Assembly (NCBI GenBank): GCA_038087875.1
Contig: CM075995.1
Location: 2,606,001 to 2,670,000, forward strand
DNA: 64,000 bases
Reading direction: 5' to 3'
DNA from: Malacoraja senta
Taxonomy: Eukaryota
Position numbers and translations under genes: made by a program. Below are positions 1-64,000 of the stretch, piece by piece; position 1 is the first letter of the stretch, and every line of letters begins with the position of its first letter. Under the pieces are notes generated by a model that searched no databases, was not told where the DNA came from, and was given only the letters and a program-made list of their open reading frames with translations.

Positions 1-399
1 GATGCAGTCAGGTGGAGCTAGTGTAGATGGGACATGTTGGTCGATGTGGGCAACTTGGACGAAGGGTCTGTTTCCACACTGTATGACTCTACGAATCAAT
101 GTGATAATGAAAATTAATACATTTAATCAGCGTTAAAGATGCTGGGTGTGGGAAGGTGGCAGGGTTACAGAGGGACAAACTTTGTGGAGAGAAAAGATTT
201 GTCTCCAATTAGTTAAGCAGCCAAAAAAAACTGAAAAGGTTAACAAATCAGCAGCGAGCAGCAGTCAAACAAGTAGATGGTGTCCAAAAATATGACATTG
301 AAGATGAAATGGGGTGTATCAAAGAAGTTATTTGGTTAAATGCAGATATTATCACGAAAAATATCCAAAGAAGATATAATTAAGGGTTATTAAATTATA

Positions 400-1360
400 C
401 ATAATCCTGAACAATACAAAATATGCAGTAGAAAGGCAGAACATTAAATTAGAGTTAGCTATTAAAATATCAAAGGAAAGTTGGAATGAACACTTATTAA
501 ACGTGCATAAATGTTCGATTAATGTAAGACACACTTTAATACAATTTAAAATTTTACATAGATTATATTATTCGAAAACTAAAATTCATAAAATTTTCCC
601 AAATGTATCATCTATTTGTGATAAATGTCAATCCCAAGAAGCTACTATAGCGCACTCATTCGTTTTCTGTACAAAAATTCAAAAATTTTGGAATTAAATT
701 TTCGAAATCTTTACAAAATTATTTAAAATAAGACTGATACCCAAAGTAGAATGGATTATCTTCGGAATAACGGAAGATGGTCCAGAAGTAAATGTGTTTC
801 AAAAGAAACTAATAGACTATGGGTTGATAACTGGAAAAAAGCTAATTCTAAAATTTTGGAAGAAGGCTCCAATACCAACTATAAACATGTGGATTTCAAA
901 TATGTTCGAAACATTACACCTAGAAGAGATAAGACTCCTCCTAGCAGGTAAACCAGATCACTTCCACCTGATGTGGTCTGCATTTATAGAATTATTACAA
1001 ATATAGGGTGCAAAGGTACCTTAAAAAAAAAAAATTGAGGTCAGGTAAGCGGGGATGATAGTTGAAGAGTTGGTATGTCCCATTTGCGTAATGCTCATAA
1101 AAATATTTGTTTCTCTCTTTTTCCTCTTTCTCTTTCTCTTTCTCTTTCTTTTCTAGGGCCTATTTCTTAACTCTTTTTCTTTTGTTTTTAATTTTGCTCT
1201 TATAGGGTCTTCGTCCTTTTTTGTTGTCACATTTTCTACACTCTCACTTTTTCCTTCACTTTCTTCTTTCTTTCAATCTTTTCCTTTTCTAGTGAATTAA
1301 AAAAAAATAATAATAATAAATAAAAAATAAAAAGATTTTAAAAAAATTAAAAAATAAATA
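400..1360 (+). mobile_element. L1/Tx1-clade LINE, 3' fragment (degenerate ORF2 C-terminus, 3' UTR, A-rich tail)
   Basis: ORFs 503-697 and 794-1006 encode the zf-RVT-type region (QFKILHRLYYS..CDKC..HSFVFC..FW). Followed by a pyrimidine-rich UTR and an A-rich tail near 1300-1360. Contains a stop and a frameshift. Confidence 0.8.
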
Positions 1361-1448
1361 AATTAGAAGGGATAGAATGGAATATGATAACACTTTAAAT
1401 ACATAATTGAAAGGAAATATTAACTAAAAAACAAAGGCAGAGGAGTGG

Positions 1449-1752
1449 GTGGCAAGGTGGCACTGCAGTACAGCCTTACAGCGCCAGATACCGTTCGATC
1501 CTGACTACAGGTGCTTGTCTGCACGGAGATTGTATGTTCTCCCCGTGACCTGCGTGGGTTTTGTCCTGAAGCTCCGGTTTCCTCCCACACTACAAAGACG
1601 GACAGGTTTGTAGGTTAATTGGCTTTGGTATGAATGTAAAATTGTCCCTGGTGTGTGTGTGTGTAGGGTAGTGTTAATGTGCGGGGATCGCTGGTCGGTG
1701 CGGACTCGGTCCTGTTTCCGTGCTGTATCTCTAAACTAAAAAAACTAAACTG
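1449..1752 (+). mobile_element. HE1-like V-SINE (tRNA-derived head, V-domain, CR1-type tail)
   Basis: Degenerate A and B boxes (tggcactgcag, gttcgatcc), V-domain core ttctccccgtgacctgcgtgggtt..ccggtttcctcccaca, (CTAAA)n tail. Confidence 0.85.
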
Positions 1753-2499
1753 CACTAAAATAGTTATTAGGTGTGAATGATTAATTATGTATGATGATGA
1801 GGGTCAAATCTGCAAGATTAAAAGAGTAAAAGTAACAAACAAAATGAACAGAAAATTGATATGAATTTGCTGAAACTTAAAATAACATGGTGTTACATAA
1901 AGATTCATTGTAACTTCTTCAAATGTTCTGTCGAGGAAAAATACAGAGCTGTAAAAAGACAGCAGGGTTAGTTTTGATAGTCAGCAAAGAAGTGATGGTT
2001 TAATTGGCCTCCCTGCTGCAGGCATGCATAGTTCCACGTTGAAATCATGTATTTACTTTCTTTATTTTACAGACCATATTTTGTTTTCATGTGATTTACC
2101 TGCGCCTCACACTGTTTCTCAGTCAAAGGCGAACATCATGTAAAAAAATAGAAGCTAGAGTTTGCCATTTCCCGCCCCTTGTCCCTGTTCTGTCATTCAG
2201 TAAAATTGTGGCTAATTTACCTCGCCGCCACGTTCCTGCCTCAACCTGCTCTAGTGTGATAAACATCCGTGTACCACAAAACCGAAACATTGCAACAGCC
2301 TCAACTAAACAGAATTACACAAAAGATACACAAAAGATGGTGAATCTGTGGAATTCGTTGCCACAGAAGGCTGTACAGGCCAAGTCCATGGATATTTTTA
2401 CGGCAGAGATGGATAGATTCCTGATCAGTATGGGTGTCAGGGGTTACGGGAAGAAGGCTGGAGAATGGGGTTAAGAAGGAAAGGTAGATCAGCCATGAT

Positions 2500-2697
2500 T
2501 AGACACCAAAAGCTGGAGTAACTCAGTGGGACAGGCAGCATCTTTGGGTGACGTTTCGGGTCGAGACCCTTCTTCAGTGGTTAGGGATAAGGGAAACGAG
2601 AGATATAGATGGTGATGGGGAGAGATGAATGAAAGATATGCAAAAAAAGCAACGATGATAAAGGAACCAGGCCATTGTAAGCTGTTTGTTGGGTGAT
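2500..2697 (-). mobile_element. Penelope-like terminal repeat fragment inserted into a CR1 3' end (2336-2765)
   Basis: The CR1 tail gatcagccatgatt resumes at about 2697 as ccatgattaaatggcgg. The insert carries the hammerhead-like core. Confidence 0.75.
2550..2577 (-). ncRNA. Minimal hammerhead-ribozyme-like motif, consensus copy
   Basis: Reverse complement reads CTGAAGA-A-GGGTC-TC-GACCC-GAAA-CGTC: CUGANGA box, 5-bp stem II, GAAA box, palindromic ACGU stem III, GUC triplet. Confidence 0.65.
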
Positions 2698-2875
2698 CCA
2701 TGATTAAATGGCGGAGTAGACTTGATGGACCGAATGGCCTAATTCTGCTCCTATCACTTATGAATTTATACAGCAAGGAATCCGGCCATTCGGCCCAACA
2801 GTTCATGCCAGTGTTTATGTTCCATTTGGACTTCATCCCATCCTTCTCATCTAAATGCATCAGAGTAAAGCATAG

Positions 2876-3180
2876 GGTGGCACAGTGTCATAGCTGGTGG
2901 AGCCGCTACCTCATCGCAAAGACCCGGGTTCAATCCTGAACTCGGATGCTATTCATGTGGAGTTTCCACATTCTCCCAGTGACCACGTTTCTTCACACAT
3001 GCCAAAGACTCGTGGGTTTGTAGGTTAATTGGCCTCAGTAAAATTGACCCTAATGTGTAAGGACTTGATGCGAATGTGGGATAACATAGAAAATGAGCAA
3101 ACCGGTGATCGATGATCGGTGTGGACTCGGTGGTCCGATGTGCCTGTTTTGATGCTGTATCTCTAAACAAAGCTAAACTG
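2876..3180 (+). mobile_element. HE1-like V-SINE, diverged
   Basis: gtggcacag..gggttcaatcc head, V-domain remnant, ctgtatctctaaac tail. Confidence 0.75.
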
Positions 3181-4041
3181 AGGTCTCTGAGTACTCGACC
3201 CGAAACGTCACCCATTGTGTATCTCCAGAGATGCTGCCTGCCCCGCTGAGTTACTCCAGCTTTTTGTGTATATCTTAAGTAACCCTCTGTTCCGTTTTCA
3301 CTTATTTTAATTCATAATATTTATTTCATAGATAAGTAACGTTTTGGGTCAGGACCTTTGTTCTGAAGAAGAGTCACAACCCGAAACATCACCTATCCAT
3401 GTTCTTCAGAAATGCTGCCTGACCCGCTGAGTTACTCCAGTACTTTGTGTCTTTTTTTGTCAGGTTTGATATGGGCTTAGTATAACTTCCAGAATTTGCA
3501 AATCCATTCCTCGAGCAATATATCCTAGTGTTTGGTTTAGTTTTCTTTATAGTTTTGCTAATGTCTGATGCTACCTTTTGTTATTAGTATTTTTGTGGTC
3601 AACTGATTCTATGACTGATCATATTGAATGAATACTTTATTGCCACAGTGAAATGCTTTGCTTGCATACCCAAGGTATGCAAATAGTCAGCTTCTGATTT
3701 TCTTTTTTGTGTTTTTGGAAGGAATTCTGTCCCTGATTTGTGTATTGGTCTTTATAACTTTTTTTTTTTTAAATTCTGATTATATGTTTCCTATAAATCT
3801 TTGTAAGGTGTCCTTGAAACCTCAGTATAAGGCGCCCGTAAATAAAATTCATTATTATTATTATTATTATAAAGAACCCCGGCACCAGGTCCCGCAGTTA
3901 CCAGAGGTCCTATTCTTTCTAGTTGTTCGTTCTTTCTTTTAGTAGGGATTATTTTTCCTACCTTGATGTCGAGATGATCGTTTAATAATTTCCTGGACAT
4001 GTTCTATCGCCCGTTTCAAATACAGGAATTACGTTGAAACA

Positions 4042-4260
4042 TAGAAACAAGGAACTGCAGATGCTGCTTTATACAAAATGACACAAATTGCTGGTGTAAC
4101 ACAGCGGGTCAGGCGGCATCTTTGGAGAACATAGAAGGGTAACGTTTCGTGTCGGTACCCCTCTTCAGTCTGAAGAAAGGTCCCGACGCAAAGCGTCACC
4201 TATCCATGTTGTCCAGAGATGCTGCCTGACCTGCTGAATTACTCCAGCAATTTGTGCTCT
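4042..4260. mobile_element. Fold-back (inverted) pair of Penelope-like terminal repeats
   Basis: The left arm (minus) and right arm (plus) meet at cttcagtctgaag, about 4163-4175. Confidence 0.75.
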
Positions 4261-6974
4261 AAAGGTGTAAAGTTAGATATTTGCCATATCTGTAGGATAC
4301 TACACTTTCTTCTAATGAAACACGTGTTACAGTTATGAAGCATTGCGCATGTAGAAATAACTGCAACGATGGTGGTTTTAATAGGATGGAAAACAGGAAC
4401 CAAGACTTTATTAGGCCAGACAAGCTGTTCAATTTTACTGCTAAATATATGAAGATCAATGCAAAGCAATAATTAATACTTTATGAAGGAACTTGAGCTG
4501 CAGAATTCTGCACAAAAGTACCTCCTCTGGGAACTCTGGAAACTCCACTGGTATATCACAGTGATTTGTGCTCATCATCTACAATGTACAAAACTACTAA
4601 GTCTGAACTGGTGCATTGATCTGAAGCAAACCAGCATGTGGTTCATAGCTTAATGTTTCCAAGTTAAGTCTATACTTCACTACACTACAGTTTGTTTAGT
4701 TGAGTTAGACGGCAGAGCGTGGTACCAGGTGTAGCCTCCGGCACCAGGCTTGGCTCACCCCCCATTTCCAAGTGTTCCCTGCTCCTACCTGAATAATGAA
4801 AGGCATAGATAGCGTGGATGTGGAGAGGATATTTCCACTGGGGGGAGAGTCTAGGACCAGAGGTCATAGTCTCAGAATTAAAGGGTGCTCTTTTAGAAAG
4901 GAGGTGAGGAGGGACCTCTTTAGTCAGAGGAATCTGTGGAACTCATCGCCACAGAGAGCTGTGGAGGCCAAGTCAGTGGGTATTTTTAAGGCAGAGATTT
5001 AACAGACAGAGCAGGTGTCAAGGGTTATGGGGAGAAGGTAGGAAAATGGGATTAGGAGGCAGAGATCAGTCATGATTGAATGGCGGAGTAGACTCAATGG
5101 GCCGAATGGCCTAATTGTCGGTGGAGGAAGTGACAACGAAGAGATACGAACAATGAAACCAGCAGGACGACTAGCGCGGGTGAGGGACAGAGAGAGCAGG
5201 AAAGCTGGGGTTACTTGAAATAAGAGAAATCAATATTTATACCACTGGGTTATATGATGTCCTAGCGAAATAGGAGGTGCTATGATTGTATTCATATATA
5301 GTCTTTTCTTTGACTAGATAGCATGCAAACAAAAGCTTTTCACCTCAGTACATGTGACAATAATAAACTAAACTAAACATCTGTGGATACTGTGGAAGAA
5401 AGGGACATGTTCACATTTGGTGTCTGTCCACTTAATTGGCTGCTGTCACTGACTGATGGTGATTACATATGAAGAGATTCCAATTTACATGGCACGAGGG
5501 AACTATAATTGAGGATGTGCGCTCCATAAAATTGCCTGCAGGAGGATACAAAGGGAGAAAGATAGCGACAAGTTCAATTGTAGTTTTTAGTCAAAGTGTG
5601 AGGGTCAGAAGCCATAGAGGCAAATCAAATCTGCTGGATAAATTAAGAACACAACATGCTGGAGTAACTCAGCGGATCAGGGAGCATCTCTGGAGAACAT
5701 GGATAGGTGACGTTTCAGGTCAGGATCTTTCTTCAGACTCAAAATAGATTAACTTGGACCATGCAATTCATAATCAGGATTTTAAGGGGCAGGATAATGT
5801 GGGGAGCATAAAACATAGAAAAATACACTACAGGAATTAAAGGACGTTCTTTTAGGAAGGAGATGAGGAGAAATTTATTTAGTCAGGGGGTGGTGAATCT
5901 GTGGAATTCTTTGCCACAGACGGCTGTGGAGGCTTTAGTAAGTGGATATTTTTAAGGCAGAGATAGATAGTTTCTTCATCAGTACAGGTGTCAGAGGTTA
6001 AAGGGAGAAGGCAGGCGAATGGGGTTAGGAGGGAGAGATAGATCAGCCATGATTGAAAGTCGGAGTAGACTTGTTGGTCCGAATGGCCTAATTCTACTCC
6101 TATCCCTTATGCTGAACAAGCTCTTTGGCCCACAATGTACATGCTGAACATGTTGTCTAGATAAATTAATCTCAAGTGTTTGCACATTACCCAATTCCCT
6201 CCACTCCCTGCATACCTACGTGCCAATCTAAAAGCCTCTTTATTAGCGCTATTGTATCTGCTTCCAACACCACCTTTGGCAAAATGTTCCAGGCACCCAC
6301 TACCGACTGTGTAAAACACTTGCCTCACACATCGCCTTTACATTTTGCCCCTCTGACCTTAAAGCAGTGATTTCTAGTCTTTGACACATCATTCAATGGG
6401 AAAAAGCTCGGTTCATAAGTTACAGGAGCAGAATTAGGCCATTTGGCCCATCCAGTCTAGTCCACCATTCCATCATGGCTGGTCTGACTTTCTCTCTTAA
6501 CCCCATTTTCCTGCCTTCTCCCCATAACCCTTGACACCAGCAGTAATCAATAACCACTAAAAAAGGTTCTGTGTCTACCCTATCATGATTTTATATACAT
6601 ATACCTCGCATTTTATGAGTGTTCGATTTATGTGTTTTTGTAAAAATGCGCTTGTTCCTTCAATACTACAGCTTGATTTATTTGCGGGTAATTTTGGAAT
6701 AACATGCTCGTACTGCTGATAGCATAGTCACATATATGTTTAATTTTTGTGTTTTTGAATTACACACTGCTCTTCGCGAGGTGCCTGTATCGTGTCTACC
6801 TTCAACCTCCAGGGTTCCAGAGAAAACAAATCTCAATTTGTCTAATCTCTCCATGTAGCTGATATCCTTAAATCCAGGAAAAAGGAAGAAAAAGGAATCT
6901 TCTTCACTGCACGCATTCATTAATAATGGGAAAGAAAGACACAAAATGTCTACACCCACAGAGTTGGGCACATT

Positions 6975-7545
6975 GGTCATGTTGCAGTTGTGTAAGACGT
7001 TGGTGAGACCGCATTTAGAGTATTGAGTTCAGTTCTGGGCACCATGTTATCGGATAGATATTGTCAAGCTTGAAAGGGTTCAGAAAAGATTTACGAGGAT
7101 GTTGCCAGGACTAGATGGTCTGAGCTACATGGAGAGGTTGAGTAGGCTGGGTATTCCTTGGAGCGCAGGAGGATGGGGGGTGATCTTATAGAGGTGTATA
7201 AAATCATGAGAGGAATAGATCGGGTAGATGCACAGAGTCTCTTTTCCAGAGTAGGGGGATTGAGGACCAGAGGTCATAGGTTCAAGGTGAAGGGGAAAAG
7301 ATTTAATAGGAATTTGAGTGGTAACTTTTTCACACAAAGGGTGGTGCGTGTATGGAACAAGCTGCTAGAGGAGGTAGTTGAGGCTGGGACTATCCCCAAC
7401 GTTTAAGAAACAGTTAGACAGGTACATGGATAGAACAGATTTGGAGGGATATGGATCAAGCGCGGGCAAGTGGGACTAGGGTAGCTGGGGCAAGTTGGGC
7501 CGAAGGGCCTGTTTCCACACTGTATCGCTCTATGACTCTATGTAT
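6975..7545 (+). mobile_element. HER1-like CR1 LINE 3' fragment
   Basis: ORF 7158-7406 GDLIEVYKIMRGIDRV..NFFTQRVVRVWN; tail gggccgaagggcctgtttcc..(GACTCTAT)n, shared with the HE1 SINE tail. Confidence 0.9.
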
Positions 7546-7561
7546 TTTAATTTAGTTTAAT

Positions 7562-7850
7562 TTTAAATAGTTTAGTTTAGAGATACAGCGTGGAAACAGG
7601 ACTAACAGCCCACCGAGTCCGCACCGACTAGCGATCCCCAGCACGTTAACACTATCCAACACGCACTAGGGACAATTTACATCTGTGCTAAGCCAATTAG
7701 TCTACAAACCTGTATGACTTTGGAGTGTGGGAGGAAACCAAAGATCTTGGAGAAAACCCATGTGGTCACGGGGAGAACGGGATCGAACCTGGGTCTCTGG
7801 CGCTGTAGGCGCTGTAAGGCAGCAACTCTGCCGATGCGCCACAATGCCGC
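7562..7850 (-). mobile_element. HE1-like V-SINE
   Basis: Reverse complement of the HE1 consensus seen elsewhere in the window, with (TTTAG)n at its left end. Confidence 0.8.
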
Positions 7851-8811
7851 TCTGAGTGTAACTCAGAGATTTTCCACACAACCTACTAGTTTTGGCAAAC
7901 ACTCACAACAAAACTAGGCACACATCGAGAACCAGAGGACGTAGGTTTAACGTGAGGGGGGAAAGATTTAATAGGAACCTGAGGGTAATGTTTTCTCACA
8001 AAGGGTGGTGGGATGTATGGAATGGAGGAGGTAGTTGAGGCAGGTACCATCACAAAGTTTAAGAACAATTTGGACGGGTACATGGATAAGACAGGGTTTA
8101 CAGGGATGTGGGTCAAATGCAGGCAGGTGGGACTAGTGTAGATGGGACATGTTGGTCGGAGTGGGCAAGCTGGGCCAAAGGGTCTGTTTCCATGCTCTAT
8201 GACTCTATGACATCAGGCTTGGATGAGCAATGAAGTCCCGAATAACATGTGTTCACTCAGCTATTAACGTCTCGCCACAGCATCTGCCAGCCTCAATTTT
8301 CAATCCTCAGGAAATGTGAGACCACTTCACGGATTGCTCCAAATTGCCTGCAGCATTTTCTTTAAAATTACAACTCACTTCAGAGCTGCAAGCTGCACAT
8401 GGTTTCGGAACCAAGGCATACGTGGGTACTCAAAGGCACAAGAGACCGTAGTGCCTCCCTATCACTTTTATTGGACCTTTTATGATCCTTTAAGACTTTT
8501 CACACAGATCAGCACAGCGGAGTCAGAACAGTTGGAAGTTTTCCAAGCATTCTTTGTCAGGAACACACAGCTCCCATTTAAATGCATGACTCCCCATGCA
8601 AACTACCAGGCTGCACCCATTAACATATTTTTGGCCACTTGCATGAGTTTTTTTGCAAGGGGTTTGACTCAGCATTTGTGCCGTATGCAGCATGCACATA
8701 CACAAAGATGAAATCCAATTTTCTGGAGCTTGTTCCTTGGCAGAATAAATTCAAAGCCCATGAGCAGAAAATGCACACAATTAAGATAGAAACCACATAC
8801 TAAAAAAAGCC

Positions 8812-11070
8812 ATGTTTTTCAAAGGCGCCAGGCACCAATTTGCTGTGTGTCCCTGCGGTTCTAGATGGCATAACAGGGTCATTCGAGGAATCGTTCTAAA
8901 CTGCCAACTTTCAGAGGGCATGCTAATGTCTGCTTTGTGTTCTTTGCAAGAATGTAATAAAGATTTTTTTTTCCATTCTACTGTTCCAGTTCACCAATGG
9001 CTTATTAACAGACTCAAGAATAAGACGGTACATGAGCAGTGGTGTACGTTTAAGGATCTACTGTATAACCTTCAAGAAAAATTTATTCCTATGAAGAAAA
9101 AAAGGGGTAAGGGAAAGAACAGTCAGCCATGGCTCAGTAAAACTATAAAGGATAGTATTCGGCTGAAGGCAAGGGCATATAAGGTAGCTAGAGATAGTGG
9201 GAGGGTAGAGGATTGGGAAGCATTTAAAGGTCAGCAAAAAATAACTAAGAGATTAATTAAGACGGGGAAAATAGACTATGAAAGGAATTTAGCGAACAAC
9301 ATAAAAACTAATAGTAAGAGTTTTTATAGCTATATAAAAAGAAAAAGGGTGGCTAAGGTGAACGTTGGTCCATTGGAGGGTGAGACTGGAGAGTTGTTGG
9401 TGGGGAACATGGAAATGGCAAAGGCATTAAACGAGTATTTTGTATCAGTCTTCACCATAGAAGACACAAAAAATATTCCAACGCTGGATAAACAGGGGGC
9501 GGTAGGAATGGAGGAGCTAAATACTATTAAGATCACCAAGGAGGTGGTATTAGGGAAATTAATGAGACTGAAGGAGGATAAATCCCCTGGGCCTGATGGA
9601 TTACATCCAAGGGTCTTGAGGGAGATAGCGGTGGGGATTGTGGATGCATTGGTGATAATTTTCCAAAACTCCCTGGAGGCAGGAACGGTCCCAGTGGATT
9701 GGAAAATGGCCAATGTAACACCTATATTTAAAAAAGGAAGTAAACAGAAGGCGGGTAACTATAGACCGGTTAGTCTAACATCGGTGGTGGGTAAAATGTT
9801 AGAGACAATTATTAAAGAAACACTAACGGGGCACTTGGATAAACATGACTTCATCGGACAGAACCAGCATGGTTTTGTGAAGGGGAAGTCCTGTTTAACG
9901 AATCTGCTCGAATTCTTTGAGGAAGTAACAACCCGGGTGGATAAAGGGGAACCGGTGGATGTGGTATACTTGGACTTCCAAAAGGCTTTTGACAAGGTGC
10001 CACATAAGAGACTATTGCTAAAAATAAAAAATTATGGGATTGGGAGTAATATATTAGCATGGGTAGAGGATTGGCTAACAAATAGGAAACAGAGAGTGGG
10101 GATAAATGGTTCATACTCGGGATGGCAACCGGTAACTAGCGGGGTTCCGCAAGGGTCGGTGCTGGGACCCCAGTTGTTTACAATTTATATAAATGATTTG
10201 GAGGAGGGAACCAAGTGTAATATATCAAAATTTGCGGACGATACAAAAATGGGAGGAAAAGTAGGGGATGAGGAGGATAGGAAGAGTCTGCAAAAGGATA
10301 TAGATAAGCTAGGTGAGTGGGCAACAACTTGGCAGATGAAATTTAATACTAATAAATGTGAAGTCATTCACTTTGGGAAAAAAAATGATAGGGCAAGTTA
10401 TTTTCTAAATGAGGTGGAGCTGCGTTGTAATGCAACGCAAAGGGATCTAGGGGTAGTAGTACATGAATCACTAAAAGTTAGTATGCAGGTGCAGCAAGCA
10501 ATCAGGAAGGCCAATGGAGTTTTGGCCTTTATTGCTAGGGGGATTGAGTATAAAAACACGGAGGTCTTGCTGCAGCTGTACACAGTATTAGTGAGACCAC
10601 ATTTGGAATACTGTGTACAGTTCTGGGGTCCATACTTAAGAAAGGATGTACTGGCCCTGGAGGCAGTGCAGCGAAGGTTTACAAGATTAATTCCTGCAAT
10701 GAGGGGATTGACATATGAGGAAAGGTTAAGTAGGCTGGAACTCTACTCTTTGGAGTTTAGAAGAATGAGAGGCGATCTCATTGAAACATATAAGATCGTG
10801 AGGGGCCTTGATCGGGTGGATGCACCGAGGATGTTCCCAATGATCGGGGAAACTAGAACTAGGGGACATAGTTGTAGAATAAGAGGGGGCTCTTTTAAAA
10901 CTGAGATGAGGAAGAACTTCTTCACCCAGAGGGTGGTTAATTTATGGAATTCACTGCCCCAGGGAGCAGTGGAAGCAGAAACATTAAATATATTTAAATC
11001 TAAAATAGATGTTTTTTTAGCTGCCAAGGGGATAAGGGGCTACGGGGAGAGGGCAGGGATATGGACCTAG
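8812..11070 (+). CDS. CR1 ORF2 reverse transcriptase, lacking the APE endonuclease (first ~60 codons are probably flanking DNA)
   Basis: Motifs KSPGPDG, NYRPVSLTS, QHGF, YLDFQKAFDKV, GVPQGSVLGP, FADD, VRPHLEY, FFTQRVVNLWNSLP. Confidence 0.9.
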   Translation: MFFKGARHQFAVCPCGSRWHNRVIRGIVLNCQLSEGMLMSALCSLQECNKDFFFHSTVPVHQWLINRLKNKTVHEQWCTFKDLLYNLQEKFIPMKKKRGKGKNSQPWLSKTIKDSIRLKARAYKVARDSGRVEDWEAFKGQQKITKRLIKTGKIDYERNLANNIKTNSKSFYSYIKRKRVAKVNVGPLEGETGELLVGNMEMAKALNEYFVSVFTIEDTKNIPTLDKQGAVGMEELNTIKITKEVVLGKLMRLKEDKSPGPDGLHPRVLREIAVGIVDALVIIFQNSLEAGTVPVDWKMANVTPIFKKGSKQKAGNYRPVSLTSVVGKMLETIIKETLTGHLDKHDFIGQNQHGFVKGKSCLTNLLEFFEEVTTRVDKGEPVDVVYLDFQKAFDKVPHKRLLLKIKNYGIGSNILAWVEDWLTNRKQRVGINGSYSGWQPVTSGVPQGSVLGPQLFTIYINDLEEGTKCNISKFADDTKMGGKVGDEEDRKSLQKDIDKLGEWATTWQMKFNTNKCEVIHFGKKNDRASYFLNEVELRCNATQRDLGVVVHESLKVSMQVQQAIRKANGVLAFIARGIEYKNTEVLLQLYTVLVRPHLEYCVQFWGPYLRKDVLALEAVQRRFTRLIPAMRGLTYEERLSRLELYSLEFRRMRGDLIETYKIVRGLDRVDAPRMFPMIGETRTRGHSCRIRGGSFKTEMRKNFFTQRVVNLWNSLPQGAVEAETLNIFKSKIDVFLAAKGIRGYGERAGIWT

Positions 11071-11406
11071 GTATGGTTAGTATAGTAAGACCTGAGTGAT
11101 CTCCTGGACAAGTGTCGATCGCCTGGATTGGGGTCGGAGAGGAATTTCCCGGATTTTTTTCCCGAATTGGACCTGGGTTTTTATCCGTTTTTTTGCCTCC
11201 CCCAGGAGATCACGCGGTTCTTGGGGTGGAGAGGGGTGATAGCGATATAAAGGGGAGGGTAGTGTCTTGTGTTCTGTGTCTTGTGTCTACTATTTGTGGG
11301 TAAGGGTGTCTGTTTAGTGTTCAGCCATGAGCGAATGGCGGTGCGGGCTCGATGGGCCTGGTGGTCTACTCTCGCACCTACTTTCTATGTTTCTATGTTT
11401 CTATGT
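9005..11406 (+). mobile_element. CR1 LINE, 5'-truncated young copy
   Basis: Uninterrupted ORF2 portion, long 3' UTR, terminal (TTTCTATG)n at about 11382-11406. The 5' boundary is approximate. Confidence 0.95.
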
Positions 11407-12063
11407 AACACCATTTCTAAGAGAGGTGAATGTTCATTATCTTGACAAGGCGAAATGCATACCTTATCTTTACACACTGGTGAAACAGTTATGATCAAGT
11501 ACTTACATGTTTGACTATGATTAGAAAGGTCTTTTGACCAAAATCTTAATTATTAGGAAAGATAAATATAACCTGCTCGTATGCGTAGTCTTTTGACGTC
11601 AATTTGACCTCTCGAGAACTTTCAACATGGTTTGTCTGTTGGAATTATATCTGTTTACATGGACATTATGATATTTTTTAAATTGATGTCTTCCGTCTAT
11701 TCTCTAGTCAGAGGGTGGAGAGTCTGTGCGATTCTTTGCCACAGAAGGCTGTGGAGGCCAAGTGAATTGGTATTTTTAAGGTGGAGATAGATAGATTCTT
11801 GATTGGTAACAGGGGTTATGGGGAGAAGGCAGGAGAATGGGGTTAAGAGAGAAAGATAGATCAGCCGCGATTGAACGGCAGAGTAGACTTGATGGGCTGA
11901 ATGGCCTAATTCTGTTCCTATCACTTATGAACTCTCCACAGATGCTGCCTGATCTGCTGAGTAACTTCAGCACTTTGTGTTTTGCCATGCATCTGTAGCT
12001 CGTGGGAGGAAACGGGGGGAAACAGGAAGAAACCCACAAGGTCACTGAGAGAGTTATGAAAAC

Positions 12064-12690
12064 TTGTTCATAACAAGAGGATTTCAGTATAGGAGCAGAG
12101 AGGTTCTTCTGCAGTTGTATAGGGCTATGGTAAGACCACATCTGGAGTATTGTGTACAGTTTTGGTCTCCTAATTTGAGGAAGGACATCCTTGTGATTGA
12201 GGCAATGCAGCGTAGGTTCACGAGTTTGATCCCTGGGATGGCGAGACTGTCATATGATGAAAGATTGAAAAGACTAGGCTTGTATTCACTGGAGTTTAGG
12301 GGGGATCTTATAGAAACATATAAAATTATAAAAGGACTGGACGCTAGATGCAGGAGAAATGTTCCCAATGTTGGGCGAGTCCAGAACCAGGGGCCACAGT
12401 CTTAGAATAAAGGGGAGGCCATTTATGACTGAGGTGAGAAGAAATTGTTTCACCCAGAGTTGTGAATTTGTGGAATTTCCTGCCACAGAGGGCAGTGGAG
12501 GCCAAATCACTGGATGGATTTAAGAGAGAGTTAGATAGAGCTCTAGGGGCTAGTGTAATCAAGGGATATGGGGAGAAGGCAGGCACGGGTTATTGATTGG
12601 GGACGATCAGCTATGATCGAAATGAATGGGGGTGCTGGCTCGAAGGGCTGAATGGCCTCCTCCTGCACCTATTTTCTATGTTTCTATGAG
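12064..12690 (+). mobile_element. CR1 LINE 3' fragment
   Basis: VRPHLEYCVQFWSP..RRFT ORF remnant and TTTCTATG tail. Confidence 0.9.
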
Positions 12691-12782
12691 AGTGTGCAAA
12701 CTCCACACAGACGGCACTGGAGGTCAGGATGAATCTTGGCCCAGCAACAACCACTGTCTCTGCCATGGTCCTCACAATGACA

Positions 12783-12930
12783 CACACCGTTGCAATGTAA
12801 GAAACATGACAATCGCTTTCTATTTAGCAAACTTCGATAAACAGAAATGTGACAATGATCCGATAATGGTTTTTCTTTCGATGATATTTAGGGAAAAATA
12901 CTAGCCAGGACACTGTACAAAATTCCCTTC
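12783..12930 (-). mobile_element. Ancient DeuSINE (SacSINE1/AmnSINE1-like) Deu-domain remnant
   Basis: caatgtaagaaac..aaacagaaatgtgacaatgatccgataat..agggaaaaatactagccaggacac resembles the reverse complement of the Deu domain as I recall it. Not aligned computationally. Confidence 0.6.
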
Positions 12931-13129
12931 CCACAAAAAGATCAAATCCAATTAGTCTAATTATTACTCCTCGCTAATCACCGACAATTATGAAAGGTGC
13001 CAACGACAGTGGGATCAAGTGGCATTTACTTTATAATAACCAACGTATCAAAGCTCAACTTGGGTTTCTTAAACCACCCGACTGAAGATCCTAAGACTGA
13101 GTCCAAACATGAATCCAAGAACTGAACTC

Positions 13130-13570
13130 TGGAGGTGAGAGTGATTGCCCTTGACATCAGGACCTCTGACCTCCCTACCATCGAGGGGATCTATCGCAGT
13201 CGCTGCCACAAAAAGGCTGCCGACATCATCAAGGATCCACACCATCCTGGCCACTCACTCATCTCCCCACTGCCTTCAGATAGAAGGTACAGGAGCCTGA
13301 AATCTGCAACATCCAGGTTCAGGAATAGCTACTTCCCCACAGCCATCAGGCTATTAAACTCAGCTCAAACAAAACTCTGAACATTAATAGCCCATTGCAC
13401 TTTATCTGATTATTTATGTGTGTATATATATATTCAATAGTATATGGTCACACTGATCCGTTCTGTATTTATTTATGCCTACTATATTCTGTTGTGCTGA
13501 AGCAAAGCGAGAATTTCATTGTCCTATCTGGGACACATGACAATAAACTCTCTTGAATCTTGAATCTTGA
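13130..13570 (+). mobile_element. Rex1/Babar-type LINE 3' end
   Basis: ORF 13135-13380 IIKDPHHPGHSL..LPSDRRYRSLK..RFRNSYFPTAIRLLN; AATAAA then a (TCTTGAA)n tail. Confidence 0.85.
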
Positions 13571-14141
13571 CAGCATTGATTGAGTGTGGCATCAAGCAGC
13601 CTTGGTACAATGAAATCCAATGGGAACCAACTCATGCTCAAATGGTGAGAGTCATCACCTGCACAAAGATTCACTGCAGAATGTATTCATTTGTTGATTT
13701 TTATCAAACAACACACTTAATCCAGTTAAAATATGCACTGAAATAGAGCACATTATGTTAATAGGATTCTAACAAAGAGAATTCTGTCATGGGTTCTACA
13801 ATTGGTCATTACCGAAGAGTGAATTTTCAGACAGTGAATATCAAGTGGTATCACCTTTTACATTGGATGCATATATAAAAGCATTCCTGATAAGCACAGC
13901 AATGGTTAGCAAGCATGCTGACAATTGGGTTGCAGTAGTGGGTGAGGCGAGGCAAGGACAGCTGCTTTCTCTTTTCATGGCAAGTCATTTTAATGAGCAA
14001 AATCAAAACATGCTTGCATCTATAGATTGCACCATTCGTTAATGCCAGGACCTGCTGAGATTCCAACATGGAAGTCTCAGTCTCCAAAATGCTGGAGTAA
14101 CTCAGCGGGACAGGCAGCATCTCTGGAGAGAAGGAATGGTT

Positions 14142-14169
14142 GACGTTTCGGGTCGAGACCCTTCTTCAG
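14142..14169 (-). ncRNA. Minimal hammerhead-ribozyme-like motif, consensus copy within PLE repeat 14085-14300
   Basis: Exact reverse complement of CTGAAGAAGGGTCTCGACCCGAAACGTC. Confidence 0.65.
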
Positions 14170-14439
14170 ACTGAGAGTCAGGAGAGAGGGAGTCTAGAGG
14201 TCTAGCAGGGTAAGGTGTGAAAACGACAGATCAAATTGTATGATGATAAGGAAATGTAGAATGGTAAACCAGCAACTGCAGTTCCTTCCTACAAAAACCA
14301 GCATCAACAGTTCCTTCCAGCCCAATAAGCTGGTGCGATCTATCACAGGTTGCCCAGCTGTCCCAGAAGGAAAGCTGCTGCTGAATCCGTGATTGTTTAA
14401 CCAAGAATTTCCACTCAAAGAATTAGTCTGAAGAAGTGC

Positions 14440-14752
14440 GGCACGGTGGCGCAGCGGTAGAGTTGCTGCCTTACAGCACTTGAAGCGCCAGAGACCTGGG
14501 TTCGATCCAGACTACAGGTGCTATCTGTGCCGAGTTTGTACGTTCTCCCCGTGACCGCATGAGATCTTCGATATCCTCCCACACTCCAAAGACGTATAGG
14601 GTTGTAGGTTAATTGGCTTGGTATATGTGTAAATTGTCCCTAGTGTGTTAATAATGGTGTTGGTGTGCAGGGATCATTGGTCGGTGCAGACTCGGTGGGC
14701 CGAAGATCCTGTTTCCGTGCTGTATCTCTAAACTAAACTAAACTAAAACTAA
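14440..14752 (+). mobile_element. HE1-like V-SINE, full length
   Basis: A box TGGCGCAGCGG, B box GGTTCGATCC, V-domain, (CTAAA)n tail. Confidence 0.9.
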
Positions 14753-14936
14753 AGAGTCCCAACCTGAAATATTCCCTCCCCAGATGCTGCCTGGCCTGCT
14801 AAGTTCTTCCAGCACTTTGTGTTTACTCAAGATTCCAGTATCTAGTCGCTTGTATCTCCAAACAAATAAGAGACATTGGCTCTCAGTAGAATCAGTTTGA
14901 GTTTGGTTTGTTGTCATGTGTACCGAGGTAGTGTAA

Positions 14937-15681
14937 AGGGCCTGTCCCACTTAGGCGATTTTTCAGCGGACTGCCGTCGAGTGACAAGTTCGCGGCACTC
15001 CCCTGATAAACCGGGAACTGGAACGCGACTGTCAGAGTGGAACGAAACACACACAAACACATCGCAAAGGCGGGGGCCAGGGAAAGCGGGGGGAGCGCTG
15101 TCTGAAATTCACACGGTGCAAAGCCAAGGTGATACAGACACACACCGCGATGAACAGGAAGGTTAAGACGGTAAGCACAGTGTTCTTTAAAAGAGGGGGG
15201 AGAAGGAGTGGAGACACTTTTAAGAAGCCAGACAACTTTTAATGCCAGAGATACACAGCTGTGAAGTTTAGCGGGCATTTAACATTACCGGTCGTTTTCC
15301 GTGGTTCTGAAAACACGTGCTTACGTTTTTTTCCCCCCAATGAGCCAATGAAAATGCCCGGTCAGCATAGGCGATTAACTAAAACTACTACGACTAGCTC
15401 GACTATCTATAACTACATGGTGCCCCATTACAACTGCACCTACCACTACAAAAGTATCAATTTTCTCCATGGCGACCAATTTTTGGCTGCAGAAAATTTT
15501 GCAACATGTTGAAAAATTTGTGGCGACTATACTGAGGCCACGACTAGTTCCCAGAATGCGGGAACTCCTCGCGACCATGAAGGAGACTCACCAGAGACCA
15601 CCAGCGACCATGTGGGGACCATGTGGCGAGCGCAGAGTCTCCTGCACTCGCCTTAAAAGTCGCCTAAGTGGGACAGGCCCT
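14937..15681. mobile_element. PIF/Harbinger-type non-autonomous DNA transposon (745 bp)
   Basis: TIRs AGGGCCTGTCCCACTTAGGCGA / TCGCCTAAGTGGGACAGGCCCT; TAA duplicated at 14934-14936 and 15682-15684. It interrupts a Rex/Babar-type 3' end whose empty site (agtgtaaagctt) is seen near 52244. Confidence 0.9.
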
Positions 15682-16489
15682 TAAAGCTTCTGTTACGTGC
15701 TAACCAGTCAGCGGAAGGACAATACATGATTACAATCAAACTGTTCACAGTGCACAGATACACAATAAAGGGAATGATGTGAATTACGTTTGGTGCAAGA
15801 TATAACCAGAAAAGTCCGTACAAAGATAGCCCGAGGGTCTCCAATGAGGCAGATAGTAGTTCAGCGCTGTTCTCTGGTTGTTGGAAGGATGGTTCAGTTG
15901 CCTGAATACAGCTGGGAAGAAATTGTTGCTGAGTCTGGAGGTGTGCGTTTTCACACTTCACCGGTGTGCTGTTATCACTTATTTTTAAAGTTAGTTTCAA
16001 TGATTTTAATTGATTTGTAGATAGACACAAAAAGCTGGAGTGAATCTCTGGAGAAGGAATGGGTGATGTTTCGGGTCGAGACTCTTCTTCAGACTGGATA
16101 GGGAAAAGGGAAACGAGAGATATACGCGGTGATGTGGAGAGATAAAGAATAATGAATGAAATATATGCAAAAAAGTAACGATGATAATGGAAAGAGGCCA
16201 TTGTTAGCTGTTTATGTGTAAGAAGGATCTGCAGATGCTGATTTAAACCGAAGATAGACACAAAAAGCTGGAGTAACTCTGGAGAGAAGGAATGTGTCTA
16301 AAGAAGGGTCTCGACCCGAAACGTCACCCATTACTTCTCTCCATAGATGCTGCTCCTGCTCAGTTAATCCAGCTTTTTGTGACAGCTTCATTGTTAGCTG
16401 TTTGTTGGGTGAAAACGAGAAGCTGGTGCGACTTGGGTGGGGGAGGGATAGAGAGAGAGGGAATGTCGGAGCTACCTAAAGTTAAATAA

Positions 16490-16680
16490 ATCAATATTCA
16501 TACCAATGGGCTGTAAGCTGCCCAAGCGAAATATGAGATGCTATTCCTCCAATTTGTGATTAGCCTCACCTAGGACAGAAAGGTCTGTGTGAGAATGGGA
16601 AGCAGAATTAAAGTGTTTAGCAACCGGGCGATCAGGTAGGTTCAGGCGGACTGAGCGAAGGTGTTCAGCGAAACGATCAT
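16490..16680 (-). pseudogene. Penelope-like GIY-YIG endonuclease C-terminal remnant
   Basis: DRFAEHLRSVRLNLPDRPVAKHFNSASHSHTDLSVLG, matching the copy at 37529-37801. Confidence 0.8.
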
Positions 16681-16956
16681 TTGTAGATGTGCTCTGAACT
16701 AGACAGAACAAGAGATGCGTGTGTGTGTGTGAGACCATTTATTGGTATATCTGACCAAGTGTAAACACAGTTAAGCCATGATGCCAGAAATCCCTGCAAG
16801 TGAACTGGTCAAGGAATAAAAGCTCTTGATCGACACAAGGTGCTGTAGTAGCTTAGCGGGTCAGGCAGCATCTCTGGAGAAAAGGAGCAGGTGACGTTTG
16901 TTGGAACCAGTAACCCTTCTTCAGATTGAGAGTCAGGGGGAGGGAAACAAGGGAGG

Positions 16957-17321
16957 GGTTGCGATGCTAGTTGAAGGTGGTTGCCGGAGGTTGCAGGTAG
17001 TGGAAGGTAAGACCACAACCTCCGGGTAGACCACAACTACCTGCAACCTCCGGCAACCACCTGCAACCTCCGGCAACCACCTTCAACTAGCATCGCAACC
17101 GGCTTCGACTAAAAAATTACCGATTTTTAAAATGGCAACCTATTTTTAGTCGCGGCCAGTTTTGAATTTTTTGAAATAATCACCGGAACATAGAAGAAGT
17201 GGAAACCACTTTCGACCATTAGGGAGACTGACAAAAACCTCCGGGAACCGCACGGAAACCTTGGGTGGGGCGCAAAGTCTCCAGAGGTTTCCGTTCAGGT
17301 TTCCTAAGTGGGACAGGGTCA
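16957..17321. mobile_element. Truncated Harbinger-type MITE with an internal palindrome
   Basis: Right end CCTAAGTGGGACAGGG followed by TTA; perfect 42-bp inverted arms at 16957-16998 and 17059-17100; left TIR absent. Confidence 0.65.
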
Positions 17322-18819
17322 TTAGTTGTTCGATAGACTCCTCACGAGAGGTGCTTTTAAGCTTTTTTTTAAACGTTAAAAGCATTAAAAATTTTGAAAC
17401 AAATAATTTTCATGCTTCTGCATTTCCAAACATACAGTGGCTCCAATTACATTGACAGCTTTCACAACATTTGTGCCTGGGGTTCGAGCCTCAGATAGGC
17501 TGTCGGCAAGGTTCTGAGATTCCAGCCAGTCACTTGTGCCAATTGTTCTTGTTCCAATGCCATGCTGGAACAAACAGCGTGGGTCGGAACAGGATGCCAG
17601 TGATTCTGGAGCAACAGAGGATCTGCCCTGTGGAGATGCTGATCTACCTAACCACAGAAGCTCAGAATGCAAGTGGATGTCTAGTTTTTCCAGAATGCAA
17701 CAAAGAGCTTTTATTCCTTATGTAGGAAGGAACTGCAGATCCTGGTTTATACCGAAGATAGACGCAAAGTGCTGGAGCAACGCAGCGGATCATGCAGCAT
17801 CTCTGGAGAAAGAGAACAGCTGACATTTCGGAGGTAGACACAAAATGCTGGAGTAACTCAGCGGGACAGGCAGCATCTCTGGAAAGAAGGAATGGGTGAC
17901 GTTTCGGGTCGAGAAGAAGAAGGGCGTGGAGGGAATTTTGTGCTATACCCCTACCCTGTATCTCAGCTTTACTGATATAGGCACAGGCACAAAATAAACC
18001 AGCTCGACGATCAGCGGTGAGTCTATCGATCAAGTTGGTAATCTATAGACTCATCGCTGATCGACGAGCTGGTTCCAACCAACGTCACCTGCTCCTTTTC
18101 TCCAGAGATGCTGCCTGACCCGCTAAGTTACTCCAACACCTTGTGCCTATCAAGAACTATTATTCCTTGACCAGTTGTTCACTTGCATGGATTTCTGTCA
18201 TCGTGTCTTAATTGTGTTTGCACTTGGTCATATATACCAATACATGGTCACACACACATCTCTTGTTCTGTCTAGTTCAGACCAAAGTGTACCGCAAAGA
18301 GGTTTAGCTTTAATTATTTTTTAACCTGCAGTAACACTTCAAACGTTAAAGGAAACTTGACTGCAAAGTTTTATATGACCTGAACTCACCCTGGCTATTA
18401 GTGATATTGCTATTTAATCATTACTCAACTTGGATAAAAAAAACAATATAGTTTAGCTATATATCACCAAAGAATTATTAAGTCTTTGCTCTCTAATTTA
18501 GCACAGGCTGTGCTCTAACTGGCCATTTTATTTACTCTTCATTTGCAGAGGCCATAAATACATAAATATGTTTCTACATCAGTGAATTATTTGCTAATAT
18601 AATCAGTTGACATGAAAGCTGCATTACCTTGTCCACCGCTTCAGTCCAATAATTCACAGATTTAGATGCTAGCATCTGGACCGCTAATACTTCTTAACCA
18701 AACAAATGCACTGTAAATCATTCCACTGATTTTAATCAAGCATTTAGAATTCTTGCCTTATGATTACTGCATCATGATGTGGGCTATCACCGTGCCCTTC
18801 TGCTTGGGTAGTGCAAGGA

Positions 18820-19314
18820 TACCAATCGGTGGTAGCCAGTGCCATCTTCTTCGCTGTTGTGTGCTGGGGCAGCAGGGCGAAGACCGCGGACGCCAATAGA
18901 ATCAACAAACTCATCAGGAAGGCTGTCTCCGTCCTGGGGGCAGAGTTGGATTCATAGGAGGTGGTCTTGGAGGGGAGGATGCTCCTCAAACTGCCGAGCA
19001 TCCTGGACAATACAGCTCACAACCCCTCCATGACACACTGGTCAACCTGAGGAGTACCTTCAGCCACAGACTGGTTCCACCGAGATGCAGTACAGAATGC
19101 CACAGGAGATCCCTTTTTCCCTGTGGCTACCAAACTGTACAACTCCTCCCCCTTCTGTCGTGGGGTAGACTGACTCATACCCCCCACCCAATATTCGCAC
19201 ATCTCCAATCCTTTCCACTCATCACTTTAATTTCATGTTTCATGTACCTTGTGTTTTATGACTGTTGGCAGATCAATTTCCCTCTTGGGATAAATAAAGT
19301 TCTATCGTATCGTA
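18820..19314 (+). mobile_element. Rex1-type LINE 3' fragment
   Basis: Translates as YQSVVASAIFFAVVCWGSRAKTADANRINKLIRKA; ends AATAAAGTTCTATCGTATCGTA. Confidence 0.8.
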
Positions 19315-21064
19315 AGGCAACAAGGCAAGGCCACCAACATAATCAAGGACCAGTCTCTCTCCGATCACTCCCTCTGTTCCCCTCTCCTATCAGGCAAGAG
19401 GTACAGAAGTACGTCTTTCTGACCCCATGACTTTAAGTTTGAAAACGCATGTCTCCAGATTCAGGAATAGTTCCTTCCCAGCAGTTATCAGGCAACTGAA
19501 TGGTCCTCTCATCAGCTACAGTATGGACCATACCTCCCATCTACCTCATTGGAGACCTTTGAATTATCTTTAATCAAACTTATTCGGACTTCATTTTATG
19601 GACAATTAAGCCAGGGGCAAGTTCCTGCTTACTTTCAGTCTCTCTAGTCCAGTCAGAATTATTATAGTGTCAGTTAGATCCTCTCTGATTCTTCTGAACT
19701 CAGGTGAATACAAAATGAGTCAAACTAACCTCTCCTCAAATGGCAGCTCCACCATAACAGGAACCAGTCCGGGAATCTTTCATTGCACTTTTATGGCAAA
19801 TGCATCTTCCATCAGTTCATCTTCAAAAGTAATTTGAGCAGAATTACACTGTTCGGCACATTGAGTCTGCTCTGCCATTCAATCATGGCTGATCTATCTT
19901 TCCGTCAAAACCCGTTCTCCTGCCTTAGACAATAGACAATAGGTGCAGGAGTAGGCCATTTGGCCCTTCGAACCAGCACCACCATTCAATGTGATCATGG
20001 CTGATCATCCCCAATCATTACTCCGTTCCACCCTTCTCCCCATATCCCCTGACTCCGCTATTTTTAAGAGCCCTATCTAGCTCTCTCTTGAAAGCATCCA
20101 GAGAACCTGCCTCCACCGCCCTCCGAGGCAGAGAATTCCACAGACTCACCACTCCTGTGAGAAAAAGTGTTTCCTCATCTAAATTCGGATTCAATTTATT
20201 ATCATTGTCTTCATTACGAGACAATGAAATACTATAAGGCTTATAATGACTTACTCCTTATTCTAAACTGTGGCCCTGGTTCTGGACTCCCCCAAAATCT
20301 GGAACATGTTTCCTGCCTTTAATGTGTCCAAATAATTATCAATTATTATAATTAAGCCTTCTTCCCATAACCTTTGATGCCCCTGACTGAAATCCGTCAA
20401 TCTTCGCTTTTAAAAATACTCAATGACTTGCCTCCACTTGCCTCTCTTTTACTCTCTATATATCTGAATAAGTGTTTGCTATCCTCTTTTATATTGACTA
20501 GCTTACCTCATATTTCATATTTTCCTTAGTGAGGAAACTAAAACTTCATGAGGTACCTGTGTGTGGTCTCACTGGAACTTTGTATAACCTGACAAGACAT
20601 CTTTAGTCCTGGAAAGGATTGAACCAGATGGTGAAAGAATATGGTGTTTACATAAAACTCAGATCAATTACTGTACTAAGGTTGAGATTCAGGTGAAATG
20701 TCAGTTGGCGCTTTTACAGAACGCACTTGGAGACATTCTATTTCAGAGTTTTACAAAATACTCTAGAATGTTTCAAAGGCCCAGCCACAGTAACCCTAAC
20801 AAAATAGTGAAGTGTAGGACACAAGTGAGCAGAAACCTCCAAACAGGAAGCAAATAAAATGTCAATGGCTTTAATAATATTACAAGGTGATCCAATGATA
20901 GACAGAAAAGGTGATTCCTCTTCTTTCTAATCTTTAAACTTTACTTTAGGATTTTTAGACCAACGATCACCCCAATACACGAACACTATTCTACACACTA
21001 GGGACAACTTATGGTGGGGGGAGAAGGTTAGAGAACTCATCCAAACAGGTATTAGAACTGTCTG

Positions 21065-21612
21065 AGTCATAAAGTCTAATAACGTGGAAACAGGCCCTTC
21101 AGCCCAACTTGCCCACATGTCCCATCTACCGTAGTCCCACCAGCCTGCATTTGGCCCATATCCCTCTTTCCTGTCCTATCCACGTACCTGTCCAAATGTT
21201 TCTTAAACGTTGCGATAGTACCTGCCCCAACTACCTCCTCCAGCAGTTCGTTCCATACATCCACCACCCAAAGGTTACCGCTCAGGTTCCTATAAATCTC
21301 CCCCCCCCCCCCCCCCACCAACCCTATGCGCTTTGGTTTCTCACTTCCCCTACTCCGGGCAAGAGACTCTGTGCGTCTACCCGTATCTATTCCTCTCATG
21401 ATTCTGTACACCTCTATAATATCACCACTCATCCTCCTGTGCTCCAAGGAATAGAGTCCTAGATTGCTCAACCTCTCTATAGCTCAGGCCCTCGAGTCCT
21501 GGCAACATCCTCGTAAATCTTCTCTGCACCCTTTCCAGCCTGACATCTTTCCTTTCACATGTTGCCCAGAACTGAACACAATACTCTAAATGCGGCCTCA
21601 CCAATGCTTTAT
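21065..21612 (-). mobile_element. HER1-like CR1 LINE 3' fragment
   Basis: ORFs LVRPHLEYCVQFW and LGLYSLEHRRMSGDIIEVY on the minus strand. Confidence 0.9.
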
Positions 21613-22794
21613 TGCCAAGATCTCCCACCTTTGTACTGTCACAACACTGAAGAAGCATAGAGATGAGCATTGGATCACCATTGTGACCATTAATGGGCAA
21701 TTATTGGTTGGCATGGACATGGTGCCGGCAAAAGTCTTTGTTTCCTGGAGACACAAGGAACTACAGATGTTGGAATCTTGTTTAAGTTAGTTTAGTTTAG
21801 AGATACAGGCCTTTTGGCCCACCGTGTCCACGCCAACCAGACTACACAAGTTCAACCTGCAACCTAGGGACAATTTACAGAAGCCAATTAAATCTACAAA
21901 CCTGCAAATCTTTGGAATGTGGAATGTTGGATTTTGTCTGTTTTGTAATGTGTTAAATATGTTTTTTAGTGTTCTTTAGCTTGTTTTATGTGGGCTCGAG
22001 GGGAGTTGGGGGAAACTTTTTCTTGACTTGACGTGACCTCGACGGAGATGCGATTTTCCCCGTATCGTATCTCTGTCCGCACTGCGGCCTAACATCGTGG
22101 AGTTTCATCGCTGGAGCCTGTGGGACTTACCATCACGGAGTTCGCAATCCCTTTCGGGGGCCGTCTTTGGGGCTCGAAATGTGGGAGCCTGTGGACTTTA
22201 ACATCGCGGAACCCGCGGTCTCTGGTTAGAGACCAACATTGGGGACTCCAAGCCACAGGAGTTTCGACCGCCCCGACACGGGAGTTTTGATCTCCCCGAT
22301 GCGGGGAGTTTTGATCTCCCCGATGCGGGGGCTTTGACTGCCGGCTTCTGGGGGCTTTGATCGCCCTGACTGTGGATGGTTCGACTGCCGCGACCGTGGG
22401 AGAATAAAGAGGAAGGAGATTGGACCTTATTGCCTTCCATCGCGTAAGGAATTTGGGGAATCTGCTGTGGTGGATGTTTATGTTAACTTTTTATGCAGTT
22501 GTGTGCTTGTTGCTTTTTTTAAAAATATGGCTGTATAGTTATTCAAATTTCACTTAATTGGTACACGACAATAAACTGACCTTGAAACCCGGAGAAATCC
22601 ACATGGTCACAGGAGAATGTACAAACTATGTATAGACAGCATCGGCGCTGAAAGGCAGGAACTCTACCGCTGCGGCACTGTGCTGCCCTTAACACGACAT
22701 GCTGGAGTAACTTAGTGGGTCAGGCAGCGTCTCTGGAGGACATGTATAGGCAACTTTTTCGGGTCGGGACCCTTCAGACTCTGTTGCTTTGCTG

Positions 22795-23227
22795 CATGGG
22801 CGGAAATCGCTTTTAAATATGGGGGGGGTCACAATGAGGCCTAACATCTAGGACAGGGGTCGGCAACCTATGGCCCACGGGCCGGATCTAGCCCGTAACC
22901 CGAAATTATCCGGCCTGCTGCATATTTTTTTTCAATTAGTTTTCGCGACCTAGAACTGCAGCCAGTCCCGGGTCACGCAGGGGACCTGGATGCTACAGTC
23001 AGTCCCGGGGCAAGTGAGCCGACCTGGGAACTGTAGCCAGACCTGGAGCAAGCGAGCCAACCTGGGTGCTACAGCTAGACCTGCCAGCCGACCTGGGCAT
23101 TACAGCCAGTCCCGGGGCAGACGACCCGACCTGGGACTGGCTGTAGCGCCCATGTCACAAAACATGGGGGGGATTGTCCCCCACCTCTCAAAACATGGGG
23201 GGGGACAGGCCAGGATTTCCGCCCATG
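22795..23227. mobile_element. hAT-type MITE containing a second hAT (Charlie-like) end and a minisatellite
   Basis: 14-bp TIR CATGGGCGGAAATC / GATTTCCGCCCATG; 8-bp flanks CTTTGCTG / CGTTGCTG (7/8 match); CAGGGGTCGGCAACC at 22854. Confidence 0.75.
22947..23135 (+). repeat. Degenerate minisatellite with a unit of about 37 bp
   Basis: About 5 units of gacctggg..ctacagccagtcccggggcaagcgagcc. Confidence 0.7.
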
Positions 23228-23994
23228 CGTTGCTGGATGACTCTACCATTGCCCAAGTGGGAAAGAGGGAAAGTGGGAAGGAGATGATTTTATTAGAAAC
23301 CTCAAATCCATGTATTGTAAGCACACAGATGCACTGCACAAATGAAAAGACGGGAGCACCAGATCACAAACTACCCAGCCTGTCAGGCAACACAATGCAG
23401 AATTGATAAAACCACAAGGTGTATTTGTGTAATGTTTCAAAATAATAATGGAGCGACTATTCATGTTGCATAGTTTAAGTTTTTTTGGAAGGTAAAATAT
23501 AAGCCAACTGCAAATGACTAAATATCACAATGCAAAGCAAGTACATACTTAAAATTTTACTGGCCATTAGTTATGAACGGAAAATTGATTTATTTGGGAA
23601 TCGATGTAACATTTTCTGTGAACATCCTTTCCATCAAAGTCATTCTTAAGCTTTATTGAGTCTCAAGGGTATTAAAATGTTTTGAAACAATGTATTGAGC
23701 TAGATTTGAGGCACAAGGAAAATCATTTTTGGACCATCCGTTCTGGCCAATGATCCTGTCAAATGTAATCCATTTTGTGATAATCTTAATTGCAGATTCA
23801 TTGAATTGCTAAGGTTTTCCACCAGTTTGAGTGGATTCTCCTTAACTTTCCTATAGTCATTACTAACCAATAATAAAATGGTATTCTTGGTAAATGTTAA
23901 AACCGCTACCGTTCCATCATATTATATTTTCTAATTGGCCAATAATCTTTGCTATAGATATACAAAGGCATTGGCAAATTAAATTTAATACCAA

Positions 23995-24695
23995 GGTATT
24001 GTTCAAGACGTTGATGAGGCCACATTTGGTGTATTGTGCTCATTTTTGGTCGCTCTTCCATAGATGTTGTTAAGCTGGAAAGAGTGCAGAGATTTATGAG
24101 ATCATTACCTTGACTTGAGGGGCTGATCTCTAGGGAGAGTTTGGGCAGGCTAGGACTTTATTCCTTGGAGCGCAGGAGGCTGAGGGCTGATTGGATTGAG
24201 GTGTGTAAGATCATGAGGGGAATAGACAATAGACAATAGGTGCAGGAGTAGGCCATTCAGCCCTTCGAGCCAGCACCGCCATTCAATGTGATCATGGCTG
24301 ATCATCCCCAATCAGTACCCCGTTCCTGCCTTCTCCCCATATCCCCTGACTCCGCGATTTTTAAGAGCCCTATCTAGCTCTCTCTTGAATAGATAGGGTG
24401 AATGCACGGAGACTTTTACCCAGGGTAGGGGAATCAAAAACCAGAGGACATAGGTTTAAGGTGAGAGGGCCAAGATTTAATATGAATCTGAAGGGCAGCT
24501 TTTCACACAGAGGGTGGTGATATATGGAACAAACTGCCTTTGGAGGTAGTTGAGGCAGCATTTAAAAGACACTTGGACAGGTACATGGGATGGGAAAGCT
24601 TTGGAGGGTAATGGGCCAAATGGGACATTTTGTTCAGCATGGATGAGTTGGGCCAAAGGGCCTTTTCCGTGCTGTGTAACTCCATGACTCTACTC
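23995..24695 (+). mobile_element. HER1-like CR1 fragment with a nested minus-strand CR1 tail (about 24221-24387)
   Basis: The host reads ..gagggGAATAGA|insert|GAATAGAtagggtgaatgc.. Confidence 0.85.
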
Positions 24696-25955
24696 GTCTG
24701 AACTGAAAGCTACCAATAACGACAGAAAAGTGTAGGAGGGAACTGCAGATGCTTGTTTACAATAGAAGATAGACACAAAAGGCTGGAGTAACCTGGCGGG
24801 ACAGGCAGCATCTCAGGAATGGGTGACCTTTGCGGGCCAAGGCCTTCCTTCAGACTAATGACAGAAGTTTCTAATAAGTCCCACGTAAAAATATTTTATC
24901 CAGGACTTCGAAAAACCCCAACTGATTAATACAAATGTAAACGCTACTAAATAGATCTAGCGTGTAAGTCATGCCAGATTAGTTGATGATCTCAAATCTT
25001 TGAAAACAAAGCAAAGGACTGGAAATCATGCCGAACCCTTGTTAACATTTTAAACAGACGGCCAACTATAAAATGCAAGTTTATGCAATGTTCGTGGTTT
25101 TCATTTCTGTTAATCTACTTGGGATACGGAGGGAAATGCTAAACCAGTGACCAAAGAGCCAGGGAGCAGACATCCATACCAAGAAAACAATGCGATGTTT
25201 GGGTTAATTGCATCAGTAGCTCGGAACGGCAGGAAAGCAACCCGTGCAGTCCTTGGTATTTGCAGTCACGTGTTCCAACTGACCACAGTTTGCAGATGAA
25301 CTGCCTGACCCAACTACTGGAGCCATTATTTTGTTGATCAGTTCAGGTACATGAGTCAGGCTCTTGTGACAAAGTAAATCACTCCCGCCGCTGCGAGTGG
25401 AATTACCGCTTAAAGATTTGACACAGCGGAGAACAATTGCACTTCGCAGCACTTCTGGCAAGGGCCCAATGACTGTTCAGACAGGCAACAGCAGCTGTTG
25501 CTAAAAATGAACATTGTGACTGGGCGGAAATTCTGGATCCCAGCCCCACAATAAACACATAACAAAAATTATAAACCTCAACCGGTAATGGTGCAGCAAA
25601 CCAGTTAGACCAGGCAGCATGGGAGGGCAAAACACCTCTCCACAACACAACTATCAACATTGCTCGGCCTAATTCTCTGAAATTCAATACTGTGTTCTTT
25701 AAATTTGAAATGAGAAAGGCACTTAATGAAGTAACACCAACATTTGCTTGCTGGGGGAATGTTGGTTAGACTATGTTAAAGTAACACTGCTTGAAGAAGT
25801 GCTGGAGTAACTCAGTGGGTCAGGCAGCATCTCTGGAGTAAAAAGATGGGTCACATTTCAGGTCGGGACCCTTCTCCAGTCTGAAATTTCCCATTTCAGA
25901 CCAAAATGTCACCCATCTTTTTTCTCCAGAGATGCTGCCTGACCCAGCTGAATTA

Positions 25956-26165
25956 AGGGCCTGTCCCACTTGGGCGTCATTTGCGCGTCACGCAGATGGC
26001 ACGCAAAGATTTTGTACATCCCAAAATCCTGGGGCGACCGCGCGTCACTGCCTACGTCACCACGCACCATGCGCGCACCACACGCGCGGCACGAAGCACG
26101 CGTCGTGACGCGTAAATGATGTCGCGTAAATTACGCACAAATGACGCCCAAGTGGGACAGGCCCT
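25956..26165. mobile_element. PIF/Harbinger-type MITE (210 bp)
   Basis: TIRs AGGGCCTGTCCCACTTGGGCGTCATTTG and its reverse complement; TTA duplicated at 25953-25955 and 26166-26168; sits inside a PLE repeat. Confidence 0.9.
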
Positions 26166-26214
26166 TTACTGCAGCACTTTGTTCATAAGTTCTAGGAGCA
26201 GAATTACAATAACT

Positions 26215-27785
26215 ACTTACAATATACATTAATAATTTAGATGAAGGAATTAAAAGTAACACTAGCAAATTTGCAGATGACACAAAGCTGGGTGGCAGTG
26301 TGAACTGCGAGGAGGATGCTATGAGGATAAAATGGTGACTTGGACAGGTTGGGTGAGTGGGCAAATGCAGTATAATGTGGATAAATGTGAGGTTATCCAC
26401 TTTGGTGGCAAGAATAGGAAGGCAGATTATTATCTGAACTGTGTAGGAAAGAACTGCAGATGCTGGTTTAAATTGAAGGTAGACACAAAATGCTGGATTA
26501 ACTCAGCGGGACAGGAGGCATCTCTGGAGGGAAGGAATGGGTGACATTTCGGGTCGAGACCCTTCTTCAGACTAATGTCAGGGGAGTGGGCAGGACAAAG
26601 ATAGAATATAGTTGGAGACAGTAAGACTGGTGGGAGAACTGGGAAGTGGTGTCAGGTTAGGAAAAGGGGAAGTACAACGAGACCTGGGTGTCCTTGTACA
26701 TCAGTCACTGAAAGTAAGCATGCAGGTACAGCAAGCAGTGAAGAAAGCTAATGGCATCTTGGCCTTCATAACGAGAGGATTTGAGTATAGGAGAAAAGAG
26801 GCCCTTCTGCAGTTGTACAGGGCCCTGATGAGACCACACCTGGAGTATTGTGTGCAGTTTTGGTCTCCTAATTTGAGGAAGGACATTCTTGCTATTGAGA
26901 GGTTAATTCCCAGGATGGCGGGAATGTCATATGATGAAAGAATGGAGCAACTGGGCTTGTATTCACTCGAATTTAGAAGGATGAGAGGATACCTTAAAGA
27001 AACATATAAAATTATTAAGGGATTGGACACGCTAGATGCAGGAAACATGTTCCCGATGTTGGGGGAGTCCAGAACCAGGGGCCACAGTTTTTAAAATAAG
27101 GGGAAGGCCATTTAGAACTGAGATGAGGAAAAACTTTTTCACACAGGGAGTTTTGAATTTGTAGAATTCTCTGCCTCAGAAGGCAGTGGAGGCTAATTCA
27201 CTGGATGCATTCAAATGAAAGTTAGATAGAGCTCTTAGGGCTAGCGGAATCAAGGGATATGGGAAGAAGGCAGGAACGGGGTACTGATTGTGGATGTTTA
27301 GTTTAGTTTAGTTTAGAGATACAGCGCGGAAACAGGCCCTTTGGCCCACCGGGTCCGCGCCGACCAGCGATCCCCGAACATTAACACCATCCTACACTCA
27401 CTAGGGACAATTTTTACATTTACCGAGCCAATTAGCCTACAAACCTGTACGTCTTTGGAGTGTGGGAGGAAACCAAAGATCTCGGAGAAAACCCAAGCAG
27501 GTCACGGGGAGAACGTACAAACTCCACACAGACAGCACCCATTGTCTGGATCGAACCCGGGTCTCCGGCGCTACATTCGCTGTAAGGCAGCAACTCTACC
27601 GCTGCGCCACCGTGACCGCCCATGGATGATCAGTCATGATCAATCCTTCCCTCCATAGATGCTGCCTCACCCGCTGAGTTTCTCCAACATTTTTGTCTAC
27701 CTTTGATTTTCCAGCATCTGCAGTTCCTTCTTAAACATTGAATGGCTGTGTTGGCTCGAAGGGCCGAATGGCTCTATGTATCTAA
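26215..27785 (+). mobile_element. CR1 LINE RT-to-3' fragment, interrupted by PLE repeats and an HE1 SINE
   Basis: INNLDEGI..SKFADDTKLGG from about 26228; ORF 26612-27094; inserts at about 26440-26646, 27297-27620 and 27643-27737. Confidence 0.85.
27297..27620 (-). mobile_element. HE1-like V-SINE, full length
   Basis: Intact A and B boxes on the minus strand; (TTTAG)n at its left end. Confidence 0.9.
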
Positions 27786-28762
27786 TTAGGCCATGAGGTC
27801 CATCAGGTCTGTCCTGCCATTCAATAATGGCTGATCTATCTTTCCCTCTCAACCCCATTCTCCTGCCTTCTCTCTAAAACCTCTGACACCCTTATAATCA
27901 AGAACCTGCATTGTGAAAATATTATTCACTGGTTTCTTGGGAGCTTATTTTTCCAGAGATGCTGACTGAACAGCTGAGTTTTTCCATCATTTTCTTTTCC
28001 TTTGTCAGAATTCCATCATATGTAGTTTTTTAAATTTTAATTTACATGACAACGTTGCAGAGCTCAACAATCAAAGGACATATAAATGGTTGTACTGGTG
28101 GGTTGTCAGCTACTTGTACAGACTCTGCTATTCAATGCCTGAGCTTTTCCATCGCAGCATTTTCCTGGACTAATCCCATATCCCTTGCTCGTAATATGTA
28201 AAAACATATTTATCTCTTTATGAATACACTCAGCACCTAAACCCCTCGAGCCCTCTTGAGTAGAGAATTCCAAACACAAAACTCAGCACAGTTTGGGTGG
28301 AATAATTTCTCCTCATATTTCTTTTGGCCGACTCCTTACTTTTGAGGATGTGAATAGATGACATTTCGGTTCAGGACCTTTCTTCAGACTGGTTATATTT
28401 GGGGGGGGAGGGGGGGTGAGAAAGCTGGAGAAGTGGTGGACCCACCACATCCTCTTTTCCCCACTTTCTTCCCTCTACTACAACCAGTCTGAAGAAGTGT
28501 TCCGACTCGAATCGTCCCGACTAGAAATGTCATCCAAGTTATCCAGAGAGGCTGCCTGACCCACTGAGTTACTCCAGCACTGGCATCTACATTTAAACAG
28601 GCATCTACAGCTCCTTGTGTCTCATGGCTCCTTGTGTGGCATGACTTCTTGTTCTGGACGTCCCTATCAGTAGAAACATCAACTCCACACCTTTTGTGCC
28701 AGGCCTGGTAAAATTATTGTACGTTCCAATGAGGTCACCTCTCATTCGTCCTTACTCCAGAC

Positions 28763-29215
28763 ACTGGCGGGACTGTCATATGCTGAGAGAATGGAGCAGC
28801 TGGGCTTGTACACTCTGGAGTTTAGAAGGATGAGAGGGGATCTCATTGAAACATATAAGATTGTTAAGGGTTTGGACACACTAGAGGCAGGAAACATGTT
28901 CCCGATGTTGGGGGAGTCCAGAACTAGGGGGCCACAGTTTAAGAATAAGGAGTAAGCCATTTAGAACGGAGATGAGGAAACACCTTTTCTCACAGAGAGT
29001 GGTGAGTGTGGAATTCTCTGCCTCAGAGGGCGGTGGAGGCAGGTTCTCTGGATGCTTTCAAGAGAGAGCTTGATAGGGCTCTTAAAAATAGTGGAGTCAG
29101 GGTATATGGGGAGAAGGCAGGAACAGGGTACTGATTGCGGATGATCAGCCATGATCACATTGAATGGCGGTGCTGGCTCGAAAGGCCGAATGGCCTACTC
29201 CTGCACCTATTGTCT
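28763..29215 (+). mobile_element. Young CR1 3' fragment
   Basis: Near-identical to the 3' part of 58296-59090 and to 41570-42095 (minus). Confidence 0.9.
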
Positions 29216-30289
29216 AATAGAAGTCCAGTCTCCTCATAACACAGCCCCACCATCCTGGTAATCACTCTGGTAAACCTTTTGCTGCACTCACTCCATCCCA
29301 AGTACCCTGTGGTGGGAAGACCAGGCCTAAGACACAGTATCCCCAATGCAGTCTCAACAAGGCTCTATAATATAATAGCTTCAAAATATCTTTACTCTTT
29401 ACTCAGATGCCTTGCAATTCAAGAGAACATTTTACTTCTCTTCCCAATTGCTTGCTCAACCTGCATGTTAAATGTCAGTTATTTGTGTCCAAGGGCGACA
29501 CAGTGGCGCAGTAGTAGAGCTGCTGCCCTTCAGCACCAGAGACTCGAGTTCAATCCTAACTATGGGTGCTGTCTATGTGGAGCTTTTACGTTCTCACTGT
29601 GACCACGTGGGTTTTCTCTGGGATTTCCAGTTTCCTCCCACATTCCAAAGATATGCAGGTTTGTAGGTTCTTTGGCTTCTGCAAATTGCTTCAGGTGTGT
29701 AGGACAGAACTAGTGTACGGATGATCAATGGTCAGCATGGACTTGGTGGGCCAAAGGACCTGTTTCCCTGCTGTACCTCTAAACTAAACTAAACACACCC
29801 AGGTCGTTGTAAGTACCAACACGTATCAATCGCTCACCATTTAACACTCTACCTTTCTATTTTTTCCTACTAAAGTGGATGACTTCACATGTTTCCACAT
29901 TATACTCGGTCTGCCCTGACCTCGCCTAGCCTATCGACATCCAATTGAAGCCATTCTGCATCCTCATTGCAGCCTGTACTGCCACCTAGCTTTGTTTTGT
30001 CATAAAACTAGCATCACTATTTCACTTGCTCCCCTCATTTCAATCATCAATGTAGGTTGTGAACAACTATTACAGTTTCCCAACCCAAAAATGAACAACC
30101 TCTTTCTCTGCCCTTACATGTTAACCAATCCTCAAAACATGCATGGATATTATCTAAATGCTCCACGCTCTGATTCTGTTTAAATAATCTCATGTGTGGC
30201 ATGCTACACAAATACCTGGGTCCAATATAGCACATCAATTGGTTCACCTTTACCTATCTGTTGAAAGATCTACCAAATTTGGATAGGCA

Positions 30290-31940
30290 TGGATGATGGA
30301 TAGTTACCATGTCTTTGTACATGGGAAGTCATTGTTCGCAAATTTGAGAGAGTTTTTTTGAAGAGGTCACCATGAAGATTGATGAGGAAAAAGGCAGTGG
30401 ACATTGTCTACAAGTATCTATATGGACTTTAGAAAGGCCTTTCAAAGAGTCGTGGATCTTATAGAAACATAAAATTACTAAAGGATTGGACAGGCTTGAT
30501 GCAGGAAAAATGCTTCCGATGTTGGAGGAGTCCAGAACCAGGGGATCACAGTTTACGAAATAAGGGGTAGGCTATTTAGAACTTTTTCACCCAGAGAGTT
30601 GTGAATCTGAGGAATTCTCTGCCACAGAAGGCAGTGGAGGCCAATTCACTGGATGTTTTCAAAAGAGAGTTAGATTTAGCTCTTAGGGCTAAAGGAATCA
30701 AGGGAGATGGGGAAAAAGCAGGAACGGGGTACTGAATTTAGATGATCAGCCATGATCACATTGAATAGTGGTGCTGGCTCGAAGGGCCAAATGGCCTACT
30801 CCTGCACCTATTTTTCTATGTTTCTATGGTAGGTCATAGAAAGATTCTCCAGTCTGAAAGATTAGAGCACATGGAATCCAAGGTGAGCTAGAGTTGGATT
30901 CAAATTTTGCTTGGAGGAAGTAGTCACAGGGTAGTTATGGAGAGTTGTTTTTTTGATTGAAGGTTGGTGGCCAATGGAGTACAGCATGGATCAGTGCTGG
31001 GTCATAGAAACATAGAAACATAGAAAATAGGTGCAGGAGTAGGCCAATCGGCCCTTCGAGCCTGCACCGCCATTCAATATGATCATGGCTGATCATCCAA
31101 CTCAGTATCCTGTACCTGTTCTCATCTCGGTCCTAAAAGATTTCCCCTTTATCCTTAAACTGTGACCCCTTGTCCTGGACTTCCCCAACATCGGGAAAAA
31201 TCTTCCTGCATCTAGCCTGTCCAACCCCTTAAGAATTTTGTACGTTTCTATAAGATCCCCCCTCAATCTTCTAAATTCTAGCGAGTACAAGCCGAGTCTA
31301 TCCAGTCTTTCTTCATATGAAAGTCCTGACATCCCAGGAATCAGTCTGGTGAGCCTTCTCTGTACTCCCTCTCTGGCAAGAATGTTATTTGTTATCTACA
31401 TTAACAATTTGGGGTGACAATATCATAGAGATTATTAATACATTTGTAGATAATGACAAAATTGCTGGTGCAGTGAACAGTGAGGGTGAATATCTAAGTT
31501 TACAAAAGGATCTGGATCAGTTGGGAAGGAGGGCCTAGGAATGGCAAATGAAATTTAACGCTGGCAAGAGCAAGGTGCTGCACTTTGATATGTCAAACCA
31601 GGGCAGGACTTGCACAATGGAATAGCTCTGGAGAGTGTTGAAGAGCAGAGAGATGTGGGAGTGCAGGTGCATGCTTCCCCGAGAGTGGCGAATCAGGTGG
31701 GCAGTGTGGTTTGGCGTGCTTGCCTTCATTGGGAAGGATATTGAGTACAAAAGTTGGGACATCATAATACAGCTTCACAAGTCTTGGTGAGGCCGCATTT
31801 AGAGCACCGTGCGTAGTGCTGGCCGCCGAACCATAGGAAAGATATAATTAAGTTGGAAAGAGTACAAGTGAGATTCACCAGGATGTTACCAGAGCTTGAA
31901 TTATAAGGAAAGGTTGGATAAACTGGAGATGTTTTTACTT
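30290..31940 (+). mobile_element. Old, degraded CR1 RT region split by two younger CR1 insertions (about 30450-30828 plus, 31004-31385 minus)
   Basis: Colinear remnants of FFEEVT, YMDF, GSVLG, QMKFN and LVRPHL around the inserts. Confidence 0.75.
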
Positions 31941-33075
31941 CGAGTATATGCCATCTTGGCACCTGCATTGAGCTCAATGTTGGACCTGCAGGAGCTTGTT
32001 GGGAATCCTCAACATTTAAGCTGGGAAATGTGTTCTTGGATTCTGCATTAAATAAGACCTGGTAAAAGATGTTCAAACACCTTCATTTGAAGGGGTATGG
32101 TGCAGTATGAGGAAGAAAATAAGTATAAGGCAATCATCTTTTTAAAAAAAACATTGATTTTACCTATTTAGTTTAACATTTTTTTGAAAATATCCCTGAT
32201 TATCAGGGATATCATGTGATAGGAGCAGAATTAGGCCATTCGGCTCATCAAGTCTACTCCACCATACAATCATGGCTGATCTATCATTCCCTCTCAACCC
32301 CATTCTCCTGCCTTCTCCCCATAACCCCTGACACCCATACTAATCAAGAATCTATCAATCTCTGCTTTAAAAATATCCATGGACTTGGCCTCCATAGCCT
32401 TCTGTGGCAACGAATTCCACATAATTCGCCACCCTCTGACAAAATAAATCCTTCCTCATCTCCTTCCAAAAGGAATGTCCTTTTATTCTGAGGCTATGCC
32501 CTCTAGTCCTAGACTCTCCCACTGGTGGAAACATCCGCTCCACATCCACTCTATCCAGGCCTTTTAACTATTTGGTACGTTTCAATGAGGTCCCCCCCTC
32601 ATTCATTCTTCTAAACTCCAATCGAGGGCAAGGCATTGCCATCTGTCAACAGCTTTCAGACGTGTCTGATCCTGGTAACCATGTCACCCCCCCCTCTACA
32701 TTGTGCGAAGCCTCGCTCGATCCAGCCTGTTACCTGTGCTAGACACTGGACTTTTCCTGCAGCTACACATAATTTCCACTGCCCTTTGGGGCTGATTGAA
32801 CTGAATGACAGCCACACCCTGACACTGCACCGACGGCTTTTTGACACCTTACTGTTGTCAAATGCCTTGAACTATTTTGTACAGCCTTCGATTTCATAAT
32901 CAGTTCAAAGAGGTCCCAATGATCTAAGCAATAGATTTACTTTAAAAAACATTGTAAGGTAGAGGAAAATGTATGAAGAAAATCACGCCTACATAGTAAC
33001 ATGCTGGTGTGGATGTCAGAGATGAGTTGAACTGCAAAGGGCCATTGGTGAAAGTTCCCAGTGGGACTGTTTTTG

Positions 33076-33358
33076 TTTTTTAGTTTTAGTTGTAGAGATA
33101 CAGACCCTTCGGCCCACCGGTACCGCACCGACCAGCGATCCCCGCACATTAACACTACCCTACACACACTCGGAACAATTCTATATTTACACCAAGCCAA
33201 TGAACTTACAAACCTGTACGTCTTTGGAGAGTGGGAGTAACCGGAACACCCAGAGAAAACCCACGCAGGTCATGGGGAGAACATACAAACTCCGTACAGA
33301 CAGCACCGGTAGTCAGGATCGAACCGGGGTCTCTGGTGCTGTACCACCGTGCTGCCCT
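33076..33358 (-). mobile_element. HE1-like V-SINE
   Basis: V-domain and B box on the minus strand. Confidence 0.8.
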
Positions 33359-35644
33359 AATTAAATTTGGGGAAAAAGGAAAAGTGAGCTGCAAGTGTGG
33401 GTGTGGCGATGTGCATTGCTCTACTCAAGGCATTATAGCTCATTGTTTCACGCAAGGCACGATGAAAAGACCGTCAGAGGGAGGTGAATCTGCGGAATTC
33501 ATTACCACTGTGGGCACCAAGTCTTTGGATATTTTTAAAGTGGGGATTGACATGTTCTTGATGAGTAAGGGTGTCAAAGGTTGCGGGGAGAAGGCGGGAG
33601 AATGCGGTTGAGAGCGATAGATCGGCCATAATTGAATGGTGTAGAGGACTCGATGGGCCAAATGGCCTAATTCTGCTCCAATGACCTATGAACTTATGTA
33701 ACTGCTTGACAAAGTATATCTGAGGTATGGCGGAGCTCACTTAGGAGGGGTGTTATTAAACGAGCAGTTGAAAATACAACGAGCACGCACCTTTAAGATA
33801 GCTTTAAGACATTAGAAACAAGAGCATGTCTTCACAGTTCAGAACGTAAAAGAATGCAACAAACAGTTCTTTACAAAGTGCTTAAGCCCTTCCTCATCTC
33901 ATGACCTTGCCGCAAGCCCATGCAAATCACTTAAACAGTCATTGTAGAAAAAGCCACCAAAACTACCTGTTTTCCCGCTCAACAAAGTGACCCGCTTTAA
34001 CCTCTGCGTCTCTCACAACATACGCTGCCTGCCAAGAAATGGTGCAATATTATCACGGAACAAAATTGACAGTTTCAGTGGCTAGGCAACAAACAAAACA
34101 CAGTGTCTAAATGGCACTGAAATAAAATTCTAGCACGCACTTCAGAGAAATGATTAATGTTTTGCCACGATTGCTAATTCCGTTCAACGTAAAGGTTTTC
34201 TAGTTCGTGACAGCTTGCGCAGATGAATGCGTGCTGCTACAATCCACATATCGATAAAAGCTGTAACCTACTGAGTTAAAAACTGGATCTTGACATGCTG
34301 AAATTGAAGATTTGTTCCAAGGTATGGATGACTATCATAAAATGCAAACAAACTGTCCTCCTGGAGCCATTCAGCAAACAAAGTGAATAAGAGAACCCCA
34401 CCTAACCCATGTCCCTTGCAATACACAAAGACACTTAGCTGACCTGAATGTACTTTGCTTTTTTTTTCTCTCTCTCTGCTGAGGCTTTGTTTACAGTTTA
34501 AATATTAGTCATAGAGTCGTACAGCATGGAAACAGGCCCTTCGGCCCAACTTGCCCACACCTGCCACTAGTCTCATCTGCCTGCCTGGTCCATATTTTAG
34601 TTTAGTTTAGTTTATTGTCACGTGTACCAACGTACAGTGAAAAACTTTTGTTGCGTGCTATCCAGTCAGCGGAAAGACAATACATGATTAGAATCGAGCC
34701 ATTTACAGCGTTTAGATACATGATAAGGGAATAACGTTCAATGCAAGGGAAAGCCAGCAAAGTCCGCTCAAGGATAGTCCAAGTGTCACCCATGAGGTAG
34801 ATAGTAGTTCAGGACTGCTCTCTGGTTGTGGTAGGATGATTCCGTTGCCTGATAACAGCTTGGAAGAAACTGTCCCTGAATCTGGAGATCCTTCTAAACC
34901 TGCCCTATCAATGTACCTATTTGTTTCTTAAACGTTGCAATAGTCCCTGCCTCAACTACCTCCTCCGGCACCCACCACCCTTTGAGTAAAAACCTTACCC
35001 CTCAGATTGCTATTACATCTTTTGTCCTTCACCTTAAACCTACGTCCTCTGGTTGTTGATTCTCCTACTCTGGGCAAGAGACTCTGCATCTTCCAGATCT
35101 ATTCCTCTTGTGATTTTGTACACTCTCATGATTATTGTTTGCATGAAAATTAAAGCAAAATCCTAATTTTACAGGATTCTACCCCCAATTTCAGCATTAA
35201 TCCATAATGGATATTACTGGTCTGCGGGGATACTTCAATTTTAGAACAAAAAATTGGCAGCCCAACGCTTTCCTGATTGTTCACATGCAGACAGCTGTCT
35301 CATTCAGATAAGGACTTGGGTATGAAGGAACTGCAGATGCTGGTTGAAACCGAAGATAGACGCAAAATGTTGGAGTAACTCAGTGTGACAGACAGCATCT
35401 CTGGTGAGAAGGAATGGGTTTTGGGTCGAGACCCTTCTTCAGACTGACATCAGGTGGGAGGAAGATACATAAATAAGGAAGTGTGAAGGTGTGAAAACAG
35501 GGCAAAGGGAATGGAGATCCAGGAAAATGTAGAACAGATCATTGTTAGCTGGGAGAAGTTAGCAGAGATAAAATGTAGTCGGAGACATTAAGACTGGTCG
35601 GAGAACTGGGAAGGGGGAGGGGATGAAGAGAGAGGGAAAGCAAG

Positions 35645-36230
35645 CAGGGCTCGAAATTAGCGGTTGCCCGGGTGTCAATGGCAACCTACAGTCCCACCGG
35701 GCAACCTAAAAGCCATGCCATTTTGCCCGGCTTGGCAAGCACCCGGGACACCTAGCGTTTAATTCTGAACGGGCCCCCTCTCTATCTCTCTCTCTCTGTC
35801 ACTCTCCGTCTCCGCCCGCCATCCGTGTCCGGGTCTCGGCTCTCAGCTCTTGGCTCCCAGGTCTCCGCTCGGCTCTCGGCTCTCGGGTCTCCACTCGGCT
35901 CTCGGCTCTTGGCTCTCGGGTCTCCGCTCGGCTCTCAGGTCTCCGCTCGGCACGGCCGGCCGCCTTATACATGCGCACTGCCATGGCCTGCACATCCTCC
36001 CCCTGCACATGCACACAACCATGGCCAGCACATCATCACGGCAACTGGTCGGCGTCGGCCACTTTTTCCCTCCCATTGCATTTCCCTCCCACTTCCCATT
36101 CCCTCCCACTTTTTCCCTCCCATCTGCTGAAAACCAATGCAGAATCACTCCCTGGAGCTGCAGTAACTCCCTGGAGTAACTCTTGCTTCTTGGTTTCCTG
36201 GTCCTCCAAAAATATTCGAAATGGAATTTA
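35645..36230. mobile_element. Probable hAT-type element, left end only, with a CTCGGCT-based tandem repeat at 35830-35950
   Basis: Begins CAGGGCTCGAAATT with subterminal GGTTGCC/GGCAACC repeats. No matching right TIR seen. Confidence 0.5.
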
Positions 36231-37326
36231 AACTGGTGGACCCACCACCACCAAACTCCAAACTCTGAAAAATAACAGCCTATTGCATTTTATCTGTTTA
36301 TTTATTGTGTATATATATGGTCTATAATATACAGGCACACTGAACTTTTACCTCCTGTTCTGTATTGTGTTTACATATTCTGTTATAGCAAGAATTTCAT
36401 TGCCATATCTGGGACACATGACAATAAAACTCTCTTGACTTGGACTTAAGCAAAAAAGGGTTCTTGGGAAAAAAGAGCTACCTTAAATTTAGTTGTGTCT
36501 GGTTGGGTAACTATGGTAGGGTGAAGACTATTCCATGCTTTAATTGTGCGGGGGAACTCCATGGATAGAAGAAATTGGGTGATGTTTCGGGTAGAGACCC
36601 TTCTTTAGATTTCCTCTGGTTTTAGTGTTTTAGTTTAACTTAAAGATACAGCGTGGAAACAGGCCCTTCGGCCCACCGAGTCCACGCCGACCACCGATCA
36701 CCCATACTCTAGTTCTATCCCACACATCAGCAACGTAAGTCAAGAGTCAAGAGTGTTTTATTCTCTCACGTCCCAGTTAGAACAATGAAATCCTTACTTG
36801 CAGCAGCACAACAGAATATGTAAACATAGTACTTTGTAAACAATGTTATAAACGAGAAAACACAACTCCATACAGACAGCACCCATATTCAGGATCAATT
36901 CAGGGTCTCTGGTAATTTTAGGCAGCAACTTTATGGCCAATGTACTGCCCCATAGCCTTGAACTGAATTAAAACATACAGTAGCTGTAAAGGGGGACATA
37001 GCGTCACTTAAAGATTTAAGACTGAAAATGGATAGTTTCTTTTTTTTTAGTAACCAAAGTTATCAACGTATAATGTTTTGTGTGTTGGAAAATAAAATAT
37101 AGAGGCACAGCTGGTGGACTTGCTGCCTCACACACCAGGGATCTGTGTTCGATCCTGTCCTCGGGCACTGTCTGTGTTGAACTGCACATTCTCCCTGCAA
37201 GCATGTAGGTTTCCTCCCACATCCCAAAGACGCATTGGCTTTGTAGGTTAACTTGTCTCTGTAAAATTGCCCCTAATGTGCAGGGAGTGGGTGAGGAAAG
37301 TGGGATAACAGAACTTGTGTGAATGG

Positions 37327-37969
37327 GTAGACAAAAATGCTGGAGAAACTCAGTAGGTGAGGCAGCATCTATGGAGCAAAGGAAATAGGCGATGTTTCGG
37401 GTCGAGACCCTTCTTCAGACTGATGTGAGGGTGCGAGGGTGGGCGGGAAGAAGAAAGGAAGAGGCGGAGACAGTGGGCTGAGGGAGACCTGGGGAGCGGA
37501 GAGAGCAGGGGACTACCTGAAATTGGAGGTCAATGTTCATACCGCTGGGGTCTAAACTGCCCAAGCGAAATATGAGTTGCTGCTCCTCCAATTTACGGTG
37601 GACCTCACTCTGGCCATGGAGGAGACCCAGGACAGAAAGGTTGGATTCGGAATGGGAGGGGTAGTTGAAGTGCTGAGCCATCGATAGATCAGGTTGATTA
37701 TTGCAAACCGAGTGGAGGTGTTGGGCGAAACGATCGCCAAGCCTACGCTTGGTCTCACCGATGTAGGGCAGCTGACACCTAGAGCAGCGGATGCAATAGA
37801 TGAACGAAGGAATAGGCGACGTTTCGGGTCGAGACCCTTCTTTAGACTGATGTCGGGAGGGGCGGAGACAGTGGGCTGTGGGAGAGCTGGGAATGGGAGG
37901 GGAAGGAGGGAGAAAGCAGGGACTACCTGAAATTGGAGAGGCCAATGTTCATACCGCTGGGGTGTAAAC
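37327..37969 (-). mobile_element. Penelope-like element, tandem 3' ends (continues at 41193-41315)
   Basis: Two terminal repeats with hammerhead-like cores (37391-37418 and 37818-37845) flank a GIY-YIG coding remnant. Confidence 0.85.
37529..37801 (-). pseudogene. Penelope-like GIY-YIG endonuclease domain
   Basis: IYCIRCSRCQLPYIGETKRRLGDRFAQH..HFN..H..EQQLIFRLGSLDPSGMN. Confidence 0.9.
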
Positions 37970-38172
37970 TGTAGATGGTTTATGCATGCAACCAATCACA
38001 TAGCTACCTCCCCACTACTAACCCCGCCTTAAGTATCATTTATAATAACGCCTGCTTCTCCTTCTGCGCAGTACAGTAGCAGACTGGAGTCCGTGACTAC
38101 TCATGTGATGTTTAACTCTGTATACTTATTAAAGACTATAATAATGCTACACGTGTGTAATGACTATTTACA
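37970..38172 (+). repeat. 5' LTR
   Basis: Differs from the 3' LTR at 2 of 203 positions; contains CCAAT and ATTAAA. Confidence 0.97.
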
Positions 38173-38187
38173 TGGTGTCAGCCAGTG
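38173..38187 (+). promoter_or_regulatory. Primer binding site, tRNA-Leu-like
   Basis: TGGTGTCAG directly after the LTR; the first 9 nt match the complement of a tRNA-Leu 3' end. Confidence 0.7.
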
Positions 38188-38251
38188 ACTACTCACGTCT
38201 CTGTTTATCAGTTTTTATTTCTTTTGCTAAGTTTTTATTTTCATTTTGACA

Positions 38252-38950
38252 ATGGCTTCCTCTTGCCGAAAGCCTGCTCAGCTCGTCTTCGATTCGGACA
38301 TCGCGGAGCGCTGGGCTACTTTCGAACTGGACTACCGCCACTACATGACTATTGCTCATTGGAACGAGCCCGATGAGGTCAAAGCCTCGCTTCTTCTCAA
38401 CCTTGCTGGCCCCGACGCCATGAGAAGAGCCAGGACCTTCAATTATGCCCCAGCTGTCCTGGGTGCCAACAATCAGGTACTGGTACCCATGGAAACTGCG
38501 GAAGACCCGCATGTACTGCTACGCAAGTTCGGGGAGATTTGTGACCTGCCCTCTAATCGTATTTTAGAAAGGGCGCGATTCTTTACTCGCAAGCAGTTGC
38601 CCGGTGAGCCTGTTGAGCGCTTCATCGCTGATTTACGCTACCTAGCCCAGAGGTGCAGGTTCAAAGCTATGACAGACCAGCTAACTAGAGACATTTTGGT
38701 GACAGGGATACTCGATCAGAAACTGAGATCAGAACTCCTCCGCCGACCTGACCTGACCTTAAACGAAGCCATGCATGCCTGTAGATTGGCTGAGGCCATT
38801 GACCCGCCAGACAGTCAGCGTGATTCGGACACTAAATCTATCAACCTGACTGGGTTCAATAGACCGCGACCTCGATCTGATAACGCTCAATTTGTGCCTC
38901 GGCCCAGGCCCCGCATCTGGCGGTGTAACCCCCAAATGCCCGAACTGTAA
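38252..38950 (+). CDS. gag: Gag (capsid region); the zinc knuckles continue in the +1 frame
   Basis: ATG at 38252; ERARFFTRKQLPGEPVERFIADLRYLAQRCRF..RDILVTG. Confidence 0.85.
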   Translation: MASSCRKPAQLVFDSDIAERWATFELDYRHYMTIAHWNEPDEVKASLLLNLAGPDAMRRARTFNYAPAVLGANNQVLVPMETAEDPHVLLRKFGEICDLPSNRILERARFFTRKQLPGEPVERFIADLRYLAQRCRFKAMTDQLTRDILVTGILDQKLRSELLRRPDLTLNEAMHACRLAEAIDPPDSQRDSDTKSINLTGFNRPRPRSDNAQFVPRPRPRIWRCNPQMPEL

Positions 38951-40937
38951 CTACATACATCCCAGGCAGTCGCCATGCCCTGCCTTTGGTAAAACCTGCA
39001 ACTATTGCAAGAAATTGAACCATTTCTCTGCTACTCTGACGTTTTTTGACCTGAAGCGCCCCATCACCGTCACCTGTGATGCCTCGCAATTCGGGCTAGG
39101 CGCAGCCTGCCTACAGTCCTCTGCAGATGGCTCCCTGCTCCCTGTCTCCTATGCCTCCCGTACCATGACCGACACCGAACAACGCTATGCACAGATCGAA
39201 AAGGAGCTGCTCGCCATCGTTTTCGCCTGCTCTAAGTTCAAGGACTTTCTTTTCGGGAATTCTTTCACGGTCGAGACGGACCACCAGCCATTGGTGACCA
39301 TCCTGAATAAGCCGATCCATGCCGCACCTGCCAGGCTGCAACGTATGATGATGCAGCTCCAGCGTTTCGACTTCACCATTGTCTACAAAAAGGGTACTGA
39401 TATGCACGTTGCGGACACTCTCCCTCGCGCCCCTCGCGCTACCTGTGATCGACACCCCTACGAACGGGAAGACCTTCTGGTGCTAGGCGTTGACTTTGTC
39501 CCCACAAAGCAGCTTCAGTGCCTAGCCGAGCATACTGCCGCCGACCCCGCTCTGCAGCTACTTTCTTCAGTGATAAAAAGGGGTTGGCCGAGCAAGCGCG
39601 TCAGTGCGCCCGCAGAGACACAGCCTTTTTTCCTGGTTCGCGACGAGCTGGTCATCCAAGACGGCGTTATTGTTAAGGGCCACAAGGTCGTGGTCCCCTC
39701 CTCCCTGTATGACAAGTACTATAGCGTGGCCCACAGCGGGCACCCGGGCGTTGATGCCACAATCGCCCATGCACAGTGCCAATTCTACTGGCCTGGAATG
39801 GCTAAGTACATTCGGGACCGTGTCTCGTCTTGCTCTACCTGCAACAGCCTTGCGCCCCACCAGCAAAGGCAGCCCCTTTTGCAACAACCCGCGCCTACCC
39901 TGGCCTGGAACTCGGTGGCCGCCGACATTTTCGAGTGGCGTGGTAAACACTACCTCGTCCTTGCTGACTCGTACTCGAACTGGTTCGAGGTTGACCTTCT
40001 GACCACCCTCACGTCCGAGATGGTCATCCGTAAGCTGAGGAAACATTTTTCCACTTTCGGCTCGCCTGTCCGTCTGCAGACCGACAACGGCAGGCAGTTT
40101 ACCAGCCACGAGTTCAAGAACTTTGCCAACAAGTGGAACTTCCTCCACTTCACGAGCAGCCCTGAGTACCCGCAGAGTAACGGGCTTGCTGAGCGGGCTG
40201 TCCGGAGTGCCAAACTACTAATGGAGCAAGCGCGCCTGGCGAATTCCGACTTTTACCTCGACCTCCTGAACCTAAGGAACATTTCCAGGGATGCAACCCT
40301 AGGCTCACCTGCTCAGAGGCTGATGTCCAGAACAACAAGACCACCGATTCCGATTGCTCAACACAAGCTGCTGCCTCGAGTGCTGGAGCCTGCCTCCGTC
40401 CAGACACGCATTCAGGCTAAGCATGACATTCAAAGACGGTCACATGATAGATCGTGCAAGCCTCTCAAGCCTCTGCTGCCTGGACAGGCCGTTCGTCTAC
40501 ATACTGCTAGCGTATATTCCCGTCTGGCCACCGTGGTTGGCATTGCCGATGCGCTTCGTTCGTACCTTGTGGACTTTGAAGGTACTGTCTACTGCAGGAG
40601 TCGTCAGCACCTGCTTGCTGTACAGGAGCCGCTCCTGCCAGCAGCCAGACCTTACGCTCCGCCGCTGCAGTTCCAGCCATCCGCTGCTGATCCCGTTGCT
40701 GGCCCCTGCATGCCTCAGTCCCCTCGCGTGTTGTGTTCACCTCCGCGTGGGTCGCCCATTGCTAACCATTTTTCTAGCCCTCCTGCTCGTTTGTCCCCCA
40801 TGCCGCTTTCTGTTTCCCCTCCGGCGTCGTCGCCTCCGGGTCTGGGTCTTTCTGGTGAGGGGGGGGGGGAAGGGTTGGTCCGTACGCGCTCGGGCCGTGT
40901 CAGCAAGCCGCCTGTTCGGTATGGTGATTTTGTTTAA
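38892..40937 (+). CDS. pol: Zinc knuckle-RNase H-integrase fusion ORF (no protease, no RT)
   Basis: CPNC..H..C and CNYC..H; CDAS, YAQIEKE, TDHQPL; HSGHPG..CSTC; ADIF, TDNG, NGLAER; C-terminal RTRSGRVSKPP. Confidence 0.9.
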   Translation: MCLGPGPASGGVTPKCPNCNYIHPRQSPCPAFGKTCNYCKKLNHFSATLTFFDLKRPITVTCDASQFGLGAACLQSSADGSLLPVSYASRTMTDTEQRYAQIEKELLAIVFACSKFKDFLFGNSFTVETDHQPLVTILNKPIHAAPARLQRMMMQLQRFDFTIVYKKGTDMHVADTLPRAPRATCDRHPYEREDLLVLGVDFVPTKQLQCLAEHTAADPALQLLSSVIKRGWPSKRVSAPAETQPFFLVRDELVIQDGVIVKGHKVVVPSSLYDKYYSVAHSGHPGVDATIAHAQCQFYWPGMAKYIRDRVSSCSTCNSLAPHQQRQPLLQQPAPTLAWNSVAADIFEWRGKHYLVLADSYSNWFEVDLLTTLTSEMVIRKLRKHFSTFGSPVRLQTDNGRQFTSHEFKNFANKWNFLHFTSSPEYPQSNGLAERAVRSAKLLMEQARLANSDFYLDLLNLRNISRDATLGSPAQRLMSRTTRPPIPIAQHKLLPRVLEPASVQTRIQAKHDIQRRSHDRSCKPLKPLLPGQAVRLHTASVYSRLATVVGIADALRSYLVDFEGTVYCRSRQHLLAVQEPLLPAARPYAPPLQFQPSAADPVAGPCMPQSPRVLCSPPRGSPIANHFSSPPARLSPMPLSVSPPASSPPGLGLSGEGGGEGLVRTRSGRVSKPPVRYGDFV

Positions 40938-40973
40938 GTCGTTGCCATAGTTACCCACCATGCTTAATCTTCT

Positions 40974-40984
40974 AAGGGGAAGGA
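40974..40984 (+). promoter_or_regulatory. Polypurine tract
   Basis: AAGGGGAAGGA immediately before the 3' LTR. Confidence 0.85.
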
Positions 40985-41187
40985 TGTAGATGGTTTATGC
41001 ATGCAACCAATCACATAGCTATCTCACCACTACTAACCCCGCCTTAAGTATCATTTATAATAACGCCTGCTTCTCCTTCTGCGCAGTACAGTAGCAGACT
41101 GGAGTCCGTGACTACTCATGTGATGTTTAACTCTGTATACTTATTAAAGACTATAATAATGCTACACGTGTGTAATGACTATTTACA
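40985..41187 (+). repeat. 3' LTR
   Basis: Direct repeat of 37970-38172. Confidence 0.97.
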
Positions 41188-41569
41188 TAAACTACCCAAA
41201 CAAAATATGAGGTGCTGTTCCTCCAATTTGCGGTGGGCCTCACTCTGACAATGGAGGAGGCCCAGGACAGAAAGGTCAGTGTGGGAATGGGAGGGGGCAT
41301 TAAAGTGTTTAGCAACCTGGCTAGGGCTTTCTTTAGTCCTTCATTCCTTGGAGCGCAGGAGGTTGAGAGGTGACCTTACAGAGGTCTATAAGATCATGAG
41401 AGGAATAGATAGGGTAAATGCAGGGTCTTTTACCCAGAGTAAGGCAATCAAGAACCAGAGGACGTAGGTTTAAGGTGAGGGGGGAAAGATTTAAAAGGAA
41501 CCTGAGGGGCAACCTTTTTACACAAATGATGGAAGGTGCCGGAGTAGGTAGTTGAAGCAGGTGTTATAA

Positions 41570-42095
41570 CAATAGACAATAGGTGCAGGAGTAGGCCATT
41601 CGACCCTTCGATCATCCATGATCAATGTGATCATGGCTGATCATCCCCAATCAGTACCCCGTTCCTGCCTTCTCCCCATATCCCCTGACTCAGCTATTTT
41701 TAAGAGCCCCATCTAGCTCTCTCTTGAAAGCATCCAGAGAACCTGTCTCCACTGAGGCAGAGAATTCCACAGACTCACCACTCTCTGTGAGAAAAAGTGT
41801 TTCCTTGTCCCCGTTCTAAATGGCTTACCCCTTATTCTTAAACTGTGGCCCCTGGTTCTGGACTCCCCCAACATCGGGAACATGTTTCCTGCCTCTAGCG
41901 TGTCCAAGCCCTTAACAAATCTTATATGTTTCAATAAGGTCACCTCTCATCCTTCTAAACTCCAGAGTGTACAAGCCCAGCTGCTCCATTCTCTCAGCAT
42001 ATGACAGTCCCGCCATCCCGCGAATTAACCTTGTAAACCTACGCTGCACTCCCTCAATAACAAGAATGTCCTTCCTCAAATTAAGGGACCAAAAC
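41570..42095 (-). mobile_element. Young CR1 3' fragment running into the gap
   Basis: RKDILVIEGVQRRFTRLI..GDLIETYKI; (CAATAGA) tail. Confidence 0.9.
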
Positions 42096-42295
42096 NNNNN
42101 NNNNNNNNNNNNNNNNNNNNNNNNNNNNNNNNNNNNNNNNNNNNNNNNNNNNNNNNNNNNNNNNNNNNNNNNNNNNNNNNNNNNNNNNNNNNNNNNNNNN
42201 NNNNNNNNNNNNNNNNNNNNNNNNNNNNNNNNNNNNNNNNNNNNNNNNNNNNNNNNNNNNNNNNNNNNNNNNNNNNNNNNNNNNNNNNNNNNNNN
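42096..42295. other. Assembly gap (200 N)
   Basis: Run of N. Confidence 1.
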
Positions 42296-43629
42296 GAAGG
42301 AGGAATGTCTGAGAGCTTTCCAAAGTGCTATATAGAAGAGGATTTGTGCCGCTATCTGTTTCACGGTTCTTTAATAACAGTGAAATCCGAATAGGGCAGA
42401 TTACATGGGCAACGCCGAGTCTGAGCAAGGCACGAAATTCTAATAAGCCTGAGCGCCAGTGTCATTAAAACACATCTGCGTGGAAATTGCTTAACCCTCC
42501 CGAAAGGCACGCACCCAGGGCGAGATGTCGAGTTTAACTTGGTCATAGAGTCATAGTCTCTTGGTCATAGAGTCATAGTGCGGAAACAGGCTCTTCGGCC
42601 CAACTTGCCCACACCGGCCAACGATGTCCCGGCTACACTAGTCCCACCTGCCTGCGCTTGGTCCATATCCCTCCAAACCTGTCCTATCCATGTACCTGTC
42701 TAACTGTTTCTTAAACGTTGAAATAGTCCCAGCCTCAACCACTTAATCTGGCAGCTTGTTCCATACACCCACCACCCTTTGTGCGAAAAGGATACCACTC
42801 AGATTCCTATTAAATCTCTTCTCCTTCACCTGCGAAAGATAAGGACTTCCATGGCTGTATGTATCCTGTACGTTCTCGTATTGACTGTTCCGGACCGTTT
42901 ACGGACTGAAGTGCACCAAAGGGATTGGCCCAAAGTGTGTAGGAAGGAACTGCAGATGCTGGTTTACGCCCAAGATAGACACATAATGCTGGAGTAACTC
43001 AATGGGACAAGCAGCATCTCTGGAGAGAAGGAATGGGCGACGTTTCGAATCAGAAGAAGGGTCTCGAACCGAAATGTCACCCAGAGATGCTGCCTGTCCC
43101 ATCGAGTTACTCCAGCATCTTGTGTCTATCTTCTGTTTGGAACAATAGGTCCTCGACATCGGAGAGCGTCACGCCCGTTTTTGATGCGCAAATTGAGCAT
43201 GTTTTAACACGATTATCAGTCTCAAGCGCAAGCGAGGTCCATCGGTGAATTGGACCGGGTGCTTATGGATACATACAGATCGCATCAAGCATGTATGAGG
43301 TGATGGCACCATATGGCCCCCCCCCCCTTCTTCGCCGTGCCTGCTCTAATGTGTAATTAACCAACTCAGTTTATAATTTCTAGTTATACCAGGAACACCG
43401 TCCGCCACCCTCCACCCCTTTGAGAGTTGCCTGGATAGCAGAAACGATAGGGTCCCAGTCTAGACTACAGAGGCGTTAATGCCTACGAGCGCCTGTCTGG
43501 GTTTCAAATGCTTCTGATATTTGTGACCTGATACATTAATCCCTCTGCATTTATATGAAATTTTCAAGTCAAGCACAGTGCTAACGTGCTGGGATCTCTG
43601 CTTTAAAGGTGAAACGATCTCTCGCTCTC

Positions 43630-44110
43630 GTCATACAGCGTGGAAACTGGCCCTTAGGCCCAACATGCCCCCACCGATCAACATGTCCCATCTACACTAG
43701 TCCCACCCACCTTGGACCATATTCCTATAAACCTGTCCTATCCACGTACCTGTCCAAATGTTTCTTAAACCTTGCGATAATACCTGCCTCAACTACCTCT
43801 CTGGCATTTCGTTCCATGGACCTATTTGTGAAGAATTTACCCCTCAGGTTCCTATTAAATCTTTTCCCCTTCACCTTAAACCTATGTCCTCTAGTTCTCG
43901 ATTCTTCTACTCTGGGCAAGAGACTCGGTGCGTTTACCCGATCTATTCCTCTCATGATTTTCCACACCTCTATAAGATCACCGCTCATCCTCCTGCGTTC
44001 GAAGGAATAGAGTCCCAGCCTGCTCACCCTCTCCCAATAACTCAGGCCCTCGAGTCCGGGCAAGATCCCCGTAATCTTCTCAGCGCCCTTTCCAGCTTGG
44101 TGACATTCCA
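43630..44110 (-). mobile_element. HER1-like CR1 3' fragment
   Basis: ORF 43725-44063 LGLYSFERRRMSGDLIEVWKIMRGIDRV. Confidence 0.9.
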
Positions 44111-45057
44111 GTCTGGCGTGTAGTCATTGACAGTATCTGACTCAGTTTGCGATGGTTTTCGTGGGAGGAGAGTGACCACATATTGGAGATGTATCCCTGT
44201 TCCCCGTGCTTTTTGTTTCTCATCTCTGTGCGGCTGTGTTCTGCGGGCCGCGGGGGAACATGCTTGTTCAACACTGAGATCCGGCTTTCCTTTGTTGTGT
44301 GGGAAGTAACTGCAGATGCTGGTTTACACCGAAGGCTTGGACCATTGTGGGCTCCACCTTTCCTGGGACACCGGTGCCGGCTCAGATTTGTTCTGTACTT
44401 TCTCACACCTCTAGTTTCTCCCTCCCCTGTCTCTCAGCCCGAAGAAGGGTCCCGACCCGAAACGTCGCCTATTCCTTTTTCTGCAGAGATGCTGCCTGAC
44501 CCGCTGAGTTACTTCCCCGTAGAGCCTTGGCGTTGACTGCACCGAGCTTCAAGTGCGTCCCTCAGCACGTACTCCTGCATTCTGGAATGGGCCAGAAGGG
44601 AACATCTCGCTCTGCTGGGAGATCAATAAGTGGATAGGTGATGTTCCGGGTTGGGAACTTTTCTTCAAACTGATTGTTGCGGGGGTGGGGAGAGGAGAAG
44701 CAGGGCAAAGGTGGGTGGGGGGGGGGGGGGGGGGGTGGGGGGGAGGTGTTGATCGGCAGATGGCTGGAACAAAGGCTGTAGATCAGAATATAAGGCGTGA
44801 GAGACTGATTGAAGAGTTGCAAATTGTCAAGCCAGCGGAAGGAATGAAGAAGGAGGGGCAATGGGATGAGAGAAATAGGTGCAGGTCCAGGCGAGGGGCA
44901 GAGGGGGAGAGCTAATAGGTTAGTTTATGAACAGTGGGATCTTGGTGCGATCTTCTGTATGTGAGATTTTATGATTCTAAGAGGGAGAAGTGACTAAATA
45001 ACTTATTCGAATACACTTTAATGTCCTGTGGTGTCAGAGTGGTGGTGTTAGATAAGA

Positions 45058-45059
45058 TG

Positions 45060-45090
<31 letters not shown>

Positions 45091-45570
45091 GCCTTTATTG
45101 TCATTGTACTTAGAAATAGCACGAAATTAGGAGAGCTACTGATCAGTGCAACCAAAACAAGTTAAAACAAGATTACAAAAACACAACCAATACATCCAAT
45201 ACGTTATTTAACTGCTTAAAATAGCAGATCCATTATATTTATCACACTTATCTTTATAAATTTTATAAATTATACATTATATTTATATTTCTTTATATTT
45301 ATTTATATTTATATTTATAAATTATGTTTACCTAGGTAGAACATCGCACTGGGAGAATATTACACTTTAAAATTTAATAAATACTTTAAAAGAATTAAAA
45401 AATAAGAAATATTAGCTGAGTGGTCTGTTTTATAGTGGAATGGATGACAGCATCTCTCATGTCGTGTGGATATTTGAGGAATTTAGAGTTCAGATGGCCC
45501 AGGGAAAGAAACTGTTCTTTAGGCTGTTTGTCCGGCTTTTGACGCACCTGTACCGCCTGCCAACACACCT
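45058..45570 (-). mobile_element. Rex/Babar-type LINE 3' end with an (ATT)n tail
   Basis: The minus strand encodes GRRYRCVKSRTNSLKNSFFPWAI; (AAT)n at 45058-45090. Confidence 0.7.
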
Positions 45571-46744
45571 TAAAAAGAAAATGACTAACGGTCACAGAAT
45601 GAAATGGAATTCAAAAAAATGAACACGGAACATATAGAACATAGATTAATACAGCACACAATGTCTGTGCCGAACATGATGCCACATTAGAGTCATAGTG
45701 CCCTACAGCGTGGAGACTGGCCCTTGGCTCAACTCGCCCATATCAACCAACATGTCAATTCTACACTGCCTGCATTTGGCCCATATCACTCTAAACCTGT
45801 CCTATCCATGTATCTGTCCAAATGTCTCTTAAACATTGCGATAGTCCCAGCCTCAACGACCTCTTCCGGCAGCTAGTTCCATACACCCACCACCCTTTAT
45901 GTGAAAGCGTTACCCCTCAGGTTCCTATCTCCCCACCCACCCCTCTTTAAACTTATGTCCTCTGGTTCTCGATTCCCTACTCTGGGGAGGAGCCTCCGTG
46001 TGCTTACCCCATCTATTGCTCTCATGATTTTGTACCCTTACTCTCATGACTTTGTACACCAAAACAAACACATTTGGTCCACATGTTCCATATATTCTAC
46101 ATGAAATAATCACACTTCAGCTCATCAGCATCACCAGCTTGCATGAACTCTTTAGTCGTGTATTGAATTGCACTACTCTTTCCATTGTTTGCCTCACTAC
46201 TCATAGCATGGGTAGTAACCCTGAGATTACAACCCTGGAGGTTTTGATTTGATTTGATATCTTTTTATTTCGAACGATTAAAAAAAGAAGAAAAGAAAAG
46301 ATGAAAATGAATAATAAATAAAGGAAAATTATATATATACATATATATATATACATAAATACATACACACATACATACATATACATGTACATATATAGGT
46401 ACACAAAAATGCTGGAGAAACTCAGCGGGTGCAGCAGCATCTATGGAGCGAAGGAAATAGGCAACGTTTCGGGCATACATATACACATATACACACATAC
46501 ATATATACATAACATATATGTACATACATAAATTAAAAAATCAAAAGCCAATTTCAACATAATACACATTAGACTCGTTCGAAAAGGGATAGGAAGAAGC
46601 CTATGCTTGTCCAGTCCTACCCCCATTCTTCACCATTAACAAATGCAAAATTCAATAAAATAAACTAAACAGACAATTCAAATAAAACTACTCCAATCAA
46701 GCTATTCATTTTATTAACCTACTACCTAACTATAATTTGTAAGG

Positions 46745-47200
46745 AATGATTGGGTTAACAGGTGAAGAGCGTTTCACAGCACTAGGCCTGTACTCGCTGC
46801 AGTTTAGAAGGATGAGGGGCACCTCTTTGAAACTTACCGAATAGCAAAAGGTCTAGATAGTGGATGCGGAGAGGATGTTTCCACCAGTGGGAGTCTAGGA
46901 CCAGTGACAAAAGCATCAGAATAAAAGGATGTACCTTTACAAAGGGAATGAGGGGGAATTTCTTTAGTCAGAGGGTGGTGAATCTGTGAAATTCATTGCC
47001 ACAGACAGCTGTGGAGGCCAAGTCATTTAAGGTGGAGATTTACAGATTCTTGATTAGTACGGGTGTCAGGGGTTATGGGGACAAGGCAGGAGAATGGGGT
47101 TGAGAGGGACAGATAGATCAGCCATGATTGAATGGCGGAGTAGACTTAATGCGCCGAATGGCCTAATTCTACACCTATAACTTAAGCACTTATGAACTTA
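46745..47200 (+). mobile_element. CR1 3' fragment
   Basis: LGLYSLQFRRMRG remnant; CTTATGAA tail. Confidence 0.85.
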
Positions 47201-49357
47201 TCTTTGCAAGAAGACATCCCCCTTCCTACCTAAATCATCGCTAACAATATGGACCCTGGTCTCTGCTTGCTCACCCTCCCCTCTCAGAATATCATGTGCT
47301 CTGTTGGAGATTCCTTGACCCTGGCACCAGGAGTGTAACACATCACCCTGGAGTCTCACTGGCAACCACAGATATACTTGTCCGCATTGCGGACTATAAA
47401 GTCCGGTATCACTATTGCTTGCCTAAATGTAGCCCTCCCTTGGTGTTGCCAGGACCCGAAGGACTGAGCTATAAGGAGTCTGAAGAAGGGTCTCGACCCG
47501 GAAAGTCACCTATTCCTTTTCTTCAGAGATGCTGCCTGAGCCGCTGAGTTACTCCATGTTTTGTGTCTATCATCGAGCTTTCAGGAGAGGTTGAGCAGGC
47601 TCGGGCTTTATTCCTTGGGGCGCAGGAGGATGAGGGGTGATCTTATCGAGGTGTACAGAATCGAGAGAGGTAGAGATCACTGAGTCTTTTGCCCGGCGTC
47701 GGGGAATCCAGAACCAAGGGACCTAGGTTTAAACTGTAGACCAATAACATAACTTGGCACTAAGAAGGGGGGGGGGGGGGGGGTGGGGGGGGGGGGGAAC
47801 GCTCACATGTACTGGATTAAAAAAAATAAAATCTATTTTTTACTCGTAAATTCAGTCGTCAAGTGTTAACACAGGATGAACGCGATCAAGAGAAATGCAA
47901 ATATGTAATCTGGTGCCCATAACCATATCAAGATAATTGGATAATAACGCCATTTTGCTGTCCTTTTTTAAAAGGTGCTGTTCGATCACAATTCAAAATC
48001 CAGATGTTTCTTTGTACAGATGTGCTCCAGCAGAGTGGTGCAAGGAACACGTGGTTCCTATGTTGCTTTACGGCCCGACCTAAAAAATTACCCATTTATT
48101 TCCGAAATCAACCCAAAGCATTTGCTGGCTATAACGCTTCATTCCTGCTTTTGCCTCCACTTGGAAATTTGCTGCACTTTCGTATCGACTTACCTTATGG
48201 GGAGAAGGCGGGAGAATGGCGTGATGGGCCGAGTGGCCTAATTTTGCTCATGGAACTGATGAATTTACTTTTATCTTGCCGTTGGAAGACAGTCAGTTTA
48301 AGGGGGAGAAAAATACACAAAGTGCTGGAGTAACTCAGTGGGCCAGGCAGCATCTCTGGAGGACATGGGATCGGTGACGTTTCGGTTCGGAACCCTTCTT
48401 CAGTCTGAATAGATTCAGATCGGAATAGATTGAAACTTCGGTTCAAAGGTTCAAAGACACCTTCGTGTCTTTTTTTTCCTAAACTAGCATCTACAGTTCC
48501 TTGCATCTCTAGTCATTTTAAAGAGGGTTTTTTTTCTGCAAGGGCGAGGGAAAGTGTAAAGTTTGTTATTTCAAGATTGCACCCACGTCGCATTTTTTGG
48601 CTAAATTGCCCCATAAAGGAAAGGATTAAGCAGACTTTGGAACAATTTTGTCAGCGACAATCCATTATCAACTTCCCTCTTCTTCCCCCAACCCAGTATC
48701 AACTGAGATCACATTTGAAGGAAGCAACTGCAGATGCTGGTTTATACCGAAGATGGACGCAAAAAGCTGGAGTAACTCAGCGGGTCAGACAGCGTCACCG
48801 GAGAAAAGTTAAGACGGGTGATGTTTCGGGTCGGAGCCCTTCTTCAGTCTGAATAGATTCAGATCAGAATAGATTCAAACTTATACCACCGACGTGATTG
48901 ATGATTTGGGCGCAGGTCGGTAAGGTTCCAAGCTTACGATGTAGATGGTAGACACACGATGCTGGAGTAACTCAGCGGGACAGGCAGCATCTCTGGCGAG
49001 AAGGAATGGATGATGTTTCTGGTCGAGACCCTTCTTCTGACTGCGATATAGATAACGGGCTGCGAGTATTTGTACGTGCGTAAGGATTGTAAATTATTAC
49101 TCCATCAAAACACAGACAACGGTATGAATATTGACTTCTCTAACTTCGTAACACCTGCTTTCCCCCTCTCTCCATCCCTCCCCCTTCCCAGTTCTCCGAC
49201 CAGTCTGACTGTCCCCTGATTACATTATATCTCTGTTAGCGTTGTTGTCATCATCTCCTTGCTAACAATGATCTATGCTACATTTGCCTTGATCATCATC
49301 ACTTTTGATCGCTTACACTTCCTTATCTCTGTAACTCCCTCTCCCCTGACTCTCAGT

Positions 49358-49385
49358 CTGAAGAAGGGTTTCGACCCGAAACGTC
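49358..49385 (+). ncRNA. Minimal hammerhead-ribozyme-like motif within PLE repeat 49120-49680
   Basis: CTGAAGAAGGGTTTCGACCCGAAACGTC, located just 3' of the GIY-YIG ORF end (ggtatgaatattgacttctctaacttc). Confidence 0.65.
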
Positions 49386-51146
49386 ACCCATTCCTTCTAT
49401 CCAGAGATGCTGTTAGTCCCGCCGAGTTACACAAGCAATTTAGAAACCGAAACATAGAAAATAAGTGCAGGAGTAGGCAATTCGGCCCTTTGAGCCAGCA
49501 CTGCCATTCAATATGATGGCTCAAAGGGCCGAATATCAATATCATGGCTGATCATCCAAAATCAGTACCCCATTCCTGCTTTTTCACAATATCCCTTGAT
49601 TCCTTTAACCCTAAGACCTAAATGTAACTCTCTTGAAAACTACTCCAGCATTTTGTGCCCATCTTCGGTGTAAACCAACATAGAATCATAGAGTGATACA
49701 GTGTGGAAACAGGCCCTTTAGCCCAACTTGCCCACACCGGCCAACATGTCCCAGCTACACTTGTCCCACCTGCCCACGCTTGCTCCATATACCTCCAAAC
49801 CTGTCCTATCCATGGACCTGTCTAACTGTTTCTTAAATGTTGGGATATTCGCAGCCTCAACTACCTCCTCTGGCAAATACCCACCACCCTTTGTGTGAAA
49901 AAGTTACCCCTTAGATTCCTATTAAATCTTTTCCCCTTCATCTTGAACCTATGTCCTCTGGTCCTTGATTCCCCTACTCTGGGCAAGAGACTCTGTGCAT
50001 CTACCCGATCTATTCCTCTCATGCATTTGCAGTTCTTTCCTGCAGATAGTTGGTTCCTAACTCCAGGCGTCAGTTCATAAAGTTTTGGGGTTTCTTCATA
50101 CGGGTACTGATAACACACAAGTCAATCTGCAGCAAGATAGCGAGACACAGACTGCATTGAATAAAAAATTTAGCCGGATTAGAGGGGGAAGCAAAGGCCT
50201 TGTTATGTAGGGTCTCAGAAAAAAAAGACTTAAGAGCTGAACAAATACATTCAATATTTATGTGAACTGCAGATGCTGGTTTACACCGAAGATAGACACA
50301 GAATGCTGGAGTAACTCAACGGGACAGACAGAACCACTGGAGAGAAGGAATAGGCGACGTTTCGGGTCAAGACCCTTCTTCAGACTGAGAGTCAGGGGAG
50401 AGGGAGATGCAGAGATAAGGAGGTGTAAGGTGTGAAAACGAGACATCAAGGGGGATGGGGGTTAAAGAGAAATATAGAATTGTTAGCTAGGAATAATTAC
50501 TCTAGAATACAATGTTATATTCCTTCATCAACACAAATACATATTAGACATTGCACAAATACATGTTGGAGATTTGGGATATAGAGCACTGGATTCACTC
50601 ATCGGGTCAGTCAGCATCTCTGGGGAACTTAGATAGATGTCTACAGATGGATCCCGACCCGAAACGTCACTGTCCTTGAGATGCTGCCTGACCCGTTGAA
50701 TTACTCCAGCACCTTGTGTCCTTTTATATAAACCAGCATCTGCAGTTCCTTGTTTCTGGGAAATGGGACTCTAGTTTCATTAGAGTTGGGTGAAGTGGGG
50801 TTAGAGGCGAAGCATGCGGAGGACATAACATTGACAAAGATTCTGCATAAAAGTACCCAATGACCTTGGACTCTCCGGCATTGGCATTACGTTCATGAAT
50901 TAAGAAGTCATTTGCAAATAATTTGTGCAGCAGGGCAGTTATGGACAATTCAACATCACCTAACTAGTTGAAAAAAGGGCGTGATGTACACCACAGCAAA
51001 TCAGAGCAGTTTACTCAGAAAACAGAAACTATTTAAAGAACACAAGAATTAGAAACTACGCTAACTTCTTCCAAAAAAACCCCGTAAATGTATGTGCTCT
51101 GGATGAAAAAAAACATGCATTGAAAGAGTAGATCACTTATTCACTG

Positions 51147-51350
51147 TGTAGGAAGGAACTGCAGATGCTGGTTTAAACCAAAGATAGACCCAATATGCTG
51201 GAGTAACTCAGCGGGGCAGGCAGCATCTCTGGATAGAAGGAATGGGTGACGTTTCGGGTCAAGACCCTTGACCCCAATCATCACCCATTACTTCTACCCA
51301 GAGATGCAGCCTGTCCCGTTTAGTTACTCCAGCATATTGGGTCTATCTTC
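51147..51350. mobile_element. Fold-back pair of Penelope-like terminal repeats
   Basis: Arms aagatagacccaatatgctggagtaact / agttactccagcatattgggtctatctt. Confidence 0.8.
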
Positions 51351-53080
51351 AACTAAACTAAAGATATTTATTGAAAGTAACTAGGGTGTTTGACGAATTA
51401 AAGCAAACACATGAAAGGCTCTCTGATGGACTGCTCTCTGTAGCACCTTGTTCCAGGTCGTGCAAATACTTTTCTAATGCCTTCCCACCTGGGACACTTT
51501 CTCACAGTCCCCATCTGATCTTAATACCATAAGACACAGGAGCAGAATTAGGCCATTTGGTCCATCAAGCCTGCTTCACCATTCAATCATGGCTGATCTA
51601 TTTTTCCTTCTCAACCCCATGCTCCTGCCTTCCACCTTTAACCTTTGAAGCCCTTAATAATCAAGAACCTATCAATCTCCACTTTAAAAATGCCCAATGT
51701 TGTGGGCCTCCACAGCCGTCTGTGGCAATGAATCCCACAGATTCACCATCCTGTGGATAAAGAAATTCCTCCTCACCTCCATTGTGAATGTACATCCTTT
51801 TATTTTGAGGCTGTGCCCTCTGGTCCTAGACTCTCCCACTACTGGAAACATCTTCTCCACATCCACTCTTCCTTTCTTCCTCAACAAGCTCCAGCTTGCT
51901 TGTTTGCACCGACCAGCGATCCCCGCACACTAATCATTTTTTTTACATTTATACCAAGCCAATTAAGCTACAAACCAGTACGTCTTTGGAGTTGTGGGAG
52001 AAAAACGAAGATCTCAGAGAAAACCCACGCAGGTCACGGGGAGAACGTACAAACTCGGTACAGACAGCACCCGTAGTCAAGATCGAACCCGGGTCTCCTA
52101 CGCTGCAGGCGCTGTAAGGCAGCAACTCTACCACTGCGCCGCCATGCCACCCTGTGTATCTGAGAGTCGCAGCTTCCGATATTAATCCAACCCATTTCTA
52201 CCAGTGTTTAGTTTAGTTTAGTTTGTCCCGTGTACCGAGGTACAGTGTAAAGCTTTTGTTGTGTACTAACCAGTCAGCGGAAAGACCATACATGATTACT
52301 ATCGAGCCATTCACAGTGTACAGATACACGAGAAACGGAAATAAGGTTTACAGTTTACAGTTTAGTTTATTGTCACTTGTGCCGAGGTACGGTGAAAAGA
52401 TTTTGTTTTTGTTGCGCGCTATCCAGTCAGCGGAAAGACAATGGCATAATTTAGTGCAAGATAAAGCCTGTAGAGACCGCTCAAAAACGGAATCCTGTGT
52501 TGAGAGTGTAAGATCTGTGGAGCCATTGGCAACATCATCTCACAACTGCACTAGCTCATATTTAATGATCGCATACTTGAAATTGATGAAAAAGGAAAAC
52601 ATGATTTAACACCTAAAAGCACCATGTTACATCTCCAACTGTGAAACTGTTGCAAAACGTATTGATCTCCTTTGTAGGTCAGTGTTAAAGAACTTCAGAG
52701 CTTCACAACTTCATGTTCCTGTGCAGCTGAAAAATTGGTATTGACCAGACAATGTGGGAGTGGGGATATTAACTGATGATTCCAAATTCAAGAGTGTTTT
52801 CTTGTCATATGTCCCAGATAGAACAATGAAATTCTTACCTGCCTAAGCACAGCAGAGTATGTAAACAAACGTACACAGTAAACAACATAATAAATGAGAG
52901 GAAAAAAAATTCAGTGTGAGTATACAGTATATACACATACTCACAAATAGACATATATATATAGATCATATATATATACGTACACATACGTACACACACA
53001 CACATTCTACAATGCTCAATTCCATTCAGAAAGGAAACAGTTAGGCCATGACAGCAGATAGCAAGATCTAAATAATATTT

Positions 53081-53385
53081 AGTTTAGTTTTTTTAGTATA
53101 GAGATACAGTGCTGAAACAGGCCCTTCGGCCTTGCATTGGCGATCCCCGCACATTAACACTGTCCTACACACACTGGGACAATTTACACTTATACCAAGC
53201 CAATTAGCCTACAAACCTGTACGTCTTTGGAGTGTGGGAGGAAACTGAAGATCTTGGAGAAAATCTGAGTGGCCATGTTGGGGAAAATGTATAAACCCCA
53301 TACAGACAAGCACCCGATCGAAACCAGGTCTCTGGTGCTGCAAGCGCTGTAAGGCAGCAACTGTACCATTGTGCCACCGTGCCGC
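53081..53385 (-). mobile_element. HE1-like V-SINE (further copies at about 29495-29793 plus, 51905-52150 minus, 59160-59465 minus)
   Basis: Same consensus as 14440-14752. Confidence 0.85.
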
Positions 53386-54300
53386 CTTTCTGATGAATGC
53401 ATCTCAGCCTAGTACGGCAACTGTTCTGCTCTTGACTGCCTGAACCTACAGAGAGTGGTGGACGTCACAGGCTCATCACTTTTTAAAATCCAGTCCATCA
53501 CATCAGGAAGGCTGGAAGAATCGCCAGGAGTGCTTCTTATCGTGGCCATCCCCTTTGCTCCCTTCTATCTTCTGAAGGAAGGTGCATGAGATCGAAAGGC
53601 TTGGACCTGCAGACTGAAGAACAGCTCTTCCCCACTGGTATCACACGCCTGACCCAAACACCTCTTTCCATCCCCTTCTCGGAGTTGCTTCTTCTTCTTT
53701 TCGTGTCCATCTTGTTACAAATGTTGGCCTCGCTGTCATCGTCCGTCCTGAAAAGTACGCAAGCTTCCGGCGACAATCAGTGGAAGCCATCACTTGTTGC
53801 AATAGATGATGGTGATAGCAGAATTAGCTCAGGATACTTCCAGTTTCCAGCCCCGGGATGTGGACGCTTCTGTTATGGTGCCCCCGGAGATGCTGCCACA
53901 TACTCTTACACTTAACTCTACGTTATTCAATTATTCCGCTATTGTACAGATTGCATTACACGACTGTGATTATCATATTGATCATTACTGCCTGTATACT
54001 GTTTAGTCTGTGAGCTTCATGTGAACAGACAATTTAATTGCCCCTCGGTGTATATGACAATATACTAAAGATAAGACACAAAACGCTGGAGTAACACAAC
54101 GGGGCAGGCAGCATCACTGGAGCAAAGGAATAGGTGACGTTTCGGGTCAGAACCCATCTTCAGACTTCTTCAGTCCGACTTCCCGGTCCAGAACATTGCC
54201 TATCCATGTCCTCTTGAAATGCTGCCAGTCCCGCAAAGTTACTCCAGCACTTAGTGTCTTTTTTCAGTATAAACCAGCATCTGCAGTTCTTTTCTGCACA

Positions 54301-55623
<1,323 letters not shown>

Positions 55624-56761
55624 TGACAATATACTAATCTGAAACTGATCTGCCATAAGGTGAAAATGCACAAAAGCATTAATAGGTCTAAATCTTGGTA
55701 TTCCCTCCCCAAAAGCACTCTAGAAATAGCTTGTCACTTTTTTCACGACAGGTTTTATTAAGTGATAGGAGCAGAATAAGGCCATTCAGCCCATCACATC
55801 TACACCACTATTATCTACCTTTCCCTCTTAACCCCATTCTGCTGCCTTGTTCCCATAACTCCTGACAACTGTACTGATCAAGAATCTATCCATCAATGCC
55901 TTAAAAATATCCATTGACTTGGCCTCCACACACAGGCTTCTGTGACAATGAATTCCACAGATTTACAACCCTCTGACTAAAGAAATTCCTCCTCATCTCC
56001 TTCCAAAAGGAAAGTCCTTTTATTCTGAGGCTATGACCTCCTAGACTCTCCCACTAGTGGAAACATCCTCTCCACATCCACTCTATCCTGGACTTTCACT
56101 ATTCGGTCAGTTTCAATGAGCCCCCCCCCCTCATTCTTCTAAACTCCAGCGTGTACAGGCCTAGTGCCGTCAAACGCTCATCATATGTTATCCTACTCAT
56201 TCCTGGGATCATTCTCGTAAACCTCCTCTGGACCTTCTCCAGTGCCAGCACATCCTTCCTCAGATATGTTGCCCAAAGTTGCCCATAATTATGGGTAATA
56301 GCCATTGGCCCTGCCAACCAAACCTATTATCTGTAACTTGAATATGGGTCCTGATCCAAGACAACGCCCATCCATTTCCTCTGCAAATGCTGCCTGACCA
56401 GTTGAGTTTCTCCAGCACTTTCTGCTTTGTTCAAGGTCTACAGTCTCTGCCGTTCTCTTGTAAAATTTATATTTTGTGTATTTTCTTGTGACACAGAAGG
56501 AGTCAACACATGAGTCTTAGTTTATTTTATTCTCACGTGCTCATTAGTTCAATGGTGGTTCGATGATTATTTATCACAAATGCAACTGCCTCCATGCAGG
56601 GCACCAGAGGTCAGGATTGAACCCAGGTCGCTGGGGTTGTGAGGCTGCAGCACTCACTACTGTGCCATCAATTGCCATCATCTGCTTCACAAAAGCCAAG
56701 AATTTGTTTTAGATTCAACTCCTTGAACACAGACAAGCACACAATGGTAACATTACCTAGA

Positions 56762-57640
56762 GCGGCACGGTGGCAAAGCAGTAGAACTACTGCCTTACAG
56801 CGCTAGAGGTCGAGGCTCGATCTTGGCTGGTGCTTGTCTGTACAGAGTTTGTACGTTCTTCCCCCGACTGGCGTTGGTTTTCTCCGAGATCTTCGCTTTC
56901 CTCCAACACTTCGAAGACGTATGGGTTTGTAGGTTAATTGGCTTGGTATAGCAGATGTAAAATTGGCCCTAGTGTGTGTAGGGTAGGTTTAGTGTGCGGG
57001 GATCAATAGACAATAGGTGCAGGAGTAGGCCATTCGGCCCTTTGAGTCAGCACCACCAGTCAGCACCACCATTTAACATCGCGGAGCCTGGGATCTCTCG
57101 CCGAGATCGCCAGTATGTGGAGCTCCGTCCAGAGCGGCCTGTTGGCTTGGAAGCCGCGGTCTCCGGTAAGAAGGCGGCCGTTCCTGGCACCCCAAGCCGC
57201 TGAGAGGGTTCTCCCGACGCCGGAGTACCATCACCCGGCGAGAACGGCCAGGAACATCGAGCCTCCGTAGCGGCGACTGTGGAGGCCTCAATAGGCCCGA
57301 CTATGGGTGGACATGGGGATGGGGACTGGACTTTGTGCCTTCCCCGACAGTGGGAACCATTGTGGGGGGATGTTTTAATGTTTTAATGTTAAACTTCTTT
57401 AATGCTATGTTGTATTTTTATTAGTGTGCTGCAAGGACATCTGAATTTCCCCTGAATAAGAGGATTAATAAAGTAAAAATCAATCAATCAATGTGATCAT
57501 GGCTGCTCATCCACAATCAGTTCCTGCCTTCTCTCCATATCCCTTAACTCCGCTATCCATAAGAGCTCTATCACTGGTCAGCATGGACATGGTGCATTGA
57601 AGGGCCTGTTTCCGCACTGTTTCTCTAAACTAAACTAAAT
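56762..57640 (+). mobile_element. HE1 SINE interrupted by a CR1 tail (minus), itself interrupted by a third repeat (about 57072-57490)
   Basis: HE1 breaks at ggggatca (57006) and resumes at tcactggtc (about 57571); the CR1 tail breaks at caccacca and resumes at caatgtgatcatggctg. Confidence 0.75.
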
Positions 57641-58295
57641 TGCTGTTCTTGTTCATCTCTGCCTTCATTTCATATGGATGTCTGGAATTTCTTCACTTCA
57701 TCTGTATGAATTCATTTCAAATGAATCATTAAACCACATTAACACTATGTTTAAGAAAGCACACCACTATTCAGAAGGTGAAGGAAATTTGACATTACTC
57801 CAATACTGTCGCCTATCCACGTCCTCCAGAGATGCTGCCTGACCCACTGAGTTACTCCATCGTTTTGCATCTTTTTCTGTAAACCAGCATCTGCAATTCC
57901 TTGTTTATACAAACACACTTTCTCCTTTGGCCCATTTCTTGGTGGGGGAACTCCAGTGAGGGGTGGGGGGTAAGAACAATGGAAGACCCATCGTGAGGGG
58001 ACCACTGTGAGGGGGGGGGGATGGGGGGGAGGGGGAGGGGAGGGGGGAGGGGGGGAACAAAGGAGGTTCAGGCGGGATACTTTGTCAGCGCTGATTATGT
58101 AGCGACTATTAGCAATTATGTAGCGACTATGTAGCAAAGAAATTCACTCCACCTTGTCACATGTGACAATAATTTATTCCATTCCATTCTTTTGAGGCAT
58201 TCAGTTGTTAATTTGATTTCTTGGAGCTCTGAATGACCATCTCAAATGATGTTGTTTATCTGTACCTCCAGAGTCAGCAGTACCTCCAGAGTCAG

Positions 58296-59090
58296 AGGTA
58301 GCAAAAACAGGAAGGCAGATTACTATCTAAATGGCGTCAAGTTGGGAAAAGGGGAAGTACAACGGGATCTGGCGGTCCTTGTACATCAGTCTATGAAAGT
58401 AAGCATGCAGGTACAGCAGGCAGTGAAGAAAGCGAATGGCATGTTGGCCTTTATAACAAGAGGAATCAAATATAGGAGCAAAGAGGTCCTTCTGCAGTTG
58501 TACAGAGCCCCAGTGAGACCACACCTGGAGTATTGTGTGCAGTTTTGGTCACCTAATTTGCGGAAGGACATTCTTGCTATTGAGGGAGTGCAGCGTAGGT
58601 TTACAAGGTTAATTCCCGGGATGGCGGGACTGTCATATGCTGAGAGAATGGAGCAGCTGGGCTTGTACACTCTGGAGTTTAGAAGGATGAGAGGGCATCT
58701 CATTGAAACATGTGAGATTGTTAAGGGCTTGGACACGCTAGAGGCAGGAAACATGTTCCCGATGTTGGGGGAGTCCAGAGCCAGGGGCCACAGTTTAAGA
58801 ATAAGGTGTAAGCCATTTAGAACGGAGACGAGGAAACACCTTTTCTCACAGAGTGGTGAGTCTGTGGAATTCTCTGCCTCAGAGGGCGGTGGAGGCAGGT
58901 TCTCTGGATGCTTTCAAGAGAGAGCTAGATAGGGCTCTTAAAAATAGCGGAGTCAGGGGATATGGGGAGAAGGCAGGAACGGGGTACTGATTGGGGATGA
59001 TCAGCCATGATCACCTCGAATGGCGGTGCTGGCTCGAAGGGCCAAATGGCCTACTCATGCACCTATTGTCTATTGTCTATTGTCTATTGC
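58296..59090 (+). mobile_element. Young CR1 3' fragment
   Basis: ORF 58246-58932 (KKANGMLAFI..VRPHLEY); (CTATTGT)n tail. Confidence 0.92.
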
Positions 59091-62000
59091 TACTTGTGAC
59101 AAAGAGTGAAAACAATTGTATTGAATTTTTCTAACATCACTATTTCTATGCTACATTTAGTTTCATTTAGTTTAGAGGTACGGCAAGGAAAGTGGCCCTT
59201 CGGCCCGCCGATTCCGCACCGACCAGCGATCCCCGCACATTAACGCTATCCTACACACACTAAGGACAATTTCCATTTACACCAGGCCAATTAACCTACA
59301 AACCTGTACGCCTTTGGAGTGTGGGAGGAAACCAAAGATCTCGGGAGAAAACCCACGCAGGTAACGGGGAGAACGTACAAACTCCGTACAGACAATCACC
59401 CGTAGTCAGGATCGAACTCGGGTCTTTGGCGCTGTAAGGCAGCAACTCTACCATTGTGCCACCATGTTGGAGATTGGAAGACATCAACTGATCTGAGAAG
59501 CACAACAGAAGTTTAGATTATTAGATCTTTACAACAATGCTAGCTACTTGTAACTAAATTCTACCACATTCAACTATGGGAAATATGAAACTCAAACATG
59601 CTTAGAAGTATCAGGTAAAGGGGATATAGTTGAGAAGAATAAAATTCAAGGAACTATCCATGAGCAAAAGATTCAATCGATTTTTCATTATTGTGTGTGC
59701 GGCATAACCTTCTTTGGGTTATGGTCTGAGTGCAGGTAGATGGGACTAGGGGGAAGTAAGCAGAAAGAAGGATTTTTTTTTTTTTTTAAGTCTTCGGCAC
59801 GGACTTGAAGGGCCGAGATGGCCTGTTTCCATGCTGTAATGGTTATATGGTTATATGGTTATATGGAAAGTAAAAAGGCTAAATCATAACCTGGGCAGCA
59901 AGACTGTTCTGCTTGCTGTGAATTGGATTAAATATCTTATCAAGGATGAAGAACGTAAGTTAGTTCAGCCTTTGTGACATTTAGCTTAGTTTATTTAATA
60001 GGAAAGGACGCAAAGTATGTAGGAAGGAACTGCAGATGCTGGTTTACACCAAAGATACCACACAAAATGCCGGAGTAAATCAGCGGGTCAGGCAGCATCT
60101 CTGGAGAAAAGGAATGGATGACATTTCAGGTCGAGTCCCTTCTTCAGACTGAGAGTCGGGAGATTGGGAAATTAGTGGTATGAAATACATACATAGTGGT
60201 ACAGAATACATCAGAGCAGCACTTATGAACAAGTAATGGTGGAGCCCATAATAGTCCATTGTTGGCTGTGGAAGAGGTAATAACAAAGGTATATGAGGAT
60301 GGGAGAGGGACGGATAGAGTGGGAATGCAACTCCGAAGAAGGATCTCGACCCGAAACATCACTTGCCCATGTTCTCCAGAGATGCTGCCTGACCTGCTGA
60401 GTTACTCCACCACTTTGTGTCCTTTTATGTATTTACCAGCATCCGCAGTTCTTTGTTTCTACCTCTTTATTCAACAGGATTGGTTTGGCAGGTAGTTTGG
60501 CATTCAACAGTCAGGGTCACACACCTCCAGTTCCCTGTCTTAGCTGCCTTAGCTGTGAATTCAGCCTCCTTCCAAAAACTGGGCACTTAGATGTCATTTC
60601 AGGCACCCACTGAAAGATTCCTGCATTTTCCCAGGATCTGTGCTTCAGTTGGGGCTAATAAATAGGAATGCCATCGGTATTGTGTAGGAAGGAACTGCAG
60701 ATGCTGAAGTCTGAAGAAGGGTCTCGACCTGAAACGTCACCCATTCCTTTTCTCCAGAGATGGTGTCTGACCCGCTGAGTAATGCCATCTGTATTCCTGG
60801 GGCGGGTATTTCAAGCTTAAAAAATCTCAAGATAAAAAGGAAACTCGTTATTCAACTAAGGCAGGAGCTTGGTGCCCTAACATCCCTAGTTTGCCCAGAA
60901 ACACAGATAGGATAGAACATACATAAGATCAGTCTGAAGAAGGCTCGACCCAAAACGTCACCCATTCTTTCTCTCCAGAGATGCTGCCTGACCCGCTGAG
61001 CTACTCCAGCATTTTGTGACCATCTTCGGTTTGAACCAGCATCTGTAGTTCCTTCCTACACATAGATAAGAGGCAACTAATCTTGTTTTTTTTATAAAGG
61101 ATTTAATGTGTGTATGCATTGAATACTTGTGCAAATACACAGTGCACTTCAAAGTAATTCCTGGTAGACAAAGAAATTGGGATAATTAGCATGGCAAATA
61201 CCAATATACCTTTTATTTTGAGCCAGGAAAAAATAATTTATGTAGTTCCCAAATAATGGGTGAAGGCAAAATGTCACAGGATTTTTTACCTTCATCATCT
61301 ACTTTTTTTCGTATCTTTCATTCATTGTTCTATGTCTCTCTACACCATCGTCCATATCTCTCGTTTCCCTTTCCCCTGACTTTCTGTCTGCAGAAGGGTC
61401 TCGACCCGAAACATCACCCATTCCTTCTCTCCAGAGATGCTGCCTGGCCCACTGAGTTACACCAGTTGTTTGTGTCTATCTACAGGATTTTTTAGTTTAG
61501 TTAAGTTTATTGTCACCTGTACCGAGGTGCAGCAAAAAGCTTTTGTTGCATGCTAACCAGTCAGCGGAAAGACAATACATGATTACAATCGAGCCATCCG
61601 CAGTGTACAGATACATGAGCATACGTTATATTTAACCTCTTGAATCAATACTATATTCTACCCATTGATTCGAACTAAATTCACCAAAGGAAATACATTT
61701 TGTCATTAAGGATAAAGTGAAGGTAATAATGATTCTTCGACTTGTATATTCGTAACTGCTTTGTGACTTTGCAATGAACACAGGATTCGACACACGCTTC
61801 CAGCAATTTAGAGCTTAAAAATATGTATTTTTAAAATAAAATGAGGTGACACATATTTACTATTCCAATGTAGTATCAAAATAGCCATAAAATAAAAATG
61901 AAATTAAGATTTGTGAAAAAACATTATTTGTTAGTGTTAGAACTGCACATTGAAGTTTTCAAATCATGAGAAAGACACAAGGCTAGTGTTATTCAGCAGG

Positions 62001-62715
62001 CTGGGACTCTTCTTCAGAGCAACGGGAGAAGATCTCATAGAACTGCCGTCGGATGGAGAAGGTCAACTTCTTCAAAGCAGGCAAGTCTTGAAGAGATTTC
62101 GCAGTGAAGCTGTCAAGATGTAGTAACAAGGAACTGCAGATGCCGGATTCATATGAGTAGATGCTTGATGATGAGTGGAGATGCAATGAGCCAAAGATGG
62201 ACACAAAATGTGGCCCAGGCAGCATCTCTGGAGAAAGGGAATTAGGAATTAGTCTGAAGAAAGGTCTCGACCCAAAGCGCCACCTATTCCTTTTCTCCAG
62301 AGATGCTGCCTGAGCCGCTGAGTTACTCCAGCATTTTGTGTCCATCTTTGGCCCATTGCATCTCCACCCACCATTCATACAAATCCCAATTTAATGTCCA
62401 CATTCCCATGAACTTCTCCGCCCATCTGCACAGCAAGAGCATCTATTTTATACAAAGGGTGGCGGGTATATGGAATGGGCTACCAGAGGAGATAGTTGAG
62501 GCAGGTACGATCACAACATTTATAAAACCTTTGGACAGGTACATGGATGGGATAGGTTTAGAGAGATATAGTGCCAAATGCAGGCAGGTGGAACTGGTGT
62601 ACATGGGGCATCTTGTTTGGCTTGGGCAAGTTGGGCCGAAAGGCCTGTTTCCATGCTGTATGACTCGATGCCTCTCAGTCAACTAACCAGCCAACCTGCA
62701 TGTCTTTGAGATATA

Positions 62716-63670
62716 CAGTGCATTCAGAAAGTATTCAGACCCTTTCACTGTTTCCACATTGTTATGTTACAGCCTTATTCTAAAATGGATTAAATTCATT
62801 TGTTTTTATCATCAATCTACACACAATACCGCATAATATAAAAGTGAAAACAGGTGTTTAGAAATTTTTGCAAAGTAATTAAAAAGAAATAACTGAAATA
62901 TCACATTTACATAAGTATTCAGACCCTTTGCTATGACACTCAAAATTGAGCTTCGGTGCATCCTGTTTCCATTGATTATCCTTGAGATGTTTCTACAACT
63001 TGATTGGAGTCCACAAGTGGTAAATTAAATTGATTGTACATGATTTGGAATGGCACACACCTGTCTATATAAGGTCCCACGGTTGACAGTGCATGTCAGA
63101 GCAAAAACCAAGCCATGAAGATGAAGGAATTGTCTGTAGACCTCCGAGACAGGATTTTGTTGAGACACAGATCTGGGGAAGGGTATAAAACAATTTCTGC
63201 AGCATTGCAGGTCCCGAAGAGCAGAGTGGCCTCCGTCGTTCGTAAATGGAAGAACTTTGAAACCACCAGGACTCTTCATAGAGCTGGCTGCCCGGCAATC
63301 GGGGAGAAGGGCCTTGGTCAGGGAGGAGACCAAGAACCCGATGGTCACTCTGACAGAATTCCAGAGTTCCTCTGTGGAGATGGGAGAAACTTCCAGAAGG
63401 ACAACTATATCTGCAGCACTCCACCAATCAGGCCTTTATGGTAGAGTGGCCAGACGGAAGCCACTCCTCAGTAAAAGGCTCATGACAGCCCGCTTGGAGA
63501 TTGCCAAAAGGCACCTAAACAAGATTCTCTGGTCTGATGAAACCAAGATTGATCTCTTTGGCCTGAATGTCAAGTGTCACGTCTGGAGGAAACCAGGCAC
63601 CGCTCATCACCTGGCCAATACCATACCTATGGTGAAGCATGGTGGTGGCAGCGTCATGCTGTGGGGATGT
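62716..63670 (+). mobile_element. Tc1-family DNA transposon, left half
   Basis: TA|CAGTGCATTCAGAAAGTATTCAGACCC; internal direct repeat AAGTATTCAGACCCTTT near 62913 (IR/DR structure); no right TIR in the window. Confidence 0.92.
63115..63670 (+). pseudogene. Tc1 transposase, frameshifted and truncated
   Basis: [50 protein letters not shown]; frameshift near 63295. Confidence 0.92.
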
Positions 63671-63699
63671 ACAGCATGATGCTGTACATCCCCACATAC

Positions 63700-64000
63700 A
63701 TGGAATTTGCCTTGGTGCTCCGCCCACAAGTAACAACATGACATACAGTGACAGTTACGAATGACTCAGAAAACACTAAACATTAATAATAATCAAACAT
63801 TCATGATAAAACACCATTGATCAAGCATGTGAACCAACAAAATACCAGATCAAAGGGAGGCTACAGATTTTTGGCTGTTGAGTAGAGCAACTACTCGTGG
63901 ATAAAAACAGTTTTTATGTGTGGCTGTGGCAGCTTTGACAGTCCGGAGTCGCCTTTCAGAGGGAAGTGATTCAAATAGTTTATTGCCAGGGTGAGAGGGG
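63700..64000 (-). mobile_element. Rex/Babar-type LINE 3' end
   Basis: The minus strand encodes PSHPGNKLFESLPSERRLRTVKAATATHKNCFYPRVVALLN. Confidence 0.8.

Follow-up and report, generated by a model that had tools for sequence, protein, structure and literature searches.

Penelope-type minimal hammerhead motifs as probable old, decaying element ends in a 64,000-nt window of skate-like DNA

Introduction

The closest described relatives of the motif studied here are the minimal hammerhead ribozymes (min-HHRs) of metazoan Penelope-like elements (PLEs), reported in 2014 (Cervera and De la Pena 2014, PMC4209133). Like these, the motif has a CUGANGA box followed by an extra nucleotide, a stem II closed by a G-C pair, a GAAA box, a palindromic C-G at 15.2/16.2 and a UC cleavage triplet; its site is 3' of a GIY-YIG open reading frame (ORF), and it occurs mostly as solitary copies from truncated PLEs, with some close opposite-strand pairs. 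It differs in its helices. Helix I has 2 bp, the short extreme of the published 2–6 bp, and stem II has 4–5 bp with a loop of 2–4 nt. In the part of the published collection available to us, no cartilaginous fish is found among the motifs. The function of the hammerhead in endonuclease-positive PLEs was termed unclear in a 2021 study (Craig et al. 2021, PMC8557442). For an Anolis PLE, insertion in vitro is reported not to require cleavage, and no RNA ends were detected at the site (PMC11167929).

A second comparison is offered by the insertions of endonuclease-positive (EN+) PLEs. In the reports on Adineta Penelope (PMC3846280), on the elements of Craig et al. (2021, PMC8557442) and on Anolis Poseidon PAc (PMC11167929), these elements resemble the copies described here in their 5' truncation, their head-to-head inverted partial pseudo-LTRs (pLTRs) with a palindromic junction, an optional 30–40-bp tail on one arm, occasional target duplications and reverse transcription start sites ~60–100 nt 3' of the hammerhead cut. 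The Anolis report accounts for the inverted 5'-truncated layout and the tail by two start sites of reverse transcription. As far as these descriptions extend, our copies are unlike EN+ PLEs in that many insertions consist of two arms only (117–240 bp) and that arms lacking the UTR share a fixed 5' base; target duplications are 12–15 bp here, compared with 8–10 bp in Adineta.

Animal non-LTR retrozymes (PMC7229834; bioRxiv 10.64898/2026.07.22.740005) are also short, non-coding, pLTR-related repeats with a type I hammerhead. They form tandem arrays of 150–450-bp units, typically with canonical hammerheads and with circular RNA, whereas our copies form no arrays, carry a minimal hammerhead and have mainly inverted neighbours. 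Among titles and abstracts, outside Repbase, Dfam and most subscription journals, we found no prior description of PLE hammerheads in cartilaginous fish or of short PLE end-products.

Herein, we analyse a 64,000-nt stretch of DNA from a skate-like host (the window). We consider it likely that the motif is a minimal type I hammerhead in the pLTR of EN+ PLEs, probably Neptune-type, and that its copies are dead 3'-end transposition products of several such subfamilies. The motif type is already known and is represented here by old, decaying end-fragments; the only unusual point is a start base, just ahead of the ribozyme, that numerous fragments have in common. The window thus provides a cartilaginous-fish example, at high local density, for a class described in 2014.

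Copies of the motif in the window

A scan permitting 8 mismatches gave 33 matches at ≤7 mismatches in the 64,000-nt window and 0 in 5 mononucleotide shuffles; the preliminary description had counted ~35 copies by eye. At ≤3 mismatches there were 19 matches, compared with 0 in 100 dinucleotide shuffles. The two copies reported as exact (2550–2577 and 14142–14169, both on the minus strand) were verified, as were three near-exact ones with a single mismatch each (49358–49385, plus; 50356–50383, minus; 60711–60738, plus). A profile search recovered 62 fragments of a ~135-nt unit within the window; the 61 that were aligned total 5,803 bp, or 9.1% of the window, and 38 of them include the CUGA end. 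If the local density of ~0.6 cores per kb held genome-wide, it would lie far above the 9,000 copies reported for Xenopus. When four contig sets were mapped, summed depth, which does not equal copy number, reached millions over the unit compared with tens over unique flank. Exact-pattern scans of metagenome, viral and prokaryote collections returned 0 further loci. When four longer copies were folded, their z-scores were 1.3, -3.0, 1.3 and 1.0, and thus pointed to no consistent structure across the whole unit.

Linkage to GIY-YIG ORFs

Four copies are linked to an ORF (motifs at 37391, 49358, 16065 and 37818), of which those at 16065 and 37818 had been overlooked. The order of parts is GIY-YIG ORF end, pyrimidine-rich UTR (77–206 nt), hammerhead and tail. 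The preliminary description had placed the other two motifs just 3' of a GIY-YIG ORF end; this holds at 37391, where a ~94-codon piece ends 94 nt upstream, while at 49358 only the last ~10 codons are present, 206 nt upstream. The 37391 copy is a 5'-truncated PLE on the minus strand (37326–37804) comprising the GIY-YIG piece (37526–37804), the UTR, a motif with a broken palindrome (37391–37418) and a short tail. Its upstream tandem partner (37805–37969, minus) has an ORF end, a 77-nt UTR and a motif carrying G5A (37818–37845), 427 nt from the first motif; the rest of the partner's GIY-YIG piece lies at 41188–41340 (minus), split off by an LTR-element insertion. Another 5'-truncated copy on the minus strand (16016–16678) retains a GIY-YIG end (16478–16678), a ~190-nt UTR, a motif (16065–16092) and a short tail. 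The 49358 copy (49118–49441, plus) has an intact motif with a 2-bp helix I, and its tail is broken by another repeat and continues at 49641–49681.

The window's GIY-YIG piece matches the Pfam GIY-YIG family at E=5e-4, which is under the curated cut-off. Its homologues are found at E=3e-37; identity is 77% with predicted skate proteins and 59% with a shark protein that has reverse transcriptase-type motifs upstream. Such motifs were recognized by eye in relative P0003, where a Pfam reverse transcriptase match is absent. The window holds no Penelope reverse transcriptase and no full-length element, all ORF-linked copies being truncated, and clade assignment is therefore drawn from relatives only. 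The CX2-5CxxC linker motif ahead of the endonuclease, common to Neptune and Nematis, is not contained in the window pieces; it was seen by eye in two relatives (P0002 and P0005). The relatives of the ORF end are probably Neptune-type.

Structure of the insertions

Among 30 neighbour pairs ≤350 nt apart, 16 were head-to-head and 4 tail-to-tail (p=0.012). The 3' ends are bimodal: they cluster ~63 nt and ~103 nt beyond the cleavage site, a separation of ~40 nt. In each run, the long 3' end recurs in 258–2,382 contigs whose flanks are unrelated (agreement 0.34–0.35). One long and one short arm were combined in 10/16 pairs overall (p=0.21) and in 8/10 abutting pairs (p=0.05), a rule whose significance is post hoc only. 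Target duplications of 12–15 bp occurred at 3 of 20 boundaries tested, compared with 2 of 149 random pairs; the absence of a convincing duplication at the other 17 counts against the explanation we favour. Past 7 long-tail ends there was no AT enrichment (58% vs 55%), and no empty-site joint was present among the 15 joints listed. Some insertions are common to organisms C and E, with flank divergence of ~5–7%.

The three duplications flank paired arms. A nested head-to-head two-arm insertion of 174 bp (16214–16387) has a perfect 15-bp duplication, and one of its arms starts at about the cleavage site; a two-arm insertion of 117 bp (60677–60793, motif 60711–60738) has one of 15 bp with one mismatch; and a head-to-head structure at 17713–18151, with an internal 76-nt duplication and arms that lack CUGA, has one of 12 bp with one mismatch. 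Further head-to-head pairs are centred on 4169 (4036–4259; long-tail arm minus, short-tail arm plus, core in both), and lie at 42932–43145 (one long and one short arm), 50579–50765 (minus arm beginning roughly at the cleavage site; 50479–50699 is covered by a contig of organism C), 51138–51353 (joined within stem II, its long-tail end at 51145 being a family-wide 3' end) and 54061–54300 (motif 54136–54163 intact). In the pair at 60013–60463 (motifs 60120 and 60333), the arms are separated by ~180 nt of UTR-like sequence. Two are decayed: one at 3328–3458, with arms at 3338–3365 (minus) and 3363–3390 (plus), and one at 62119–62355, whose decayed motif lies at 62254–62281 and whose minus arm, on an uncertain reading, starts near the cleavage site.

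The further copies described here lie on the minus strand, and several carry UTR sequence. The exact motif at 2550–2577 has ~110 nt of UTR upstream and a 13-nt tail deletion. The exact motif at 14142–14169 lies with its UTR in a copy at 14078–14293, whose low end was set by eye, and an inverted 30-nt tail piece (14264–14293) stands ahead of them. Long tails are found in the copies at 26434–26570 (motif 26543–26570, full long tail, ~80 nt of UTR) and 50252–50383 (motif 50356–50383, intact, 2-bp helix I, ~130 nt of UTR). Three same-strand copies occupy 48311–49044 (minus; motifs 48376, 48820 and 49012), and only the first retains core and palindrome.

The inverted pairs, the two 3' ends and the target duplications are the known PLE signature of an inverted repeat plus tail. 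By analogy with the biochemistry of the Anolis PLE, the PLE protein would nick both target strands, reverse transcription would be primed at two sites within the RNA, both 3' of the ribozyme, and the cDNAs, most of them stopping early, would be joined head-to-head or inserted singly. Priming 3' of the ribozyme and early stops together would mean that all insertions start with the tail and that most contain the ribozyme. The ribozyme may be selected in source elements only, where its cleavage would be weak and would proceed in a dimer or with the aid of protein; individual genomic copies, which show decay after insertion, would be mostly inert.

The 5' edge of copies lacking the UTR

The UTR is missing from 22 of 38 core-bearing copies, and these have in common a sharply defined 5' edge, which lies three bases ahead of CUGA. 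An A stands at base -3 in 13/15 of these copies, and base -4 is C in 2/15 compared with 14/16 UTR-bearing copies (p=5e-5; p=9e-4 with 7 fold-back copies retained), the two classes having been split post hoc by pyrimidine content. Approximately three arms start at the cleavage site (p=0.07). An extra 5' G, as a cap signature, was present in 5/15 copies and is uninformative. The Drosophila intron ends at helix I, which suggests a 3' splice site as another source of the edge; this is less likely, because the copies retain the AG and have no common upstream exon. The edge is not predicted by random 5' truncation and counts against the favoured explanation.

Copies lacking the UTR, and the arms that start at the cleavage site, may be short cDNAs extending to a natural or cleaved 5' end of the RNA. 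Less firmly than the priming scheme above, the copies lacking the UTR would be cDNAs that reached an RNA 5' end located three bases ahead of CUGA. The initiator consensus is YYANWYY, and the edge site fits it. We raise, as a tentative and rather doubtful idea, that the short copies are a fossil record of PLE RNA 5' ends, most of them marking a transcript start that lies three bases ahead of the core and a minority ending at the GUC cleavage site, linked to their partner arm via the helix I dinucleotide. A transcript start there would also account for the limit of 2 bp on helix I. If the idea is true, the skate copies would be the first in vivo evidence of a PLE hammerhead cutting its transposition template, and template cleavage could be counted from a genome assembly alone, given the very many skate copies. 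The abundance of the family allows a cheap genome-wide count of copy start positions: a pile-up at GUC would show in vivo use of cleaved RNA, and its absence would argue against such use.

The sharp edge also favours a non-autonomous family, SINE-like or a solo retrozyme of 95–135 nt that begins three bases before CUGA, has its own masters and uses the PLE enzyme in trans. The preliminary description had proposed a ribozyme-bearing SINE or retrozyme family; in favour of this view stands the short-copy class with its defined 5' end, a feature confined to the copies lacking the UTR. Defined 3' ends, the 117- and 174-bp two-arm insertions with their own target duplications, and a 2026 preprint that derives vertebrate retrozymes from pLTRs and reports many monomers (bioRxiv 10.64898/2026.07.22.740005) point the same way. 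However, the two classes intermix on the copy tree (9 label changes vs 10.5 when shuffled, with 101/500 shuffles as low), a tree of 92 columns that is poorly resolved and has no well-supported branch. Two-arm junctions differ in position from one pair to the next, and the pairs therefore do not go back to a single master. A tRNA-derived head is absent (0 tRNA genes, no Rfam match at gathering level), and no B-box has a fixed place (4 scattered matches to the usual pattern at unrelated offsets in 61 fragments). The window holds no tandem arrays of the unit except a two-copy, 76-nt internal duplication without CUGA, no run of two or more adjacent units with complete hammerheads, and no canonical 6-bp helix I with loop-loop contacts. 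The SINE or retrozyme reading is further disfavoured by boxes not significantly better kept than the tail, by the small share of intact cores and by the insertions common to related organisms. We regard a non-autonomous family as unlikely.

Hammerhead architecture and decay

The proposal that the motif is a minimal type I hammerhead of the Penelope type, whose stem III is palindromic and of the dimer kind, was supported. The motif agrees with the published consensus (Fig. S3, PMC4209133) at every catalytic position, in the extra nucleotide, in the G10.1-C11.1 pair and in the palindromic 15.2/16.2; the A after CUGAAGA, earlier listed as a defect, belongs to this consensus. A 1-nt insertion between A9 and G10.1 was required by 8/8 descriptor matches. 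The CUGANGA and GAAA boxes are present with a UH cleavage triplet, G10.1-C11.1 is G-C in 28/40 rows, and the consensus at 15.2-16.2 is CG, where an intermolecular 4-bp stem is computed to add ~-3 kcal/mol beyond two stems II. A stem I of ~2 bp had been claimed, and helix I is indeed 2 bp: position 1 pairs in 24/29 copies, position 2 in 27/29 and position 3 in 1/29. In the two exact copies helix I is lost, with 0 bp at 2550 and 1 bp at 14142.

Median divergence among copies is 12.5%. Non-CpG mismatches affect 17/336 core positions (5.1%) compared with 75/1004 in the tail (7.5%; p=0.14), and 43/581 when core and stem II are combined (p=1.0); CpG mismatches number 42/242. The core is free of mutation in 16/37 copies, compared with 33% expected (p=0.13). 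The core is nominally, not significantly, better kept than the tail, so weak selection may still act. As the sequence half of a refutation, the preliminary description had named a lack of excess conservation in the boxes or in stem II pairing relative to the rest of the repeat; no significant excess was found.

That the genomic copies are functional self-cleaving ribozymes under selection, for example cutting host transcripts or freeing circular RNAs between neighbours, would suit the 10/37 formally intact cores, the 18 same-strand pairs within 1.2 kb and the nominally lower mismatch rate of the core. It is nevertheless very improbable, given the conservation result and the state of the helices. 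Two-sided changes in stem II occur in 4 of ~40 rows, all close relatives and two of them duplicating one locus, whereas changes that break a pair are numerous. Once 25 nt of tail are included, the probability of stem II drops to ≤0.13 in 7/8 near-intact copies, in many cases through pairing of the tail with the CUGAAGA box. Few positions of the motif are as decayed as the palindrome CpG, and both members of the only true PLE tandem are damaged (37818 and 37391). For published PLE min-HHRs, cleavage is poor even in dimeric form, and 8/9 Xenopus dimers stayed uncleaved.

A chance or degenerate look-alike that is no hammerhead, suggested by the short helix I, the lack of stem II covariation here and the absence of any Rfam hammerhead model matching the window at E≤5, is scarcely credible against the consensus agreement at all catalytic positions, the location behind a PLE ORF, as expected, five published PLE hammerheads with a 2-bp helix I (PMC4209133) and 8 descriptor matches in the window compared with 0.13 on average over 30 simulated sequences.

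A recurring hammerhead-like motif

At up to 3 mismatches, the 28-nt motif had 19 matches in the window, compared with 0 in 100 dinucleotide shuffles. Relaxing the threshold to 7 mismatches gave 33 matches, against 0 in 5 base shuffles, in agreement with the roughly 35 copies counted by eye in the preliminary description. A profile built from 29 motif copies recovered 62 fragments of the ~135-nt unit, in which the motif is followed by a tail. The aligned fragments (n=61) occupied 9.1% of the window, and the CUGA end was present in 38 of them. A structural descriptor that did not depend on the exact sequence identified 8 motifs in the window, every one from this family, compared with an average of 0.13 across 30 simulated sequences. 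An Rfam search of the window returned no model matching the motif. An assembly gap of 200 N lies at 42096-42295.

The consensus given in PMC4209133 for minimal hammerheads of Penelope-like elements (PLEs) comprises CUGANGA, one extra base, a G-C-closed stem II, GAAA, a palindromic N-N and UH; the motif in the window is an exact match to it. The extra A, first regarded as a caveat, ceases to be one, since that source counts the extra base among the conserved features. The short helix I, estimated at about 2 bp, was confirmed: two positions were pairable in 24/29 and 27/29 copies, and the third in 1/29. A helix I of 2 bp is described there for Culex, three Drosophila species and Oikopleura. The same account presents the motifs as mostly single, tied to truncated PLEs and occasionally found in close opposite-strand pairs; in the part available, no cartilaginous fish is among the published motifs. 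Judged by sequence, position and architecture, the feature is a set of minimal hammerheads of PLE pseudo-LTRs (pLTRs) within transposition debris, with putative cleavage activity.

The parent element

Four motif copies in the window lie 3' of the end of a GIY-YIG endonuclease ORF, from which they are separated by a pyrimidine-rich UTR of about 190 nt (copy 16065), 94 nt (37391), 77 nt (37818) or 206 nt (49358). The placement originally reported for 37391 and 49358 stands. As these UTR lengths differ, the window contains at least three PLE subfamilies. The GIY-YIG piece at 37529-37804 shared 77% and 76% identity with two predicted skate proteins and 59% with a shark protein (9 matches among 40 candidates), which points to a skate-like host. 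By eye, its protein relatives contain RT-type motifs and a CX2-5CxxC linker, the latter given in the consulted portion of PMC8557442 as a mark of Neptune or Nematis PLEs. The window yielded no Penelope RT. Its single true PLE tandem consists of motifs 37818 and 37391, separated by 427 nt, and both motifs are damaged.

On the minus strand at 5217-5291, a Penelope ORF end with about 110 nt of UTR is interrupted by another repeat and has no adjoining hammerhead. In P0003, the shark relative, the gene model runs on into the pLTR, and the last ~20 residues align with the translated motif; read from the protein only, this end points to a motif variant with CUGAUGA and a stem II that differs.

Insertion architecture

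Among 30 pairs of neighbouring fragments no more than 350 nt apart, 16 were head-to-head, 4 tail-to-tail and 10 direct, the excess of head-to-head over tail-to-tail pairs being significant (p=0.012). The 3' ends of the units were bimodal: one group lay around profile position 100, about 63 nt beyond the cleavage site, and the other around position 139, about 103 nt beyond it. The longer of these ends is shared across the family: at 51145, 258-2,382 contigs per run, over four runs, diverged from the stretch into unrelated flanks. Head-to-head pairs combined a long arm with a short one in 10/16 cases (p=0.21); among abutting pairs, a post hoc subset, this held for 8/10, with no long-long pair (p=0.05). 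Target duplications of 12-15 bp were seen at 3/20 boundaries tested, compared with 2/149 random pairs, the clearest flanking a 174-bp two-arm insertion nested within the UTR of copy 16065.

The PLE layout outlined in the available text of PMC3846280 and PMC8557442 is an inverted copy truncated at its 5' end, which may also have a tail of 30-40 bp. For Anolis, the account in PMC11167929 ascribes the tail to RT starting at two internal sites, both strands of the target being extended. The copies in the window may have been made in the same way, from two internal RT start sites and with extension of both target strands.

Hairpins with 7-8-bp arms, formed by an inverted core start, lie directly 5' of three copies (25880-25900, 48404-48438 and 48848-48882). 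The latter two have 35 nt in common at 94%, a likeness that suggests fold-back at the cDNA end. A local inverted duplication (16741-16958 and 18069-18281; 87% over 221 nt) holds a decayed motif with its tail, together with about 140 nt of flanking sequence unique within the window.

A fixed 5' edge

The core-bearing copies (n=38) were divided by the proportion of pyrimidines in the 40 nt upstream, a criterion chosen post hoc, into 16 with a UTR and 22 without. Seven fold-back copies, in which the upstream bases are the other arm, were set aside from the latter, leaving 15. In 13/15 of these, base -3 was A, while base -4 was C in 2/15, compared with 14/16 UTR copies (p=5e-5, or 9e-4 when all 22 are kept). 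UTR-less copies thus begin at a single base, three before CUGA.

Our preferred reading is that this base is the 5' end of the RNA, reached by short tail-primed cDNAs. Alternatively, the edge could arise from RT stalling at the ribozyme, from annealing at a short quasi-palindrome around the start base, or as a splice-related end. The RNA-5'-end reading is favoured because the site three bases before CUGA fits an initiator consensus, and because a start there would leave helix I only three bases. Also in its favour, PLE promoters are located in the pLTR, according to the part of PMC2377424 consulted.

Among 19 arms whose start, judged by eye, lies inside the unit, three have it at the cleavage site (p=0.07): 16293, 50639 and, with less certainty, 62242. 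Each is joined via the helix I dinucleotide, and microhomology alone could account for such joints. These starts amount to a testable hint rather than a result. A search of titles and abstracts for short PLE end-products gave no relevant earlier description.

Conservation, age and folding

Conservation was evaluated in 31 copies spanning core and tail, with non-CpG and CpG mismatches counted apart. At non-CpG positions the catalytic boxes had 17/336 mismatches, stem II 26/245 and the tail 75/1004; CpG positions had 42/242. The preliminary description had asked about excess conservation of the boxes and stem II, and none was significant relative to the tail (p=0.14 for the core, p=1.0 for core plus stem II), the true core excess being smaller if anything, since motif-based ascertainment favours the core. 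Cores without catalytic change numbered 16/37 (33% expected, p=0.13), and 10/37 were formally intact. Two-sided changes in stem II occurred in 4 rows, two being duplicates of one locus.

Median divergence from the window consensus was 12.5%. Contigs from two comparison organisms, C and E, cover several insertions together with unique flank at about 5-7% difference, which indicates that those insertions are old. With 25 nt of tail added, the predicted probability of stem II fell to at most 0.13 in 7/8 near-intact copies, and its loss in the predicted folds often involved tail pairing with the CUGAAGA box.

The proposal that most copies form a SINE or retrozyme family was not upheld. Retrozymes are defined, in the portions consulted of PMC7229834 and bioRxiv 10.64898/2026.07.22.740005, as tandem arrays with complete hammerheads; the window contains no such array, and no tRNA head was found in its unit. 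In a tree of 33 copies with no well-supported branch, UTR-less and UTR-bearing labels were unclustered (9 changes compared with 10.5 when shuffled).

Other repeats in the window

A Ty3/Gypsy-type LTR element (37970-41187, +) has inserted into a Penelope copy, within its GIY-YIG gene piece. The element's 203-nt LTRs have 2 differing sites, and it carries a 5-bp target duplication, PBS, PPT, and RNase H and integrase domains. It gave no RT match and thus appears young and internally deleted. A 761-aa open frame at 8785-11070 (+) matches the RT domain Pfam RVT_1 (E=1e-33); by its appearance we take it to be a CR1/L2-type LINE, and numerous shorter fragments of it are scattered through the window. 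A further LINE ORF is represented at 380-1006 (+) by its 3' end, which carries a zf-RVT domain, and a Tc1/mariner-type transposase fragment (HTH_Tnp_Tc3_2) lies at 63073-63679 (+). A near-perfect long inverted repeat of 10-nt units at 16976-17087 was the source of spurious microRNA matches.
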